Positions 1-64,000 of a DNA stretch of 64,000 nucleotides are shown here, one piece after another. The DNA comes from Halioglobus sp. Its GTDB lineage: Bacteria; Pseudomonadota; Gammaproteobacteria; Pseudomonadales; Halieaceae. Under the pieces are notes generated by a model, which saw only the letters and a program-made list of their open reading frames with translations, made no database searches and was not told the DNA's origin. The stretch is taken from positions 17,161-81,160 of the forward strand of contig JAPKAY010000011.1 in assembly GCA_028825045.1 (NCBI GenBank), given 5' to 3'. Both the position numbers and the translations under genes were made by a program. The first letter of the stretch is position 1; each line of letters opens with the position of its first letter.

Positions 1-190
1 TTCTCTCGCGCAAGAAGCGTTCTTCACGCTCGACGTTACGCATCCGCTGCTGCTGCTGCTTCTCCCGCACGGACTGGAGCAACTGATCAAGATTGGTTAT
101 CTGCTGATCCGGCTGCCCGTCAGCTTGCACTAAAGCCCAGCCGGGCAACAGCAAAGTCATCGCCAACAAACCCGCCCACAAAGACCTCAC
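1..190 (-). CDS. 5' part of MotA/TolQ/ExbB-family TonB-system protein (runs off the left edge)
   Basis: Not in the ORF track. GTG at 190 overlaps the DUF3450 stop and translates as MRSLWAGLLAMTLLLPGWALVQADGQPDQQITNLDQLLQSVREKQQQQRMRNVEREERFLRER: signal peptide plus the coiled-coil N-terminus typical of the long ExbB that follows DUF3450. Confidence 0.7.
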   Translation of the reverse strand, partial: MRSLWAGLLAMTLLLPGWALVQADGQPDQQITNLDQLLQSVREKQQQQRMRNVEREERFLRER

Positions 191-966
191 GATGGCTCCC
201 CCGGTGACCGCATAGGCAATTGCAGCAATCGCGGAGCAATTTGATTCCTGGCCACCCGCAATGCCTGAGTAAGCGCCCGATTATGCTCAGGGTTCAGCTC
301 CATCCATTCACTTTGCGCGCCATTCCAGTAACCACTGGTTGCACCATCGAGTGATTGAAAATAGAGCGCCACTCTACCCACCCGTAGGTATTCCACCGAC
401 ACATCTTCACCGTTTCGTTGCAATGTTCCGCGCCAGGCTTCTATCTTATTTCCATAGTCCTGTTCCAGTTGATACGCCTCCAGTACCAACCTGAATTTTA
501 CGGCCACAGAGAGGTCTGTCTGGTTGAGACGCCGCCTCAAATTGAGCACTCCGTTGATGCGCGCCTCCTGTTGGAATGGCAGGTCAAGTGCAACAAATTT
601 CTCCAATGCATCGACCATGCTGCGCATAAGCGGAACAATGCGCTGCCGGGTGATGGCGGCTTCAGCTATCTGGTGTTGCAGGTCTTCAATCTGCGACTGT
701 TGCGCCTTCTCTAACTCCTCCAACTCCCGGGTATAGGCCTCCTGATATTCAGCGCCGTCCTGAAGCCGACGGTATTCCTCCAGAAGCGTTCTGGTTTCGC
801 GAGAAAGACCGTCAATTTTTTCCTGCGAGGCAGCTGCGCTGCGATGCGTACCGCCAATCACTTCGAGGCTTTCGGTGACCTCAGCGGCAAGAATACTTGT
901 ATGACATGCCAGCAGTGCAGGGACGAGGAGCATGTACCAAAAAGAGCTAAAAAACGGCCGATTCAT
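187..966 (-). CDS. DUF3450 family periplasmic protein (TonB-system associated)
   Basis: Signal peptide, coiled coil, then LPF..ER, EY.RVGRVALYF.SLDG and A.R.ARNQ.AP.LL.LP motifs. Likely start is the ATG at 966 (MNRPFF); the ORF track extends to 1032. Confidence 0.85.
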   Translation of the reverse strand: MNRPFFSSFWYMLLVPALLACHTSILAAEVTESLEVIGGTHRSAAASQEKIDGLSRETRTLLEEYRRLQDGAEYQEAYTRELEELEKAQQSQIEDLQHQIAEAAITRQRIVPLMRSMVDALEKFVALDLPFQQEARINGVLNLRRRLNQTDLSVAVKFRLVLEAYQLEQDYGNKIEAWRGTLQRNGEDVSVEYLRVGRVALYFQSLDGATSGYWNGAQSEWMELNPEHNRALTQALRVARNQIAPRLLQLPMRSPGEPS

Positions 967-1120
967 TATTTCCACTCGTCTTCTTACGTTATCAAACAGG
1001 TTAAAAATAAAATGCCAAAAAAAAACGGCCACCGGAACTCCTTATTGGCCGTTTGTTCACATCTGCCCTCAGCGCAGAAACACAGCATAATGCGCCGTGC
1101 TGCCGGAGTTTTTTACTCCA

Positions 1121-3517
1121 TCAGTCGACTTTCGCAGGCTCAGCAGGCTTGATCAGGAACACTGCCAGTGCTGGCATAAGAATCAGTGCACCAATCATGT
1201 TCCAGAGGAACATAAAGGTGAGCAGTATGCCCATGTCGGCCTGAAACTTGATCGGAGAGAGTGACCAGGTAACCACACCCGCTGCCAAAGTTACACCAAT
1301 CAACGCCACCACTCGCCCTGTGAAGTTCAAGGTTTCGTAGTATGCCGTGGTTAGATCTTTTCCTTCTCTTGTTTTCGCGAGGATAACCGTCAACACATAG
1401 AGTGCATAGTCGACACCTATACCCACGCCGAGTGCGATCACCGGTAGCGTTGCCACCTTCACGCCAATGCCTAACCACACCATGAGGGCCTCGCACAGTA
1501 TCGAAGTCAGCATCAGCGGCAACACAGCACAAATCACGCCCGGGATAGAACGGAAGGTTAACAGGCATAGTAGGATGACGGCGCCATAGACGTAGTACAG
1601 CATTTCGCGGTTGGCTTTTTCCACTACTATATTAGTCGCTGCCTCAAAACCGGCACTGCCTGCCGCGCCCAAAAATTCGATATCCGCACTGGGCCAGTCA
1701 TCATTAAATTGCTCCAGCGTGTCCACCACGCGACTGAGCGTCTCTGCTTTGTGATCCGACAGATAAATCGGCATCGCCCAGATAGAACACCCGGGGTCTA
1801 CATAATCCAGGTTTGCTAATTCGGTGACCGAATAGTTGATAGTGTCCTGATTGCGAAATAGCGCCTCCCACTTGGGGAAGCCCTCGTTGAGGCCCATCAT
1901 CAGATCACGGGTCCGAATACTGAGGCCGCTTACATCCTCAACGCCTTCCAACTGCCGCAGCCGCCACTCCAACTCGCCTGCCAGGCTCATCCCCTCGTAG
2001 TCGATACAACCGTTTTCTTCTGTCTTCACAATGACGGCAAATACGTCGGTGCTCACCGAGTAATTGTCGATCATAAAGGCGACATCCTGGTTGTACCTTG
2101 AGTCGGCGCGCAATTCCGGCGCGCCTGGGTCCAGGTCACCGATCTTAAGATCGCGCGCCACATAGAGGCCACCGATCGCCATCAAAACACTGAGCACAAT
2201 GGCAATCGATGCAGGTCCTTTTTTGGTGAAAGAAAGCAGAAACCGCCAGAGAATGTGCATTTCGGTCGGGCTCTTTGGCGCGTGGCTCGCACGCTCTGCA
2301 CAGACCTTACCGACACCGGTGTAGGACAGCGCCACTGGAATCAGAATCAGGTTGGTGAAGATGAGCACAAACACGCCAATGCTCGCGGTAATCGCCAGAT
2401 CCTGAATCACCTGAATCTGGATTATCATCAACACGGCAAATCCAACACCGTCAGACAGTAGTGCCGTCACCCCCGCCAAAAACAATCGACGGAACGTATA
2501 ACGCGCCGCAACGTATCGATGCGTACCACGCCCAATATCCTGCAGTACGCCATTTAACTTTTGCGCTCCGTGGCTCACGCCAATGGCAAACACTAAAAAC
2601 GGCACGAGAATGGAAAAGGGGTCCAGCTCATAGCCTAACGTTGCCAGGATTCCCATCTGCCAAACCACCGCAATTAGCGTGATCAGGATGACCATTACCG
2701 TCGATCGAATACAGCGCGTGTAAAGGTAAAGCAGAACGGTGGCGATAATTACAGCCACACCAAAGAAGGCCATCACCGCGAATAGCCCATCGATGAGGTC
2801 GCCTATCAGTTTGGCAAAACCAACAATATGAATCGATTTATCCGGATCGTCGGCGGTAAAGCGGTCGCGAACCTCCTCTAGCTTATCGCTCAGATCTGCG
2901 TAGTCTAGCCGCTCTCCCGTTTCCGAGTTGTTGTCCAAAAGCGGCACTACGATCGTCATGGATTTCAGATCATTGGCGACCAAATCACCCAGGATTCCCG
3001 CGCGAACCATATTGAGCTGGATTTCACCGATAGACTTTGGTGAGTTAGGGTCATAATCTCCCGGAATGACCGGCCCCCCTTCAAACCCCTGCTCTGTCAC
3101 CATCCGCCAACGAGTATTGGGCGTAAAAAGCGACTTCATCCCATTGCGGTCGACGCCGGGTATGAAAAATATCTCGTCATTCACTTTCTCAAGAAACTTG
3201 AGATTGTCTGGCGTGAAAATATTGCCTTCTTTAACCGCGACAACAATGCGCAGGTTATTTCCCAGACCCTTCAGTGCATTTTGATTGGCCTGATAGTTGA
3301 GTACATACTCATGGCCCTTGGGCAGGGTTTTCTCAAAACCCGCCTGCAATTGAATTTTGGTAGCCTGATAACCCAGCACAAGGGTAACAAGTGCGCACAA
3401 AATCATGACGATCGCGCGGTGATTGAACACAAGCCGTTCCAGCAAGGAACCGGACTGGTTATCAAATTGTGCGCGATCCGCAATAACGGGCAGATCATAT
3501 TGTGTTCCATGAGCCAT
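1121..3517 (-). CDS. MMPL/RND-family transporter (hydrophobe transporter)
   Basis: About 800 aa with two repeats of 1 TM + periplasmic loop + 5 TM. AIGVSHG and LGVGIGVDY motifs. Likely start ATG 3517. Confidence 0.9.
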   Translation of the reverse strand: MAHGTQYDLPVIADRAQFDNQSGSLLERLVFNHRAIVMILCALVTLVLGYQATKIQLQAGFEKTLPKGHEYVLNYQANQNALKGLGNNLRIVVAVKEGNIFTPDNLKFLEKVNDEIFFIPGVDRNGMKSLFTPNTRWRMVTEQGFEGGPVIPGDYDPNSPKSIGEIQLNMVRAGILGDLVANDLKSMTIVVPLLDNNSETGERLDYADLSDKLEEVRDRFTADDPDKSIHIVGFAKLIGDLIDGLFAVMAFFGVAVIIATVLLYLYTRCIRSTVMVILITLIAVVWQMGILATLGYELDPFSILVPFLVFAIGVSHGAQKLNGVLQDIGRGTHRYVAARYTFRRLFLAGVTALLSDGVGFAVLMIIQIQVIQDLAITASIGVFVLIFTNLILIPVALSYTGVGKVCAERASHAPKSPTEMHILWRFLLSFTKKGPASIAIVLSVLMAIGGLYVARDLKIGDLDPGAPELRADSRYNQDVAFMIDNYSVSTDVFAVIVKTEENGCIDYEGMSLAGELEWRLRQLEGVEDVSGLSIRTRDLMMGLNEGFPKWEALFRNQDTINYSVTELANLDYVDPGCSIWAMPIYLSDHKAETLSRVVDTLEQFNDDWPSADIEFLGAAGSAGFEAATNIVVEKANREMLYYVYGAVILLCLLTFRSIPGVICAVLPLMLTSILCEALMVWLGIGVKVATLPVIALGVGIGVDYALYVLTVILAKTREGKDLTTAYYETLNFTGRVVALIGVTLAAGVVTWSLSPIKFQADMGILLTFMFLWNMIGALILMPALAVFLIKPAEPAKVD

Positions 3518-3536
3518 TACTGATTCTCCGTTGCGG

Positions 3537-4652
3537 TTATTGCGGTAATTTGACTTTGGTAATTCCGCTGGGGCCACCTAATAGCAGGGTGCCCTCGGAG
3601 CCTTCAGAAATAGCGTAGATTCGTCCATCCATGGTATACAGCTGTCCACCACCGGTAATCGGAACCTGGGAAAAACTGGCGCCGTTATCCGTGCTTATCA
3701 AGACCTCACCGCCAATCCCGGCTGCAATCAGCCGTCCATCTGCCAGTCGAGTAGAATCGACTATCGCGCTCGTCAGCGGCTTCTTAACTGCATCCCACGT
3801 TTCTCCAACATCCACAGTACGAAACATCCTACCGCGCAAATCTCCCATAACAACGCTGCCATCAACCGCATCTACAATAGTGAAGAAGCTGCCCTCCCGC
3901 GGAACCGTGGGCACCCTTTTACTAATCCCCCCAGGGATATCGACTTCTAATAACAGCCCCGCCTCACCACTGGCGAGAAACTTGCCTTCCCCAGGCAGTG
4001 GCGCAAAATCGAAAATGTGGAAGAAACCATCGTTGTCGACCGTTTCCAACACCGGGAGCCAATTCTTTCCACCGTCGAGAGTCTCTAAAATCATGCCGTA
4101 GGCGCCCAGCACAAAACCGTGCGTCGACGTAAGGAATTGAACTCTGAACAGGGGTTTGTCTGCGCCCTGTGATATCGCAAACTCCATTTCTTCAATGAGA
4201 AAAGGATAAAGCTCATTGTCTGGCTCTGCGGCGGCCATCTCCTGATAGTATGCGAGCCCTTCTTCGCCATAGCGCAGACCGTCGTATTGCTTGGACCAGG
4301 TTTTACCCGCGTCATCCGAGTGCAGAATTATGCCCTCATGCCCCACTGCCCAACCCAGTTCCGGCGTGGGAAAATGTATATCCAATATGCTGCTACGCAC
4401 TGGCACCTCAGCCTGCACCCAGGTTTCACCGTCATCGTCCGAATAGAGTATGTGGCCGCGATGACCGGTAGCGAAATACCGGTCGCCAAATTTGTTGATG
4501 GAATGTATCAGTGTCTCGGATGCTAAATGGCTGGGAACTGCCGGCAGTTCCAAAACATCGTATTTGAAATCCTTGGCGGCCTCACTGACGACAGATGTCA
4601 GCGCCAGCGCGATCGCCACTGTAAATGGCAGCATTGCAGTTTTTAACTTCAT
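3537..4652 (-). CDS. YCF48/BNR-repeat beta-propeller protein (RND partner)
   Basis: Signal peptide and repeated S-x-D-x-G-x-T-W motifs (SDDDGETW, SDDAGKTW, TLDGGKNW, TVDVGETW, STDNGASF). Lies directly upstream of the RND gene. Start ATG 4652. Confidence 0.88.
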   Translation of the reverse strand: MKLKTAMLPFTVAIALALTSVVSEAAKDFKYDVLELPAVPSHLASETLIHSINKFGDRYFATGHRGHILYSDDDGETWVQAEVPVRSSILDIHFPTPELGWAVGHEGIILHSDDAGKTWSKQYDGLRYGEEGLAYYQEMAAAEPDNELYPFLIEEMEFAISQGADKPLFRVQFLTSTHGFVLGAYGMILETLDGGKNWLPVLETVDNDGFFHIFDFAPLPGEGKFLASGEAGLLLEVDIPGGISKRVPTVPREGSFFTIVDAVDGSVVMGDLRGRMFRTVDVGETWDAVKKPLTSAIVDSTRLADGRLIAAGIGGEVLISTDNGASFSQVPITGGGQLYTMDGRIYAISEGSEGTLLLGGPSGITKVKLPQ

Positions 4653-4993
4653 AACACGACTTCCATTACTTATAACCACAAGAAGAAAGGGTATTCACAC
4701 CGTTTTCCCCCGAAAAAATTTTAGCGCGGTGCCTTAAAGTTAGTCGGGTTAGGCGCTAACTATTGACAATTTGTAATATGAAGAGTGCGCTGGCCGAGGT
4801 GCCAGACAGCAGGAAGAACCGTCACCATCCACTTCCGCGGAGGCGCATGTCAATCCAGCAGGTGTGCAATTCTCGAAAGCTGTAGCTCAATTTCAATTAC
4901 GTTATGGCGCAATCATAGCAGGTGATGGACCAGGAACAACACCTGTTGAGGGCTGATTTGGGGCAGTGTCTGGTGTCTGGCGTCAGACAAATG

Positions 4994-5899
4994 TCAGGCA
5001 ACCACTATGTGGCGCAGCAGCGATCCATACCCAGGAAACACCGGCACGTCATCCAGTGCCTGGCGCGAGCGCAAGTGCCACCGCAACTTGGCTAACTTGT
5101 AGCAGGGCACGCTCGCCATAAAGTGGTGTTCCAAATGATAGTTTACGCCAAGGGGCGCAAAGATCAGACGCTGCCACCAGGGAGCAACCACGGTTCGGGT
5201 GTTCAGGCGGGGATCGGGGTCGAACAAATCTGGCACAGCAGCGTGTTCCGCGACTTGTCGCACTCGAATAATCAGCATAAAGACCGTCATGTAGGCAGTC
5301 GCCCACAGCAAATAGGTCCAGCCAATTCCACAGATAGCCAGAATAAAAAATAGAAATAGTTGGACCAGCAACTGCAGCACAAATGGCCTGGCCGATGCTC
5401 GTTTCTCACTGGACATCACGCCTGAAGCTCCGCGCAGGATATAGGACATCAGCTTAAATCCGGTCTGGCCGGTCAGGTCTCTTATGACTTTACGTTTAAA
5501 ACTCGCGCGCGAAATAGGGTAGGCCTGATAATTTGGCAAATCAGGATCCTCCCGACTACCCGCCTTGCGGTGATGCTCCAGATGACCTTTTGCGTAGGAA
5601 GGTTGATCATTCATGACCGGCAGCGCGCACAACCACTGACCGACAATATCGTTAAGTTTTGCCGTACGGAAAAAATTGCGATGCCCGCAATCGTGCATCA
5701 ATACGGATAAGGCCATCTGCCTGCTCGCGAGCAAGATGACTGCCAGTACTAAGGTCAGGGGGTTGGTCCAGGCTGCCACTGTGGCAAAAATTGCCGCAAT
5801 GAATAACCAGTTTCCCAGCACCAGACTCCCCGCGCGCAGATCGCTTTTGGCCGTAAAAAATACCACGTCCTCACGAGACAAATATTCACTTACTTTCAT
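4994..5899 (-). CDS. Membrane fatty acid desaturase family protein
   Basis: Three His boxes (HDCGH, HLEHH, YHLEHH) with hydrophobic segments between them. Confidence 0.88.
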   Translation of the reverse strand: MKVSEYLSREDVVFFTAKSDLRAGSLVLGNWLFIAAIFATVAAWTNPLTLVLAVILLASRQMALSVLMHDCGHRNFFRTAKLNDIVGQWLCALPVMNDQPSYAKGHLEHHRKAGSREDPDLPNYQAYPISRASFKRKVIRDLTGQTGFKLMSYILRGASGVMSSEKRASARPFVLQLLVQLFLFFILAICGIGWTYLLWATAYMTVFMLIIRVRQVAEHAAVPDLFDPDPRLNTRTVVAPWWQRLIFAPLGVNYHLEHHFMASVPCYKLAKLRWHLRSRQALDDVPVFPGYGSLLRHIVVA

Positions 5900-5976
5900 C
5901 AGAACCCCTTATATGGCCGCTGAGTCCATCATGCTCTGACAGCAGGGTTAAATTCGATACTTAAGCATCCGCCACT

Positions 5977-5991
5977 GGTTATACTATAACC
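5977..5991. promoter_or_regulatory. Perfect palindrome GGTTATA-C-TATAACC, candidate operator of the desaturase
   Basis: 7-bp arms in an AT-rich intergenic region about 80 bp upstream of the desaturase start. Confidence 0.45.
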
Positions 5992-6208
5992 GCAAACCTA
6001 ATACCGTATTTGTAATTATCTTTTTAAGCAATCGAAGGCGCATAACCCTATAGAATGTTGTCGAAAAAGATCGTTGAGACAATATCATCCTGTGAATATC
6101 CATTCCTGGGGACGACAGGCCCCCACTAAAAGGGACTATTCACGTTACTGCCCGGCGACCGTGAGGGACTCCATAGGCGACTTTGAGAAAACTTCTCTGT
6201 TAACCGCG

Positions 6209-7132
6209 TTAACGCAAAAGTTCCGGCGCCAGATTCTCGATTTGGCGCTTGATACCTTCACGCCACTCCATTTTTGTCTCGCCAATCAGTTCATGCATTA
6301 TTTGAGTATCGATACACAAACTACCGAAAGCTTTGGGGTTGTCCTGGAATTTTGGCTCGAACCCCGTTAACTCGCTAATGTAGGCACACCATTCCTCAAT
6401 GCTGACTTTTTGTGATCCGCCGAAATTCGTCGTCGTCACCTCAGTGGTGGCCGCACCCAGCAAGTAGGGTATTTTCTCGATGTAGTCATTGACGTGCAGT
6501 GGGTTGTAGTAATTAGGTTTTTCCGGGTGCAAGTCGATAGGGATGCCCTTCTGCATCATCAGCATGTGAAAGTACATCCAGCCGCCATTGTCGCCGTAAG
6601 GCACACTCAGGCGCGCTATGGTGGTTGGGATTTTATGCTGATGCGCGACGAAGCGACATACAGTTTCGGCTGCTATCTTGGAGATACTGTAAGTGGGGAA
6701 CATAACACGGTGGTTGTCGCCCAGGGGCGCATTCTCCGCGCGCGGTTCCTGACCGACATACTCGTAGACGGCAGTAGAGGAGAAATGGAGGAACGCCTTG
6801 GCACTACGGCAGCGCATCATCAAGTTGCCGACGCCCTCCGCATTGGCGGCGAGGTCGTAATCGAAATCACCGCTTTTCACTACAGCGAAGTTCAACACGT
6901 AGTCGAAGTCATCGGGCAGAGCGTCAAGACTGGCAGCATCGGCAAGATCAGCCTGAACAACTGTGGCACCGAGACTTTCAATTCTCTCTCGATCTTCGGA
7001 CTTGCGAAAACGCGCTAACGCATACACATCAGCTATCTTGGCGAAATGCTCCACCACAGGCAGCGCCACTTGTCCCGTGGGACCAGTGATAAGAATTTTC
7101 ATGTCCTTGAGATCGACCGGTTTTGCAGACAT
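6209..7132 (-). CDS. Extended SDR, NAD-dependent epimerase/dehydratase family
   Basis: TGPTGQVA Rossmann motif, SSTAVY, and YSISK (YxxxK). Confidence 0.85.
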   Translation of the reverse strand: MSAKPVDLKDMKILITGPTGQVALPVVEHFAKIADVYALARFRKSEDRERIESLGATVVQADLADAASLDALPDDFDYVLNFAVVKSGDFDYDLAANAEGVGNLMMRCRSAKAFLHFSSTAVYEYVGQEPRAENAPLGDNHRVMFPTYSISKIAAETVCRFVAHQHKIPTTIARLSVPYGDNGGWMYFHMLMMQKGIPIDLHPEKPNYYNPLHVNDYIEKIPYLLGAATTEVTTTNFGGSQKVSIEEWCAYISELTGFEPKFQDNPKAFGSLCIDTQIMHELIGETKMEWREGIKRQIENLAPELLR

Positions 7133-7166
7133 GAATAAAACTCCTAGTTGTTAGTGGATTGGAAGG

Positions 7167-8234
7167 TCAGGCGCTTGCTCGAGGGTAGCTACAGTAGCCC
7201 TCGGCACCCGGGGAATAGAGGGTTGCCATATCAAAACTGGCCAGTTCCACACCATCACGCCAACGCTCGACAAGGTCTGGATTGGCAATGAAATTGCGGC
7301 CAAACGATACCGCCGTTAATTCGCCCTCAATGACAGCTAATTGCGCTTCATCGAAACCGTAGCTCTCGTTGCCTATCAGACGGTCTCCAAAAAAACGTTG
7401 CCCTAATGCGATATTGTCTACCCGACCCGCAGGAAAACGTATGACGTGAAGATAGGCCAAACCCATAGCCGAGGCGGCTTCGAGCAGGCACTCGAATGTC
7501 TCTTGCGGATCATCATCGTGCATATCGTTGAACGGGTTGTCGGGGCATATGCGCAGACCGACGCGATCGGCGCCGCGGACATCAGACATTGCCTCAAGAA
7601 CTTCCATCGCAAAGCGCATTCTGTTGAGGGCGCTGCCGCCGTAGCGATCCGTGCGCTGGTTACTCCCCGTGGCCAAAAACTGGGCCGGAAGATAACCGCT
7701 GGTGCAGTGTAATTCAACGCCATCGAAACCGGCAGCGTACGCGTTTTCCGTTGCCCTTCTATATTGCTCAATAACCGAAGCGATTTCTCCTAGTGCGAGT
7801 TCTCTAGGCTCCTCTAAACTTTGCATTCCACTCTGATCTGTATACATTCTTCCAGCAGCTTTTACCGCCGAAGGCGCAACCGTTTCACTCCCGGGAGGTT
7901 TGTTGAGTGCACTGGCCACCCGACCCACATGCATGAGTTGAGCAACCATACAACCGCCAGCCTCATGTACTCCTTGAGTGACCAACCGCCACGCGTCAGT
8001 CTGCGCCTCATTGTATATGCCCGGAGTGCGACAGTACCCAAGACCATCTGCGCTGGGCGCAATTCCTTCTGAAACTATCAAGCCCGCACTGGCACGTTGC
8101 CTGTAATAATCTACCATGAGCGCAGTAGGAACCCCATCAACGCCGGCGCGACTGCGAGTCATGGGCGCCATCACAATACGGTTGCGCATCGACAGCGCGC
8201 CTAGTTTCGATGGAGTAAACAGATCCATAGTCAT
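7167..8234 (-). CDS. Old yellow enzyme / alkene reductase (NemA-like, FMN)
   Basis: NRIVMAPMTRSRA, QLMHVGR, AGFDGVELH, SNQRTDRYGGS, FGRNFIANPDLV and C-terminal LY...EGY..YP. Confidence 0.9.
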   Translation of the reverse strand: MTMDLFTPSKLGALSMRNRIVMAPMTRSRAGVDGVPTALMVDYYRQRASAGLIVSEGIAPSADGLGYCRTPGIYNEAQTDAWRLVTQGVHEAGGCMVAQLMHVGRVASALNKPPGSETVAPSAVKAAGRMYTDQSGMQSLEEPRELALGEIASVIEQYRRATENAYAAGFDGVELHCTSGYLPAQFLATGSNQRTDRYGGSALNRMRFAMEVLEAMSDVRGADRVGLRICPDNPFNDMHDDDPQETFECLLEAASAMGLAYLHVIRFPAGRVDNIALGQRFFGDRLIGNESYGFDEAQLAVIEGELTAVSFGRNFIANPDLVERWRDGVELASFDMATLYSPGAEGYCSYPRASA

Positions 8235-8236
8235 TC

Positions 8237-8878
8237 CTAACGCACGCGTATCTTCGGTTCTGGTGCCCCGCGCCGCATGCTTGTGAGAAATTGATCCAGC
8301 GGCGCTGGAGCCGCCACCTCAGGCTCGCTCTGGTCGGCTTGAGTGACCCAGAACTCTTTCCAGCTAGGCCACAACTCGTGGTAGGCGCCCTCATAGGACT
8401 CCCGGTCTGGCCAGCGCATCTTATTGTCCCCTACAGGGGGCTTGTTGATATCTGTGGCATACCAATAACAGGGTAGACGGCGACGAAAGTACCAACGTCC
8501 GTCGCGGCGTTCGTAATTGTCCCAGTAGAGCATTTGCATAATGACCCACTCATTACCACCCTCTTTACAGGGTGTCTCGTGCTCGTTCTTGGAATACACA
8601 ACGCCGTGGGCGTGATCTACATCCCCAAACTCAATGATATGATTTCCTATATGGTGGGACGTGCCAATAAATTGCTGTCGTAGGGTATCGTCTAACCAAC
8701 TTTTAAGATGCCCACGACCGACCTTATCGCGACTCACCCGAATGTCGGACACGAACAGATTTACATGCGCGTCCATATCACGCATGTCCAGAGACAGTGA
8801 GTATTTGGCTACTAGCTGACGGATTTCATCCAGGGATTCCAGTCGATCAATACGCGCAAGCAAAGTCTGATCACTCAT
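8237..8878 (-). CDS. SnoaL_4/NTF2-like protein (BaiE/LinA-like dehydratase fold)
   Basis: RLESLDEIRQLVAKY(26)..LD(31), then SH(75)HIGNHII and YWDNYERRDGRWYFRRR. Confidence 0.8.
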   Translation of the reverse strand: MSDQTLLARIDRLESLDEIRQLVAKYSLSLDMRDMDAHVNLFVSDIRVSRDKVGRGHLKSWLDDTLRQQFIGTSHHIGNHIIEFGDVDHAHGVVYSKNEHETPCKEGGNEWVIMQMLYWDNYERRDGRWYFRRRLPCYWYATDINKPPVGDNKMRWPDRESYEGAYHELWPSWKEFWVTQADQSEPEVAAPAPLDQFLTSMRRGAPEPKIRVR

Positions 8879-8892
8879 AAACTGTCATCCTC

Positions 8893-10065
8893 TCAGCCCC
8901 GCCCAAGAATCATTGCGCCCGTGGGCACACCAACGCCACTGCTTACCAGCACATGCTCTACCGCTTTTTCTGGCTGGCTGGTGGAATCGCAGCGTATCAG
9001 ACGGACACCCTCAGCGATATTGTTCATACCATGAATATAGCCTTCAGAAATAAGGCCACCGTGGGTGTTATTGGGCAGGCGTCCATCGACATCAAGCGCG
9101 CCTTCACGCACCAGGTACTTGCCCTCCCCGGCGCCACAAAAACCGAAGCTCTCCAGTTGCATAATAATTTCAGAGGTAAAAGCATCATAAAGACAAGCCG
9201 CATCAATATCATCAGGGCCGAGACCGGACATGTCATAAATGCGCTTGGCCGCCAGCTCCATTTCCGGAAGCGATATTAATTCATCGCGGTAGTAACTAGT
9301 CATCTGTTCCTGTCCGCGGCTGGAGGCCTGGGTCACGGCGCGAATGACGGCCGGTTTTTGTTTCAGATCCCGTGCCCGCTCTGCACTAGTCACCAGTATG
9401 GCGCAGGCGCCGTCTGTTTCCTGGCAGAAATCGTAAAGACACAGTGGTTCAGCAATCTGTTTTGAGTTCAGATACTGTTCCATTGTTAGCGGTTTACCGT
9501 AACCGTAGGCACGCGGGTTACGCAGAGCATGATTGCGCTGTGAAATTGCAACGCGCCCCAGATCCTCCCGAGTAACACCGTACCGATGCATATATTTGTT
9601 GGCGACCATGGCGATCCACGACCCCGGTATCAACATGCCGTAGGGCGTATACCAGGACCAGTGGATAAGGTCGCTGCTGCTAATGTCGCCGGAGACGCCC
9701 TGGCCCATGCGCTTGCCCGAGCGTCCATTCATTGCGCGGTAACAAACGACATTACTGGCCTGACCCGTAGCCACTGCCATCGCCGCCTGAGCTATAGTGC
9801 CCACCGCGGCACCGCCGCCGTAGTTGATCTGGCTGAAAAAAGAGAGGTCGCTGGCACCAACGGCGCGAGCCACCTCCACTTCATCACTCGAATCGAGGGT
9901 GTAGGTAACCAGTCCATCGATTTCTCCAGGACTAATTCCGGCATCGTCACAAGCGGACTTAATGCACTGCGCCGCGAGGGAAAGCTCCGACACGCCCGAT
10001 TGTTTGGAAAAATCGGTTAGTCCAATACCTGCAATGGCCGCTTCATCTTTTAGAGAAATGGGCAT
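8893..10065 (-). CDS. Ltp2-type thiolase-fold steroid side-chain retro-aldolase, copy B
   Basis: AAIAGIG, NYGGG (no nucleophile Cys), DFCQETDGA, LYDAF, NTHGG..SEGYIHGMN. ATG 10065 overlaps the DUF35 stop (TGATG). Confidence 0.88.
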   Translation of the reverse strand: MPISLKDEAAIAGIGLTDFSKQSGVSELSLAAQCIKSACDDAGISPGEIDGLVTYTLDSSDEVEVARAVGASDLSFFSQINYGGGAAVGTIAQAAMAVATGQASNVVCYRAMNGRSGKRMGQGVSGDISSSDLIHWSWYTPYGMLIPGSWIAMVANKYMHRYGVTREDLGRVAISQRNHALRNPRAYGYGKPLTMEQYLNSKQIAEPLCLYDFCQETDGACAILVTSAERARDLKQKPAVIRAVTQASSRGQEQMTSYYRDELISLPEMELAAKRIYDMSGLGPDDIDAACLYDAFTSEIIMQLESFGFCGAGEGKYLVREGALDVDGRLPNNTHGGLISEGYIHGMNNIAEGVRLIRCDSTSQPEKAVEHVLVSSGVGVPTGAMILGRG

Positions 10066-10475
10066 CAAGCACTCCCCGCCAACTTAAAAACAGGCAGTTT
10101 AAATCCATCCGGATCACGCTGGATCAACATCTCAACCTGCAGTCCGAAATCTACGTCCTCAGGCTCGCATCCGACCAGTTGTGAGGTCACTCGCGTACCC
10201 TCCTCCAGGTCTACCAGCACAATAACCAAAGGATATTCATAACCTGGAAACTGAGGATGGCGCAGAACGGTATAACTGCAGATGCTGCCCTTGCCCGACG
10301 CCTCCACAGCATCCCACTCGAGCGAGTGGCAATCTCCACACATCGGACGTGGCGGATGGCGCAGTGTTAGGCACCCCAGGCAGCGCTGTATACCCAGCTT
10401 GTCATCCGCAGCCATTTTCCACCACCAGGCGTTGTCCAGGCCCATTGGTGGCTTTATGCGGGTAGCTTCGGTCAC
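10065..10475 (-). CDS. Stand-alone DUF35 (Zn-ribbon + OB-fold) protein
   Basis: QRCLGC...HPPRPMCGDC Zn ribbon followed by an OB fold. Closely resembles the C-terminus of 13640..14614. Confidence 0.9.
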   Translation of the reverse strand: MTEATRIKPPMGLDNAWWWKMAADDKLGIQRCLGCLTLRHPPRPMCGDCHSLEWDAVEASGKGSICSYTVLRHPQFPGYEYPLVIVLVDLEEGTRVTSQLVGCEPEDVDFGLQVEMLIQRDPDGFKLPVFKLAGSA

Positions 10476-10478
10476 CGC

Positions 10479-11630
10479 TTAAACTTCCAGAGCACGAAAA
10501 CCCAGTGTGTCATCCTCCGCTAACAAACGCCCGAGCCGCTCCAACTGCTGACTCGCATTGCCCAGGGAATAACCAATTTGTTTGGCCATGAGATAAAAAC
10601 GATGGATGGGGTATTCGACATCGGAACCGATACCACCGTGTAAATGTTGGGAGGAGCAGACCACCCGGTGAGCCGCATCACAGGCCCACCACTTTGCCGC
10701 GCGCACTTCAGCCCGGGCATCCAGCCCTTCACTCAAGCGCCACAATGCCAACCAGTAGGTGGAGCGAATACCCTCCACATCGATGTAGCTGTCCGCCATG
10801 CGCATCGCCAGAGCCTGGAATGTGCCCAGGGGAACGCCGAATTGTTCTCGCTCACCTAAAAAGGCGGCAGTGCGCTTCATTGCCTCCTCCGTAACGCCGA
10901 CCTGCAGCGCACAGTGGCCGATGTTGGCGCGCTGCTCCAACCACTCGAGAATTTCCGCGCCCTGGCCCGATGCTCCCAGCAGCGTGTTGTTTTCAACAAT
11001 GACATCAGTCAGCGTTAATTGCGCTGCCAAAGCACCGGACAAACCCATCTCAACAGGCTGCAAATTGACGCCCGGTGCCTTTGCATCGACGATAAATACT
11101 GACACTTGTCCCGCGGAATCTTCCGCTGGTACCAAAATAAAATCAGCTACTGCACCATCTGGGACAACCGCTTTCGTACCATTCAATATCCAGCCACTGT
11201 CTTGTGGCGTCGCGACGACACCTGTAACCAGGGCAGCGTTCATTCCCAGTTCGGCTATGGCGGCGGTAAACTTCGCCTTACCTGCTACCAGCGCGGTGAG
11301 GTAGCGCTGCTGCTGCGACTCAGATCCAAATTCGGCGATGGGCAACCCGCCTAACACCAAAGAAGAATAAACCGGCACAGGTGCCACACGGCGACCTTGC
11401 TCCTCTAACACCAGGCATAACTCAGTCAGCCCAAGGCCGGTACCGCCGGCAGTCTCTGGAATCGCGACTCCCAATAAACCCTGCTCAGCCAATGTCTGCC
11501 AGAGTGGCTCATCGTAAGCCTGGTTTCCGCGTGAAAATTCCAACAGGAACTCATCGCTCGCGCGATCCGTAAAGATTTGGTAGGACAGTTCACGAATCGC
11601 ATTCTGGTCGTCGCTAAAATTAAAATTCAT
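10479..11630 (-). CDS. Acyl-CoA dehydrogenase, FadE27/FadE28-like (non-catalytic partner subunit type)
   Basis: MNFNFSDDQ start at ATG 11630; REQFGVPLGTFQA, ADSYIDV and QHLHGGIG..EYPIHR. Lacks the usual TEP..GSD motif, as in ChsE1/ChsE5-type subunits. Confidence 0.85.
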   Translation of the reverse strand: MNFNFSDDQNAIRELSYQIFTDRASDEFLLEFSRGNQAYDEPLWQTLAEQGLLGVAIPETAGGTGLGLTELCLVLEEQGRRVAPVPVYSSLVLGGLPIAEFGSESQQQRYLTALVAGKAKFTAAIAELGMNAALVTGVVATPQDSGWILNGTKAVVPDGAVADFILVPAEDSAGQVSVFIVDAKAPGVNLQPVEMGLSGALAAQLTLTDVIVENNTLLGASGQGAEILEWLEQRANIGHCALQVGVTEEAMKRTAAFLGEREQFGVPLGTFQALAMRMADSYIDVEGIRSTYWLALWRLSEGLDARAEVRAAKWWACDAAHRVVCSSQHLHGGIGSDVEYPIHRFYLMAKQIGYSLGNASQQLERLGRLLAEDDTLGFRALEV

Positions 11631-11643
11631 GACGCTTAGTGCC

Positions 11644-12348
11644 TCAGTTATTCCTGACCATGACGGCCAAGTTTCGGGTGTATTTGAGTTGTTTCTCATT
11701 CGGATGGCGCAGAAACAATGCTCGATAAAACATCGTTGTCAGCAATTCGGCAATCTGCTCCACGGTAAGCTGCGCTACCCCCAGTGTTTTGCTTTCATTG
11801 ATAAATTGTTCACGTATAAGCCCTTCGCCAATACCCGCAAGAGAATATACGACCATCAACGCCTGGTGCTTTTTAAAGCGCACCTCCGGGAACAGCTTGG
11901 GCATCAGATCTACCAGCCACATCAGTTGATTGCGATAGTTCTCACGCAGCATGGCAGAGAAGGCCTCGTCTTCATCCGCCAGTTGCAGCAAGCAACGCAT
12001 CGCGCCGGGTCGCTTTGCATAACTGCGCACAATCACCAAATTGTGAGCATAAATGCGGGCGTACCAGTCTCCTTTGGATACGTTTTTTTCTATCTTCGAA
12101 AGATCGTTGCTCGCCATGGCAAAATCCGTTAATACTTCCAGGGTCAGTGATTTCAGATCTTTGAAATAGTGATAGAACAACCCCTGGGCGACGCCCGCCT
12201 CGCCAGTCACGTCGGCTATACGCATCTTGTGGTAGCCCTGACGCTCCAGCACGACAAGCGCAGCTTCTTTGAGTCCCGCGCGTGCGCGCTCTCCTCGGGC
12301 GCTTCGCACACCGTTTTGCTTTGCAGTTTTAGATGCTGTTGATGCCAT
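11644..12348 (-). CDS. TetR/AcrR family transcriptional regulator
   Basis: GYHKMRIADVTGEAGVAQGLFYHYFKD helix-turn-helix. First gene of the left arm. Confidence 0.92.
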   Translation of the reverse strand: MASTASKTAKQNGVRSARGERARAGLKEAALVVLERQGYHKMRIADVTGEAGVAQGLFYHYFKDLKSLTLEVLTDFAMASNDLSKIEKNVSKGDWYARIYAHNLVIVRSYAKRPGAMRCLLQLADEDEAFSAMLRENYRNQLMWLVDLMPKLFPEVRFKKHQALMVVYSLAGIGEGLIREQFINESKTLGVAQLTVEQIAELLTTMFYRALFLRHPNEKQLKYTRNLAVMVRNN

Positions 12349-12363
12349 GGAGCCACAAAGTAG

Positions 12364-12385
12364 TTGAATTTGAATTCAAAATCAA
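12364..12385. promoter_or_regulatory. 22-bp near-perfect palindrome TTGAATTTGAATTCAAAATCAA overlapping divergent sigma70-like promoters; candidate TetR operator
   Basis: 10 of 11 arm positions pair. On +: TTGAAT-16-TATTAT (12364..12391). On -: TTGATT-17-TACTTT (12385..12357). Confidence 0.65.
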
Positions 12386-12420
12386 TATTATGTCTAGCAC
12401 TATCCGCAGAGGCAAATCCA

Positions 12421-13593
12421 ATGTTCGTCGATTACACCGAAAAGCAGAATGCACTGCGCAAAGAGTTTCGCGACTATTTTTCCAAGCTAATTAAGCCCGA
12501 GCACCGCGATGAACTGCGTAACGCCGAGAGTGGGGATCTGTATAAGTCACTCATTCGACAACAGGGCCGAGACGGCATGCTGGCAGTCGGGTGGCCTGAA
12601 GAATACGGCGGACGCGGTCTAAGCCAAAGCGAGCAATTGATACGCTACGAAGAAGCCCTGCTCGCGGGCGCCCCTACTCCTTTCGTGACCCTCAATACCG
12701 TTGGTCCCGCAATCATGAGCAAGGGGACCGAAGAGCAAAAGACACGATTTCTTCCCGGCATTGCCGGTGGAGAACTGCACTTCGCAATCGGCTACACCGA
12801 ACCCAGCGCCGGTACCGATCTCGCTGCCCTGACGACGTCCGCCGTTAAGCATGACGATCACTACCTTGTGAACGGAAACAAGGTATTTACCAGCGGCGCT
12901 GAGGGTGCTGACTACATTTGGCTGGCCGTACGCACGGATCCAGACGTGCCCAAACATAAGGGCATCTCTATTCTAGTGGCAGATACGACAGACCCCGGGT
13001 TTTCCTACGGCGCCATTCACACCATGGGTGGTGTGCGCACCAACGTTACCTACTACTCAGACGTGAAAGTGCCTGCAGACATGATCATTGGTGAGGAAAA
13101 TCGTGGCTGGCGTCTGATCACCGAGCAGCTGAATCATGAGCGCGTTGGGCTCGCGGCATGGGGTATACAAGGCTGGAAGATCTATCGCTTGGCGCTGGAC
13201 TGGGCGCGGAATACAAAAAATGCTCAAGGCCAGAGAGTAATCGACGACCCCGGCGCTCAACGCAATCTTGCGGAAGCGTATGTTCACCTGGAAGCCATGC
13301 GAGTAATGAATGCGCGCATGTCCTGGCAGCTGGACCAACACGAACTGGACCCGGTTTTCCCATCGGCTATCAAAGTGTATTCAACCGAGAAGATGCTGGA
13401 AATATGCCGCCTGTTAATGGATATGGTTGGACCACATTCACTGATTGCCGCCGGCAGCGAAGGCGCCGTACTCCATGGTGATCTGGAACATGAATATCGA
13501 CGCGCCACTATTAACACTTTCGGCGGTGGCGTGGTGGAAGTATTGCGCGGCCTGGTCGCCACCCACGGCCTTGGCATGCCAACGCATCGTTAA
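12421..13593 (+). CDS. Acyl-CoA dehydrogenase, FadE26/FadE29-like (catalytic subunit type)
   Basis: Start ATG 12421 (MFVDY). AIGYTEPSAGTDLA, KHKGIS, QLNHERV (catalytic Glu), WARNTK...RVID and TFGGG..EV. Confidence 0.9.
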   Translation: MFVDYTEKQNALRKEFRDYFSKLIKPEHRDELRNAESGDLYKSLIRQQGRDGMLAVGWPEEYGGRGLSQSEQLIRYEEALLAGAPTPFVTLNTVGPAIMSKGTEEQKTRFLPGIAGGELHFAIGYTEPSAGTDLAALTTSAVKHDDHYLVNGNKVFTSGAEGADYIWLAVRTDPDVPKHKGISILVADTTDPGFSYGAIHTMGGVRTNVTYYSDVKVPADMIIGEENRGWRLITEQLNHERVGLAAWGIQGWKIYRLALDWARNTKNAQGQRVIDDPGAQRNLAEAYVHLEAMRVMNARMSWQLDQHELDPVFPSAIKVYSTEKMLEICRLLMDMVGPHSLIAAGSEGAVLHGDLEHEYRRATINTFGGGVVEVLRGLVATHGLGMPTHR

Positions 13594-13639
13594 AAACTGC
13601 AATCACAGTTAATACTGAGCACTAGGAGAACTCCCCCCA

Positions 13640-14614
13640 ATGACAGCTAATGAGCTAAACGCCTTCGAGGACGAAATCAACGCCTTTGTGGGCCGCGAAG
13701 TCTGCCCACCCACACCGGCAAAAGACGACGTCAATACTGCAATGATCCGTCAATGGACTGAGATCATTGGCGACACCAACCCTGCTTATACTAATGAAGC
13801 CTGGGCGGCAAAAAGCACACGCGGCAAGTCGATCGCGCCGCCAGCGATGATGTATGTGTGGGGCCAGGAAGGATTTGCCGTTACTACCGGCCGACCCGCC
13901 GATGCACAGGCCGACCTTGTCAGTCTGTTCAACAAACACGGCTACACCGGCGTGCTGGGCACCAATGTCAAACAGGAGTATTTCAAGGAGGTCAGCCCGA
14001 ATGACAACGTTGTCATGGAGATGGTCATTGACAATATCTCTGAGCGGAAAACTACCGGGCGTGGACCCGGCTACTTTTTTGAAACTTTGTCCACTTTTAC
14101 AAACCAGCATGGCGAAAAAATTGGAACCCAGCGCTTCAAGGTGTTGAAGTTCATTCCCCAGGAGCAACCTGCCGCTCCAGCCGCCGAGGACACACTGCAG
14201 GTTCCCACGCGTATCGCCTCACCTCGTGGTCATGACAACAAATGGTGGTGGGATGCATGCGATGCTGGAAAAGTGCTGATTCAACGCTGCAAAAGCTGCC
14301 AGACACTGCGCCACCCTCCTCGGCCCATGTGCGGCGAGTGCCAATCCATGGAATGGGATTCAATCGAATCCACACTCGATGGTGAAGTCCTCAGCCACAC
14401 AGAACTCCATCATCCCAAAATACCCGGTTACCAATATCCGCTGGTATGCGCGGTGATCAGATTGGGAGAGGGAACCAATATCGTATCCAATGTAGTGGGC
14501 TGCGATCCCTCTGCGGTGCATATTGGCATGCAGGTAAAAGGCAAGGTCGAGCAGGTGGATGAAAAAACTATGCTGCCACAATTCTATCCGGCGTCATCAG
14601 GAATACGATCATGA
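13640..14614 (+). CDS. chsH2: ChsH2-like protein: MaoC-like N-domain fused to DUF35
   Basis: IRQW...GDTNP.Y...APPAM hotdog N-domain plus C-terminal QRCKSC...HPPRPMCGEC Zn-ribbon/OB fold. Sits in the ACAD-chsH2-chsH1-ltp2 gene order. Confidence 0.82.
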   Translation: MTANELNAFEDEINAFVGREVCPPTPAKDDVNTAMIRQWTEIIGDTNPAYTNEAWAAKSTRGKSIAPPAMMYVWGQEGFAVTTGRPADAQADLVSLFNKHGYTGVLGTNVKQEYFKEVSPNDNVVMEMVIDNISERKTTGRGPGYFFETLSTFTNQHGEKIGTQRFKVLKFIPQEQPAAPAAEDTLQVPTRIASPRGHDNKWWWDACDAGKVLIQRCKSCQTLRHPPRPMCGECQSMEWDSIESTLDGEVLSHTELHHPKIPGYQYPLVCAVIRLGEGTNIVSNVVGCDPSAVHIGMQVKGKVEQVDEKTMLPQFYPASSGIRS

Positions 14615-15042
14615 GTGACCACAAGACGTTGGGCTGCGCAGAAATATCTGTCGGCGATAAACTACCCTCTCTGGACATAGACATTACGACTGGCCTGGTG
14701 GTCTGCGGGGCATTGGCCACACGCGATTTCGAGCCGGTCCATCACGACAAGACATCTGCAGTCGCCACAGGATTACCTGATGTTTTTATGAATATTCTCA
14801 CCAGCCAGGGATTAATGACCCGTTTTGCCACTGACTGGAGTGGCCCTGAAGCTGTCGTTAAATCGCTGGACCTTCGACTCGGCGCACCCAATGTCCCAGG
14901 CATGGTAATGACCATGACCGGGGCAGTCACTGCCGTCGACCCAGGCACCGGCGTCGTGGAAGTAGAAGTACTGGGAGAAAACAATATTTGGGGTATGCAT
15001 ATGCAGGGCTCCGTTGAACTCGCACTGCCCAAGGAGGCCTGA
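14611..15042 (+). CDS. chsH1: ChsH1-like MaoC hydratase catalytic subunit
   Basis: ALATRDFEPVHHD (D-x4-H), DVFMNILT, DWSGP and PNVPG. ATGA overlap with chsH2. Confidence 0.82.
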   Translation: MSDHKTLGCAEISVGDKLPSLDIDITTGLVVCGALATRDFEPVHHDKTSAVATGLPDVFMNILTSQGLMTRFATDWSGPEAVVKSLDLRLGAPNVPGMVMTMTGAVTAVDPGTGVVEVEVLGENNIWGMHMQGSVELALPKEA

Positions 15043-15045
15043 GCC

Positions 15046-16221
15046 GTGGTTGCAAACGTTAAAGACAAAGCGGTTATCGTCGGGATCGGCAATACCAAAT
15101 TCAGCAAAGAATCAGGCGTATCTGAATTATCGCTGGCGGTACAAGCGGTCAAAGCCGCCATCGACGATGCTGGCTTAAAGCCCAGCGATATCGACGGCAT
15201 GGCGACCTTCACTATGGACACCAACGATGAGATTGAAGTCGCTCGCGCCCTGGGTGTAGGCGAACTAACATTTTACGGTCGCTCACACTACGGCGGTGGT
15301 GCGGCAACCAGTTGTCTGCACCAAGCCACCATGGCGGTCGCCACTGGAATGGCAGAGACAGTTGTGGTTTATCGCGCCCTGAACGGCCGCAGCGGCCATC
15401 GCTTTTCCGGTGGAGTTGCTGGTGACATCACCACTGCCGACGCCATCCACTGGGGCTGGTACATGCCCTATGGACTGCTGACACCAGCAAGCTGGGTCGC
15501 GATGTTCACCGAGCGCTGGATGCATAACACTGGGGTCACCAAAGACGCACTATTTGAAGTAGCCCACTCCACACGGGTATACGGCGCCAATAATCCGGCT
15601 GCGTTTTTCTACGGCCGGAGCTTTGACCGCGCCGAGTACGATGCCGCCCGCACGATCGCCAGTCCGTTACAGTTGTTTGACTGCTGCCAGGAAAGCGACG
15701 GCGGCTCTGCCGTCATTGTCACCACACCTGAACGAGCCCGCGATCTCAAGCAACCCGGCGTCAGCGTGCGTGGTGTTGCCCAGTGTGCGGCTGACAACCA
15801 GGAACAAATGACGTCATTTTATCGCGAGGAATTTGCCGGCATCCCCGAGATGGAACGCGCTGCAGAAAATGTATATGCGATGAGCGGACTCACTGTCGAC
15901 GATATTGATGCAGCGGTAATCTATGACGCTTTCTCCCCTATCGTGTTGTGGCAGCTAGAGGCTTGGGGCTTTTGCGGCAATGGTGAGTCCGGCGACTTCG
16001 TTCTCGATGGCGCACTGCGCACAGATGGCCGACTGCCCACCAATACGCACGGCGGTCAATTAAGTGAAGCCTATATTCACGGCGTGAACGGTATTGTGGA
16101 AGCAACTCGCCTGGTGCGCGGTACTTCAGTCAATCAGCCTGCCAAAGATGTGAACCACGCATTAGTAACCTCTGGTGTGGGTATTCCTACGGGCGGCGCA
16201 ATATTAGGCAAAATGAACTGA
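15046..16221 (+). CDS. ltp2: Ltp2-type steroid side-chain retro-aldolase, copy A
   Basis: TFTMDTNDEIEVARALG, HYGGGAA, DCCQESDG, IYDAF and NTHGGQLSEAYIHGVNG. Confidence 0.88.
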   Translation: MVANVKDKAVIVGIGNTKFSKESGVSELSLAVQAVKAAIDDAGLKPSDIDGMATFTMDTNDEIEVARALGVGELTFYGRSHYGGGAATSCLHQATMAVATGMAETVVVYRALNGRSGHRFSGGVAGDITTADAIHWGWYMPYGLLTPASWVAMFTERWMHNTGVTKDALFEVAHSTRVYGANNPAAFFYGRSFDRAEYDAARTIASPLQLFDCCQESDGGSAVIVTTPERARDLKQPGVSVRGVAQCAADNQEQMTSFYREEFAGIPEMERAAENVYAMSGLTVDDIDAAVIYDAFSPIVLWQLEAWGFCGNGESGDFVLDGALRTDGRLPTNTHGGQLSEAYIHGVNGIVEATRLVRGTSVNQPAKDVNHALVTSGVGIPTGGAILGKMN

Positions 16222-16693
16222 CCTTGTGCTGCCTGTAGCTTCATCGAAGTGATACCAAGCCCCCGCAACCCGTGAACAGTCGCAGCGTGTCGGCGCTGGC
16301 ACGATCGCTTTCACCCGTGCCAGAACTCAGTTTGCAGTTGGTACAGCCGTTGAGATGACTAGCAACCCTCCTATACAGACCCTCAGGCCACCTGTGCTGG
16401 ACCTCCTCCAGCAACGGCCAGGCCATGATCGACCCATCTCCGGGTAAATCGCCTTAGATTGAACCAAGGCGAACTTTCCTCACAGATCACGGTCCTAATT
16501 GGCAGGTGAGCACTGGTTTTTTGATGCCGTGCGTATACACTTTTGCCAGTTAACGACATTGCTCCCTAACAAACCTAACCGGTGATAGTTAGACCGGCAC
16601 TGTCCTTTAGATGCCAACTAAAAGCCCGCTAAAGTCAGGGCTGACACCGCAGAACGCATACTCCGGACACTTTGAATCAGGGAGATTAAGACA

Positions 16694-18280
16694 TTGACGA
16701 TAAACCGCAAAAACCTTGCCCGGCATAAAATATTGCCCCCCCTGTTGATCACCCTCTCCGCGCTTCTAACGGCCTGTAGTGACAGCAACAACAATCAGCC
16801 ACAGATCTCCACACTGGGCGTACCCGGCGGTGGCAATGCGAGTACCGTTGTTGTCCCCGCAGCCAACATAGAAGGGCCCATCGCTGGGGTACCGGTTCTT
16901 GTCGGTACTTTTATCAATCTTCCTGCGCTGGGTTACACCACCGAGACAGAGTTTTTTGTGTCCGGTACTGCCAATGCCTACACCAATGTCAATGAACTCG
17001 GCCCCGATGGAAAGTGGCAGGTTCAGGCCAGTGAGCAAGCTGATTACCGAACCCGAGTCGTTGTTATTCGACCTACCGATCCGGAAAATTTCAACGGCAC
17101 AGTGATACTTGAATGGTTAAATGTCAGTGCCGGCTTTGATTCGCCACCCGACTGGCTTGCAGCACACACCGAGCTAATCCGCAGTGGTTATGCATGGGTC
17201 GGTGTATCTGCTCAGGCAGATGGCGTGAAAGCTCTGATGGATGGTAGCGCTGCCGCGATCATACCCGGCGGAGTCGGAGATGATCGTTACGATAGCCTCA
17301 ACCACCCGGACGACAAGTACTCCTATAGTATTTTTTCGCAGATCGCGCAGGCTGTCAGAGAGCCGGGAGAAAATGCTCCGCTGGGTAACCTGGTAGCACA
17401 GCGAATGATTGCAGCAGGTGAGTCACAGTCCGCAGGACGCATGGTGACCTATGTGAATGCTTTTGCCCCTATGCATGCTCTTTTTGATGGCTATTTTATT
17501 CACAGCCGCACCGCGGGAAGCGCCCCCCTGCAGGGATCCTTCAACGACGTGACAGTAGCAACACCTGCAGTAGTTCGTATCAGGGACGACCTGGGCATCC
17601 CAAGCATGATGGTTCAAACAGAAACAGATCTTTTCGTTTTAGGCTCTCACCCCAGTAACCAGGGTGACAATGCATTCTTTCGTCTATGGGAAATCGCAGG
17701 CACCGCCCATGCCGATCTCTACACCTTTCTCGACAGTCGCTTTGACCTGGGCACAGACCCTTCCATTGCTGCTGTTGTTGAAGAGCTCTCTCCCGTTCCC
17801 GGCATTATTGACTGCACCATAGCCGTTAACGCTGGACCACAGCATTTTGTGGTCAACGCAGCAGTGAGGGCACTCAATACCTGGATTGTGGATGGCACCG
17901 CTCCGCCGATAGCGGATCGTCTTGAAGTTGCGGGTAATCCCCCAGCGTTTGTCAAAGATTCGTTAGGTAATGTAAAAGGAGGGATTCGAACGTCCTATGT
18001 CGAGACACCGATCGCAATACTAGAAGGAGAAGGGCAACCCCAACCTGACTTTTCTGAAATCGAGGAAATCAATTTGGATTCTATTGATTTTTGCTTTCTT
18101 TCAGGTACTACCGCGCTCTTTGACGCGGCCACTCTCGGATCACTTTACGAAGACAATGCAGACTATGTCGAGAAACTGAATGCCTCCACGGATGACGCTG
18201 TAAGCAAGGGCTTTCTGCTGCTGGAAGATGCACAACTCATTAAAGACTACGCAGCCAGTACCGATATCTTTGCGCCCTGA
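16694..18280 (+). CDS. Lipoprotein with alpha/beta-hydrolase domain (Abhydrolase_10-like)
   Basis: RBS GGGAG plus TTG start; lipobox LLTAC; EWLNVSAGFD, GYAWVGVSAQ, AGESQSA (G-x-S-x-S), WEIAGTAHAD and GNVKGGIR. Confidence 0.8.
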   Translation: MTINRKNLARHKILPPLLITLSALLTACSDSNNNQPQISTLGVPGGGNASTVVVPAANIEGPIAGVPVLVGTFINLPALGYTTETEFFVSGTANAYTNVNELGPDGKWQVQASEQADYRTRVVVIRPTDPENFNGTVILEWLNVSAGFDSPPDWLAAHTELIRSGYAWVGVSAQADGVKALMDGSAAAIIPGGVGDDRYDSLNHPDDKYSYSIFSQIAQAVREPGENAPLGNLVAQRMIAAGESQSAGRMVTYVNAFAPMHALFDGYFIHSRTAGSAPLQGSFNDVTVATPAVVRIRDDLGIPSMMVQTETDLFVLGSHPSNQGDNAFFRLWEIAGTAHADLYTFLDSRFDLGTDPSIAAVVEELSPVPGIIDCTIAVNAGPQHFVVNAAVRALNTWIVDGTAPPIADRLEVAGNPPAFVKDSLGNVKGGIRTSYVETPIAILEGEGQPQPDFSEIEEINLDSIDFCFLSGTTALFDAATLGSLYEDNADYVEKLNASTDDAVSKGFLLLEDAQLIKDYAASTDIFAP

Positions 18281-18307
18281 GGATTGCCGTGCATCAAGGT
18301 CTAGTCA

Positions 18308-28899: not shown

Positions 28900-29925
28900 T
28901 CACCCAGCCTGCAATTGCCTGATTACTGCGGCCACCAGCTCATCATCGGCAGGGTTGTCCGGCATGGGAAAAGTGACCCGGCTCGTGAGGTCGGCGTAAC
29001 GTTCTCGGAAAACGTCGGCAATGTGCGTGTAGTCTCCGCGGGGAACAAATCGATCCAGCATCTCATCAGTGACAATCTGCGGCATCTCTTCCCACTGACC
29101 ACTTCGCGTCATGTCCAACAGCTGCTGTCCTTTATCCTTCCAACCAAACAGTTCGAGGCTCGGCCAATACGCAGGCGTCGAATACAGAAAACCCAGCATA
29201 CTTCGCTGTTTTTCCCAGGCAGCTGCGACCTCAGCCTCGTCTTTGCCGGTGGCCGTCAGCGGACCAATTATCAGTTTGAAGTTTTGTGGGTCGCGCTCGC
29301 CCAGTTCATATCCTGCCTGCAGCCGCGGAAGACACACCTCACGAATATACTCTGGCGGCGAGTTCGTGGGATGGGTGATCATACCGTCGGCGATCCTTCC
29401 CACCATTTTTGTCATGGCAGGGCCTACCGCCCCGCATAGAATGGGGATATTAGGGTGCTCTATTGGACCTGGATTGAAAAACGGTTGTAGCTTGGTCAGC
29501 GTGTAGTGAGTGCCCTCAAAATTAAGGCGCTCACCTGTCTGGAAGCTGTGGAAGATAGCCCGCGTGGCCTGCACGTATTCCCGCAGTTGCGGCACGGGGG
29601 AATCCCAACGCGCACTATAGCGTTTTTCGATATTGGGCTTTATTTGTGTACCCAGTCCCAACTCAAAACGCCCACCCGACATAGACTGCAGATCCCATGC
29701 AGCGATCGCCGTGGTCATCGGACTGCGCGGGAAGGCCACGAGGACGGAGGTGCCCACAATGAGTGAGTTCGTGGCGTTGAGCGCCATGACCGCAAGCAGA
29801 AGCCCATCGTGAATGGCGTCAGGCACCTGTAAGCCGTCGAAACCCATCGCTTCGGCACGCGCGGCATGCACGCCAATGTCACCAGGACCCATGTCTTGCG
29901 GCGTTGAAGCAAAAACCTCGAACAT
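28900..29925 (-). CDS. LLM-class oxidoreductase, TIGR03617-like (predicted F420-dependent)
   Basis: AE..GFDG, HD, AFPRSP, AWDLQ..SGGRF.LGLGTQIK..IEKRYS and GAVGP.MT. Confidence 0.8.
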   Translation of the reverse strand: MFEVFASTPQDMGPGDIGVHAARAEAMGFDGLQVPDAIHDGLLLAVMALNATNSLIVGTSVLVAFPRSPMTTAIAAWDLQSMSGGRFELGLGTQIKPNIEKRYSARWDSPVPQLREYVQATRAIFHSFQTGERLNFEGTHYTLTKLQPFFNPGPIEHPNIPILCGAVGPAMTKMVGRIADGMITHPTNSPPEYIREVCLPRLQAGYELGERDPQNFKLIIGPLTATGKDEAEVAAAWEKQRSMLGFLYSTPAYWPSLELFGWKDKGQQLLDMTRSGQWEEMPQIVTDEMLDRFVPRGDYTHIADVFRERYADLTSRVTFPMPDNPADDELVAAVIRQLQAG

Positions 29926-29954
29926 AGCTTGACCTTTTTTAATTTACAAAGCTA

Positions 29955-29983
29955 AACTGATTATAAGATTAACTGATTATAAG
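29955..29983. promoter_or_regulatory. Perfect 13-bp direct repeat AACTGATTATAAG x2 between the divergent LLM and MarR genes
   Basis: Copies at 29955..29967 and 29971..29983 (16-bp period) in a 67-bp AT-rich gap. Confidence 0.6.
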
Positions 29984-29992
29984 CAAATTGCA

Positions 29993-30445
29993 ATGCACAA
30001 AGACTCCCAGAGTCGCCAGGAAATTGGCCAAACCCTGATGCTCATGGCCAGAGATTTTCAACAGCGACTGGACAGTGATATGCACCAACGGGGCGTAGAG
30101 GGAATCGGGTCCCGCCACCGCGCCATTTTTCTCTTTCTGGGACGCAATGGTCCCAGTCGAGCGGTAGACCTTGCAGAGGCAGCAGGCATCCGGCCACAGT
30201 CAATGATGAAAATCGTACATGAACTGGAGTCTCTGGAACTGGTAGAACGCAGCGAAGACCCCAACGACTCACGCGCCAAGTTAATACAGTTTACTGCTCA
30301 GGGTCGACAACTCATCGTCGAGCTGTCGCACTCCACTGAAACTGTTTGGCAACAGTACGCCGACATACTCGGTGACAGGGAATTGGAAAATACATTTAAG
30401 CACCTCAACACACTATTGCACGCGGGAGAGAAAAACGGTGAGTAA
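29993..30445 (+). CDS. MarR family regulator
   Basis: DLAEAAGIRPQSMMKIVHELE..ELVER..DPNDSRAK..FT..GR winged helix. Confidence 0.9.
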   Translation: MHKDSQSRQEIGQTLMLMARDFQQRLDSDMHQRGVEGIGSRHRAIFLFLGRNGPSRAVDLAEAAGIRPQSMMKIVHELESLELVERSEDPNDSRAKLIQFTAQGRQLIVELSHSTETVWQQYADILGDRELENTFKHLNTLLHAGEKNGE

Positions 30446-30563
30446 CCTAATCGCTTCGATCAACCGCGCCGGTCGCGGGGCTGACGCTGAGTCCCCTGTC
30501 GGCCTGACGATCGCTAAAGAATTCAACCTGTTAAAATTGCCCTCACGCCTGGAGCACTAAAGT

Positions 30564-31334
30564 ATGAGTACAGTCCTGCTGGAAAAACACGATAGTTTTG
30601 CAGTTGTCACGCTCAATCGTCCGAATGCAATGAACGCTCTCTCGCGGGAACTGCGTAGCGATTTTGTACGTGTTTTCGCCGCATGCAGCGACGACCCCGA
30701 AATACGCGTGATCATTTTAACCGGTGCAGGCAAGGCTTTTTGCGCCGGTTTCGATCTTAAAGAGCTTGGTGCCAATGATACGGTCAACACTGCAGAGGAA
30801 GCAGACAATGTCGTGGCGCGGGCGATGGAAGATTTTCAGGGCCCCATAATCGGCGCGATCAACGGTCACTGCATTACCGGAGGTTTTGAAATGGCTCTGG
30901 CTTGCGACATCCTGATCGCATCCGAAAACGCCCGCTTTGCGGATACGCACGCCCGCGTTGGCATGCTGCCAGGCTGGGGACTCAGCCAAAAGCTACCGCG
31001 GATGATCGGCCTTTCCCGGGCCAGGGAAATAGCTTTTACCGGCGCACCAATCTTCGCCCAGCAGGCTTATGACTGGGGCCTGGTTAACCATGTGGTAGCC
31101 TCAGATGACTTACTACCCAAAGCGATCAGTATGGCGCGGGATATATGCGCCTGCGTGCCTCAGGTTTTGGCGCAGTATCAGACCCTGATCAGCGACGGCT
31201 ACTCTATGCCGCTGGCAGACGCCCTGTCGTGGGAAGAAGCACGTGCAATCTGGTGGGCGGAGCAGGCTTCGGGCGCGACGATTGAACAGCGGCGCTCCGG
31301 GATATTAGAGAAAGGACGTAGCGAAACGAGGTGA
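30564..31334 (+). CDS. Enoyl-CoA hydratase/isomerase (crotonase)
   Basis: TLNRP..MNAL, AFCAGFDLKE, GAINGHCITGGFEMALACD and FADTHARVG. Confidence 0.92.
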   Translation: MSTVLLEKHDSFAVVTLNRPNAMNALSRELRSDFVRVFAACSDDPEIRVIILTGAGKAFCAGFDLKELGANDTVNTAEEADNVVARAMEDFQGPIIGAINGHCITGGFEMALACDILIASENARFADTHARVGMLPGWGLSQKLPRMIGLSRAREIAFTGAPIFAQQAYDWGLVNHVVASDDLLPKAISMARDICACVPQVLAQYQTLISDGYSMPLADALSWEEARAIWWAEQASGATIEQRRSGILEKGRSETR

Positions 31335-31379
31335 TATCCCCCAACATGTTAGTGACCTCTACGTTGATCTGGTGCGATT

Positions 31380-31405
31380 TTAGTCATCTTTGAATCGATG
31401 ACTAA
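31380..31405. promoter_or_regulatory. Inverted repeat TTAGTCATC-N8-GATGACTAA upstream of the PhyH gene
   Basis: Perfect 9-bp arms about 40 bp upstream of ATG 31446. Confidence 0.35.
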
Positions 31406-31445
31406 TTTCGGTACTATCGTTATCAGTGAGTTACAGGATGGAAAC

Positions 31446-32519
31446 ATGATTCAAAAAGCAACATCACGCGTTCAACATTGCTTGCAGGAAGTGCAACCGC
31501 TCATCGAAAACGGTGATTGGCGCAGTGCCTATGAGGCACTCGCGGCTGAGAATCGCAAACATTCTGACGAGCAGTTGGAACGGGCCCTCATCGATATATT
31601 GCTGCAGGCCGCAGATTCGACCGGGGCTGTCGAACAGGCCAAACCTGGGGCTGCTCCGATTCCCCCGCCAGGCTCTGCAACATGCGGCGTTATACCCGAA
31701 GTTTCTGCCACCGAGTTAACTGCAAGCAAACTGCAGGAAGCCATCGACAATCATGGATATCTGTTGGTTCGGGGTCTTCTCTCGGCAGAGTGCTCGGCGA
31801 CTCTGTGTGAAACAATTTATAATGCATTGCACGCACGGATTGCGGCGGCCAATAGTGAGTCACCCGGTTCATCAAACGGGCCCTGGTTCTATGAGTCGCC
31901 CCACTTCCCCGGCGGTCATGCCGCATTTTCCACACAGAACAATAGCCGAAAATTCAATGGGAACGGTTCCATCAGAGTCGCAGACTCACCGCGTGGAGCC
32001 TTTCAGGTCCTGGAACAGTTTCGAGCCTTAAATCTAAAGCCTCTACTGGCTGAGTATTTTGGGGAACCGGCTCACATTGCCTCCAGGAAATGGGTTTTCC
32101 GTATGGTCTCTCCCCGTATCGTGGGCGACGGTGTTGGTGGAGGCTGGCACCAGGATGGGCAATTTATGGGCGCAGATGCCAGAGCCCTGAATATGTGGGT
32201 CGCACTGAGCGATTGCGGCGACTCGACATCTGCCCCGGGACTTGCGCTCATTCCCAAGCGGATTCACAAAATTATGGAGTATGGCTCTGGCGGCGCAAAC
32301 CTGGGGTGGACCGTGGGAAAAGAGTTGATCGAGGAACTTGCCGAAGAAGCCCCCGTCATCCGCCCCTATTTCGCGGCGGGCGATGCATTGTTTTTTGATC
32401 ACCTGAGTTTGCATCGGTCAGGCCACGCCCAGGGCCAGGAAGGCAGTCGCTACGCACTTGAATCGTGGTTCTATGCGTCATCAGGAAACGCCGGCAACTA
32501 TGTGATGCCACTCTATTGA
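31446..32519 (+). CDS. Phytanoyl-CoA dioxygenase (PhyH)-like Fe(II)/2-oxoglutarate enzyme
   Basis: GWHQDG (HxD), LNMWVALSDC, AGDALFFDH..LHRS and RYALESWF. Confidence 0.75.
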   Translation: MIQKATSRVQHCLQEVQPLIENGDWRSAYEALAAENRKHSDEQLERALIDILLQAADSTGAVEQAKPGAAPIPPPGSATCGVIPEVSATELTASKLQEAIDNHGYLLVRGLLSAECSATLCETIYNALHARIAAANSESPGSSNGPWFYESPHFPGGHAAFSTQNNSRKFNGNGSIRVADSPRGAFQVLEQFRALNLKPLLAEYFGEPAHIASRKWVFRMVSPRIVGDGVGGGWHQDGQFMGADARALNMWVALSDCGDSTSAPGLALIPKRIHKIMEYGSGGANLGWTVGKELIEELAEEAPVIRPYFAAGDALFFDHLSLHRSGHAQGQEGSRYALESWFYASSGNAGNYVMPLY

Positions 32520-32578
32520 TTTTTAGCCCGCCCTCGCCGCACGGCCGCGCGTTAGAGGCATCCAGGGGGAAATTTGGC

Positions 32579-32635
32579 GCCATGTCTCCTGGGGTCGAAT
32601 TGAAAAAACGCGATAATCGGACAAGGAGACATGGC
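32579..32635. repeat. 12-bp inverted repeat GCCATGTCTCCT-N33-AGGAGACATGGC, each arm being an RBS plus ATG
   Basis: Arms at 32579..32590 and 32624..32635. Confidence 0.6.
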
Positions 32636-32760
32636 CAAGAACAGACCAGTATTCAAATAGCCTAGGCGAAATCCCTTCGGTATAGGTCGCACACCGCGTC
32701 ACAGGCAGGCCTATGAAATACTCCCAGCTCAAGAATTTCCGATTCGTTAAGACTACCTAA

Positions 32761-33816
32761 ATGCGTACCGGTTCCCCAGCCCCCAAACCATCCCCCTCCC
32801 GCCTGCGTCGTTGGTCATATATGCTTTCCGGTGTACTGGTTGGCGCACTGTTTCTGTATTTGACTGCTCGCAACGTTGATCTAGACAAAGCTGCGGCCGC
32901 AATCTACGCGATTAACGGATGGTGGATGGTGCCCTTAGCCGTTGTCTATAGTTTGACTTTCTTTGTCCGCAGCCTGCGCTGGCAGCTCATGTTTCCGGAT
33001 GATAGTCGACCCTCGCTACGCCACACCATAGATGCGTTCATGATAGGCAAGGTCAGCAACAACTTCCTCCCCGGAAGACTTGGTGAACTGATTCGAGCTG
33101 CCGTGATCGGTCGCATCTTACCCAAGGTCGGACTAACGGGCTCACTGGCCACAATCGTACTGGAAAAATTTTTTGATCTACTCGCTGTAATATTGCTTCT
33201 GGGTATAGCGCTTCTGTCTGCTCCCCTGCCACCTTGGGTTAGCAATGCCGGACTCGCCTTGATCGCCACTGCACTACTCATCCTCCTGACCTTAGTGGCA
33301 GCAGGCAAAGTGGGTGCTCGTGTTTCGTACGCCTCAGGCAATGGCCCCGATTCGGGGGTGGTTGATCGAGTCAAACGGTTGACACGCCAGACCTTACAAA
33401 AATTCTCGACCGGACTCTTCGCCCTGAGATCTTTGCGTCATTTGACGGCGCTGAGTGCCCTTACCCTCTTCCTCTGGTTCTGGGAGGTGATCATTATTTA
33501 CATTTGTTTGCAGGCATTTTCGATCCCAGTGCCCTTTACCGCCGCTATCGTCGCCCTGGTATTTCTTTGCTTGGGTACCATGCTCCCCACCGCTCCGGGG
33601 TTTATTGGCACCTACCAGCTATTTATTGTGGCGGCACTGCAGTTATACGCTGTCCCCGAAACAAGTGCCTTCGCACTTTCCGTGTTCCTGAACCTGTTCA
33701 TGATTGTTATATCCTCGATTTTGGGCGCCGTGGCCATAGTGCTCGATGGGGGCCTATTCAATTTGAAACAAGTGCTCTCCTCTCTCAGCAAGAGCGACTC
33801 CATAAATCGGCCTTGA
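32761..33816 (+). CDS. Lysylphosphatidylglycerol-synthase TM / flippase-like protein (UPF0104)
   Basis: RSLRW, NNFLPGRLGELIRA, LEKFFDL and PTAPGFIGTY, with multiple TM helices. Confidence 0.88.
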   Translation: MRTGSPAPKPSPSRLRRWSYMLSGVLVGALFLYLTARNVDLDKAAAAIYAINGWWMVPLAVVYSLTFFVRSLRWQLMFPDDSRPSLRHTIDAFMIGKVSNNFLPGRLGELIRAAVIGRILPKVGLTGSLATIVLEKFFDLLAVILLLGIALLSAPLPPWVSNAGLALIATALLILLTLVAAGKVGARVSYASGNGPDSGVVDRVKRLTRQTLQKFSTGLFALRSLRHLTALSALTLFLWFWEVIIIYICLQAFSIPVPFTAAIVALVFLCLGTMLPTAPGFIGTYQLFIVAALQLYAVPETSAFALSVFLNLFMIVISSILGAVAIVLDGGLFNLKQVLSSLSKSDSINRP

Positions 33817-34163
33817 CTTTCCATTTTTGATGACAGTATTTGCCCAAAAACCGATTTTGATCATGTGACGATGGCAGGTATTTATGAAGGCAAACGAAAC
33901 GAAAAATACACAACATGCAATTAGCAGGCTAAACTAGAGGAGCAACGGGCAGAAAAGTGTTTCTTGGAAAACGGCCCGGTGGTGCCATATGGTCTGACGA
34001 CGTCCAGTAGAACGTAGATAGATCCACTCCACACAAAATTCAAACAATGGCACAGCATGATGCAATTCGGCAGCACGTTCTGCCTAACACGTACGGGCAA
34101 CAGGGACAGCTATATAGTGTCTGCTCCTGCTGTAGGCTTTAACTTAATAAGGAGCATCTTATA

Positions 34164-34430
34164 GTGCAGGAGAAAATTACCGTAGTAGTTGATTACCTAA
34201 ACGAAGTAAAAACGCGTTGCACGTTCAATGCGGCGGCTGAAGCAATAGGTATAACACCGCAAGCTCTAAAAAAGCTGTTAGGTGCGCCGCGCCCGGAAGT
34301 CTCCTGGTTTGTTAGCCCAACGTCAGGTGAGCCAATGCGTTACGATGACAGCGAGAAGCATCCTGAGCTTTATCGCACTAAGCGTATTATTACATCGTCA
34401 AAGGTTTTAAAACGTAATCTTGACCTGTAA
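34164..34430 (+). CDS. Small hypothetical protein (88 aa) with possible HTH-like segment
   Basis: Strong RBS AAGGAG plus GTG; segment FNAAAEAIGITPQALKKLL; followed by a hairpin. Confidence 0.65.
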   Translation: MQEKITVVVDYLNEVKTRCTFNAAAEAIGITPQALKKLLGAPRPEVSWFVSPTSGEPMRYDDSEKHPELYRTKRIITSSKVLKRNLDL

Positions 34431-34452
34431 AAAATTGGCCAGTTACTCAAAC

Positions 34453-34492
34453 GAGGCAATTTCAAAAAGGGGCTTCGCCCCTAAATTGCCTC
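34453..34492. terminator. Extended hairpin, probable (bidirectional) intrinsic terminator
   Basis: GAGGCAATTT/AAATTGCCTC outer stem and AGGGGC-TTC-GCCCCT inner stem. The A-run gives a U-tract on the minus strand. Lies between convergent genes. Confidence 0.7.
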
Positions 34493-34656
34493 TCGGTAAA
34501 TCGTTTAAATCTAGCTTTGGCGAGGGCCACTTAGAGGCGTTAAGGGGCTGCACCTGAACCCCTGAGCAGGCGATGTTTTAGGCCGCTTTCGCCTGTGCGC
34601 GGGACTTAATAGCGTAGAGAATTCTCTGGTATTATAAATACCGTTCCCGCACTCGA

Positions 34657-36165
34657 CTAATTAGCCACCAATTCAGGATCGCCTGGCATCCAGGTCTTAT
34701 CGTAGAAAGCGTCCAATGGACCATACAGGCGCAGAATAGTGTTCCAACCTTTGCCTGGATCGGTTTGAATCCAGTTGTTCTGCTGCCCTTCCGGCGCTTT
34801 GGGACCAAAGTAGACATCGTAAGAGCCATCAGCGTTTTGCTTCAACCCCTCCTTATTGCTGTCGATACCTGGAAACCGCTGATTGGTCTGGAGCATGCCA
34901 CGAGTCTGATTGTCGTAGAGCGTAAACGACCAGAAGTCCTTGGCGGGAACATTTTTGGGCAGATTGACCTTGTAGGTCTTACTTCCGTCGAGGGCATTGT
35001 CATCTTCGTCGAGATAGGCAATGGCATACTGCGACCCTTTGCCGACGTTCTTGATTGCCATAGCGGGCGTGATTCCCGTCGCATAGAAGTGCATATAGAT
35101 ACGAGAATCCAGGAGACGCTCTCCATCCAGCAGGAAGTCATAGCGGCCCTCAATGAATGGATTGGTCCAGATACGCTCGCCGGGATAAAGGTAGTGACGC
35201 TGGTCCACTGGGCGAGCCGTGAGAGCCCGAGCAGTCACAGAGCCAATCATTGCCGCCTCGGTGAGGATTGCCTTCATCCGTGCATCGGGCTTGAATTCCT
35301 TACCCTTTTTGATGCCGATGGCAGCCAGCAGCCCACGCGTTTCTGGATCTAGCCCTTCCATGGGTTCAGCCTGGATGGTCGAATTGAGCTCATCCCAGTA
35401 GCCGTAGTCCATACGATGTATTGTATTGTCGAATTGTCCAGAGATGTTCACGAAGGTCATTTTCGGAGGGTTGTCTTTCTGAGAAAGCGGGTACATTCGA
35501 AACAGTTTCTTGGTTGCCTCCACCGCTACTTTGGGTGAGCCATCAACTTGAAATCCGCGCCAAATGACCCAGTTTCCATAAGTTGGAGTGTGCGCAACGT
35601 GATAGCCATCCGGGATATTACCATCATAGCCCGGCGGCACAATTAAAAACCTGCCACCCTTACCCTCATCTGGGCCGGCATTACCGAAATCCATCACATA
35701 CTGGAACCATGCATCATTAATGAATCCCAATACATTAGGTGGAGTTTCGATAACCATTGGTTCGTCTCCCAGCTCAAGCCAGGAGGCCATGTAGACCGAG
35801 GTGGTATTTGGCGTAAGCCACAGTGCTTTAGAATCCATGAGGTCTTCAAACAGTACGGCCGTGGTATTCGCTGGCCCGTGCTTTAGCAGCCCTTGTTTCA
35901 TCGCATACATGGAAGCGATTGGAATGCCGTTGAGGAATGCCTCGGTAGCCCGATTTAGGTCGAGGTTGTCGTAGACTTTTTGAGTGGTCGCAGCGTCCGG
36001 TACGCCATCTACGGATATTAAGTTGCCGATGGAAGTTTCAAGCATATCCGGCGTTTCTATTCCCTGCGGGATGGGTGTGGCCATCTTCATTTTTGGTGAT
36101 TCGGCCCACGATTGGATAGTGAGCGTACTGACGAACATGCTAGTTAAAAGGTATCTAAGTTTCAT
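34657..36165 (-). CDS. Secreted DUF1254/DUF1214 domain protein
   Basis: Signal peptide; LTPNTTSVY, D.GNAGPD.GKGG, GSQY, LDG...Y, PAKDFWS.TLYD, NW.QT.PGKGW and LRLYGP. Confidence 0.88.
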   Translation of the reverse strand: MKLRYLLTSMFVSTLTIQSWAESPKMKMATPIPQGIETPDMLETSIGNLISVDGVPDAATTQKVYDNLDLNRATEAFLNGIPIASMYAMKQGLLKHGPANTTAVLFEDLMDSKALWLTPNTTSVYMASWLELGDEPMVIETPPNVLGFINDAWFQYVMDFGNAGPDEGKGGRFLIVPPGYDGNIPDGYHVAHTPTYGNWVIWRGFQVDGSPKVAVEATKKLFRMYPLSQKDNPPKMTFVNISGQFDNTIHRMDYGYWDELNSTIQAEPMEGLDPETRGLLAAIGIKKGKEFKPDARMKAILTEAAMIGSVTARALTARPVDQRHYLYPGERIWTNPFIEGRYDFLLDGERLLDSRIYMHFYATGITPAMAIKNVGKGSQYAIAYLDEDDNALDGSKTYKVNLPKNVPAKDFWSFTLYDNQTRGMLQTNQRFPGIDSNKEGLKQNADGSYDVYFGPKAPEGQQNNWIQTDPGKGWNTILRLYGPLDAFYDKTWMPGDPELVAN

Positions 36166-36409
36166 GGATTTCCCTGTCTAGGTACATTTTAGTGTAGTTC
36201 GATTGGCGGTAGGTTGAGCGTAGCCTTTGACCGACGCCGCCAAAACCCCAATTGCAAGATAGTCATTACTGCCTATGTAGTCTAGCCCGATATGCATAAA
36301 ATTGGATGAATTTCCGATCTATTTTAGACGAAGATCATCCCTTCGTGCGACAACCTGCTCTATACTCGGTTCTCAAACTAAGCAGGCATACACGGCAAGG
36401 AAAAACCAT

Positions 36410-37177
36410 ATGACTCGACTGGCAGGCAAGGTAGCCATTGTAACGGGCGGCGCCCGCGGTATGGGTGAAGCAACGGTCCGCTTACTGCTGGAAGAAGGTG
36501 CACGGGTTCTTATTGGCGATGTGCTAGATGAGCCCGGACAGGCGCTGGCCAATGCGCTGGGAGAGGACGTTATCTACACGCATCTGGATGTGTCGCAAAA
36601 AAGCGACTGGGAAGCGGCCGTTAAAAAAACAGCGCAACTCGGTCCGCTGACAGTATTAGTTAACAACGCGGCGATCCTATTCCAAAAAACCATCATGGAT
36701 ACCAGCGAGGAAGACTTTCTGAAGATCGTTAGTGTTAATCAGCTGGGCGTCTTTCTCGGCATGCAGTCGGTTTTTCCCAACCTAAAAGCAAATGGGGGCG
36801 GCTCGATTATCAACGTTTCATCGGTTGACGGCCTGCAGTCCAAAAACTCTCTGGTTGCTTACTCCTCTACCAAATGGGCCGTGAGAGGCATGACCAAAGC
36901 AGCCGCATTGGAAATGGGAAAATTTAATATCCGGGTCAACAGCGTGCACCCCGGGGGAATCTATACTTCGATGCACGGTGCTGAATTCATGACCCAGGAA
37001 GATGCAAATCAGTTTTACCAACACCATGCAATCCCCCGCGTGGGCATGCCCCGAGAGGTCGCGGCGCTAACGGCATTCCTCGCCTCGGATGAAGCGACAT
37101 ACAGTACGGGAGCGGAATTCATTGCGGACGGCGGCTGGAGCGCCGGACTGGTCAATGACGCCTTGCCGCAGCTTTAG
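36410..37177 (+). CDS. SDR, 3-alpha(20-beta)-hydroxysteroid dehydrogenase-like
   Basis: LAGKVAIVTGGARGMG, HLDVS, VNNAA, NVSSV, YSSTKWAVRGMTK.AALE, NSVHPG and STGAEF.ADGG. Start ATG 36410. Confidence 0.85.
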   Translation: MTRLAGKVAIVTGGARGMGEATVRLLLEEGARVLIGDVLDEPGQALANALGEDVIYTHLDVSQKSDWEAAVKKTAQLGPLTVLVNNAAILFQKTIMDTSEEDFLKIVSVNQLGVFLGMQSVFPNLKANGGGSIINVSSVDGLQSKNSLVAYSSTKWAVRGMTKAAALEMGKFNIRVNSVHPGGIYTSMHGAEFMTQEDANQFYQHHAIPRVGMPREVAALTAFLASDEATYSTGAEFIADGGWSAGLVNDALPQL

Positions 37178-37208
37178 TCGAGGTATGGTTAGATCAGGCC
37201 TCGACTAA
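37174..37208. terminator. 10-bp inverted repeat between convergent SDR and LLM genes
   Basis: TTAGTCGAGG-N15-CCTCGACTAA. Confidence 0.45.
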
Positions 37209-37239
37209 CCTCACGCGATACGACGGTATAGAACCATTG

Positions 37240-38340
37240 CTAGAGTCCCGTTCCCGGTGGGGACGACATAAACCACGGGTCGTGCTTGTCGAAGTACCCT
37301 ACCCGCCTCACAGCGCGATAGGCCTCAAGCAAGCCCCCGACCTGCCGGGGTAAGCTTCCATGAAATAGCACGCCATCGGCACCAGCATCAAATTGATCAT
37401 TAATGCGATTGGCACAGTGCCCTGCACTTCCCAACGCCGCCGACTCTGGCATCCAGTGATCCGGGAACAGCGAGGTCACTTCTGCTGTCTCGTAACGGGT
37501 GAAATCCTGATCGGCAGATTTTCCGCCCTCAAATAACGGATGGTTCCTGATCTTAGTCAATACCGCCGGATCCCAGTCGTTAATTTTGCACAGCAGCTCT
37601 CCATAGTTCTGCATGTGAATGTAGGTCAACAAGCGAGCGGGGCCAATCGCCAGGGTTTCCTCTTCGCTTTGATCGGCGGCAATAACCAGGGTCGCCCACA
37701 CCTTGCATGCGCTTCGTTCGCGGCCAGCGTGCTCTGCAGCACCGCGCACTATCTGTGCCGATTCGGCAATGGCTTTATCTGTCAGGCAGGGATGCAATAG
37801 CACTCCGTCGTAATGACGACCGGCCAGCGCCAGCGCTTTTGGCCCCATGGCACCCAACAACATCGGCGGCGCCTCTTGGGGAGGCTCACTCATATACAGA
37901 TAGGGAAAATTCCCCAGCGAATTTTCCCCAGAAAATGTCCCACCACTCCATAAGCCGCGCAACACTTCCGAAATCTCCCTCAAACCCTGAAGGTTGGCCC
38001 GTTTCGTGCCGAAGATATCGTACAAGGCATCGAAGCCACGGGCGAAACCCATTGCAAACCGATTGTCGGACAAATGGCTCATTGTCGCGCCAAAAGAGCA
38101 CAGTTCCATAGGATGGTGCGTGGGGTAGTTCATCAGGCCCGTGGCAATTTTTATCTGCGACGTGATTGCGGCAGCCGCGCCGCACAACACCTCGACATTT
38201 TTAAAATCGTAGCGTTCGGCCGGCCATACCGACCCGATACCAAGCCGCTCGGCCAAGGGCACCTCCTCCAGCGTTCTTTTTGGATCACTGATCCGCCCTG
38301 GCAGTGTGTAAATACCCAGTTCTGGAAATTCCTGACTCAT
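37240..38340 (-). CDS. LLM-class oxidoreductase, TIGR03857-like (predicted F420-dependent)
   Basis: ELGIYTLPG, AERLGIGS...ER...K, G..RG, GAMGPKAL..AG..YDGV.LH and FDAGADGV.FHG. Start ATG 38340. Confidence 0.75.
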   Translation of the reverse strand: MSQEFPELGIYTLPGRISDPKRTLEEVPLAERLGIGSVWPAERYDFKNVEVLCGAAAAITSQIKIATGLMNYPTHHPMELCSFGATMSHLSDNRFAMGFARGFDALYDIFGTKRANLQGLREISEVLRGLWSGGTFSGENSLGNFPYLYMSEPPQEAPPMLLGAMGPKALALAGRHYDGVLLHPCLTDKAIAESAQIVRGAAEHAGRERSACKVWATLVIAADQSEEETLAIGPARLLTYIHMQNYGELLCKINDWDPAVLTKIRNHPLFEGGKSADQDFTRYETAEVTSLFPDHWMPESAALGSAGHCANRINDQFDAGADGVLFHGSLPRQVGGLLEAYRAVRRVGYFDKHDPWFMSSPPGTGL

Positions 38341-38540
38341 ACGACTATTCACTCCCAAATAGATCCTGCGCACTCCAACGGATGCGATCAAAGACAGTGT
38401 AGACAAGCGCGCGCACTGTCACCACACTCGCCTTTAAAAGAAACCTTGCTTTACAAAGTACGCCGCTTGCGCCCGCTTTCATATCGCCCTATTGTTACGC
38501 CTGTTAATATTCTCACAACAATAAAATGCAAGAGGCGCAC

Positions 38541-39290
38541 ATGTTCAAAGGCATTACTTACGACTACGCAGGTGCCACCGTATTAGTGACCGGAGGCACG
38601 AGTGGAATCGGGTTGGCCTGTGCACAGGAATATCGGCACGCAGGTGCAGAGGTGATTATCACCGGCCGCAAGGGCAGCGCGAGTGACTATGACACAGACC
38701 TGATGGAGATGTCCTATAGACAACTGGACATCGCCAATCGAGATGCGCTCTTAGCGTTGGCAAATTCACTCACCAAGCTGGACATTCTGGTTAATAACGC
38801 CGGGGGATCTCAGGGCAATGAATGGGAGCCAGATGCTTTCGACGAGTCGATCAATGTCAACCTGTCCAGCGTGTTTCATTTGAGTTCCGCCTGCAAGCCA
38901 CTACTGGCAGAGAGCACCTTAGCCGGCGGCGCCAGTGTAGTTGGCATTGCCTCCATGACCTCCTATTTTGGCTTCGAATGGACGCCGGGCTATGGTCCCG
39001 CCAAAGCCGGACTGGTGCAATTGATGAAAACACTGGGTATGAGCTGGGGACAATCGGGCATCCGTGCAAACGCTGTCGCGGCCGGACTCACTCGCTCGAA
39101 ACTCACAGCGCCAGTACTGGAGAACATGCAAGACATGGTAGATGAGACGCTAAAGAGGCAGGGCCTGAAACGCACCGGTGAGCCAATCGACATCGCCGCT
39201 GCGGTCCTATTTCTCACCTCTCCTGCCGCGAGCTGGATTACAGGACAAACACTGCCAGTTGATGGCGGGTTCACCACCGGAATGAATTGA
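38541..39290 (+). CDS. Classical SDR oxidoreductase
   Basis: TGGTSGIG, LVNNAG, YGPAK and ASWITGQTL.VDGG. Start ATG 38541. Confidence 0.9.
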   Translation: MFKGITYDYAGATVLVTGGTSGIGLACAQEYRHAGAEVIITGRKGSASDYDTDLMEMSYRQLDIANRDALLALANSLTKLDILVNNAGGSQGNEWEPDAFDESINVNLSSVFHLSSACKPLLAESTLAGGASVVGIASMTSYFGFEWTPGYGPAKAGLVQLMKTLGMSWGQSGIRANAVAAGLTRSKLTAPVLENMQDMVDETLKRQGLKRTGEPIDIAAAVLFLTSPAASWITGQTLPVDGGFTTGMN

Positions 39291-39325
39291 TATTTGGATT
39301 AGCCGTGCGCGCGACGAAGTGCACT

Positions 39326-41050
39326 TTAAAAAGGAAACAACCTCGGCACAAGCCAGATTACCGCCACGGAATACACGATCGTAACCGGCAAACCGGTTCT
39401 GAAATAATCCCGGAACTCGTAGCCTCCCAAGTTTTGCACCATCAGATTAGTGGTATAGCCAAAAGGTGTTAGAAAACTCGCGCTGGCACCGTAGGCAACC
39501 ACCATCACAAAGGGCATATAGCTAACCCCATAGCTCTCCGCCAGACCAAATGCAATTGGAAAGCTCAGTGCCGCCGCCGCGTTATTGGTCATCAGTTCAG
39601 TCAACAACAACGTGCCGAAGAAAATAGCCACAATCGCCCCATGTGGGCCCAGTACCGACAGGTTTCCCTGCAGGGCGTCTGTCAGCACAGCTACCAGCCC
39701 GGAGTTTGTCAGTGCCTGTGACAACGTGAGTGCCGAGGCAATAATAAGCCACAGTTCGAAGGGAAAACGCCGTCGTAACTCCGATCCACTGACCACACGC
39801 ACGGCCAGCATAAAGAGCAACAGGAAAGCGATGCCTTTTATCAGGGGGACAACGTCGAGAGTAGCAAGGGTTATGACAACTAATAGCACTCCCGTTACAG
39901 AGTAGTTTTGAAATGAAGATGTTTGCACGTCACCAACCGAGTCGTTGATGATGACAAAATTTTTGTCGAGGTTCTTACGCTCATTAAAGTCAGGGCCCAC
40001 CGCCAGCATCATGCTGTCTCCGGCCTGAATAGTGATATTCCCCAATTTACCCGAAAGGCGTTTGCCGCCGCGGCGCATACCGACCACGGCCGCATCAAAC
40101 ACCGATCGAAAAGCGCTCTCTTTGACCGACTTGCCCTCGATAGTTGCGTTGGGCATTACAATCACTTCCTTCATATTCTCGCGCAATAGCCCCTCATCTA
40201 CCGCAAACATACTAAGCCCATCGAACGCCTCCAGGGCCTGAACCTGTTTAATATCGCCTGAAAAAATTAATCTATCACCCGCCTCGATATGCTCCTGAGG
40301 CGTTACCGGGGAAATGAGATAATTCCCGCGCACAATTTCGACCAGGAACAGATCCTCCAGGTCGCGCAATTTATTTTCCAGGATGCTTTTACCAATGAGC
40401 CCAGAAACCTCACTCACCTCAGCCTCAATCACATATTCATTGACATCGATAGTCTCGGTACTGCCCGTTGGCAAGAGGCGAGAACTCAGTAAAAGCGCCG
40501 CCATACCCAGAACGGTGACGCTCGCACCCACTACCAGAAAGTCAAAAAATGCCAGTCCTGTTCCAGTGACATCCTCTAGAAAACTACTCACGATGAGATT
40601 GGTCGAGGTGCCAATGAGCGTCATCGTTCCGCCCAGGATCGCGGCGTAAGACAGGGGTATCAACAATTTGGAGGCTGGGTGGTGACGATTATTGCGAACG
40701 GTATGCGCCAAGGTCGCCACGACTGCCGTATTATTGACGAAGGCGGAGAAAAACGCCGTCGCCGTTCCAATGCGCAACAGGCTCCCCACATAACTAGGTA
40801 CAATCAATTTGTGCGACAAGCGAGTGAGCCAGGATAATTTTTCCAGGCCGGTTGAAACGAGCAGTAACAGCACCAGAGTGATGACACCGGAATTCGACGC
40901 CTTACTAAGTACTTCCGAGGTATCCACTAAGCCCGTGAAGTAAGCGACGAGCATGGCCGAGACAAAGACCCACTCTGCCGCCCATTTGGTGAAAATCAGT
41001 CCAAACAGCAATCCGAAAAATATGCATGCAACTAGCAGTTGGTCATCCAT
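39326..41050 (-). CDS. SLC13-family permease with two TrkA-C (RCK_C) domains
   Basis: SAFVNNT, PLSYAAILGGTMTLIGTSTNL, two cytoplasmic TrkA-C repeats, TELMTNNAAA and PFGYTTNLMV. Confidence 0.92.
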   Translation of the reverse strand: MDDQLLVACIFFGLLFGLIFTKWAAEWVFVSAMLVAYFTGLVDTSEVLSKASNSGVITLVLLLLVSTGLEKLSWLTRLSHKLIVPSYVGSLLRIGTATAFFSAFVNNTAVVATLAHTVRNNRHHPASKLLIPLSYAAILGGTMTLIGTSTNLIVSSFLEDVTGTGLAFFDFLVVGASVTVLGMAALLLSSRLLPTGSTETIDVNEYVIEAEVSEVSGLIGKSILENKLRDLEDLFLVEIVRGNYLISPVTPQEHIEAGDRLIFSGDIKQVQALEAFDGLSMFAVDEGLLRENMKEVIVMPNATIEGKSVKESAFRSVFDAAVVGMRRGGKRLSGKLGNITIQAGDSMMLAVGPDFNERKNLDKNFVIINDSVGDVQTSSFQNYSVTGVLLVVITLATLDVVPLIKGIAFLLLFMLAVRVVSGSELRRRFPFELWLIIASALTLSQALTNSGLVAVLTDALQGNLSVLGPHGAIVAIFFGTLLLTELMTNNAAAALSFPIAFGLAESYGVSYMPFVMVVAYGASASFLTPFGYTTNLMVQNLGGYEFRDYFRTGLPVTIVYSVAVIWLVPRLFPF

Positions 41051-41224
41051 TCATATATTCCACTGTCGTATTATTATCCGAGCTTGTTAGTCGAGCCATT
41101 ATATTAAGCGCAGGATACGCGCTGATGGGGTAAAACGACAATAGCAAACACTAGCCATCAAAATCAGATATAATCGACTCGCCGTTAATATTGGCCTCTA
41201 AAGCAAGCAGAAAACCAGCTTCTT

Positions 41225-41869
41225 ATGAAAGGCACCCTTAAAATCCTCTCCATTTTGCTGCTGCTCGCAATGGCAATAATGTATTTGATTCGCGAACCCT
41301 TCAAGGAAACGGCACCTGCACACGCTAAGCAGGATATGTTCGTAGACGGGGATACCGACGATTTCGATCCCGGCCCCGCCGTTGGCTCGCAGTTTCCAGG
41401 ATTGCAGGCAATATATCAGGGCCGCAAGGTTACACTGCTGAATGAATTCTCCGGCAAGAACGGCACTGTATTTATCGCCAACAGATCTTACGACTGGTGT
41501 CCTTACTGTAAGCACCAGATGATCCAGCTGCAGGAAACCAAAGCCGCGTATGATGCTGCCGGCATTGGCATGGTGGCCATCACCTATGACGACCCGGCAC
41601 TGCAAAAGCTGTTTACCGACAAATTTAACATCACCATTCCGGTTCTGTCGGATATCGATGTCCTGAGCTTCAAGACATTGGGCATTCTCAACGAGGAGTA
41701 TATGGCTGGCGAATTTCAATACGGCATTCCGCACCCGGGCATGATTGTCGTAGACCCCCAGGGTACGGTAGTGGGAAAGCTATTCCTCGAAGCGTTTAGC
41801 TCACGAGTCGATTCCACAGCCGCGTTAGCATTCGCAAGCTCTGCACTAGGCCTAGACCCTCTCCGATGA
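41225..41869 (+). CDS. AhpC/TSA-like redoxin with N-terminal membrane anchor
   Basis: DWCPYC (CxxC), GIGMVAITYD and PHPGMIVVD..G.V. Confidence 0.8.
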   Translation: MKGTLKILSILLLLAMAIMYLIREPFKETAPAHAKQDMFVDGDTDDFDPGPAVGSQFPGLQAIYQGRKVTLLNEFSGKNGTVFIANRSYDWCPYCKHQMIQLQETKAAYDAAGIGMVAITYDDPALQKLFTDKFNITIPVLSDIDVLSFKTLGILNEEYMAGEFQYGIPHPGMIVVDPQGTVVGKLFLEAFSSRVDSTAALAFASSALGLDPLR

Positions 41870-42543
41870 ATGAAGACAACATCGATAACGCAGATAGCAG
41901 CAAGCGTTCTGAGCGCACGACTAAAACCCGTAGGTTGTTTATCGAGGCGGGCCAACGCCTTTTCGCACAACGCGGTGTCGGTGCTGTTTCAGTCAACGAA
42001 ATCACGGGCGCCGCAGGCCAGAAAAATCGCACTGCCCTGCAATACCATTTTGGCGACAAGAACGGCCTGCTAACCGCCATCATTGAAGTACACGCAAAAC
42101 GCGTCTTCGAACTGCGTCAGCAGTATCTCGATAGCAATATTTATGACAACTCAAAAGCATCACGGCGCGCCGCTCAAGCGTTGGTCAATCCACTAGTACA
42201 GTATATCGAGGAAAATAATACGGCAGTTTTTTACGTTAAAATTCTGTCCCAACTCGCTGCAGTAGACAGCCATCTTCTTCATCCCAGGACCAGCTCAGGG
42301 ATCAGTAAGCTAAAAGATGACCGGCTGCATGCACTAATGCAGAGCGCCGTGGCACATTTGCAACCACCTGAAGCACAGCGCCGCCTGTTTCTGGTGGTCT
42401 CCTTCCTCTTTCACAGTTACTGCGGCATTTTACAGATGAATGACAGCAGCGATACCAGCGACATACTGTTGCAGCGTTCGGCAATGTTTAGCCAGGTAGC
42501 CCTCGCGGTCGAATCAATTCTGGAAGCGCCTCCACTGCAGTGA
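41866..42543 (+). CDS. TetR/AcrR family regulator
   Basis: LFAQRGVGAVSVNEITGAAGQKNRTALQYHFGDK. ATGA overlap with the redoxin gene. Confidence 0.9.
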   Translation: MNEDNIDNADSSKRSERTTKTRRLFIEAGQRLFAQRGVGAVSVNEITGAAGQKNRTALQYHFGDKNGLLTAIIEVHAKRVFELRQQYLDSNIYDNSKASRRAAQALVNPLVQYIEENNTAVFYVKILSQLAAVDSHLLHPRTSSGISKLKDDRLHALMQSAVAHLQPPEAQRRLFLVVSFLFHSYCGILQMNDSSDTSDILLQRSAMFSQVALAVESILEAPPLQ

Positions 42544-42577
42544 CGGCTTAACTCAGAGCAGCCATCCAACAAAAAAC

Positions 42578-44509
42578 TCAGCGGAGATCAGTATGAGGGA
42601 TGGTTTTGGCGGTGGATTGCGCCTGAGCGGAATACCAAATAGGCGATGACCACGCCCGCTCCTGAATCACTCGCTGGTGTTCTGGTGCGCAACAATCCTC
42701 CAGGCCCTCGCCTATACTTTGGGGATTGCTGCAGTCCACCGCTTTTGCGACACAGATCTGTTGGCTCCAACGACAGGACGGGTTTTCCAGTACGCGGCTG
42801 TAGTAGTAGGCTTTTTCTTCGGGCCTAAAATTATCGTCGGTCCACACACTGCACAATTCTTTAAACCCTTTCCCACGGGTGACGCAGGTTTGGGTATTAA
42901 CAGACGCACCGTTGTCGGCGTCGCCCGCCACGTCGATGACGTCCTCGCGGTACTCCCCTGCTTCGGTGAGCCAGCCTTTGATGATTTGCACTCGCTGCAA
43001 CCCGATACCGGGCGCGGATGAGGTACCCGGGTCCTGCTGGGCCATCACAAGGAAACTAGGATTGCCGCCGCCGGCACTGAGCATCCCGCCCATAGGCACC
43101 CCGCCGGCATAGGCCTGCTCGATACGATCATGGTCAGAACACAGCGATGGCGAATAGTCCCAGCCACCGAAAAAGCGACTGGTAATGCGCGGACCACTGG
43201 TACTGTATGCCTCTCTGCGACGCAGGGCTTCATACAATGCATCGCGACTGTTTTCCTGCGCCCACAGCACCGCCAGCCCTCCGGGATTGTTCTCAAGTGC
43301 GCCCGGCAGCCCCGGGGGCACACGCTCCTTCGCCGGCGCATCGACACCCCCGTGACCAATGTAGTTTGCCTCCGACACGGCACCCGCAGCGCCCAGATGG
43401 GTATCAGTGCTGCCCACAAAGCCAATTTGATACGGGTTTACGCCGAACTCGCTCTCTAATAACAAACCGTCTCCCAGTGCCTTGCGAGCAAAACCGGTTT
43501 TAGGCCCAGGAGGATTATTAAATCCAGCAAGATTGTCGATAGGTTGCAGTTCGAAGTTACACAGCTCATCGCGAGTGATCCCGGCCTTGAAGTAGCACTC
43601 GGAGGATCCGCCCTTTTGCATGATTTCCAACAAAGGTTCGAAGCGCTGGCGCAATTGCGCGTATTCACGGGTCATCGCACTCCCATCGTCCCGTTTGCCA
43701 TCAAACATATAGCCTGCGCTAAGATTTGCATTGTGGGGTATCACCAGCGCGTCACAGTTGCCGTCCTTCTGAACACATTGCTCATCCAGAGCACGCCACA
43801 GTTTTTCCGCTGTGGATTCATCGATAAAAGTGATGGGCAGTGGCGGAACCTCAGCGTTTCTGAATACGATATTCCGGTGCAAATTGCCGCCAGACGTTGG
43901 CTGCATACCGGTCCACTCGTATCCAACGAAGGCAGTAAACTGACACTCGGATGTGCGATCGTAGTGTCGTTGGGCAGCCTGCTGGGTGTCTGTCCACGGC
44001 TTCACCGCGGCCTGTCGGCACAGGGCATCATCGTCTCCACACATTCCCAGGTGGGCGGCCTGCATCGATGCCATGTAGTTAAACAAATAATAAGCGCCCA
44101 GGGACCAGTTGCGGTATATCCAGCACTGCCAGGACTGGTAGCCCTCCAGCTCTGGCGTATTACACATGTGGAGTTCACCGTACAACTCGGCATGATCCGC
44201 TACCATGGCAAAATCCAATGGTCTCTCGAGTTGCACAGTCCGCAGACTCTCACCTCTGTCGTTAAAGGGTTGAATGCCGATGTTCTCGCCCCTGGCGAAT
44301 CGGTAAGCCTGCTCGGGCGTAGTGCGGGTTCCCTGAGTACTCGCATCGAGAGAGAGACGCGTGTGCACATGCAAATCCCCGAAAAAGGCTTGCATCAGCG
44401 GTTTATGTGAACTGCAGGGTTCGCGTTTTTCCGTATATTGGCGTTCAGCGTTGGCCAGGGCCGATGTCCACAGCAAGCCAAGCCACAAGAACATCCAGAC
44501 TGATTTCAC
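42578..44509 (-). CDS. Secreted DUF3604 (PHP-fold-like) protein
   Basis: Signal peptide; FFGDLHVHT..SLDA, LDFA.V.DHAE, GYEWT, NLHRN, IPHN.N.S, GSTDTH, WA.EN.R..L..A..R.E and QERAWSSPIWY. Confidence 0.88.
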   Translation of the reverse strand: MKSVWMFLWLGLLWTSALANAERQYTEKREPCSSHKPLMQAFFGDLHVHTRLSLDASTQGTRTTPEQAYRFARGENIGIQPFNDRGESLRTVQLERPLDFAMVADHAELYGELHMCNTPELEGYQSWQCWIYRNWSLGAYYLFNYMASMQAAHLGMCGDDDALCRQAAVKPWTDTQQAAQRHYDRTSECQFTAFVGYEWTGMQPTSGGNLHRNIVFRNAEVPPLPITFIDESTAEKLWRALDEQCVQKDGNCDALVIPHNANLSAGYMFDGKRDDGSAMTREYAQLRQRFEPLLEIMQKGGSSECYFKAGITRDELCNFELQPIDNLAGFNNPPGPKTGFARKALGDGLLLESEFGVNPYQIGFVGSTDTHLGAAGAVSEANYIGHGGVDAPAKERVPPGLPGALENNPGGLAVLWAQENSRDALYEALRRREAYSTSGPRITSRFFGGWDYSPSLCSDHDRIEQAYAGGVPMGGMLSAGGGNPSFLVMAQQDPGTSSAPGIGLQRVQIIKGWLTEAGEYREDVIDVAGDADNGASVNTQTCVTRGKGFKELCSVWTDDNFRPEEKAYYYSRVLENPSCRWSQQICVAKAVDCSNPQSIGEGLEDCCAPEHQRVIQERAWSSPIWYSAQAQSTAKTIPHTDLR

Positions 44510-45330
44510 ATTGCGCGACCAGAGGTCGAGCCGTACCGTTTCGCATGCGCATCCAGGGCATCAAGAATGCCCTCATGACGGCCGGCGATAATGTCCCGAT
44601 AGTCGTCGTGGGTGATGACATAAAATCCACTTTCACGCACGGCATCAATCACCTGCTCGCCCACCGCAAGTGGTGGAATGCCAGCGGCGACATCCGGAGC
44701 CGGTTGCTGGTGATCGATACCCGAATCAAAGGCCTCTGGACGAACAGCGGACGACTGGGTGATCAAGTTGGTATTGACTAAACCCGGGCACAGCACGGAG
44801 ACGCCGACGCCTTTATCTGCCACTTCCATCAACAGTGCCTCAGAGAGCCCCACGATGGCGAACTTCGTAGTGGTGTAGAGCCCTTCCGGAGGACCGGAAA
44901 TGAGACCACCCATGGAGGCGGTATTAACGATGTGCCCTTCGCCCTGGGCCACCAACATAGGCAGAAATGCTCTTACACCGTGAATGACGCCGTACAGGTT
45001 TACATTAATGAGGTACTGCCAGTCTTTGATATCGGCATCATGCATTAGGGCCCCTATCCAAACACCGGCGTTGTTGCACAGCAGATGAACACCCCCGAAG
45101 CGTTCCACGGCAGCATCACGCATCGCCTCCACCGATTCCAAATCGGAAACGTCTACCTCAAATGCATGAGCGTTCTTCCCTATATCGGCGGCCACTACCT
45201 GCGCCTTTTTGATATCAATATCCGCTACCAGTACTTTCATACCTGCCTGGGCAGCAGCGCGGGCAATACCCTCACCAATTCCCGAGCCTGCACCAGTAAC
45301 GACAGCCACTTTGCCTTCCAAATCCTGCAT
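44506..45330 (-). CDS. Classical SDR oxidoreductase
   Basis: VTGAGSGIG, LCNNAGV, NTASMGG, YTTTKFA and SVLCPG.V.T. Confidence 0.9.
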   Translation of the reverse strand: MQDLEGKVAVVTGAGSGIGEGIARAAAQAGMKVLVADIDIKKAQVVAADIGKNAHAFEVDVSDLESVEAMRDAAVERFGGVHLLCNNAGVWIGALMHDADIKDWQYLINVNLYGVIHGVRAFLPMLVAQGEGHIVNTASMGGLISGPPEGLYTTTKFAIVGLSEALLMEVADKGVGVSVLCPGLVNTNLITQSSAVRPEAFDSGIDHQQPAPDVAAGIPPLAVGEQVIDAVRESGFYVITHDDYRDIIAGRHEGILDALDAHAKRYGSTSGRAM

Positions 45331-45369
45331 TACGTATCCTTGTAAAATTGTTAGTTGAAACCCATTGAA

Positions 45370-46389
45370 TCAGGCTTGGCAGTCGACCATTACTTTTATC
45401 GCGCTTTGAGGATTTTGGGCAGTCGCAAATGCGGCACCTATGTCAGACAGCGGAAAATGGTGCGTGACCATTACCGTCGGATCTATTGCGGATGATTGCA
45501 ACATCGCGATAACTTCATCGAACTCCCGGTCATAACCCATCGCAGGAATGATAGAGACTTCCTTGGCCAGCAACATAACCAGGTTAATGGTGGCCGAATC
45601 CTTGTGCACGCCTGTAAGGCAGATGCGACTGCCAGGTCCGGCTATATCAACGATATGCTCAAATACAGCGCGGACACCGGTGGCTTCGAAGAACAGCGTA
45701 CTACCGGGCATGGGCATACCAAAAAAACTACTTGAACCGTGATGTTCAATTAATTTCTGCGCCAATTGAGAATCATCACCACGCAATCCAATGGCGCCCA
45801 ACGCACGCGCAGCATCCAGTCGCCGCTCAGACAGGTCTACTAAAACCACATCCGTGAGACCTCGGTAAGTCAGAATCTGCAACATGGACAGACCAATGGG
45901 GCCCGCGCCGAAGATGACCGCCTTGTCCGTAGCGCTTGCCTTAACCCTGTTAGCCCCGTGCTGAGCAACCGCCAGCGGTTCCACAAGCGCGCCGTATTCG
46001 TCGGGAAAATCCTTCGGCAACACCACAGTGCTTCCAGGATCGGAGGCAGCGTTACGCACCAGCAGATAGGGAGAGAAGCCGCCCTCCGTACCACCATTGC
46101 CAATATTATTGCCGTTACTCATGGGCTGTACCACCACACGTTCACCGGCCTTTACATGCGTAACGTTAGCACCAGCCTCACTCACCACACCCCACAACTC
46201 ATGGCCTACTGGCATGGGAGTGTCCGGGCCAGTCAATCCGCCCATGGCCAGATAGCCAAGATCAGAACCGCAAATGCCACATTCTCTAACCTGAACCACC
46301 ACGTCATCAGGCCCGCATAGCGGCTGTGGCGCTGTACCAAGTCGTAAATCGTCCACACCGTGGATTCGAGCCTGGGGAATCGCTGTCAT
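45370..46389 (-). CDS. Zn-dependent MDR alcohol dehydrogenase lacking the structural-Zn loop
   Basis: CGICGSD, GHE, EPLAVA and GAGPIG present; no Cx2Cx2Cx7C lobe. Confidence 0.85.
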   Translation of the reverse strand: MTAIPQARIHGVDDLRLGTAPQPLCGPDDVVVQVRECGICGSDLGYLAMGGLTGPDTPMPVGHELWGVVSEAGANVTHVKAGERVVVQPMSNGNNIGNGGTEGGFSPYLLVRNAASDPGSTVVLPKDFPDEYGALVEPLAVAQHGANRVKASATDKAVIFGAGPIGLSMLQILTYRGLTDVVLVDLSERRLDAARALGAIGLRGDDSQLAQKLIEHHGSSSFFGMPMPGSTLFFEATGVRAVFEHIVDIAGPGSRICLTGVHKDSATINLVMLLAKEVSIIPAMGYDREFDEVIAMLQSSAIDPTVMVTHHFPLSDIGAAFATAQNPQSAIKVMVDCQA

Positions 46390-46561
46390 TTTCAGTTCCA
46401 GTAAAAGAGGAAAAAGTGCCTCGTGTGACCATAGGACCGACCCTCGCCAGGGTCAACCACCACGGCCATATTATTGAACCGACCCCCGGCATTTCTGGCG
46501 AGAACTGGTTCGCGCACCCAAGCACTGACACACTGGCACAACAAACAAGGAGCCACATGAA

Positions 46562-48271
46562 ATGCCCGTGAACAATTCAGATCTGGAAGTGGACTGGCTG
46601 GTGGCAGGTGCCGGGGCTGCTGGCATGACTGGCGCTGTTGTTGCGAATCAGTTGGGCGGGTCGGTACTGGTAGTTGAGAAAGAAGCTGTCTATGGCGGTA
46701 CCACTGCAAAATCTGGCGGAGTGGCCTGGATCCCTGCAAATCATCGCCAGGCAGAGGTTCATGTAGAGGATACTACCGAAGAAGGCTATGCGTATCTCAA
46801 AGCGCTGATCGGTGACAGCGTGAGCGATGCCCGCATCCGGGCCTATGCAGAGCGTGCAAAAGAGATGTTGCAGTTCATGATGCAACACAGCCATGTCCAG
46901 TATTCTGCGCTGCCAAAATACATGGACTACTACGAACATCTCAAAGGGTACAAAGTGGGCGGGCGGTCCATGGACAACACTCCCATCAACCTCCGCCGAC
47001 TGGGCTCTGATGCGGCAAGCATCAGGCTGGGCCACTACGATGGTCTCATGCCGTTCAATGTCACCGTCCAGGAAGGCCAGCGCCTGCAGGAAATGGACGC
47101 TGGCGCCTATCTGCTTGGCATGCGCCTGCTATTGCGTTTTCTATTGGACATTCCCGCTCGGTTCAAGCACAAACGTGATGACCGACTTACCCTTGGGCCT
47201 GCGCTGGTCGCTCGATTGCGTCTATCACTACAGGACAGAAAGATCCCACTGTGGCTGGATTCCCCGATTCAGGAACTCGTACTAGACAAGGGGCGAGTCT
47301 GCGGAGCGCTAGTGCAACGTGCCGGCACCACCACACGCGTCAGTGCACGGCGTGGCGTGCTCTTGGCCACGGGCGGTTTTTCTCACAACGCGGAAATGCG
47401 CAGACAATATCAGCAGGCACCCATTGGTAATGAGTGGACCTCTGCAGCGCCAGGAGCGACAGGTGATGCGGTCGTACTGGGGCAAAAAATTGGCGCGGCC
47501 CTGGGCTTCATGGAATGTGCCTGGTGGTCTCCCACTTACACCATACCGGATGGACGAGTACTGGCACTGATCGCTGGAAAATCCAATCCCGGCTCTATCA
47601 TGGTCAATCGCCTGGGTAAACGCTTTGCTAATGAAGCTCAGCCTTACGAGGACCTGGTTAAAGCGCAATACATCAGTGATGCCAAAGGTGAACAGACTAT
47701 TCCCTGTTACCTGGTATTTGACGCTATTTATCGCAAAAAATACGCTGTCGGACACATCAAGCCAGGAAAAGTGGAAGATGATAAAAAGCTTGATCCAGCT
47801 AACTTCGAAACCGGACTGCTCACCAAAGCGGATAGTTTGGAAGAACTCGCGCGCAAGTTAGAGATTAACCCAGGCGTGCTACAGGATACTGTGAAACAGT
47901 TTAATCGCCATGCCCTCAATGGTGAGGACCCACTCTTTGACCGCGGCGTGAGCGAGCATGATCGGTACTATGCAGACAAATCGGTCAAGCCCAATCCATC
48001 CCTGGGCCCACTGGACACGCCTCCTTACTACGCCCTGCGCTGCGACCCGGGCGACTTAGATACCAAAGGGGGATTACAGTGCGATGAACTGGCGCGCGTT
48101 ATCAATACTGACGGTGCAGTCATCAAGGGGCTGTATGCTGCCGGCAATGCCAGCGCGGCTGCCATGGGCAATACCTATCCGGGCGCAGGCGCGACCATCG
48201 GCTCAGCCATGACTTTTGCGTATATAGCAGCGCAAAATGCCTTTGCTCCCAACTCCACTTCGGAGGAATAG
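46562..48271 (+). CDS. kstD: 3-ketosteroid delta-1-dehydrogenase
   Basis: GAGAAG, GGTTAKSGG..WIP.N, MDYY, ATGGF.HN..MR, FANEAQPY, GDLDTKGGL and YPGAGATIG; the Tyr/Gly catalytic motifs are present. Adjacent to kshA. Confidence 0.82.
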   Translation: MPVNNSDLEVDWLVAGAGAAGMTGAVVANQLGGSVLVVEKEAVYGGTTAKSGGVAWIPANHRQAEVHVEDTTEEGYAYLKALIGDSVSDARIRAYAERAKEMLQFMMQHSHVQYSALPKYMDYYEHLKGYKVGGRSMDNTPINLRRLGSDAASIRLGHYDGLMPFNVTVQEGQRLQEMDAGAYLLGMRLLLRFLLDIPARFKHKRDDRLTLGPALVARLRLSLQDRKIPLWLDSPIQELVLDKGRVCGALVQRAGTTTRVSARRGVLLATGGFSHNAEMRRQYQQAPIGNEWTSAAPGATGDAVVLGQKIGAALGFMECAWWSPTYTIPDGRVLALIAGKSNPGSIMVNRLGKRFANEAQPYEDLVKAQYISDAKGEQTIPCYLVFDAIYRKKYAVGHIKPGKVEDDKKLDPANFETGLLTKADSLEELARKLEINPGVLQDTVKQFNRHALNGEDPLFDRGVSEHDRYYADKSVKPNPSLGPLDTPPYYALRCDPGDLDTKGGLQCDELARVINTDGAVIKGLYAAGNASAAAMGNTYPGAGATIGSAMTFAYIAAQNAFAPNSTSEE

Positions 48272-48273
48272 GC

Positions 48274-49308
48274 ATGGCGACGCACAAATACGCTTTTCTC
48301 AAAGAGGGCCATTACGCCAGAGGGTGGCACGTTGTCCTTTTTTCGCAGGAGTTGAAAATAGGTGAGGTTAAAAAGCTGCACTATTTTGACCATGACTTTG
48401 TCGCCTACCGCGGGGAGTCCGGCCGCGCTGCGATCCTTGATGCCCACTGCCCTCATCTAGGCGCGTCCCTTGCCAGTGGTGAGGGACGCGTGCTGGGCGA
48501 CAATATCGCCTGCCCGTTTCACGGCTGGACCTTCGACCCCACTGGCCAGTGTGTCGATATTCCCTATGCCAAATCCATCCCTCAAAAAGCAGCGCATGCC
48601 CTAAAGGGATGGCCGGTGTTAGAACAAAACGGGTTTATCGCTCTTTGGTACGACCGCCAAGAGAATAAGCCTGAACTCTATTTACCCGACATTCCCCAGT
48701 GGGGGCCCAACGGCTGGGGCGACTGGGTGTTTTATCGTTCGCGGATTCGGGCCCAGCCCTGTGACATCATCGAAAACATCGTCGACATCGCGCATTTCCC
48801 ACACGTGCACGGTGGCTTTGTTACGTCATGGGAAAATCGCTTTGACGAACGCAGCGTAACGCAGCTATCGACAATCAAACAGGACCCAGACGCCAACATG
48901 ATTATCCCGGAGGGTGTGGTCCTGGACGTTAAGGCAGCGCGCAGTGAGGCGGGTGACGACGCAGATGCCTGGGGTGACGCTACTTATCATGGGCCGTCCA
49001 TCATGTACTACTATACCGAGTCGAAAAGTGCGGATATCAGTTTCAGAAGTTGGTGGGTAAACTGCCACACGCCTGTTAACGCCACTGAGGTTGATTTGTG
49101 TTCAGCGGTTATGGTCAGCGGTTTGAATGATGAGCCCCTGCCGGAGGAGTTTGCGCAGTTGTATCCACAAATGGCGCACGTGGCTTTTGGCCAGGACGTA
49201 GAGATTTGGAAAGACAAAGTGTATCGGGAAGACCCTATTTTGTGTGATGGCGACGGTCCCATCAATAAACTGCGGAGCTGGTACGAGCAGTTTTATCTAC
49301 CAAAGTGA
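48274..49308 (+). CDS. kshA: Rieske oxygenase, 3-ketosteroid 9-alpha-hydroxylase KshA-like
   Basis: YARGWH, CPHLG and CPFHGW Rieske ligands, ENIVDIAHFPHVH Fe site, and QDVEIWKDK...P.LCDGDGPI..LR.WYEQFY. Confidence 0.78.
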   Translation: MATHKYAFLKEGHYARGWHVVLFSQELKIGEVKKLHYFDHDFVAYRGESGRAAILDAHCPHLGASLASGEGRVLGDNIACPFHGWTFDPTGQCVDIPYAKSIPQKAAHALKGWPVLEQNGFIALWYDRQENKPELYLPDIPQWGPNGWGDWVFYRSRIRAQPCDIIENIVDIAHFPHVHGGFVTSWENRFDERSVTQLSTIKQDPDANMIIPEGVVLDVKAARSEAGDDADAWGDATYHGPSIMYYYTESKSADISFRSWWVNCHTPVNATEVDLCSAVMVSGLNDEPLPEEFAQLYPQMAHVAFGQDVEIWKDKVYREDPILCDGDGPINKLRSWYEQFYLPK

Positions 49309-49322
49309 AAACCAGTGATAAA

Positions 49323-49354
49323 AAAAGCCCGCCCTGTAAACAGAGCGGGCTTTT
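49323..49354. terminator. Bidirectional intrinsic terminator between kshA and csp
   Basis: AAAAGCCCGC...GCGGGCTTTT with inner CTGT/ACAG pairing, flanked by A and T runs. Confidence 0.85.
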
Positions 49355-49368
49355 CCTTGCAGCGTGGT

Positions 49369-49575
49369 TTAGACCGCTACAATGTTTTCAGCCTGAGGAC
49401 CTTTCTGACCCTGAGTAACAGTAAACTCAACTTTCTGGCCTTCAGCCAGTGTTTTAAAACCTGAGCCAGAGATAGCGCTGAAGTGCGCGAAGACATCCGG
49501 TCCAGACTCTTGCTCGATAAAGCCGAAGCCCTTAGTTTCGTTGAACCACTTAACGGTTCCAGTAACAGTAGACAT
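49369..49575 (-). CDS. cspA: Cold-shock protein
   Basis: [15 protein letters not shown] (RNP1), DVFAHFSAI (RNP2) and [10 protein letters not shown]. Confidence 0.95.
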
Positions 49576-49730
49576 AGATCTTTCCTATATTTTCAAAGGT
49601 AATGACGCCTTTCGTTGAAGGCAAATTGTGCTTGAAGTGCGATGCAATTACTTATGAAAAACAGGGCGAGGTACTGACAGTAAGACTTCGAGAAGGAAAC
49701 CATGAGACCATTAACTTACAAGCACTGGGC

Positions 49731-49758
49731 ACTATACAGTCCTTAGCACCTAAGTCAA
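49731..49758 (-). promoter_or_regulatory. Sigma70 promoter of csp, implying a 5' UTR of about 150 nt
   Basis: TTGACT(49758..49753)-16 bp-TATAGT(49736..49731). A long UTR is typical of cold-inducible csp genes. Confidence 0.65.
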
Positions 49759-49839
49759 CGGGAATAAAATTTTGTTTTCGAAGCCTACAGACAGAGGAAA
49801 ACTGAGTAAATCCCAGTTTCTATTCCTTGAAACTGGCCC

Positions 49840-50040
49840 CTATGAGGCGGCAGTCTTGTTGCCCAACTTGATGTGTCTGTTGACGGTCATGCTGGGTTGG
49901 CCACTAATGCCGGATTGAATAACGTCGATTTTATTGCCGGATTTCAAGAACGCTTTAGTTTGCTCTTCAATAGAGTGCGAAGTTTCCACTGCCGCCGGTT
50001 GCTTTCTTTTGGCCGGCGCTCTGGTGGGTTTACGTGGCAT
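49840..50040 (-). CDS. Small basic protein, SutA RNAP-binding-domain-like
   Basis: Core SIEEQTKAFLKSGNKIDVIQSGISG resembles the (E/Q)..FL..GG.I..I..G motif; basic disordered N-terminus. Confidence 0.55.
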   Translation of the reverse strand: MPRKPTRAPAKRKQPAAVETSHSIEEQTKAFLKSGNKIDVIQSGISGQPSMTVNRHIKLGNKTAAS

Positions 50041-50142
50041 GGTGTTTTACCTGTATCTGATAAGGCCGACTATTGTACACGAAAATATGCTTAATTGCCG
50101 AGAAAATGGTTTGACATGTTCCGTCAATTGCGGCGATTCGAC

Positions 50143-50943
50143 CTAGCGATCGCAGTAGTCAGGTTTGCGCTTCTCAAAAAATGCCAGTCCGGCCTCCTTC
50201 ACATCTTCTGTGAATGAAAGCAGGGACTGGTGACGGTCTTCTACCGCCATTGCCGCTTCCAGAGACGAGGCATCTACGCTGAGATTCAAGGCATCTTTGG
50301 TAAGGCGAAGTCCCATCGGAGAGGTCGTCATCATGTCATCAATATAGGATTGCGCCGCCTGCTCCAGACCGCTATCGGGCACCATTTCTGACACCAGGTT
50401 GACGGCGAGCGCACGAGGCGCATGAATAAAGCGGCCCGTCATCAGCAGCTCCGACGCCACCGAGGTTCCCACCAACCGCGGTAAAAAATAGCTGCTCCCC
50501 ATATCGCAACCCGAGAAACCAATCTTAATATAGGCCGCGTTCATTTTTGCGCTTTCGCCTGCGATGCGAATATCCGAAGCCAGCGCCAGGCTAAAACCGC
50601 CGCCACAGGCAGCCCCTTGGACCAGCGCGATAATGGGCTGGGGACACTTGCGCATAGCAACGTAAATACGAGCAATCCTGCGCTGCAACGTCCAGGCTGT
50701 CCGCGGTATGCGCTCCTTCTCCGCGAAGGCGTCGCCAGACATATCAAGACCCGCGCAAAAGTGCTTGCCGTTCGCCTTTAGGACTACGACCCGGACTTCC
50801 TCACGTTCACGCAATCCTTCGAAATAGCTAACCAGTGAATCGACCAGGCTATCATTTAAAGCATTGCCCGCTTGCGGACGATTCAGCGTGACCCACTCGA
50901 CCGAGTCACGCTGCTCGATCAATAACACCTGTTCTTTATCCAC
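50143..50943 (-). CDS. Enoyl-CoA hydratase/isomerase
   Basis: RBS AAGGAG plus GTG 50943; TLNRP..GNAL, HFCAGLD and GGGFSLALASDIR. The upstream extension in the ORF track is spurious. Confidence 0.9.
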   Translation of the reverse strand: MDKEQVLLIEQRDSVEWVTLNRPQAGNALNDSLVDSLVSYFEGLREREEVRVVVLKANGKHFCAGLDMSGDAFAEKERIPRTAWTLQRRIARIYVAMRKCPQPIIALVQGAACGGGFSLALASDIRIAGESAKMNAAYIKIGFSGCDMGSSYFLPRLVGTSVASELLMTGRFIHAPRALAVNLVSEMVPDSGLEQAAQSYIDDMMTTSPMGLRLTKDALNLSVDASSLEAAMAVEDRHQSLLSFTEDVKEAGLAFFEKRKPDYCDR

Positions 50944-51108
50944 CGTAAAACTCCTTTGTAATATTGAATGCCAGATAGCACCTGCAGACCACCTTCCCGC
51001 ACCAGTACGCGTTTTGGTCATTCTGGTGTGCTCCGGGTAGTTGTGCTTCAAAAAATCATCCCGTATGTTCACGCATATGTCTATAAAAGCAACACAGGAA
51101 AGACGATC

Positions 51109-52593
51109 TTGAGCACATATCCCCAAGGGTGGGAAGCCCTGTTGAACCAATTGCAGGAACGCACCGCTCTGGCCGAAGCCATGGGAGGCGATGTAAAAGT
51201 GCAGCGACAGCACGAGCGTGGCCGCCTGACCGCGCGTGAACGCATAGCAGGCCTCTGTGATGACGACAGCTTTAACGAGTACGGCGCGCTTGCGGGCGGC
51301 AATCATCCCGCGGGTGAAGAGCCCCTCGCTGGCGACGGCCTTGTCGGCGGCACCGGCCAGATCGACGGCCGCAGCGTAGTGATCGTCGCAGAAGATTTCA
51401 CCGTCAAGGGAGGGTCCATCGGTCACCCTAATGCGGCCAAACGCACCCGGCTGGTGCGCTTGGCTCTGGAACAGCAATTACCTCTGGTGCTGATGCTCGA
51501 TGGCGCAGGGGAACGCGCTGACAATCAAAGCGAGCGTTACCCCAATACGCCCAACGACTTACAATTAGTCGCCGACCTTCAGGGACAGGTACCGGTCGTT
51601 ACATTGGTGCTTGGAACATCCGCAGGACACGGGGCTCTGACCGGCATGTTTGCCGATCTCATTATTATGGCTGAGGGCTCGGCACTATTTTCAGCCGGCC
51701 CACCACTGGTCCGGGCTGCCCTGGGAATCGAGGCAACACCGCAGGAGCTCGGCGGGGCCGCCATGCACACACAGCAAAGCGGTATCGCTCACAACCTGGG
51801 TCACACTGAAGAAGACTGTATCGCTATGGCGCGCTACTTCCTCTCATTACTGCCCCAGAAGTCGGGTGACCCCCTGCCCCAACAGCGGGACCATCCAACT
51901 GCAGCAAAGCGCTCGGTAGATAGCTTGATGGCGATCATACCGCCCCAGGCAAGCTTGCCATATGACATGCGCGAAGTGCTTACAGAATTGGTCGACAGCC
52001 AGAGCCTGTTCGAACTACAACCTGCGTATGGCGACACTCTGATTACCGCCCTGGCCAGAATTGGTGGAGTTCCCTGTATGTTGATTGCTAACCAACCGGC
52101 AGCGCAGGCAGGAGCGATCACCCTGGAAGGCGCCATCAAAGCCTGTCATTTCATTCAGGTTGCAGACAACTTTGGGCTGCCATTGATCAGCCTGCTGGAC
52201 AACCCCGGGGTCATGCCCGGACCCGTCGCAGAAAAATCTGGTGTGCTTAAAGCCGCTGCAAAAATGTTTCTCGCGCAGCGCCGCTATCGAGGGCAAAAAA
52301 TTGTAGTTACGCTGCGCAAAGCCTTCGGTTTCGGTAGCTCGGTAATGGGAATGAATCCCTGGGATGGCCAGGTCGTCAGCCTCGCCCTGCCCTGCACAAA
52401 CCTAGGAGGCATTCCTGCCATAGGGGGCGCAGAAGCAGCACACGCCAGTAAGGAGGAAACAGCCCAATTGCAACACCTTCAATCTGGCGCATGGGTAGCT
52501 GCGGATGCCATGGCGTTCGACAAGGTGATTGCACCAGGAGAATTACGCAATGAAATGATTTCAGCGCTGTATCTACAGAGCAGCGGCTTTTAA
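51109..52593 (+). CDS. Acyl-CoA carboxylase carboxyltransferase (beta) subunit family
   Basis: Likely TTG start 51109; GRLTARERI..L.D..SF.E.G, DFTVKGGS, LDGAGER, GPPLVRAALG, GG..MH...SG, DNPGVMPG and LRKAFGFG. Confidence 0.88.
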   Translation: MSTYPQGWEALLNQLQERTALAEAMGGDVKVQRQHERGRLTARERIAGLCDDDSFNEYGALAGGNHPAGEEPLAGDGLVGGTGQIDGRSVVIVAEDFTVKGGSIGHPNAAKRTRLVRLALEQQLPLVLMLDGAGERADNQSERYPNTPNDLQLVADLQGQVPVVTLVLGTSAGHGALTGMFADLIIMAEGSALFSAGPPLVRAALGIEATPQELGGAAMHTQQSGIAHNLGHTEEDCIAMARYFLSLLPQKSGDPLPQQRDHPTAAKRSVDSLMAIIPPQASLPYDMREVLTELVDSQSLFELQPAYGDTLITALARIGGVPCMLIANQPAAQAGAITLEGAIKACHFIQVADNFGLPLISLLDNPGVMPGPVAEKSGVLKAAAKMFLAQRRYRGQKIVVTLRKAFGFGSSVMGMNPWDGQVVSLALPCTNLGGIPAIGGAEAAHASKEETAQLQHLQSGAWVAADAMAFDKVIAPGELRNEMISALYLQSSGF

Positions 52594-52686
52594 CGCTATC
52601 AGTTACTTATTTCTCTAGGAGCTGGTGACACCGCTAGCGATTCGTGACAACATCTGACCTCGCTCAGGGGACAATCCGGGATTCAC

Positions 52687-53991
52687 GTGACCAGACTAAA
52701 ATCCACGCAGGTTTTATTGGCCGGCTTGTGCGCACTCCTATTTGCCTCACTGGCAGGTGCCTCCGCCGTAAATGTTGAGAACTATGGCTACCCCATAACA
52801 GATCGCTTCGCTGCCACCGTCGTGGGCACACCCGAGGGATACGAGGCTCAGTTGCCGGAACACATACCGCTCAAGGAAAGACGTATTGTCATCTTTCCTG
52901 AGCGCGTAACACCCGATGTGTTTTTTTACGGCCATGAGCTGCTCTATTCCGTTGCACTACAGGACGATGAAGCACCTCTCATATTCCTCATCGCGGGCAC
53001 CGGAGCCTCACACAATGGCACCAAGAATTACGATATGGCCAGAGCGTTCTACCAGGCCGGTTTTCATGTTATTGCCATTTCCTCTCCCACCTACAACAAT
53101 TTTGTGACAGCGGCCTCTAAAACTGGCGTAGTAGGTGACGCAGAGAGAGATGCAGAGGATATCTATCGCGTATTTGAGATGATATGGGCCGAGGTAAAGG
53201 ACGACATCGAGGTTACAGAGTTCAACGTCACCGGCTATAGTTTGGGAGGCTTTAACGCCGCTTACGTCTCAAAACTGGATGAAGAACGTCAATCGTTCGA
53301 CTTCGAACGTGTCCTGTTAATCAACCCCCCTGTGTCTATTTACAATTCTATGTCGCTACTGGACCGCATGATCCAGAATATCCCCGGTGGCGTTGATAAT
53401 TTTGACGCTTTTGTCAACAAACTGATTCACGCCTATACGACGACCTATAAAGAAAGCGCTGATGCGGGTGGCGACGACTTCCTCTACAAAGTTTATAAAG
53501 CGCTGGATTTGAAGGATGAGGAACTCGCCGCCCTGATTGGCACCTCTTTTCGTATCTCTTCCGCTTCGCTGGTGTTTACCTCTGACGTTGTTGCCAATTA
53601 TGGCTATATCAAACCAAAAGGGCTACCACTAAACAGGTACAGTGATCTTACAATCTACAACGAAGTCGCCTTACGGCTCGGCTTTACCGACTATTACCAC
53701 GAGTTTTTCTTTCCCTACTACCGCGCTGATTATCCCGATATGACCCGGGATGAATTTATCTCCGCAATCAGCCTTACCAGTATTGCTGACTACCTCCGCA
53801 CTACCAAGAAAATAACCGTCATGCACAATGCTGACGACGTCATTCTGGAACCCGGGGAAATTAATTTCTTTCCCGAGGTGTTCGGCGATAGGGCGACTAT
53901 ATACCCCTATGGCGGGCACTGCGGCAACATGAACTACCGTGACAATGTGGCGCATATGGTTGCCACATTTACCCAGAGAGGAACACGGTGA
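52687..53991 (+). CDS. Secreted alpha/beta-hydrolase-fold protein (MlaA-associated)
   Basis: Signal peptide; IAGTGA, GYSLGG nucleophile elbow, HNADD and GGHCGN. Confidence 0.7.
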   Translation: MTRLKSTQVLLAGLCALLFASLAGASAVNVENYGYPITDRFAATVVGTPEGYEAQLPEHIPLKERRIVIFPERVTPDVFFYGHELLYSVALQDDEAPLIFLIAGTGASHNGTKNYDMARAFYQAGFHVIAISSPTYNNFVTAASKTGVVGDAERDAEDIYRVFEMIWAEVKDDIEVTEFNVTGYSLGGFNAAYVSKLDEERQSFDFERVLLINPPVSIYNSMSLLDRMIQNIPGGVDNFDAFVNKLIHAYTTTYKESADAGGDDFLYKVYKALDLKDEELAALIGTSFRISSASLVFTSDVVANYGYIKPKGLPLNRYSDLTIYNEVALRLGFTDYYHEFFFPYYRADYPDMTRDEFISAISLTSIADYLRTTKKITVMHNADDVILEPGEINFFPEVFGDRATIYPYGGHCGNMNYRDNVAHMVATFTQRGTR

Positions 53992-54746
53992 TGGCACACT
54001 TCCTTCCTCGCGTAACTGCTCTACTGTTGGTATTGGCGCTTGGCGCTTGCAGCAGCGTTCCCTCGCAACAACCACAAGCGTCTGACTATCCAGAACCTAT
54101 CTTCACTGCCAAGCGACTGCTTCCGCCAGAACACGCAAATGTTACCGCCGTTTACGACCCCTGGGAGAGCATGAACAAGCGTATTTATAATTTTAATTAC
54201 CATTTTGATCAGGCAATCTTTCTGCCGGTCGTTCGAGGCTACAAGGCTGTGGTGCCCAGTTTTGCGCGCACAGGGGTGACTAATTTCTTTAATAATTTTA
54301 GAGATCTGGTGACCATGTTCAATTCGGTCCTGCAACTACAACCCACTAAGTTTGTCCAGAGTACCGGTCGCGTAGTTGTCAACAGCACCATCGGCTTACT
54401 CGGCTTTGTAGATGTGGCGACCAAGCTGGAGATTCCCCGTCCGATGGAAAATTTCGGCCAAACGCTAGGTTACTGGGGCGTGGGTCAGGGACCATTCGTG
54501 GTCATTCCCTTCCTCGGGCCATCCAATTTACGCGACGGCTTGGGATTTCTGCCTGATCTCTATTTACAGAATGTCGTGGCGAATGAATTCATGTCGAACT
54601 CAGCGAGCACAGCCTCGCTCATTCTGTATCCAATTGATTCAAGGGCCAATACGCCCTTTCTCTATTATCAAAATGGCTCCGCCTTCGAATACCAAATGGT
54701 GCGCTGGATGTATTCAACCAAGAGCAAATTGGATGCGGAGGAATAA
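53988..54746 (+). CDS. mlaA: MlaA/VacJ family lipoprotein
   Basis: Lipobox LALGAC; DPWESMNKRIYNFN, NSTIGLLGF.DVA, ENFGQTLG.WGV..GP.VV.PFLGPSNLRD. Confidence 0.85.
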   Translation: MMAHFLPRVTALLLVLALGACSSVPSQQPQASDYPEPIFTAKRLLPPEHANVTAVYDPWESMNKRIYNFNYHFDQAIFLPVVRGYKAVVPSFARTGVTNFFNNFRDLVTMFNSVLQLQPTKFVQSTGRVVVNSTIGLLGFVDVATKLEIPRPMENFGQTLGYWGVGQGPFVVIPFLGPSNLRDGLGFLPDLYLQNVVANEFMSNSASTASLILYPIDSRANTPFLYYQNGSAFEYQMVRWMYSTKSKLDAEE

Positions 54747-54748
54747 TC

Positions 54749-55909
54749 ATGGTGACTAACGTGACTCGGCACTTATTGCTGTCCATTGTATTCTTTGCCC
54801 TCACATTCTCCGGCGTTGCGCACTCAGCGAGTGACCCCGTCAGAATCGGGACCACGCAATCTCTCACCGGGCACTATAGCGAGTTCGGCATCGAGCAGTT
54901 ACGCGGCATCGAGATGTGGGCTGCTGACGTCAATTCCCGTGGAGCCCTCTTAGGAAGAACCGTTGAAATTGTCTACTATGATGACCGCTCCCGCGATTCC
55001 GGCACGGTAGAAGGCTTTATAAAATTAATTGAAGAAGACAAGGTGGATCTGTTAATTGGCCCCTACTCCTCTTCACTGACTCTTGAAGCCAGCCTGGTCG
55101 CCGAGAAATATGGCATCCCGATGATCTCTACCGCCGCCTCCTCTGAGGAAATCTGGAATCGCGGCCTGAATAATATTTTTGGCGCAGACACCCCGGCGGG
55201 CGATTATCTGGATGGCATTCACCTGGCTGCAGATGTAGGCGCCAAAACAGTAGCCATTATCTACGCGGAAACCGAATTTGGTACGGAGGTAGCGGCCAGC
55301 GCGCGCCTGGCTATTGAAAGTGATCGCCTAGTGTTAATAGAGGGTTACCCACCCGAAGAACGAGATTTTAAGGGCCTGGCGCAACGCTTGAAGGAAGTTG
55401 ACGCCGATTTAATATTTGGTGTTTCCTACCTGGAGGACTCCGTCGCAATAGTGCGTGATATCAGAGCAGCTGGAATAAAACCCAGGATGCTGGGATTCAC
55501 CATCGGGCCGGGTTTCCGCGAGTTCGCTGATCAGCTAGAGGGTGCCCAAGAGGGTGTTGTCGGCGTCGTCCAGTGGCTGCGCGGTTCACGTGAGCCTGGT
55601 GCGCAGGATTTTGCCTACCGGTTCAGCCAACGCTACGGCTACAATCCCGGTGTGTACGCCGTTATCGGCTACAGCGCGGGAGAGATTATAGAAGCCTCAG
55701 TCCGCCTTGCCGGGACCACGGATCACGACGCCGTGCGTGAACAATTGCGAACCATGTACTTCCGCGCGCTGATCGGCACCTATAACGTCAGTGCAAACGG
55801 TCGTCAAAAAGGCAGACGCAACTATGTTTTGCAGTGGCAGGACGATAAACGCGTTCTGGTAGCACCGGAAAATATTGCAGAGAACGCGTTTGTTTATCCT
55901 TTACCTTGA
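54749..55909 (+). CDS. Type 1 periplasmic binding protein (branched-chain/ligand-binding family); no permease nearby
   Basis: Signal peptide; IG...SLTG, VN.RG.LLGR.VEIVYYDD, DKVDLLIGPYSS and LQWQD. Confidence 0.85.
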   Translation: MVTNVTRHLLLSIVFFALTFSGVAHSASDPVRIGTTQSLTGHYSEFGIEQLRGIEMWAADVNSRGALLGRTVEIVYYDDRSRDSGTVEGFIKLIEEDKVDLLIGPYSSSLTLEASLVAEKYGIPMISTAASSEEIWNRGLNNIFGADTPAGDYLDGIHLAADVGAKTVAIIYAETEFGTEVAASARLAIESDRLVLIEGYPPEERDFKGLAQRLKEVDADLIFGVSYLEDSVAIVRDIRAAGIKPRMLGFTIGPGFREFADQLEGAQEGVVGVVQWLRGSREPGAQDFAYRFSQRYGYNPGVYAVIGYSAGEIIEASVRLAGTTDHDAVREQLRTMYFRALIGTYNVSANGRQKGRRNYVLQWQDDKRVLVAPENIAENAFVYPLP

Positions 55910-56270
55910 CGCTTAGCGCCTCATTAATGCGTCCTCAGGTGCATTACATCGTGGTATACACCCCCGGCGGCAGTCAGCAAGGCCGTTCTCGCATGTCTCG
56001 GCCATTTACATTTCCCATTTACACTTCCTAGTTGCACCTCGCTTACGTCGCGTAGCGTTCGAGCAGAAAGGATCCAGCTTCAAGCACAAATGACAGCCCT
56101 CATCATCCCGAGATCCAATGGTCAGAACCTACACCGTCGGCTGATACTGACCAGGGCTGTTCCATCTCGAGAGGTTTTCAAGCAAAGTAAACATCTGGAT
56201 CAGCTACCGACGCTCAGTAGCGACCAGCGGTACTGTCCACCAATACAGAAATAATGAAGGAGCACGCCCC

Positions 56271-57536
56271 ATGGACTTCGATATCCCGGCCGATATTGCC
56301 GCTTTTCTTCAGGAAGTCGATCAATTCATCGAGGACAAAATCAAACCACTGGAAGACGAGGACGACAACATTCGCTTCTTCGACCATCGTCGTGAGGATG
56401 CGCGCACAGACTGGGACCGGGGTGGCCTGCCTAACGCTGGTTGGGAGGCCCTTTTGCACCGGGCAAAAAAGCTCGCCATTGACGCCGGTATTTTCAGCTA
56501 CCCCTTTCCCAAAGAGCACGGCGGACGGGACGGCAATAACCTGGGCATGGCCATCATTCGTGAACACCTGGCGGCGAAAGGTCTTGGGCTACACAACGAC
56601 TTGCAGAACGAACATTCCGTTGTGGGAAACAATATCGGGCTGTTGTTGATGCTGGAATACGGAACACCGGAGCAGCAAGGGGAGTGGTTACACGGCATGA
56701 AAACCGCGAGCAAGGGCTTTGCCTTCGGGATCACCGAGCCCGCGCACGGCTCCGATGCCACCTACATGGAGACTGTCGGTGTGCGCGATGGCGACGACTG
56801 GGTCATAACCGGCGAAAAGACCTGGAACACCGGTGTACATGTGGCAGCGGCCGATATGGTAATGGTGCGCACTTCAGGCGAACCCGGTGATGCACTGGGT
56901 ATCACCGCCTTTCTTGTGCCCATGGAGGCACACGGCGTTAAGATCGAAGAATACCTTTGGACCTTTAACATGCCTTCGGACCACGCCCATGTGACCTTTA
57001 CCAATGTGCGTGTTCCCGATAGCGCTATTTTTGGCGGTGAAGGACGCGGACTGCAGGTAGTACAGCATTTTTTCAACGAAAACCGCATGCGCCAGGCAGC
57101 GTCCAGCTTAGGTGCAGCCCGATACTGTATTGCCGAGGCCGTGCAACATGCCAATGAACGGCAACCCTTTGGCAAACGGCTGTCAGCTAACCAGGGCATT
57201 CAGTTTCCCTTGGTAGAACTCCATGCCCGCGCCGAAATGCTGCAGGCGCTCATCCATAAAACTGCATGGCTGATGGACCGGGATGGTGCTTTCTCCGTTT
57301 CCGACAAGGTGTCCATTTGCAACTACCAGGCCAACCGGCTTTGCTGCGAAGCGGCCGACACGGCCATGCAGGTGCACGGAGGCATGGGCTACTCTCGCTA
57401 CAAACCGTTTGAACATATTTATCGACACCATCGTCGCTATCGAATTACCGAAGGCGCGGATGAGATACAGATGCGCCGGGTCGCGGGATATCTTTTCGGG
57501 TTTATGAAACAGCAGAAACCCAAGGGCGTAAGTTAA
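56271..57536 (+). CDS. Acyl-CoA dehydrogenase (LvaC/ACAD10-11-like context)
   Basis: FGITEP.HGSDA, NGEKTW-like TGEKTWNTG, ER..FGK.L..NQ.IQF, AMQVHGGMGY and RITEGADEI. Confidence 0.9.
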   Translation: MDFDIPADIAAFLQEVDQFIEDKIKPLEDEDDNIRFFDHRREDARTDWDRGGLPNAGWEALLHRAKKLAIDAGIFSYPFPKEHGGRDGNNLGMAIIREHLAAKGLGLHNDLQNEHSVVGNNIGLLLMLEYGTPEQQGEWLHGMKTASKGFAFGITEPAHGSDATYMETVGVRDGDDWVITGEKTWNTGVHVAAADMVMVRTSGEPGDALGITAFLVPMEAHGVKIEEYLWTFNMPSDHAHVTFTNVRVPDSAIFGGEGRGLQVVQHFFNENRMRQAASSLGAARYCIAEAVQHANERQPFGKRLSANQGIQFPLVELHARAEMLQALIHKTAWLMDRDGAFSVSDKVSICNYQANRLCCEAADTAMQVHGGMGYSRYKPFEHIYRHHRRYRITEGADEIQMRRVAGYLFGFMKQQKPKGVS

Positions 57537-57541
57537 GCGCT

Positions 57542-58945
57542 ATGTCGGCGGATATTAGCCAAAGTATCGAGGCGGTGCTGTCCCGAGAACTCAAGGAGTT
57601 TCGATCATTACTCTCCTGCGAACAGTTGAGTGCCGGTGCCAGCCAGGAAACCTGGCGCATCGCTTTTAATACTAGCGCAGGAGGCGAAGCACACCTGGCA
57701 CTGCGGCGCTCGCAGCCCACCGCCGAGAATGGCTCTGCTGTGGGCAGCATCACGCTGGACACCGAAGCGCGCCTGTTCCAACTGGCAGGCGCAGAGGGGA
57801 TTCCAGGCCCAAAAATTGTCTATGTACTTCAACCCACTGATAGCCTGGGAAGCGGCTTCCTCATGCAGTGGCTTGACGGAGAGACGCTGGGACACCGCAT
57901 TAACCGTTCTGAAGAACTCGCTTCAATCAGACCGGCGCTGGCACGACAATGCGGTGAGATTCTCGGAAAAATTCACGCACTAGACTGGAACAGCGCCGAA
58001 CTGGATGATGCCCTGCCCTGCGCGAGCCCCGCCGATTTGGTAGACGAGACCTGGAAGCTCTACCAAGACCTTAACGTGCCCATGCCAATGATCGATTACA
58101 CCTGGCGATGGCTAAAGAATAACCTGCCAACTGATCACCGCATGACATTAGTCCACGGCGACTTTCGCAATGGCAACCTGATGGTAACGCCGGACGGCAT
58201 CAACGCGGTCCTGGATTGGGAACTGGCGCATATCGGTGACCCGGTCCGCGATCTAGGGTGGTTATGCGTAAACTCCTGGCGTTTTGGCAACCGCGACTTA
58301 CACGTTGGCGGGTTCGGAGAAACGGATCAACTTCTGGCGGGTTACCGTGACACGTCGGGCATAGAGGTTTCACTCGAAGCGCTGGAATTCTGGCAAGTCT
58401 TTGGCTCTTTCTGGTGGGCCATGGCCACACTGCAAATGGCGAACAGCTGGCGCGCCGGTGAAACACCCAGCCTCGAGCGGCCCGTTATCGGCCGGCGCTC
58501 CTCTGAAGCACAGATGGACTGCGTGAATCTGCTAATTCCCGGCAGGTTTCCCCTCCCTGATACGGACCTACCCCTGTCAGACGGTACTCGACTTCCCATG
58601 CCCGCAGAACTGCTGGAAGGAGCCGCAACGTTTTTGAAGGAAGAAGTGGCCACTCGTCTCGACCCTCATGCGGGCTTCCTTGCTCGCGTTGCTGCCAACT
58701 CCCTGAGGATCGCCCAACGTGAATTTCAGTATGGCCCTGCCGCTGAAAAACATGAGCGGAAACGTCTTGAGACATTACTAAATCAAGAGGACGAACTGGA
58801 CGTCCTGCGCTGGGAGCTAGTGAACCAATTGCGAGCGGGGTTGCCGCTGGATACTCCGGGCCTTGATGTGCATCTTCGCCAAACCGTCGCAGGACAGCTG
58901 TCTATTGACCAGCCCCACTATTCTGCATTGCACGGATCCCATTGA
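57542..58945 (+). CDS. APH-family phosphotransferase fused to a C-terminal DUF6285 domain (LvaA+LvaB-like fusion)
   Basis: LSAGASQETW, HGDFRNGN, LDWE, GDP..DLGW and WRF; C-terminal ELLE...FL.....ANSLRIA.RE...HLRQT...L.IDQP. Confidence 0.78.
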   Translation: MSADISQSIEAVLSRELKEFRSLLSCEQLSAGASQETWRIAFNTSAGGEAHLALRRSQPTAENGSAVGSITLDTEARLFQLAGAEGIPGPKIVYVLQPTDSLGSGFLMQWLDGETLGHRINRSEELASIRPALARQCGEILGKIHALDWNSAELDDALPCASPADLVDETWKLYQDLNVPMPMIDYTWRWLKNNLPTDHRMTLVHGDFRNGNLMVTPDGINAVLDWELAHIGDPVRDLGWLCVNSWRFGNRDLHVGGFGETDQLLAGYRDTSGIEVSLEALEFWQVFGSFWWAMATLQMANSWRAGETPSLERPVIGRRSSEAQMDCVNLLIPGRFPLPDTDLPLSDGTRLPMPAELLEGAATFLKEEVATRLDPHAGFLARVAANSLRIAQREFQYGPAAEKHERKRLETLLNQEDELDVLRWELVNQLRAGLPLDTPGLDVHLRQTVAGQLSIDQPHYSALHGSH

Positions 58946-58981
58946 ATTACCAATCAACCAGAAGCGCATAGACTTCTCAGG

Positions 58982-59488
58982 TTAGTCATTCGAAAGCTGC
59001 CTCAAGATACCCCTGGCAACCTCCTCCGCTCCCTCAGACGACGTAGACACCACAATATCGGCAGCACGATGATACAGTGGCGTGCGCTCCTCGTACACTT
59101 GCGCGTAAGTCGTGGATGGATCACTGGCGATACCTCGCGGTGGCGAGGCGGCCACTCGCCGCTCAAGCAGTGCAAGCTCTGCCTCAAGATAAACAACAGG
59201 ACCAGAATCGCGCAGACGCCTCATCGCGAGCTCGCTATACACCGCACTGCCACCGGTGGCCACCACAGCACCTTCTAAGACCACGCGCATGAGAATGTCC
59301 TGCTCAACCTCGCGCAAGAATTGATACCCGCGTTGTTCCAGAATATTTTGCAGAGTGTTTTGCTCCCGCACCTGAATATCCAGATCCGTATCGACAAAAC
59401 GCAAGCCCGCTAACTTTGCCAGCATAACACCCACTGTACTTTTTCCTGAGCCCGGCATCCCTATCAGACTTATGGTGGATAACATCAC
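58982..59488 (-). CDS. aroK: Shikimate kinase family protein
   Basis: P-loop GMPGSGKST, FVDTD..I, VATGGSAV and R.PLY...AD. No aroB adjacent. Confidence 0.72.
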   Translation of the reverse strand: MMLSTISLIGMPGSGKSTVGVMLAKLAGLRFVDTDLDIQVREQNTLQNILEQRGYQFLREVEQDILMRVVLEGAVVATGGSAVYSELAMRRLRDSGPVVYLEAELALLERRVAASPPRGIASDPSTTYAQVYEERTPLYHRAADIVVSTSSEGAEEVARGILRQLSND

Positions 59489-59667
59489 ATGGATCTCACG
59501 GTTAGATATGCTAGGTTTTCAATGGTGCATTAAACGCGACTTCATTTCTAAACCTTTTGAGTCTATTGATCATGAAGTTATACTGTACAAATCATGCGCT
59601 CTAGATTACTGGCCAGAGCGGCAACCCAGAGACTTAATAGTCCTACAACCCTGACCGGGACGGCTGA

Positions 59668-61221
59668 ATGAACATCAGGCGATGCATTGCGCCCTGTCTA
59701 TTACTAGCACTGGTGAGCCCGACAGCGATCGCTGAGGTGCCACGCGAGAAAGTCCCCATTGAACTCCCAGCGCCGGTAACGCAAATCGAAACAGACCAAG
59801 GCACCATACTGGGCAATCTCAGTGGCAACTCAGTTTTGTTTAAAGGTATCCCCTACGCGCGCCCGCCCATCGGGCCTCTACGATGGAAGCCGCCCCAACC
59901 GGTAGCACCCCGAAACGACACCCTGTCCGCAAGGAACTTCGGTCCTCCCTGCCCGCAAGCCAGATTGGCAAAATCGGGCAGCGCCAGTGAAGACTGCCTG
60001 ACCTTGAACATCGCCACGCCTGCTAGTGCCCTAATGAGCACAACTGATTCGTTGCCCGTGTTCTTCTCCATTCATGGAGGCGGCTTTGTGAATGGCAGCG
60101 GCCAACCCGTGTTTGCGGTCGCCCCGGTGCTCAATGCCAGTGGCATCATTCTCGTCACCCTCAACTACCGCCTCGGCGCATTAGGCTTTTATGCCCATCC
60201 CCTGCTCGATATGAAACAAGGCGCAAACTTTGCCCTTCTAGACCTGGTCGCCGCACTGCGCTGGGTGCATGACAATATCGACGCCTTCGGTGGCGATCCA
60301 GAACGCGTGACCATTCAGGGAATATCCGCTGGCGGTCAAGCCGTAAACATGCTGATGGTAAACCCCCAGGCGCGAGGCCTGTTTGCCGGTGCTATTGCCC
60401 AGAGTGGTTACGGTGCCTGGCCGCTGCAACCACACCTGGAAAGCCTCCAGGACGCGACAGAATCACCTTCCGCAGAACAAATTTCTGCGGCAATCGCTTC
60501 CCGTGCCAGCGGCAAGAACGCCTCCGAACTAAACGTTAAGGAACTATACGCCCTATCAGCGGAACAATTATTCGGCGCCATACTCGGCTTTCACCTTCCC
60601 ATTATTGACAGTATCACCCTACCCGATGAAACGGCCGTCATGTTCGCCCGGGGCCAACAACACCCGGTACCCTATATTAGTGGCGGCACCAGTTTTGATG
60701 GTAGTGTCTTCCCCTTCTCAGGCGTTAGTGAAGAAACCGTGCTCGGCCTCACTGGCAATCAAAAAGAGCAGGCTCACGCCTTGTGGGCAGAGGATTTTTC
60801 AGCTGGGAGGAATCAGGGCATCAAGCGCCTGTTTGGCGATATCCGTTACCTCCACTCCGGCTGGAGTGCAAGTCGTAGCATGACTGCAACCCATCAACCC
60901 GGTTACCTGTATTTGTTTGACTACCTGCCGCCAGATACCCGCGATCAGCAGGCGGGCGCTGCGCATGGTTCTGACGGCACAGCGTTATGGGCCGATTATC
61001 GTTCCACTACCGCGCAAATGATGCGAAAGTACTGGATGAACTTTGTCAAAACTGGCAATCCGAATGGAGAGGCACTGCCACACTGGAAGACTGCCAATGC
61101 GGGTGTACAATCAACCAATTGGTTGCTGTTCGGAGAACAAGTAGCTCCTGTGCAGGACATCCGGAACGCACGATTACAATTCATTGATCAACTCTGGCGA
61201 GCTCGCGTGGCTGTGCCTTGA
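59668..61221 (+). CDS. Secreted type-B carboxylesterase/lipase
   Basis: Signal peptide; FKGIPYA.PP.G.LRW.PP, SEDCLTLNI, HGGGF, NYRLG, GISAGG and GAAHGSD. Confidence 0.92.
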   Translation: MNIRRCIAPCLLLALVSPTAIAEVPREKVPIELPAPVTQIETDQGTILGNLSGNSVLFKGIPYARPPIGPLRWKPPQPVAPRNDTLSARNFGPPCPQARLAKSGSASEDCLTLNIATPASALMSTTDSLPVFFSIHGGGFVNGSGQPVFAVAPVLNASGIILVTLNYRLGALGFYAHPLLDMKQGANFALLDLVAALRWVHDNIDAFGGDPERVTIQGISAGGQAVNMLMVNPQARGLFAGAIAQSGYGAWPLQPHLESLQDATESPSAEQISAAIASRASGKNASELNVKELYALSAEQLFGAILGFHLPIIDSITLPDETAVMFARGQQHPVPYISGGTSFDGSVFPFSGVSEETVLGLTGNQKEQAHALWAEDFSAGRNQGIKRLFGDIRYLHSGWSASRSMTATHQPGYLYLFDYLPPDTRDQQAGAAHGSDGTALWADYRSTTAQMMRKYWMNFVKTGNPNGEALPHWKTANAGVQSTNWLLFGEQVAPVQDIRNARLQFIDQLWRARVAVP

Positions 61222-61275
61222 TGGTGACGATTAGGCTGAGATCAATAGGACAATAACGATGAGGAGAAGGCAGCA

Positions 61276-61665
61276 ATGATCCGATGTGTAAGGATATGGA
61301 CTGGAGATGATCAAAACTCTCATTTCGAAGAAGGTTGGATTGACCTGAACCCCGGAGTCCACGGCGATCTTCTCAGCGACAAGTTATCAATCACCACCGC
61401 GTCCTTTCAGGAAACTGCTTCGGGCGGTACACTGGCATGGCACACAGCCCCAGTTAGACAGTTAGTGGTCACCTTGAGTGGCACTCTGGATTTCGAGACG
61501 CGAGCGGGTCAGCATTTTCAGCTGGCACCTGGCGATATTCTTTTGGCCGAGGATACGGTCGGAGGCGGTCATTCCTGGGAACTTGTCGACGAGCAACCCT
61601 GGCGGCGCGTTTATCTCGTGTTAGCGCCGAATGAACCCGTTCCATTCATCAAGTCTTCAAATTGA
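61276..61665 (+). CDS. Cupin-domain protein
   Basis: WHTAP.RQ.VVTLSG and PGDILLAEDT.G.GH.W. Confidence 0.8.
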   Translation: MIRCVRIWTGDDQNSHFEEGWIDLNPGVHGDLLSDKLSITTASFQETASGGTLAWHTAPVRQLVVTLSGTLDFETRAGQHFQLAPGDILLAEDTVGGGHSWELVDEQPWRRVYLVLAPNEPVPFIKSSN

Positions 61666-61710
61666 GAGTTCTACTGATGCAGAAATCGCACAACGCCATG
61701 CTTAAGGGAG

Positions 61711-63213
61711 ATGTCTATGCACGACGTTAAAGCTGAAGAAGAGGTCGATGTTGCACTAGTCGGCGCAGGCATCATGAGCACGACACTTGGTGTGTTCCTG
61801 AAAGAACTGCAGCCTCACCTTAAACTCGAGATTCTCGAAAGGTTGCCCGGTGAAGCTGAGGAGAGTTCAGGCGCCTGGAACAATGCAGGTACCGGCCACG
61901 CCGCCAACTGCGAGTTGAACTACACACCGATGGACGCGAATGGAAACGTCGATATCGCAAAGGCGCTGGAGGTTAACGTCGAGTTCGACATGTCCCGACA
62001 GTTCTGGTCGTATCTCGTCAAAAAGGGCGCGATCGCGTCGCCGGAGGAGTTCATCCACCCAGTGCCGCATATGAGCTTCGTAATCGGCGCCGAACGCCAA
62101 GATTTTCTCAGGAAGCGTCATGCGATAATGAGCAGCCATCACTGTTACCACGGCATGGAGTATTCCGAGGATCACGCAAAAATTGCCGAATGGGCGCCGC
62201 TAATCATGGCGGGACGCGACCCACAACAACCGGTCGCAGCGACCCGCATGGTAACGGGTGCCGACGTCAACTACGGTGCACTCACTTCCAGCTTATTGGG
62301 TTATCTGAAAAAGCAGGATGATTTTGTCGTACGCTTTTCCCAAAACGTGGTAGACCTGCATCGTCGGCCAGGCGGCGGTTGGCGACTGGATGTCAGAGAC
62401 GAGGCGACGGGTGCGCGGCGCACAGTAAACGCGAAATACGTTTTTCTCGGTGCGGGCGGCGGCGCACTCCCGCTCCTGCAGAAGTCCGGCATTCCCGAAG
62501 CCAAGGGTTTCGCCGGCTTTCCGGTAAGCGGCGTTTGGCTGCGCTGCGGCAACCAGGAAGTGGCTGCGCGCCACACTGCCAAGGTCTACGGCATGGCGGC
62601 TACTGGCTCCCCTCCAATGTCAGTACCCCATCTGGATACCCGCATCATCGACGGCAAGCGCTGGCTGCTGTTTGGGCCCTACGCAGGGTTTTCGACCCGA
62701 TTCCTCAAGCAGGGCTCGCTTATGGATTTACCAAAGTCGATACGGCCGGGCAATATCCTGCCGCTGCTTGCGGTCGCGCGGGACAATTTTCCGCTCGAGG
62801 AATACCTGATCGGACAGGTATTTCAGAGTTCTTCCCATCGCTTCGATTCGCTGCGTGAATTTTATCCCGAGATAGATGTAGCCGATTGGGAAATAGCGAC
62901 CGCGGGGCAGCGAGTGCAGATCATTCGAAAAGATAAGGCCCATACCGGAAAGCTCGAGTTCGGCACGGAGATCGTCCACTCTGCCGACTCCTCGATTGTC
63001 GCTCTGTTAGGCGCCTCGCCCGGCGCATCGACCGCGGTCTGGATTATGGTCCACATGCTCGAGAACTGTTTTCATGAACAGCTCGTCGGCCACTGGGTGC
63101 CGAAGCTAAAAGAGATGATTCCCTCCTACGGTCAAGACCTGAAAAAGGATGCTGCACTGTCCGCGCGCGTACGCGCTGAGAGTGCCGAAGTGCTGAAGCT
63201 GCACACGGTGTAG
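61711..63213 (+). CDS. mqo: Malate:quinone oxidoreductase
   Basis: [58 protein letters not shown] and [11 protein letters not shown]. Confidence 0.96.
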
Positions 63214-63508
63214 TCTCGTGTTGCGGTCTGCAAAGACTGTGTGCCTTGCGCATTTGAACCAAATACGTGTCGCACCAGTCGCGAACCGCTAGCATCCTCG
63301 ACTTTATCTTGGCGATGGCCCTGGGCTGAGCATGCCTATTACGGCTATCACCCAGCAAACCAGCATTGCTAGTGGTTTTGCCGAAGGCCCGTTATCCACT
63401 ATACTGTGTACCGTAAGCAACAAATTCGTATCCGAACCACACCGTTGGCTAACGCCCGCTATTTACCGGTTCAGGATTACTGGTAGCCCACCCACGTATG
63501 GCAGAATC

Positions 63509-64000
63509 ATGAGAACTCTCTTCATCCTTCTACTGCTGACCCTCGTTACCGCTTGCTCTCATCCGCTGGAAATTGTTGGGGAAGGGGACATTAGCTCCTC
63601 TACAGGTACTAATGACTGCGCATTGGAAAACCAGCCGTGTGCCAATTATGTAGCCGGCGATTACAACCTTACCTATGTAGCACTGCCTCATGCGGGCTGG
63701 GTTTTTTCTGGCTGGGAAGGTTGCGGTGTACAATTTCCAGCTTGCTCGATCAACGTGCCGGGGGCAACTGTGAATCAGCACTGGGGCCAGACAATGCCTC
63801 CATTGCGCGCGCTTTTTGTGCAAGATGGAAACTCTCCCGGGATGACGATCTCCTCGAGTTGGTCAGCTGTCGCTGAGACTCTGACTGTTGAAGTCAGCTT
63901 CGCCTCTATAACGCCCACCACTGTGCAGCTCTACCCTAAAGGGCTCGCAGATGGGTGGGTCGAAACGGACAACTCGCCACCCTTCTCTTTCGCCCTCGAT
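63509..64000 (+). CDS. Lipoprotein, 5' part (runs off the right edge)
   Basis: Not in the ORF track. Open frame from ATG 63509 to the end of the window: MRTLFILLLLTLVTAC-SHPLEIVGEGDI...GW.FSGWEGC. Lipobox plus a Cys-paired repeat-like domain. Confidence 0.75.
   Translation, partial: MRTLFILLLLTLVTACSHPLEIVGEGDISSSTGTNDCALENQPCANYVAGDYNLTYVALPHAGWVFSGWEGCGVQFPACSINVPGATVNQHWGQTMPPLRALFVQDGNSPGMTISSSWSAVAETLTVEVSFASITPTTVQLYPKGLADGWVETDNSPPFSFALD

Follow-up and report, generated by a model that had tools for sequence, protein, structure and literature searches.

Does positions 6209–49308 of this DNA hold a working set of genes for sterol breakdown, and how does a Gram-negative bacterium come to have homologues of an actinobacterial pathway? 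The analysed stretch (the window, 64,000 nucleotides) is from a Halioglobus sp. of the Halieaceae (OM60/NOR5), a gammaproteobacterium represented by a complete 3.8-Mb draft genome. A preliminary description had listed homologues of a CYP125-clan P450, an acyl-CoA dehydrogenase (ACAD) pair, ChsH1/ChsH2, two Ltp2 copies, FadA5, Hsd4A, KstD and KshA. By profile and PDB sequence matches, with bit scores set against NCBIfam cut-offs, Pfam domains and solved PDB structures, this steroid-type set was recovered at or near the places reported (Table 1). Genes with an assigned pathway step make up about half of the 43 kb.

The best matches of the island proteins are steroid enzymes rather than general fatty-acid or terpene enzymes, the outcome for which the preliminary description had asked a check. 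Residue inspection showed intact catalytic motifs, and the catalytic and pseudo-catalytic residue patterns agree with those of steroid enzymes. FadA5 and both Ltp2 copies exceed the curated NCBIfam cut-offs; KstD, Hsd4A and the HsaA, HsaC and HsaD proteins encoded elsewhere in the genome all score under their equivalog cut-offs. Many Halieaceae species keep the core gene order, as does a complete genome of the same genus (G046). Recurrence of this order in dozens of Halieaceae species excludes chance, and the region is a real island for sterol side-chain and first-ring breakdown. Judged from sequence, it very probably represents the side-chain and ring-activation part of aerobic 9,10-seco steroid catabolism.

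Table 1. Features of the island, in window coordinates, with the matches on which each assignment rests.
Position	Strand	Product	Evidence
6209..7132	-	Extended SDR, NAD-dependent epimerase/dehydratase family	Pfam Epimerase; last gene of minus-strand operon
7167..8234	-	Old-yellow-enzyme family flavin oxidoreductase (OYE; NemA-like)	PRK10605 308 bits, under cut-off 403; 74% in G046
8237..8878	-	SnoaL_4-fold protein	Pfam; accessory, missing from G046
8893..10068	-	Ltp2 copy A, thiolase-fold retro-aldolase candidate	PRK07855 571 bits (cut-off 469)
10065..10475	-	Stand-alone DUF35 protein (zinc ribbon + OB fold)	Pfam zf-ChsH2, OB_ChsH2_C
10479..11699	-	ChsE5/FadE27-type ACAD beta subunit	PDB 6wy8_A 280 bits, 4x28_D 205 bits; public gene call probably 383 aa, 10479-11630
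11644..12348	-	TetR-family regulator	TetR_N; between ACAD genes, divergent from alpha-subunit gene
12364..13593	+	ChsE4/FadE26-type ACAD alpha subunit	PDB 6wy8_B 387 bits, 4x28_A 380 bits; public gene call probably 390 aa, start 12421
13640..14614	+	ChsH2, fusion of DUF35 with a non-catalytic hot-dog domain	Pfam FAS1_DH_region, zf-ChsH2, OB_ChsH2_C
14611..15042	+	ChsH1, catalytic hot-dog hydratase subunit	HadB-like match
15046..16221	+	Ltp2 copy B, core retro-aldolase removing last C3 unit	PRK07855 569 bits (cut-off 469)
16694..18280	+	Abhydrolase_10 alpha/beta hydrolase	Pfam PF20091 453 bits; accessory, some close relatives only
18308..18775	-	Single-domain MaoC (R)-hydratase	Pfam; catalytic motif present
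19041..20216	+	FadA5, steroid 3-ketoacyl-CoA thiolase	NF005889 equivalog 616 bits (cut-off 515)
20297..21211	+	Hsd4A-like SDR, MFE-2-type (R)-3-hydroxyacyl-CoA dehydrogenase candidate	PRK07792 325 bits, under cut-off 414
21329..22381	+	Double hot-dog hydratase	Pfam FAS1_DH_region, MaoC
22435..23214	-	Classical SDR, conserved core	NCBIfam; 79-85% identical in relatives
23381-24778	-	DUF1214-like 465-aa protein	Pfam/NCBIfam; three-gene run 23381..27072
25039-25896	-	SDR	Pfam/NCBIfam; same run
25897-27072	-	Sulfotransferase-fold protein	Pfam/NCBIfam; same run
27097..28293	-	CYP125/CYP124-clan P450, putative sterol C26 (terminal methyl) monooxygenase	PDB matches
28295..28747	-	ChrR-type cupin	Pfam Cupin_7; always adjoins P450 in synteny comparison
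28900..29925	-	LLM-class (F420-type) oxidoreductase, TIGR03617 family	347 bits (cut-off 278)
29993..30445	+	MarR-family regulator	Pfam
30564..31334	+	Crotonase-type enoyl-CoA hydratase, EchA19-like candidate	PRK06190 323 bits (cut-off 253)
31398-32519		PhyH-family dioxygenase	Inside island; missing from G046 island
36302-37177	+	SDR	NCBIfam; block 36302..39290
37240-38406	-	LLM oxidoreductase TIGR03857	NCBIfam; same block
38526-39290	+	SDR	NCBIfam; same block
44506-45330	-	SDR	NCBIfam; upstream of, divergent from kstD
45370-46389	-	Zn-dependent alcohol dehydrogenase	NCBIfam; upstream of, divergent from kstD
46562..48271	+	KstD, 3-ketosteroid delta-1-dehydrogenase family	PRK12844 566 bits, PRK07843 549 bits; both under cut-offs of ~789
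48274..49308	+	KshA, Rieske oxygenase of 3-ketosteroid 9-alpha-hydroxylase	Pfam Rieske + KshA_C (195 bits)

The ACAD pair best matches the paired subunits of T. curvata Tcur3483/3481 and of 4x28, taken here as M. tuberculosis ChsE4–ChsE5 (FadE26/27), with slightly higher scores against the T. curvata pair. The alpha subunit is 45–49% identical to actinobacterial copies. Only this pair lies in the island; two more are found on contigs C14 and C111. The TetR gene between the subunits keeps its position across Halieaceae, and the absence of KstR and KstR2 structures from the PDB matches of its product indicates that it is not KstR-like; no KstR-like regulator was found for the island. ChsH2 (6ok1_B, 111 bits; 4wnb, 82 bits) has Tyr in place of the His of the hydratase motif, and ChsH1, 47% identical to a Nocardia copy adjoining ltp2, keeps the D-x4-H motif. 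Ltp2 copy B matches 6ok1_A with 447 bits, has Tyr293 and Tyr343, and is 84–96% identical in relatives. Copy A, 55% identical to copy B and with Tyr294 and Tyr344 present, is accessory, with orthologues (87–88%) in loci L016 and L021 and none in G046. The stand-alone DUF35 protein shares 48% identity with the corresponding region of ChsH2 and is presumed to be the partner of copy A.

These genes might instead serve mainly short carboxylated side chains (bile-acid-like C5/C3 acids), with another lipid as the P450 substrate. The marginally better fit of the ACAD pair to the T. curvata proteins is in keeping with this, Bergstrand et al. having found a cholate-type cluster only in that species, and the two aldolase modules recall the proteobacterial aldolytic Shy/Sal route (PMC11321319). 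The island also contains no acyl-CoA ligase, neither of FadD19/17 type nor for steroid-26-oyl-CoA. We nevertheless consider the proposal unlikely, given that ChsH2 scores 111 bits against the DUF35 of actinobacterial ChsH2 and 40 bits against the 9myr_B ‘acyl dehydratase’, that the CYP125/124-clan P450 belongs to the conserved core and is closely linked, that FadA5 lies above its equivalog cut-off, and that strain BC5-1, which has the same genes, grows on cholesterol. Use of short side chains and of full sterols would in any case be mutually compatible.

The P450 scores 404 bits against CYP125MRCA, 280 bits against CYP124 and 254–265 bits against CYP125, matching CYP124 about as well as extant CYP125. 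It is 36–38% identical to the fadA5-adjacent P450s sampled from Mycobacterium, Gordonia and Streptomycetaceae, under the 40% family line, and is presumed from these comparisons to be a sterol C26 monooxygenase. FadA5 matches M. tuberculosis FadA5 (4ubv) with 486 bits and has Cys92, His347 and Cys377; a tree places it in a FadA5 clade (starred, 99) that also contains Actinomycetota and Myxococcota, and separates it from proteobacterial thiolases that are 41–44% identical to it. The Hsd4A-like SDR is 43–45% identical to actinobacterial copies near fadA5. Three hydratases are candidates for the β-oxidation cycles: the MaoC protein (74–96% identity across Halieaceae); the crotonase, which is 81% identical in G046 and reaches 190 bits against the EchA19 equivalog, under the cut-off of 400; and the double hot-dog protein, an accessory gene missing from G046, whose N half lacks the His and whose C half has D-x4-H. 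The last may be either Hsd4B-like or fused ChsH2N–ChsH1-like.

The CYP124 score, CYP124 being a methyl-branched lipid ω-hydroxylase, together with the PhyH-family dioxygenase within the island and the abundance of paralogous β-oxidation clusters in the genome, for example on contig C120, could point to non-steroid methyl-branched lipids or isoprenoids (phytanate-like, terpenoid acids) as the substrates, with the proximity of KstD and KshA a coincidence. We regard this as very unlikely, because the families of ChsH2 with DUF35, of Ltp2 and of the FadA5 equivalog are specific to steroids, the G046 island does without PhyH, and linkage of KstD–KshA to the ChsH/Ltp2/ACAD genes is kept in several genera (13 kb apart in G027).

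Steroid ring activation is represented by kstD and kshA, a pair kept within the family, with kshA beginning 3 bp past the end of the kstD ORF. The best structure for KstD is 7p18 (432 bits), a proteobacterial 3-oxosteroid dehydrogenase, compared with 259 bits for Rhodococcus KstD1; KshA matches Rhodococcus KshA (4qdc) with 205 bits and 2zyl with 178 bits. Elsewhere in the genome, contig C65 encodes HsaA-like (381 bits) and HsaD-like (175 bits) proteins and HsaE/G/F above or near cut-offs, C96 an HsaC-like protein (246 bits), and C91 a run of ORFs sized like IpdA–IpdB–IpdC, after which come a crotonase and an ACAD; in this run the first ORF alone was scored (CoA_trans), and size and order served to assign the rest. 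HsaA, C, D, E, F and G and the IpdA–IpdB–IpdC-like run on other contigs make a full 9,10-seco route plausible.

By homology, the P450 would oxidise a terminal methyl of the C8 side chain, and a CoA ligase whose gene lies outside the island would form the 26-oyl-CoA, which the ChsE4/ChsE5-type heteromeric ACAD would desaturate. Two thiolytic cycles may then follow, run by the Hsd4A-like dehydrogenase and FadA5 with either the crotonase or a MaoC/Hsd4B-like enzyme as the hydratase. Hydration of the last enoyl-CoA would fall to ChsH1–ChsH2, and its retro-aldol cleavage to a 17-keto steroid and propionyl-CoA would be the task of Ltp2, docked on the DUF35 domain. KstD and KshA would open ring B, and the HsaA, C, D, E, F, G and IpdABC-like proteins would complete ring breakdown. 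We infer the substrates, step order, pairing of hydratases with cycles and uptake route, and likewise what the second DUF35–Ltp2 module, the LLM oxidoreductases and the sulfotransferase run contribute.

Several other genes belong to the island. The DUF1214-like, SDR and sulfotransferase families are also adjacent in Rhodococcus erythropolis, Nocardia flavorosea and a Myxococcota MAG, and the TIGR03617 LLM oxidoreductase is 44% identical to a Rhodococcus ORF 5 kb from fadA5; F420 synthesis is also encoded by the genome. The block 36302..39290 (83–85% identical in G046) is conserved within the island, and the SDR and alcohol dehydrogenase beside kstD are 81–85% identical in G046. The SDR at 6209..7132, which adjoins the OYE gene in G046 too (86%), might have a 3-β-HSD-like role. 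A 3-α/20-β-HSD-like SDR had been proposed; seven SDRs are present, none of them specifically assignable to that activity, and the one tested against structures, at 22435..23214, matched generic SDRs only. Of the Gram-negative envelope genes said to flank the cluster, MlaA lies at 53988-54746, and an ExbB/ExbD/TonB-like run, judged by eye from the ORFs, begins at the window's left end.

The enzyme families are those of the M. tuberculosis and Rhodococcus jostii RHA1 cholesterol route (Cyp125, ChsE4–ChsE5, ChsH1–ChsH2, Ltp2, FadA5, Hsd4A, KstD and KshA). Shared with it are the heteromeric ACAD, the catalytic ChsH1 with a non-catalytic, DUF35-bearing ChsH2, the Tyr/Tyr of Ltp2 instead of thiolase cysteines, the Cys-His-Cys triad of FadA5 and the adjacency of chsH2-chsH1-ltp2; LLM oxidoreductases and the sulfotransferase/SDR/DUF1214-like run also accompany pathway genes in actinobacterial genomes. 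The island differs in its 32–63% identities, the P450 lying under the family line, in its single ACAD pair and second DUF35–Ltp2 module, and in placing KstD and KshA with the side-chain genes. Relative to Mycobacterium, it has a TetR that is not KstR-like, no Mce4 array or Mce4-type transporter, no FadD19/17-type ligase, a KstD nearest to a proteobacterial enzyme, and F420-type oxidoreductases.

The best characterised relatives of every core protein are from Actinobacteria, as would be expected had an actinobacterium recently passed the cluster to this single organism. Such a transfer is extremely improbable. GC is even across the window (0.50–0.56), neither near-identical actinobacterial sequences nor mobile-element borders were seen, and core proteins are only 32–63% identical to actinobacterial copies. 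The cluster is present in 25 of the 40 genera of the family and in all 22 same-genus genomes (ChsH2 orthologues in 93 of 201 Halieaceae genomes), and FadA5 orthologues occur in 12 families of the order. Halieaceae FadA5 proteins share one starred clade with those of Myxococcota and of other Gram-negative MAGs; their place in this old Gram-negative clade argues against a recent actinobacterial import. The label of an actinobacterial-style toolkit holds for homology alone: the Halieaceae genes are part of this old clade, and the regulator, uptake system and KstD are non-mycobacterial. The suggestion that the gene organisation may be new stands in that no paper describing it was found in the literature searched; it is, however, common and partly annotated in public Halieaceae genomes.

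Among Gram-negative steroid degraders, the Comamonas/Pseudomonas testosterone/bile-salt pathway (Shy/Sal, Tes/Scd) likewise degrades the rings by the 9,10-seco route, and cleaves side chains with a MaoC, DUF35 and thiolase-fold aldolase. In structure scores, the island ChsH2 and Ltp2 match actinobacterial proteins far better. Bergstrand et al. reported that the pathway of those Proteobacteria has no Cyp125/Cyp142 orthologues, and that none of their tested strains metabolised cholesterol. The marine oligotrophic gammaproteobacteria SAR86 (Magnimaribacterales) have fadE26/27, fadE34 and cyp125 homologues (ISME J 2024, PMC11582366), but belong to a different order and mostly lack the ring-cleavage genes (PMC11582366) present in the Halioglobus genome.

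A close relative is Halieaceae strain BC5-1, isolated and grown on cholesterol (Holert et al. 2018, mBio; PMC5790920; preprint 10.1101/775916), a different species of the same family and habitat. Its locus (L004, strain BC5_1; draft genome PRJEB30766) has the same gene order, with 12 cluster genes 77–94% identical to those of the island; the 10 kb around its fadA5 showed neither the ACAD-alpha nor the ChsH2 gene. Its P450 orthologue (87%) is publicly annotated ‘Steroid C26-monooxygenase’. Together with the steroid-enzyme matches and the remaining 9,10-seco genes, growth of this strain supports the original reading of sterol side-chain degradation. With growth on cholesterol demonstrated for cultures of a close relative that has this gene set, the trait is already known, and the island is a further example of it.

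Open reading frames, NCBIfam and Pfam scans, matches to solved structures and residue checks confirmed the sterol gene cluster that the preliminary description had placed in the window. Lipid and steroid catabolic genes are densely packed from ~6.2 to 49.3 kb, as judged from the ORF listing and family scans, in DNA of even base composition (GC 0.50-0.56). Curated NCBIfam cut-offs were exceeded by FadA5, both copies of Ltp2, the crotonase (PRK06190) and both LLM enzymes; KstD, Hsd4A and the SDRs fell under them.

Arrangement of the sterol island and neighbouring features (window positions)
Feature	Coordinates	Arrangement
MMPL/RND and Ycf48-like BNR proteins	1-4679	upstream of island
ACAD, stand-alone DUF35, Ltp2-type thiolase-fold, SnoaL_4, old-yellow-enzyme, extended SDR	11699-6209	minus-strand operon
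Second hydratase/aldolase kit	8237-10475 and 21329-22381	
First ACAD	10479-11699	
TetR gene	11644-12348	between the two opposed operons (11699-6209, minus; 12364-16221, plus)
Second ACAD, ChsH2, ChsH1, second Ltp2	12364-16221	plus-strand operon
Second ACAD	12364-13593	
ChsH2	13640-14614	
Abhydrolase_10 protein, MaoC hydratase	16694-18280 (Abhydrolase_10)	after operon 12364-16221
FadA5, Hsd4A-like SDR, double hot-dog hydratase	19041-22381	operon
P450, sulfotransferase-fold protein, SDR, DUF1214-like protein, SDR	28293-22435	minus-strand block
Last SDR of this block	22435-23214	
Sulfotransferase-fold/SDR/DUF1214-like run	23381-27072	adjacent genes
ChrR cupin, LLM oxidoreductase		upstream of block 28293-22435
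LLM oxidoreductases	28900-29925 and 37240-38406	
MarR gene, crotonase, PhyH, membrane protein, DUF1254/DUF1214 protein		in this order after LLM oxidoreductase
Two SDRs around second LLM oxidoreductase, CitMHS transporter, AhpC		after DUF1254/DUF1214 protein
Second TetR, DUF3604, SDR, Zn-ADH	41866-42543 (TetR), 42578-44509 (DUF3604)	after AhpC, before KstD
KstD, KshA	46562-49308	last island genes; cold-shock gene next
ACAD, APH-family kinase	56271-58945	outside island
Type-B carboxylesterase (COesterase)	59668-61221	10 kb downstream of island

Comparison with solved structures tied the key island proteins to characterised steroid enzymes. FadA5 scored 616 bits against NF005889 (cut-off 515) and 486 bits against the M. 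tuberculosis FadA5 structure 4ubv, and keeps the Cys-His-Cys triad (Cys92, His347, Cys377) of a FadA5-type steroid 3-ketoacyl-CoA thiolase. The best solved structures were Tcur3483 (387 bits) and chain A of 4x28 (380 bits) for the second ACAD, and Tcur3481 (280 bits) and chain D of 4x28 (205 bits) for the first. Entry 4x28, which like 7p18 appeared in the search output under a generic name only, we take to be M. tuberculosis ChsE4–ChsE5 (FadE26/27). The two ACAD genes flank the TetR gene, neighbouring one another as such fadE pairs do, and are predicted to encode an α2β2 heteromer of the ChsE4–ChsE5 type. ChsH2 matched the DUF35 domain of ChsH2 (6ok1_B, 111 bits) and the ChsH2/ChsH1 hot-dog structures, including 4wnb (~82 bits). 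Domain scans and motif alignment gave it a C-terminal DUF35 and a hot-dog domain in which Tyr replaces the catalytic His, and the motif alignment showed ChsH1 to keep the Asp and His of the hydratase-2 motif; domain architecture, PDB matches and motif all agree with a ChsH1–ChsH2 hydratase. The Ltp2 copies scored 569 and 571 bits against PRK07855 (cut-off 469), and core copy B 447 bits against 6ok1_A. The features of an Ltp2 retro-aldolase are all present: a thiolase fold without the catalytic cysteines, adjacency to chsH1/chsH2, and two tyrosines (293/343 and 294/344), at positions presumably equivalent to the catalytic tyrosines in 6OK1.

For the P450, the best structure was the reconstructed CYP125MRCA (404 bits), ahead of CYP124 (280), extant CYP125 (254-265) and CYP142 (~200). 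Its identity to the fadA5-adjacent P450s of four actinobacterial loci is 36-38%, where >40% is the criterion for membership of the CYP125 or CYP142 family; it clearly belongs to the CYP125/124 clan and is a candidate steroid C26-monooxygenase. Public annotation names its orthologue in strain BC5_1 ‘Steroid C26-monooxygenase’; of the JGI metagenome copies, several are labelled ‘cholest-4-en-3-one 26-monooxygenase’. KstD matched at family level, with 432 bits to 7p18 vs 259 bits to Rhodococcus KstD1; we take 7p18 to be the cholest-4-en-3-one dehydrogenase AcmB of Sterolibacterium. KshA has Pfam Rieske and KshA_C matches and scored 178-205 bits against KshA structures. A Rieske oxygenase and, at family level, a KstD flavoenzyme of the aerobic 9,10-seco ring pathway are both encoded. 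Because the last SDR of the P450 block had no steroid-dehydrogenase structure among its top PDB matches, no 3β-HSD candidate could be named.

The host genome (3.83 Mb in 136 contigs, rated 100% complete, with the window on an 88-kb contig) carries further ring-degradation genes. HsaA-like, HsaD-like, HsaE, HsaG and HsaF genes are consecutive on contig C65, an HsaC-like dioxygenase is encoded on C96, and on C91 a CoA-transferase gene is followed by ORFs sized and ordered like IpdA-IpdB-IpdC, then a crotonase and an ACAD. Each Hsa protein scored best with either the Hsa equivalog or the biphenyl sister family; HsaG and HsaF were over their cut-offs and HsaE slightly under (397 vs 409 bits). HsaA (381 vs 450), HsaC (246 vs 450) and HsaD (175 vs 400) scored below the equivalog cut-offs, and are therefore best named Hsa-like. 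Also present are a second KstD-like gene, four additional genes of the KshA-like kind and another two ACAD pairs of the heteromeric type. In Rhodococcus, hsa and ipd genes were not found within 10 kb of fadA5. DUF3604 is unusually numerous in the host, the island copy being accompanied by paralogues at nine other places (ten in all, 32-61% identity).

Contig C120, crowded with ACAD, Ltp and ECH paralogues, was for that reason at first taken for the ring cluster. We rejected this assignment: NCBIfam detected no Hsa or Ipd genes there, and instead CaiB-type transferases, FadD-like ligases, an HMG-CoA-synthase-like protein and a monooxygenase. The cluster, at C120:15000-73000 (L081-L085), is large and comprises ACADs, CaiB-type CoA-transferases or racemase-like proteins, two acyl-CoA ligases, DUF35 and Ltp-like pairs, the HMG-CoA-synthase-like protein and the monooxygenase, a flavin enzyme; it is another cluster of the β-oxidation type. 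It may supply the ligase and racemase missing from the sterol island, where no AMP-binding protein, and hence no steroid-CoA ligase (FadD19/FadD17), was found among the scanned genes. Candidate ligases lie on both C120 and C96.

Regulation and uptake also depart from the mycobacterial scheme. The TetR protein beside the ACAD genes is, judged by its matches, not KstR-like: it matched no KstR or KstR2 structure, and gave generic TetR N-terminal matches only, of at most 27 bits. The whole host genome contains no Mce4-type array, one three-domain PqiB-like and one single-domain MCE protein being the only relatives, so uptake cannot go through Mce4. Directly upstream of the island (window 1-4679 and C114:14321-17350), genes for an MMPL/RND protein and for a BNR protein of the Ycf48-like type precede DUF3450, two ExbB-like, one ExbD-like and one TonB-like ORF. 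Since the genome is without an Mce4 array, we regard this run as a candidate for sterol uptake. The Abhydrolase_10 protein inside the island and the downstream COesterase are candidates for putative steryl-ester hydrolysis; the BC5-1 preprint (10.1101/775916) reports that these bacteria form cholesteryl esters, and that neither RHA1 nor M. tuberculosis yielded a homologue of a sterol esterase. Also outside the sterol island, an ACAD gene is followed 5 bp on by an APH-family kinase with a C-terminal DUF6285, a pairing like that of ACAD10/11.

The island is not special to the host genome. In a scan of species-representative genomes, FadA5 was 82-97% identical in Haliea, Halioglobus, Pseudohalioglobus and Seongchinamella, ~70% in Myxococcota and 57-63% in Actinobacteria. 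Within 10 kb of FadA5, many Halieaceae species and near-identical metagenome contigs share the order DUF35, ACAD, TetR, ACAD, ChsH2, ChsH1, Ltp2, MaoC, FadA5, Hsd4A, SDR, P450, cupin. Of 201 family genomes, 93 had a ChsH2 orthologue, among them every one of the 22 from the genus, and KshA orthologues were present in 33 of 101; the KshA–ChsH2 distance was 26-37 kb in the five same-genus genomes listed, as in the window. Across the order, 41 of 301 genomes, from 12 families, had FadA5 orthologues (64-84% identity). Synteny with a complete genome of the same genus (G046) spans all 43 kb, running from the extended SDR as far as KshA and continuing to MlaA. G046 is missing DUF35-Ltp2A-SnoaL, the double hot-dog hydratase, the sulfotransferase run, one LLM enzyme, MarR, PhyH and DUF3604, absences which indicate that the island consists of a stable core with variable accessories.

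In a tree of 45 sequences, a FadA5 clade containing the window protein (support 99) was separate from the Shewanella, Halopseudomonas and alphaproteobacterial thiolases, which are 41-44% identical. Within it, Halieaceae, Myxococcota and some other Gram-negative MAGs made one starred group, below which the Actinomycetota branch. Identity to the actinobacterial loci was 57-63% for FadA5, 54% for Ltp2, 45-49% for the ACAD α subunit, 47% for ChsH1, 43-45% for Hsd4A and 32-35% for the ACAD β subunit. Tree and identities together argue for a toolkit homologous to the actinobacterial one, yet long resident in Gram-negative lineages. A contig labelled as a Nitrosopumilus sp. MAG (L035, CAXQNK010000020.1) carries homologues of FadA5 (72%), Hsd4A (69%) and MaoC; the FadA5 tree places it with a Pseudomonadales MAG, and it is most likely a mis-binned gammaproteobacterial contig, not an archaeal one.

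Earlier work bears directly on the trait. The OM60 clade was one of the steroid degraders predicted by Bergstrand et al. (2016), who also stated that Cyp125/Cyp142 orthologues were lacking in Proteobacteria and that evidence of proteobacterial cholesterol catabolism via the 9,10-seco route was absent. Cholesterol degraders, including the Halieaceae strain BC51, were then isolated from sponges (Holert et al., 2018; PMC5790920), and a 2019 preprint (10.1101/775916) describes ‘Haliaceae sp. BC5-1’ grown on cholesterol, with a draft genome deposited. A 2024 paper on SAR86 (PMC11582366) reports homologues of fadE26/27, fadE34 and cyp125 in another marine gammaproteobacterial order, and CYP125 is treated as actinobacterial in origin by Doherty et al. 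(2025). A locus labelled ‘Halioglobus japonicus isolate BC5_1’ has 12 of the cluster genes at 77-94% identity. The reading that the organism degrades sterol side chains with an actinobacterial-type toolkit is thus supported by the steroid-enzyme matches, the conserved residues, the FadA5 tree and growth of BC5-1 on cholesterol. The suggestion that the organisation may be new fared less well: we found no paper dissecting the Halieaceae cluster in the literature searched, but its gene order is common across the family and partly annotated publicly. The trait had been demonstrated for the family before and can be seen in existing public annotation, and the window adds one more example of it.

The most likely flow, derived throughout from homology, would begin with oxidation of a terminal methyl of the side chain by the P450, followed by CoA activation by a ligase encoded outside the island and desaturation by the ChsE4/E5-type ACAD. 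Hydration, oxidation by the Hsd4A-like SDR and thiolysis by FadA5 would then proceed through two cycles, the last three carbons would be removed by ChsH1–ChsH2 hydration and retro-aldol cleavage by Ltp2, and KstD and KshA would act on rings A and B. This scheme is anchored by BC5-1, a close relative with the same genes that grows on cholesterol.

Several observations concern the variable accessory genes. The second hydratase/aldolase kit combines the same domains in another way: DUF35 is a stand-alone protein accompanied by Ltp2 copy A (and SnoaL), and a double hot-dog protein joins a non-catalytic N half to a catalytic C half. Some Halieaceae have this kit and others are without it. The sulfotransferase/SDR/DUF1214-like run, in which the DUF1214-like protein has 465 aa, is absent from the G046 island. 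The same three families adjoin in Rhodococcus erythropolis, Nocardia flavorosea and a Myxococcota MAG, with the gene order opposite relative to transcription. The idea that the Rhodococcus copy lies among recognisable steroid genes was not borne out, only an ACAD and a crotonase occurring within 20 kb; a link of that copy to the cholesterol regulon is presumed from Rv3529c-Rv3531c. At C98:12630-16645 (L108, L118-L120) a CofD scored over its cut-off (265 bits), and ~0.8 kb downstream lies a 907-aa open frame with CofH in its C-terminal part (494 bits, over cut-off) and a weak N-terminal match, which looks like a fused FbiC. With CofD and this frame in the genome, the two LLM enzymes of the island may really use F420.

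The accessory genes counted here are those of the second kit (stand-alone DUF35, Ltp2 copy A, SnoaL and the fused double hot-dog hydratase), both F420-type LLM oxidoreductases and the sulfotransferase/SDR/DUF1214-like run. We consider it unlikely that they give a capacity absent from the actinobacterial pathway. If they did, that capacity could be a second aldolytic cleavage removing the C24 alkyl branches of algal and sponge sterols or, alternatively, the processing of sulfated sterols; in either form, F420-dependent chemistry would operate in a Gram-negative sterol pathway.

Sterols make up a large marine carbon pool that turns over slowly, and to our knowledge Proteobacteria were thought before 2018 to be unable to use them via an oxygen-dependent route. 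The window leaves knowledge of the sterol-degradation trait unchanged, and its accessory modules and F420 link are perhaps worth following up. It offers a clean example, with full linkage, of the gene set probably responsible for sterol degradation in Halieaceae. Because it differs from the mycobacterial model in regulator, uptake system, second aldolase module, KstD type and F420-type enzymes, it is a useful map for the genetics of BC5-1 and for reading marine metagenomes.

Follow-up and report, generated by a model that had tools for sequence, protein, structure and literature searches.

A putative reductive dehydroxylation module for the steroid ring in Halioglobus sp., homologous to Hsh1/Sor1 (SteC/SteD)

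Described systems for deleting a ring hydroxyl

Pseudomonas stutzeri Chol1 relies on Hsh1 and Sor1 for a reductive dehydroxylation in two steps (PMC8399759). In Comamonas testosteroni TA441, SteC (ORF7) belongs to the NTF2 family and is related to LinA and KSI, while SteD (ORF6) is an alkene reductase resembling Old Yellow Enzyme (OYE); mutants show dehydration of the 12beta-hydroxyl, then reduction (bioRxiv 10.1101/2023.02.02.526766). Hsh1/Sor1, equivalent to SteC/SteD, remove the 12beta-hydroxyl that lies beside the 9-oxo group in intermediates of the HIP type (PMC8399759; bioRxiv 10.1101/2023.02.02.526766). The characterized pairs are:

Hsh1/Sor1, C211_RS11175/80
SteC/SteD, CTCNB1_RS06500/05
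Nov2c12/13, Sphingobium sp. Chol11

Three adjacent genes of Halioglobus sp. probably form a reductive dehydroxylation module for the steroid ring that is homologous to Hsh1/Sor1 (SteC/SteD). They lie in a 64-kb stretch of DNA, referred to here as the window. Genes for ChsH2/ChsH1/Ltp2 and KstD-like and KshA-like genes are all found within the window.

The three genes and their products

The module and the genes upstream of it in the same inferred operon, identified by ORF calls and Pfam (module) or by Pfam/NCBIfam (upstream genes), are as follows:

12348-11644, minus strand: TetR
11699-10479, minus strand: ACAD
10475-10065, minus strand: stand-alone DUF35/ChsH2-C
10068-8893, minus strand: Ltp/SCPx thiolase-like
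8237..8878, minus strand: SnoaL_4/NTF2-fold protein, 213 aa
7167..8234, minus strand: single-domain OYE, 355 aa
6209..7132, minus strand: extended SDR, 307 aa

The first-pass annotation described three tightly packed genes after an Ltp copy, and this is borne out: the three Pfam-confirmed ORFs share the minus strand, with gaps of 14 nt (Ltp-like gene to SnoaL), 2 nt (SnoaL to OYE) and 34 nt (OYE to SDR). The spacing further upstream is just as close, at 3 nt from ACAD to DUF35 and −4 nt from DUF35 to Ltp, whereas 309 nt separate the SDR gene from the next gene. A scan of the locus for terminators and promoters gave nothing above shuffled expectation, so the limits of the operon rest on gene spacing.

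The first product of the module, a candidate hydroxysteroid dehydratase of the Hsh1/SteC type, matches Pfam SnoaL_4 at 1.4e-21. Its AF2 model (pLDDT 95) has a core of residues 1–143 and a C-terminal tail, residues 144–205, that is conserved and modeled with confidence. Counting along the translation places Tyr26-x4-Asp31 and His75/His76 where they had first been noted. In an alignment of 66 family sequences, Arg134 is invariant, Tyr26 and Asp31 are each kept in 65 and His75 in 58; His76 is found in just seven. A profile alignment sets Tyr26, Asp31 and His75 on BaiE Tyr30, Asp35 and His83 (numbering of the tagged PDB chain, checked by count on the PDB chain alignment), and Asp31, His75 and Arg134 on LinA Asp25, His73 and Arg129. 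The Asp-His-Arg triad is common to the SnoaL_4 protein and LinA (D25/H73/R129).

Structural alignment had been suggested as a check against BaiE, LinA and scytalone dehydratase. BaiE, LinA and 3EF8 all match the fold, at Z scores of 17–18. The model aligns with BaiE (4L8O) at Z 18.0 (rmsd 2.4 over 144 residues), tied with LinA at Z 17.2 and with 3EF8, the “putative scytalone dehydratase” of N. aromaticivorans, at Z 17.0. A single-sequence phmmer search of the PDB ranks 3EF8 (9e-6) and LinA (7e-5) as the best matches, with identities of 23%–27%. 3EF8 has the Y-x4-D and TSHH motifs of the SnoaL_4 protein, while LinA has Gln20 in place of the Tyr; both are without the C-terminal tail and have no OYE partner. 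The proposed BaiE-type catalytic set holds for Tyr26, Asp31 and His75. The protein is not specifically closer to BaiE/Hsh2 than to other SnoaL_4 enzymes (E 0.14 for BaiE versus 9e-6 for 3EF8 and 7e-5 for LinA).

The second product, a candidate ene-reductase of the Sor1/SteD type, matches Pfam Oxidored_FMN at 1e-70. In the PDB it is matched best, with E values from 4e-91 to 1e-76, by GTN reductase, NemA, PETNR and morphinone reductase. Like the class I OYEs NemA, PETNR, morphinone reductase and NerA, it has a full-length TIM-barrel FMN domain, in which the proton-donating Tyr and the motifs for FMN and phosphate are conserved. It scores 307.6 against the NCBIfam NemA model, under the cut-off of 403. 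The active-site motif is atypical, reading His176-Cys-Thr-Ser179-Gly-Tyr181, so that a His176/Ser179 pair is found and the His-x-x-His/Asn-Gly-Tyr motif of classical class I OYEs of the NemA/PETNR type is absent from this protein; in addition, Met replaces the Trp of QLWHxGR. H-x-x-S-G-Y recurs in 75 of the 78 OYE matches at related loci, 61 of them with exactly HCTSGY, and the plasmid-borne homologues read HC[AT]SGYLP. All seven further OYE paralogues in the same genome have H-x-x-H. Judging by the motif, with the canonical second His/Asn missing, substrate binding cannot be assumed. The first-pass annotation had likened the protein to the ring reductases BaiCD/BaiH, a comparison that does not survive. 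BaiCD and BaiH are about 640 aa long, combine OYE and FAD/NAD(P) domains and contain an Fe-S cluster, whereas the Halioglobus OYE is a 355-aa, single-domain protein; it scores 105.6 bits against the NCBIfam BaiCD model, for which the cut-off is 825, and matches only positions 3–203 of the 642 in that model.

The third product matches Pfam Epimerase/extended SDR (1.9e-21) and carries the Rossmann glycine motif TGPTGQ at residue 16 and Tyr148-x3-Lys152. Residues 8–306 align with the oxidoreductase TerB (PDB 6D2V, 8e-48), i.e., essentially end to end, which makes this 307-aa SDR a candidate TerB-like NAD(P)H ketoreductase. A title cited in PMC12105029 places TerB, as the reductase, in a “dual reductase-dehydratase” system, and in both systems a reductase is paired with a dehydratase. 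The substrate of TerB is a benzoquinone, in Streptomyces p-terphenyl biosynthesis. TerC was not among the top structural matches listed, which has no bearing on the fold of TerC.

These comparisons bear directly on the mechanism first proposed for the locus. In that reading, the SnoaL_4 protein would be a BaiE/Hsh2-type 7alpha-dehydratase with oxysterols or 7-hydroxy-3-oxo-delta4 steroids as substrates, the OYE would be the delta6-reductase of the delta4,6-dienone so formed, and the SDR might reduce 7-oxo groups. The class of mechanism, ring dehydration followed by reduction, stands and matches the characterized SteC/SteD; the specific route from a 7-hydroxyl to a delta4,6-dienone with BaiE/Hsh2 and BaiCD/BaiH is not the best fit, and we consider it unlikely. 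The shared fold, the aligned Tyr-x4-Asp and His positions and the place of BaiE among the tied top structural matches speak for it, as do the neighboring side-chain genes, which suggest substrates with intact rings. In Sphingobium Chol11, too, a delta6 reduction is suspected, and the three BaiH homologues of that strain showed no activity toward HOCDA (bioRxiv 10.1101/2021.06.24.449856). However, the similarity to BaiE (identity 17%–22%) falls below that to LinA and 3EF8, Arg134 corresponds to Thr in BaiE, and the SnoaL_4 protein is 213 aa long, including a conserved tail of 70 residues, as against about 168 aa. Moreover, Sphingobium herbicidovorans encodes a separate 168-aa BaiE/Hsh2-like protein ~6 kb from its homologue of the module; it matches BaiE alone (5e-11) and can be aligned to the SnoaL_4 protein over only 43 residues. 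Since this protein occurs in S. herbicidovorans beside a homologue of the module, the two represent different families. The OYE differs from BaiCD/BaiH, as described above, and according to a review reduction of the delta6 bond does not precede 9alpha-hydroxylation (PMC8399759).

Conservation of the gene pair and its neighbors

An OYE gene comes after the SnoaL gene at roughly 70 of the 80 related loci, or, under a stricter filter, at 63 of the 78 loci with enough downstream flank. The same order is found in alpha-, beta- and other gammaproteobacteria, and the arrangement is not due to chance. Within the Halieaceae, 101 of the 150 genomes searched (about two thirds) have the pair. At four loci without the OYE gene, one for a KstD-like flavoprotein follows SnoaL.

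A TerB-like SDR lies downstream of SnoaL-OYE in 33 of the 70 loci with enough flank, while other Halieaceae have a classical SDR upstream of SnoaL, never together with the extended type. Exactly one of the two SDR types is present in 56 of the 69 loci with flank on both sides, and both are present in none. The first-pass annotation gave the SDR no role; these comparative data suggest that it is an integral ketoreductase partner. At eight related loci, an ACAD gene sits immediately upstream of SnoaL without the DUF35-Ltp pair. Elsewhere in the Halieaceae, KshA-like, KstD-like or ChsH/Ltp2 genes adjoin the pair, and steroid-type neighbors (KshA-like, KstD-like, ChsH) occur within 8–9 kb in 47 of 82 loci.

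Outside the Halieaceae, the SnoaL_4 protein is 62%–68% identical to NTF2 proteins of Novosphingobium, Sphingobium, Vibrio and Cupriavidus, whose genes precede genes annotated “alkene reductase,” with SDRs alongside. For the homologues from Cupriavidus and from bile-salt-degrading sphingomonads, the latter in loci syntenic with the published clusters, identity is 64% for SnoaL and 49%–56% for the OYE. The two genes are directly adjacent in Novosphingobium, Sphingobium and Cupriavidus; in Vibrio, one SDR gene lies between them. Specifically, a Vibrio alfacsensis plasmid carries in series genes for a FadD3-family protein, an FAD-dependent oxidoreductase, an SDR, the OYE, an SDR and the NTF2 protein. 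In S. herbicidovorans MH, an AraC gene is next to NTF2-OYE-SDR-SDR-SDR, followed by genes for a 717-aa FAD oxidoreductase and an AKR. This order fits the published steA-steD/5beta-delta4-KSTD1/3alpha-DH cluster of Sphingobium Chol11, and also bsd II of Caenibius tardaugens (PMC12882949; bioRxiv 10.64898/2026.09.18.752586; 10.1101/2021.05.19.444901). Known steroid degraders or their genera are the source of the homologues that carry names: Denitratisoma oestradiolicum, Sterolibacterium, Thauera, Steroidobacteraceae, Novosphingobium and Sphingobium. Searches seeded from Cupriavidus and Pseudomonas had no Comamonas testosteroni or P. stutzeri Chol1 protein among the matches listed, and cluster look-ups of the 50%-identity representatives yielded just Mycolicibacterium and metagenome proteins. 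What these data show is how the proteins fold, which residues are conserved, that the genes are linked and that they stand among steroid genes.

Proposed function and relation to known systems

How might the three proteins work together? We infer a substrate, a ring position, an order of steps and a role for the SDR as follows. First, the TerB-like SDR would reduce a ring ketone to an alcohol of the right configuration, giving a beta-hydroxy-ketone, much as SteB converts a 12-oxo group to a 12beta-hydroxyl. Second, the SnoaL_4 protein would eliminate water to leave an alpha,beta-unsaturated ketone, with Asp31-His75-Arg134 serving as the base and Tyr26 and other conserved polar residues polarizing the neighboring carbonyl. 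Third, the OYE would reduce the C=C bond with NAD(P)H through FMN, Tyr181 being the likely proton donor. The likeliest substrates are cholate-type bile salts or bile alcohols, which would lose their 12-hydroxyl once degraded to 9-oxo (HIP-type) or otherwise ketone-activated intermediates. Hydroxylated steroids would in this way be brought into the common C/D-ring pathway. Growth on cholesterol is reported for Halieaceae isolates (PMC5790920). Cholesterol, so far the sole steroid demonstrated to sustain their growth, has no 12-hydroxyl, which counts against this choice of target.

[quoted passage not shown] The pair, coupled to side-chain genes and a TerB-like ketoreductase, might instead act away from C12 on steroids that still bear a side chain, such as 7-oxo/7-hydroxy sterols or bile alcohols, although we regard this as improbable. 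Literature searches on OYE plus SnoaL with steroids, and on 7-ketocholesterol degradation, found nothing relevant. If the variant were true, the module would perform a full ketoreductase-dehydratase-enoylreductase “carbonyl deletion” on a steroid ring, and the OYE clade with the His/Ser pair would include the suspected delta6-reductase of the delta4,6 bile-salt pathway.

The three proteins could also work in the oxidative direction, in a kind of ring beta-oxidation: a flavoprotein would desaturate beside a ketone, the SnoaL protein would hydrate the enone, and the SDR would oxidize the alcohol to a 1,3-diketone for hydrolytic ring cleavage. The elimination/hydration step is reversible, the four loci mentioned above have a KstD-like dehydrogenase where the OYE would be expected, and several loci have alpha/beta-hydrolase genes close to the pair. 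Nevertheless, this is quite unlikely. OYEs are physiologically reductases, as is TerB; all characterized close folds (BaiE, LinA, scytalone dehydratase and SteC) catalyze eliminations; and mutants of the homologous pair show dehydration, then reduction (bioRxiv 10.1101/2023.02.02.526766).

There is very little probability that the steroid neighbors are incidental and that the substrate is a cyclic terpenoid, a quinone or terphenyl-like compound, or a halogenated alicycle undergoing LinA-like dehydrohalogenation. LinA and 3EF8 do score equal to BaiE, the closest solved relative of the SDR acts on a benzoquinone, and some Halieaceae loci have unrelated neighbors (CitMHS, GGDEF-EAL, ATP-sulfurylase). 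Set against this are the steroid-type neighbors at 47 of 82 loci, the FadD3-family ligase and FAD-dependent oxidoreductase genes that adjoin the Vibrio homologue, and the known steroid degraders, or their genera, among the sources of named homologues. Finally, delta7 bonds are common in marine sterols, and there is a weak match (about 3e-5) between the family profile and the N-terminal part of KSI, another NTF2 fold, but a KSI-like isomerase that moves, for example, a delta7 or delta5,7 bond into conjugation for the OYE is hardly credible, given that the Tyr/Asp/Asp spacing of KSI is unmatched, that Asp-His-Arg is the set of elimination enzymes, and that KSI structures reach Z scores of about 13 as against 17–18 for dehydratases.

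What would reductive dehydroxylation by this module mean? First, a gene pair carried by about two thirds of the searched Halieaceae genomes gains a likely function. Second, the pair would imply that Halieaceae, which are abundant coastal bacteria, handle steroids with ring hydroxyls as well, for instance the bile salts of fish. Third, the Hsh1/Sor1 (SteC/SteD) module would reach beyond a few model strains to megaplasmids of Novosphingobium/Sphingobium, plasmids of Vibrio and Cupriavidus, and the Halieaceae. Fourth, its SDR partner would be interchangeable between two unrelated SDR types. Fifth, the distinctive His/Ser OYE clade is putatively dedicated to steroid enones, so it may interest biocatalysis, and it offers a candidate pool for delta6 reduction in sphingomonads.

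The closest known system is SteC/SteD (Hsh1/Sor1), with a putative orthology drawn from the published family descriptions and from sphingomonad synteny. Both comprise an NTF2-family dehydratase followed by a single-domain OYE, with one or more SDR genes alongside, in clusters for steroid or bile-salt catabolism. The logic of SteA–SteD, in which ketoreduction, dehydration and ene-reduction delete a ring hydroxyl, would likewise be common to both. The differences, which weigh against this assignment, lie in the partners and in the OYE. SteA (12alpha-HSDH) and SteB (12-ketoreductase) are two classical SDRs, whereas Halioglobus has one downstream TerB-like extended SDR; no SteA/SteB-type SDR adjoins the module, the inferred operon contains no classical SDR, and the best matches in the genome to the cluster SDRs are 36%–48% identical and lie on other contigs. 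In Halioglobus the trio forms part of a TetR-ACAD-DUF35-Ltp side-chain operon, while SteC/SteD are joined to the tesB/HIP cluster, and a conserved His/Ser pair stands in the Halioglobus OYE where His/His or His/Asn is usual. The module is most likely a further example of the already described Hsh1/Sor1 (SteC/SteD) system.

Organization of the operon and its surroundings

Seven close-packed ORFs run head to tail on the minus strand, with the SnoaL_4 gene, the Old Yellow Enzyme (OYE) gene and the SDR gene at the end of the series:

12348-11644, minus strand: TetR
11699-10479, minus strand: ACAD (longest ORF)
10475-10065, minus strand: stand-alone DUF35/ChsH2-C protein
10068-8893, minus strand: Ltp/SCPx thiolase-like protein
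8878-8237, minus strand: SnoaL_4 protein, 213 aa
8234-7167, minus strand: Oxidored_FMN (OYE) protein, 355 aa
7132-6209, minus strand: extended SDR, 307 aa

Downstream of the ACAD, the spacings are, in gene order, 3, −4, 14, 2 and 34 nt, and 309 nt separate the SDR from the next gene. A pattern scan of the seven-gene run found no convincing terminator or promoter, with none above the shuffled expectation, so it is solely from gene spacing that we infer co-transcription. The longest ACAD ORF shares 56 nt (11644-11699) with the end of the TetR ORF; given this overlap, the real ACAD start is probably farther downstream. The gene beyond the SDR (4994-5899, minus strand) belongs to the membrane fatty-acid-desaturase family, has weak NCBIfam matches to GntB-like hydroxylase and CrtW, and is found again downstream of the module in ~20 related loci.

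The window is from a Halieaceae genome (Halioglobus/Haliea-like), and outside the seven-gene run it is a steroid-type catabolic island. It holds ChsH2, ChsH1 and Ltp2 homologues on the strand opposite to the module, a thiolase, MaoC hydratases, many SDRs, a P450, and the following two genes:

46562-48271: KstD-like flavoprotein
48274-49308: KshA-like Rieske oxygenase

Features of the three encoded proteins

What reactions might the module catalyze? The first-pass annotation likened the SnoaL protein to the bile-acid dehydratase BaiE, and its Tyr26, Asp31, His75 and His76 are positioned as described there. In an alignment of 66 diverse relatives, Arg134 is invariant, Tyr26 and Asp31 are nearly so, and His75 is present in 58, with His76 in merely 7; Tyr95, Glu99, Tyr118, Asp120 and Tyr122 are also conserved. 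Searched with the family profile, three groups of solved structures come out at much the same level (3EF8, 5e-16; LinA, 7e-14; BaiE, 5e-13). In the profile alignments, Tyr26, Asp31 and His75 fall on BaiE Tyr30, Asp35 and His83 (numbered on the tagged chain), and the LinA triad Asp25/His73/Arg129 lies beneath Asp31/His75/Arg134; the Arg134 site is Thr in BaiE. The AlphaFold model is confident (pLDDT 95) and remains so in its C-terminal tail (residues 144-205), which is missing from the solved relatives. Its best structural matches by Foldseek and VIA-align are tied (BaiE, Z 18.0; LinA, 17.2; 3EF8, 17.0), with scytalone dehydratase (Z 14-15) and ketosteroid isomerase (about 13) lower. This three-way tie supports an elimination enzyme of the BaiE/LinA type, with no special likeness to BaiE.

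With its single domain, the OYE is of the classical kind, and its best PDB matches (4e-91 to 1e-76) are GTN reductase, NemA, PETNR and morphinone reductase. It does not belong to the Fe-S flavoenzymes of the BaiCD/BaiH type: the BaiCD model, whose cut-off is 825 bits, gives it 105.6 and matches the N-terminal domain alone. OYEs usually carry a His-x-x-His/Asn-Gly-Tyr substrate-binding motif, whereas the motif here is the atypical His176-Cys-Thr-Ser179-Gly-Tyr181; Met also replaces Trp in QLWHxGR. All seven other OYE-family genes in the same genome have His at the Ser179 position. We found no description of such a His/Ser OYE clade.

The SDR matches TerB (6D2V) end to end (8e-48), with the glycine motif and Tyr148-x3-Lys152 both retained. 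In a published pair, termed a “dual reductase-dehydratase” in a title cited in PMC12105029, TerB is the reductase.

Conservation of the module within and beyond Halieaceae

The nearest SnoaL homologues carry the names Halioglobus, Haliea and Parahaliea, and the gene occurs in 101 of 150 Halieaceae genomes of good quality but in just 4 of 400 genomes from a class-wide sample. Among 80 genomic loci (L001-L080) encoding close relatives (77-95% identity), the OYE gene directly follows SnoaL in about 70 (63 of 78 by a stricter filter), and Ser179 is kept in 75 of 78 OYE matches. In four Halieaceae loci (L029, L061, L066 and L071), a ~500-aa KstD-like FAD_binding_2 flavoprotein takes the place of the OYE. 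The Ltp/DUF35 pair lies upstream of SnoaL in the closest Halioglobus-type genomes only, and the ACAD immediately precedes SnoaL in eight loci; related genomes thus have this operon with no DUF35-aldolase (Ltp) pair, in agreement with the pair being a self-contained cassette. Elsewhere, the SnoaL-OYE pair adjoins a KshA-like oxygenase, KstD-like genes, or a ChsH2-ChsH1-Ltp2 set. An SDR gene, either classical and directly upstream or TerB-like and downstream, is near the pair in 56 of the 69 loci whose flanks are long enough on both sides, and the two types never occur together (0 of 69). Hence, the SDR step seems to be part of the module, with two unrelated SDR types able to supply it, an alternation that looks like non-orthologous displacement.

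The same seven-gene operon, from TetR to SDR, occurs in “Halioglobus japonicus isolate BC5_1” (L004, CACSIL010000052.1). By name alone, BC5_1 resembles BC51, the Halieaceae isolate from a sponge for which Holert et al. 2018 reported cholesterol degradation. In the genome studied here, at least 15 SnoaL_4 genes score above the Pfam cut-off, and apart from the module gene just one of them belongs to the 213-aa family. This second copy (L086, positions 2-271 of contig C7) is cut by the contig end, is 77% identical over residues 124-213, and has no OYE gene adjacent; a divergent classical SDR follows it, with a ChsH1-like MaoC gene further along. The genome also has five KshA-like and eight OYE-family genes, which together with the SnoaL_4 genes suggests a broad capacity to modify polycyclic substrates.

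Outside Halieaceae, a plasmid search found full-length SnoaL homologues (62-68% identity) in Novosphingobium aromaticivorans DSM 12444 (pNL2), Novosphingobium sp. ES2-1, Sphingobium herbicidovorans MH and other Sphingobium strains, Vibrio alfacsensis, and Cupriavidus necator. In the four annotated loci, the gene is labelled “nuclear transport factor 2 family protein” (NTF2), and its neighbours in the same run are an “alkene reductase” gene and between one and three SDR genes; the Cupriavidus locus, which is unannotated, has a 370-aa OYE ORF after it. All candidate SnoaL catalytic residues are kept in all five loci, and HC[AT]SGYLP is common to the four annotated OYEs. Conservation of the Ser in SnoaL-linked OYEs extends over Halieaceae, sphingomonads and Vibrio. 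Further named homologues belong to organisms that degrade steroids or to the genera of such organisms (Denitratisoma oestradiolicum, Sterolibacterium, Thauera and Steroidobacteraceae). The Vibrio locus additionally has a FadD3-family ligase gene and an FAD-dependent oxidoreductase gene. The sphingomonad loci include an amidase/Rieske/ACAD/CoA-ligase set, which has been published as the cluster for bile-salt side chains in Sphingobium sp. Chol11 and in strains F199 and MH (bioRxiv 10.1101/2021.05.19.444901; 10.1101/2021.06.24.449856).

Relationship to known ring dehydroxylation systems

A dehydratase and reductase pair of this kind is already described in the literature as Hsh1/Sor1 (SteC/SteD), and the proposed mechanism class, dehydration followed by reduction, matches it. 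Mutants and complementation identified SteC as a 12β-hydroxyl dehydratase and SteD as a double-bond reductase, acting after SteA oxidizes the 12α-hydroxyl to a ketone and SteB reduces the ketone to the 12β-hydroxyl (bioRxiv 10.1101/2023.02.02.526766). Hsh1/Sor1 homologues adjoin steA/steB in C. testosteroni, Sphingobium Chol11 (Nov2c12, 13, 15, 16) and Azoarcus Aa7 (PMC8399759).

The first-pass annotation correctly recognized a tight trio and the positions of the SnoaL residues, but its target and model enzymes are probably wrong. It is unlikely that the SnoaL protein is a BaiE/Hsh2-type 7-hydroxyl dehydratase with the OYE reducing the dienone product. Such a role would have a vacancy to fill: Chol11 is suspected of a Δ6 reduction, and none of its three BaiH homologues acted on the dienone, so the pathway has an unassigned ene-reductase (bioRxiv 10.1101/2021.06.24.449856). 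However, S. herbicidovorans has a separate 168-aa NTF2 protein, encoded ~6 kb upstream, that matches BaiE only (5e-11) and aligns to the window SnoaL over merely 43 residues; the BaiE/Hsh2 family and the 213-aa family are thus distinct, side by side on one replicon. The window genome has just a weak Hsh2-like match (25% identity). The 168-aa gene and an “EthD family reductase” gene (3946-4452 and 6075-6887 of L106, the S. herbicidovorans pMSHV locus) lie upstream of the Hsh1/Sor1-like cluster, no more than 6 kb away. Since the published 7β-dehydratase Hsh3 is an EthD-domain protein, three ring-dehydroxylation functions may be clustered on this megaplasmid.

For an Hsh1/Sor1-type module, the most likely substrate would be the 12-hydroxyl of cholate-type steroids at the 9-oxo stage. 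The folds, residues, linkage and context are observed here, and to them we add this substrate, an order of steps and a role for the SDR as inferences. The SDR would supply the right alcohol epimer, β to the ring ketone. His75 of the SnoaL enzyme, oriented by Asp31 and Arg134, would take the α-proton, with Tyr26 and other conserved Tyr/Asp/Glu residues polarizing the carbonyl and aiding hydroxyl departure to yield an enone. The OYE would then transfer a hydride from FMNH2 to the β-carbon, with Tyr181 giving the proton.

The S. herbicidovorans locus (AraC, then NTF2-OYE-SDR-SDR-SDR, a 717-aa FAD oxidoreductase and an aldo/keto reductase) has the organization of two published clusters. These are the cholate-induced C. 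tardaugens bsd II, which encodes SteB, SteA, one more SDR, an AraC regulator and Sor1- and Hsh1-like proteins (PMC12882949), and the Chol11 cluster reported as “steA-steD, 5beta-delta4-KstD1 and 3alpha-DH” (bioRxiv 10.64898/2026.09.18.752586). We therefore read the sphingomonad genes as probable Hsh1/Sor1 orthologues, matched to the characterized proteins through published descriptions and synteny. The window proteins are 64% (SnoaL) and 49%–56% (OYE) identical to these sphingomonad homologues, identities that place them, as we read it, in the same family. The module thereby appears to be a further member of the Hsh1/Sor1 (SteC/SteD) reductive dehydroxylation systems, with an SDR swap.
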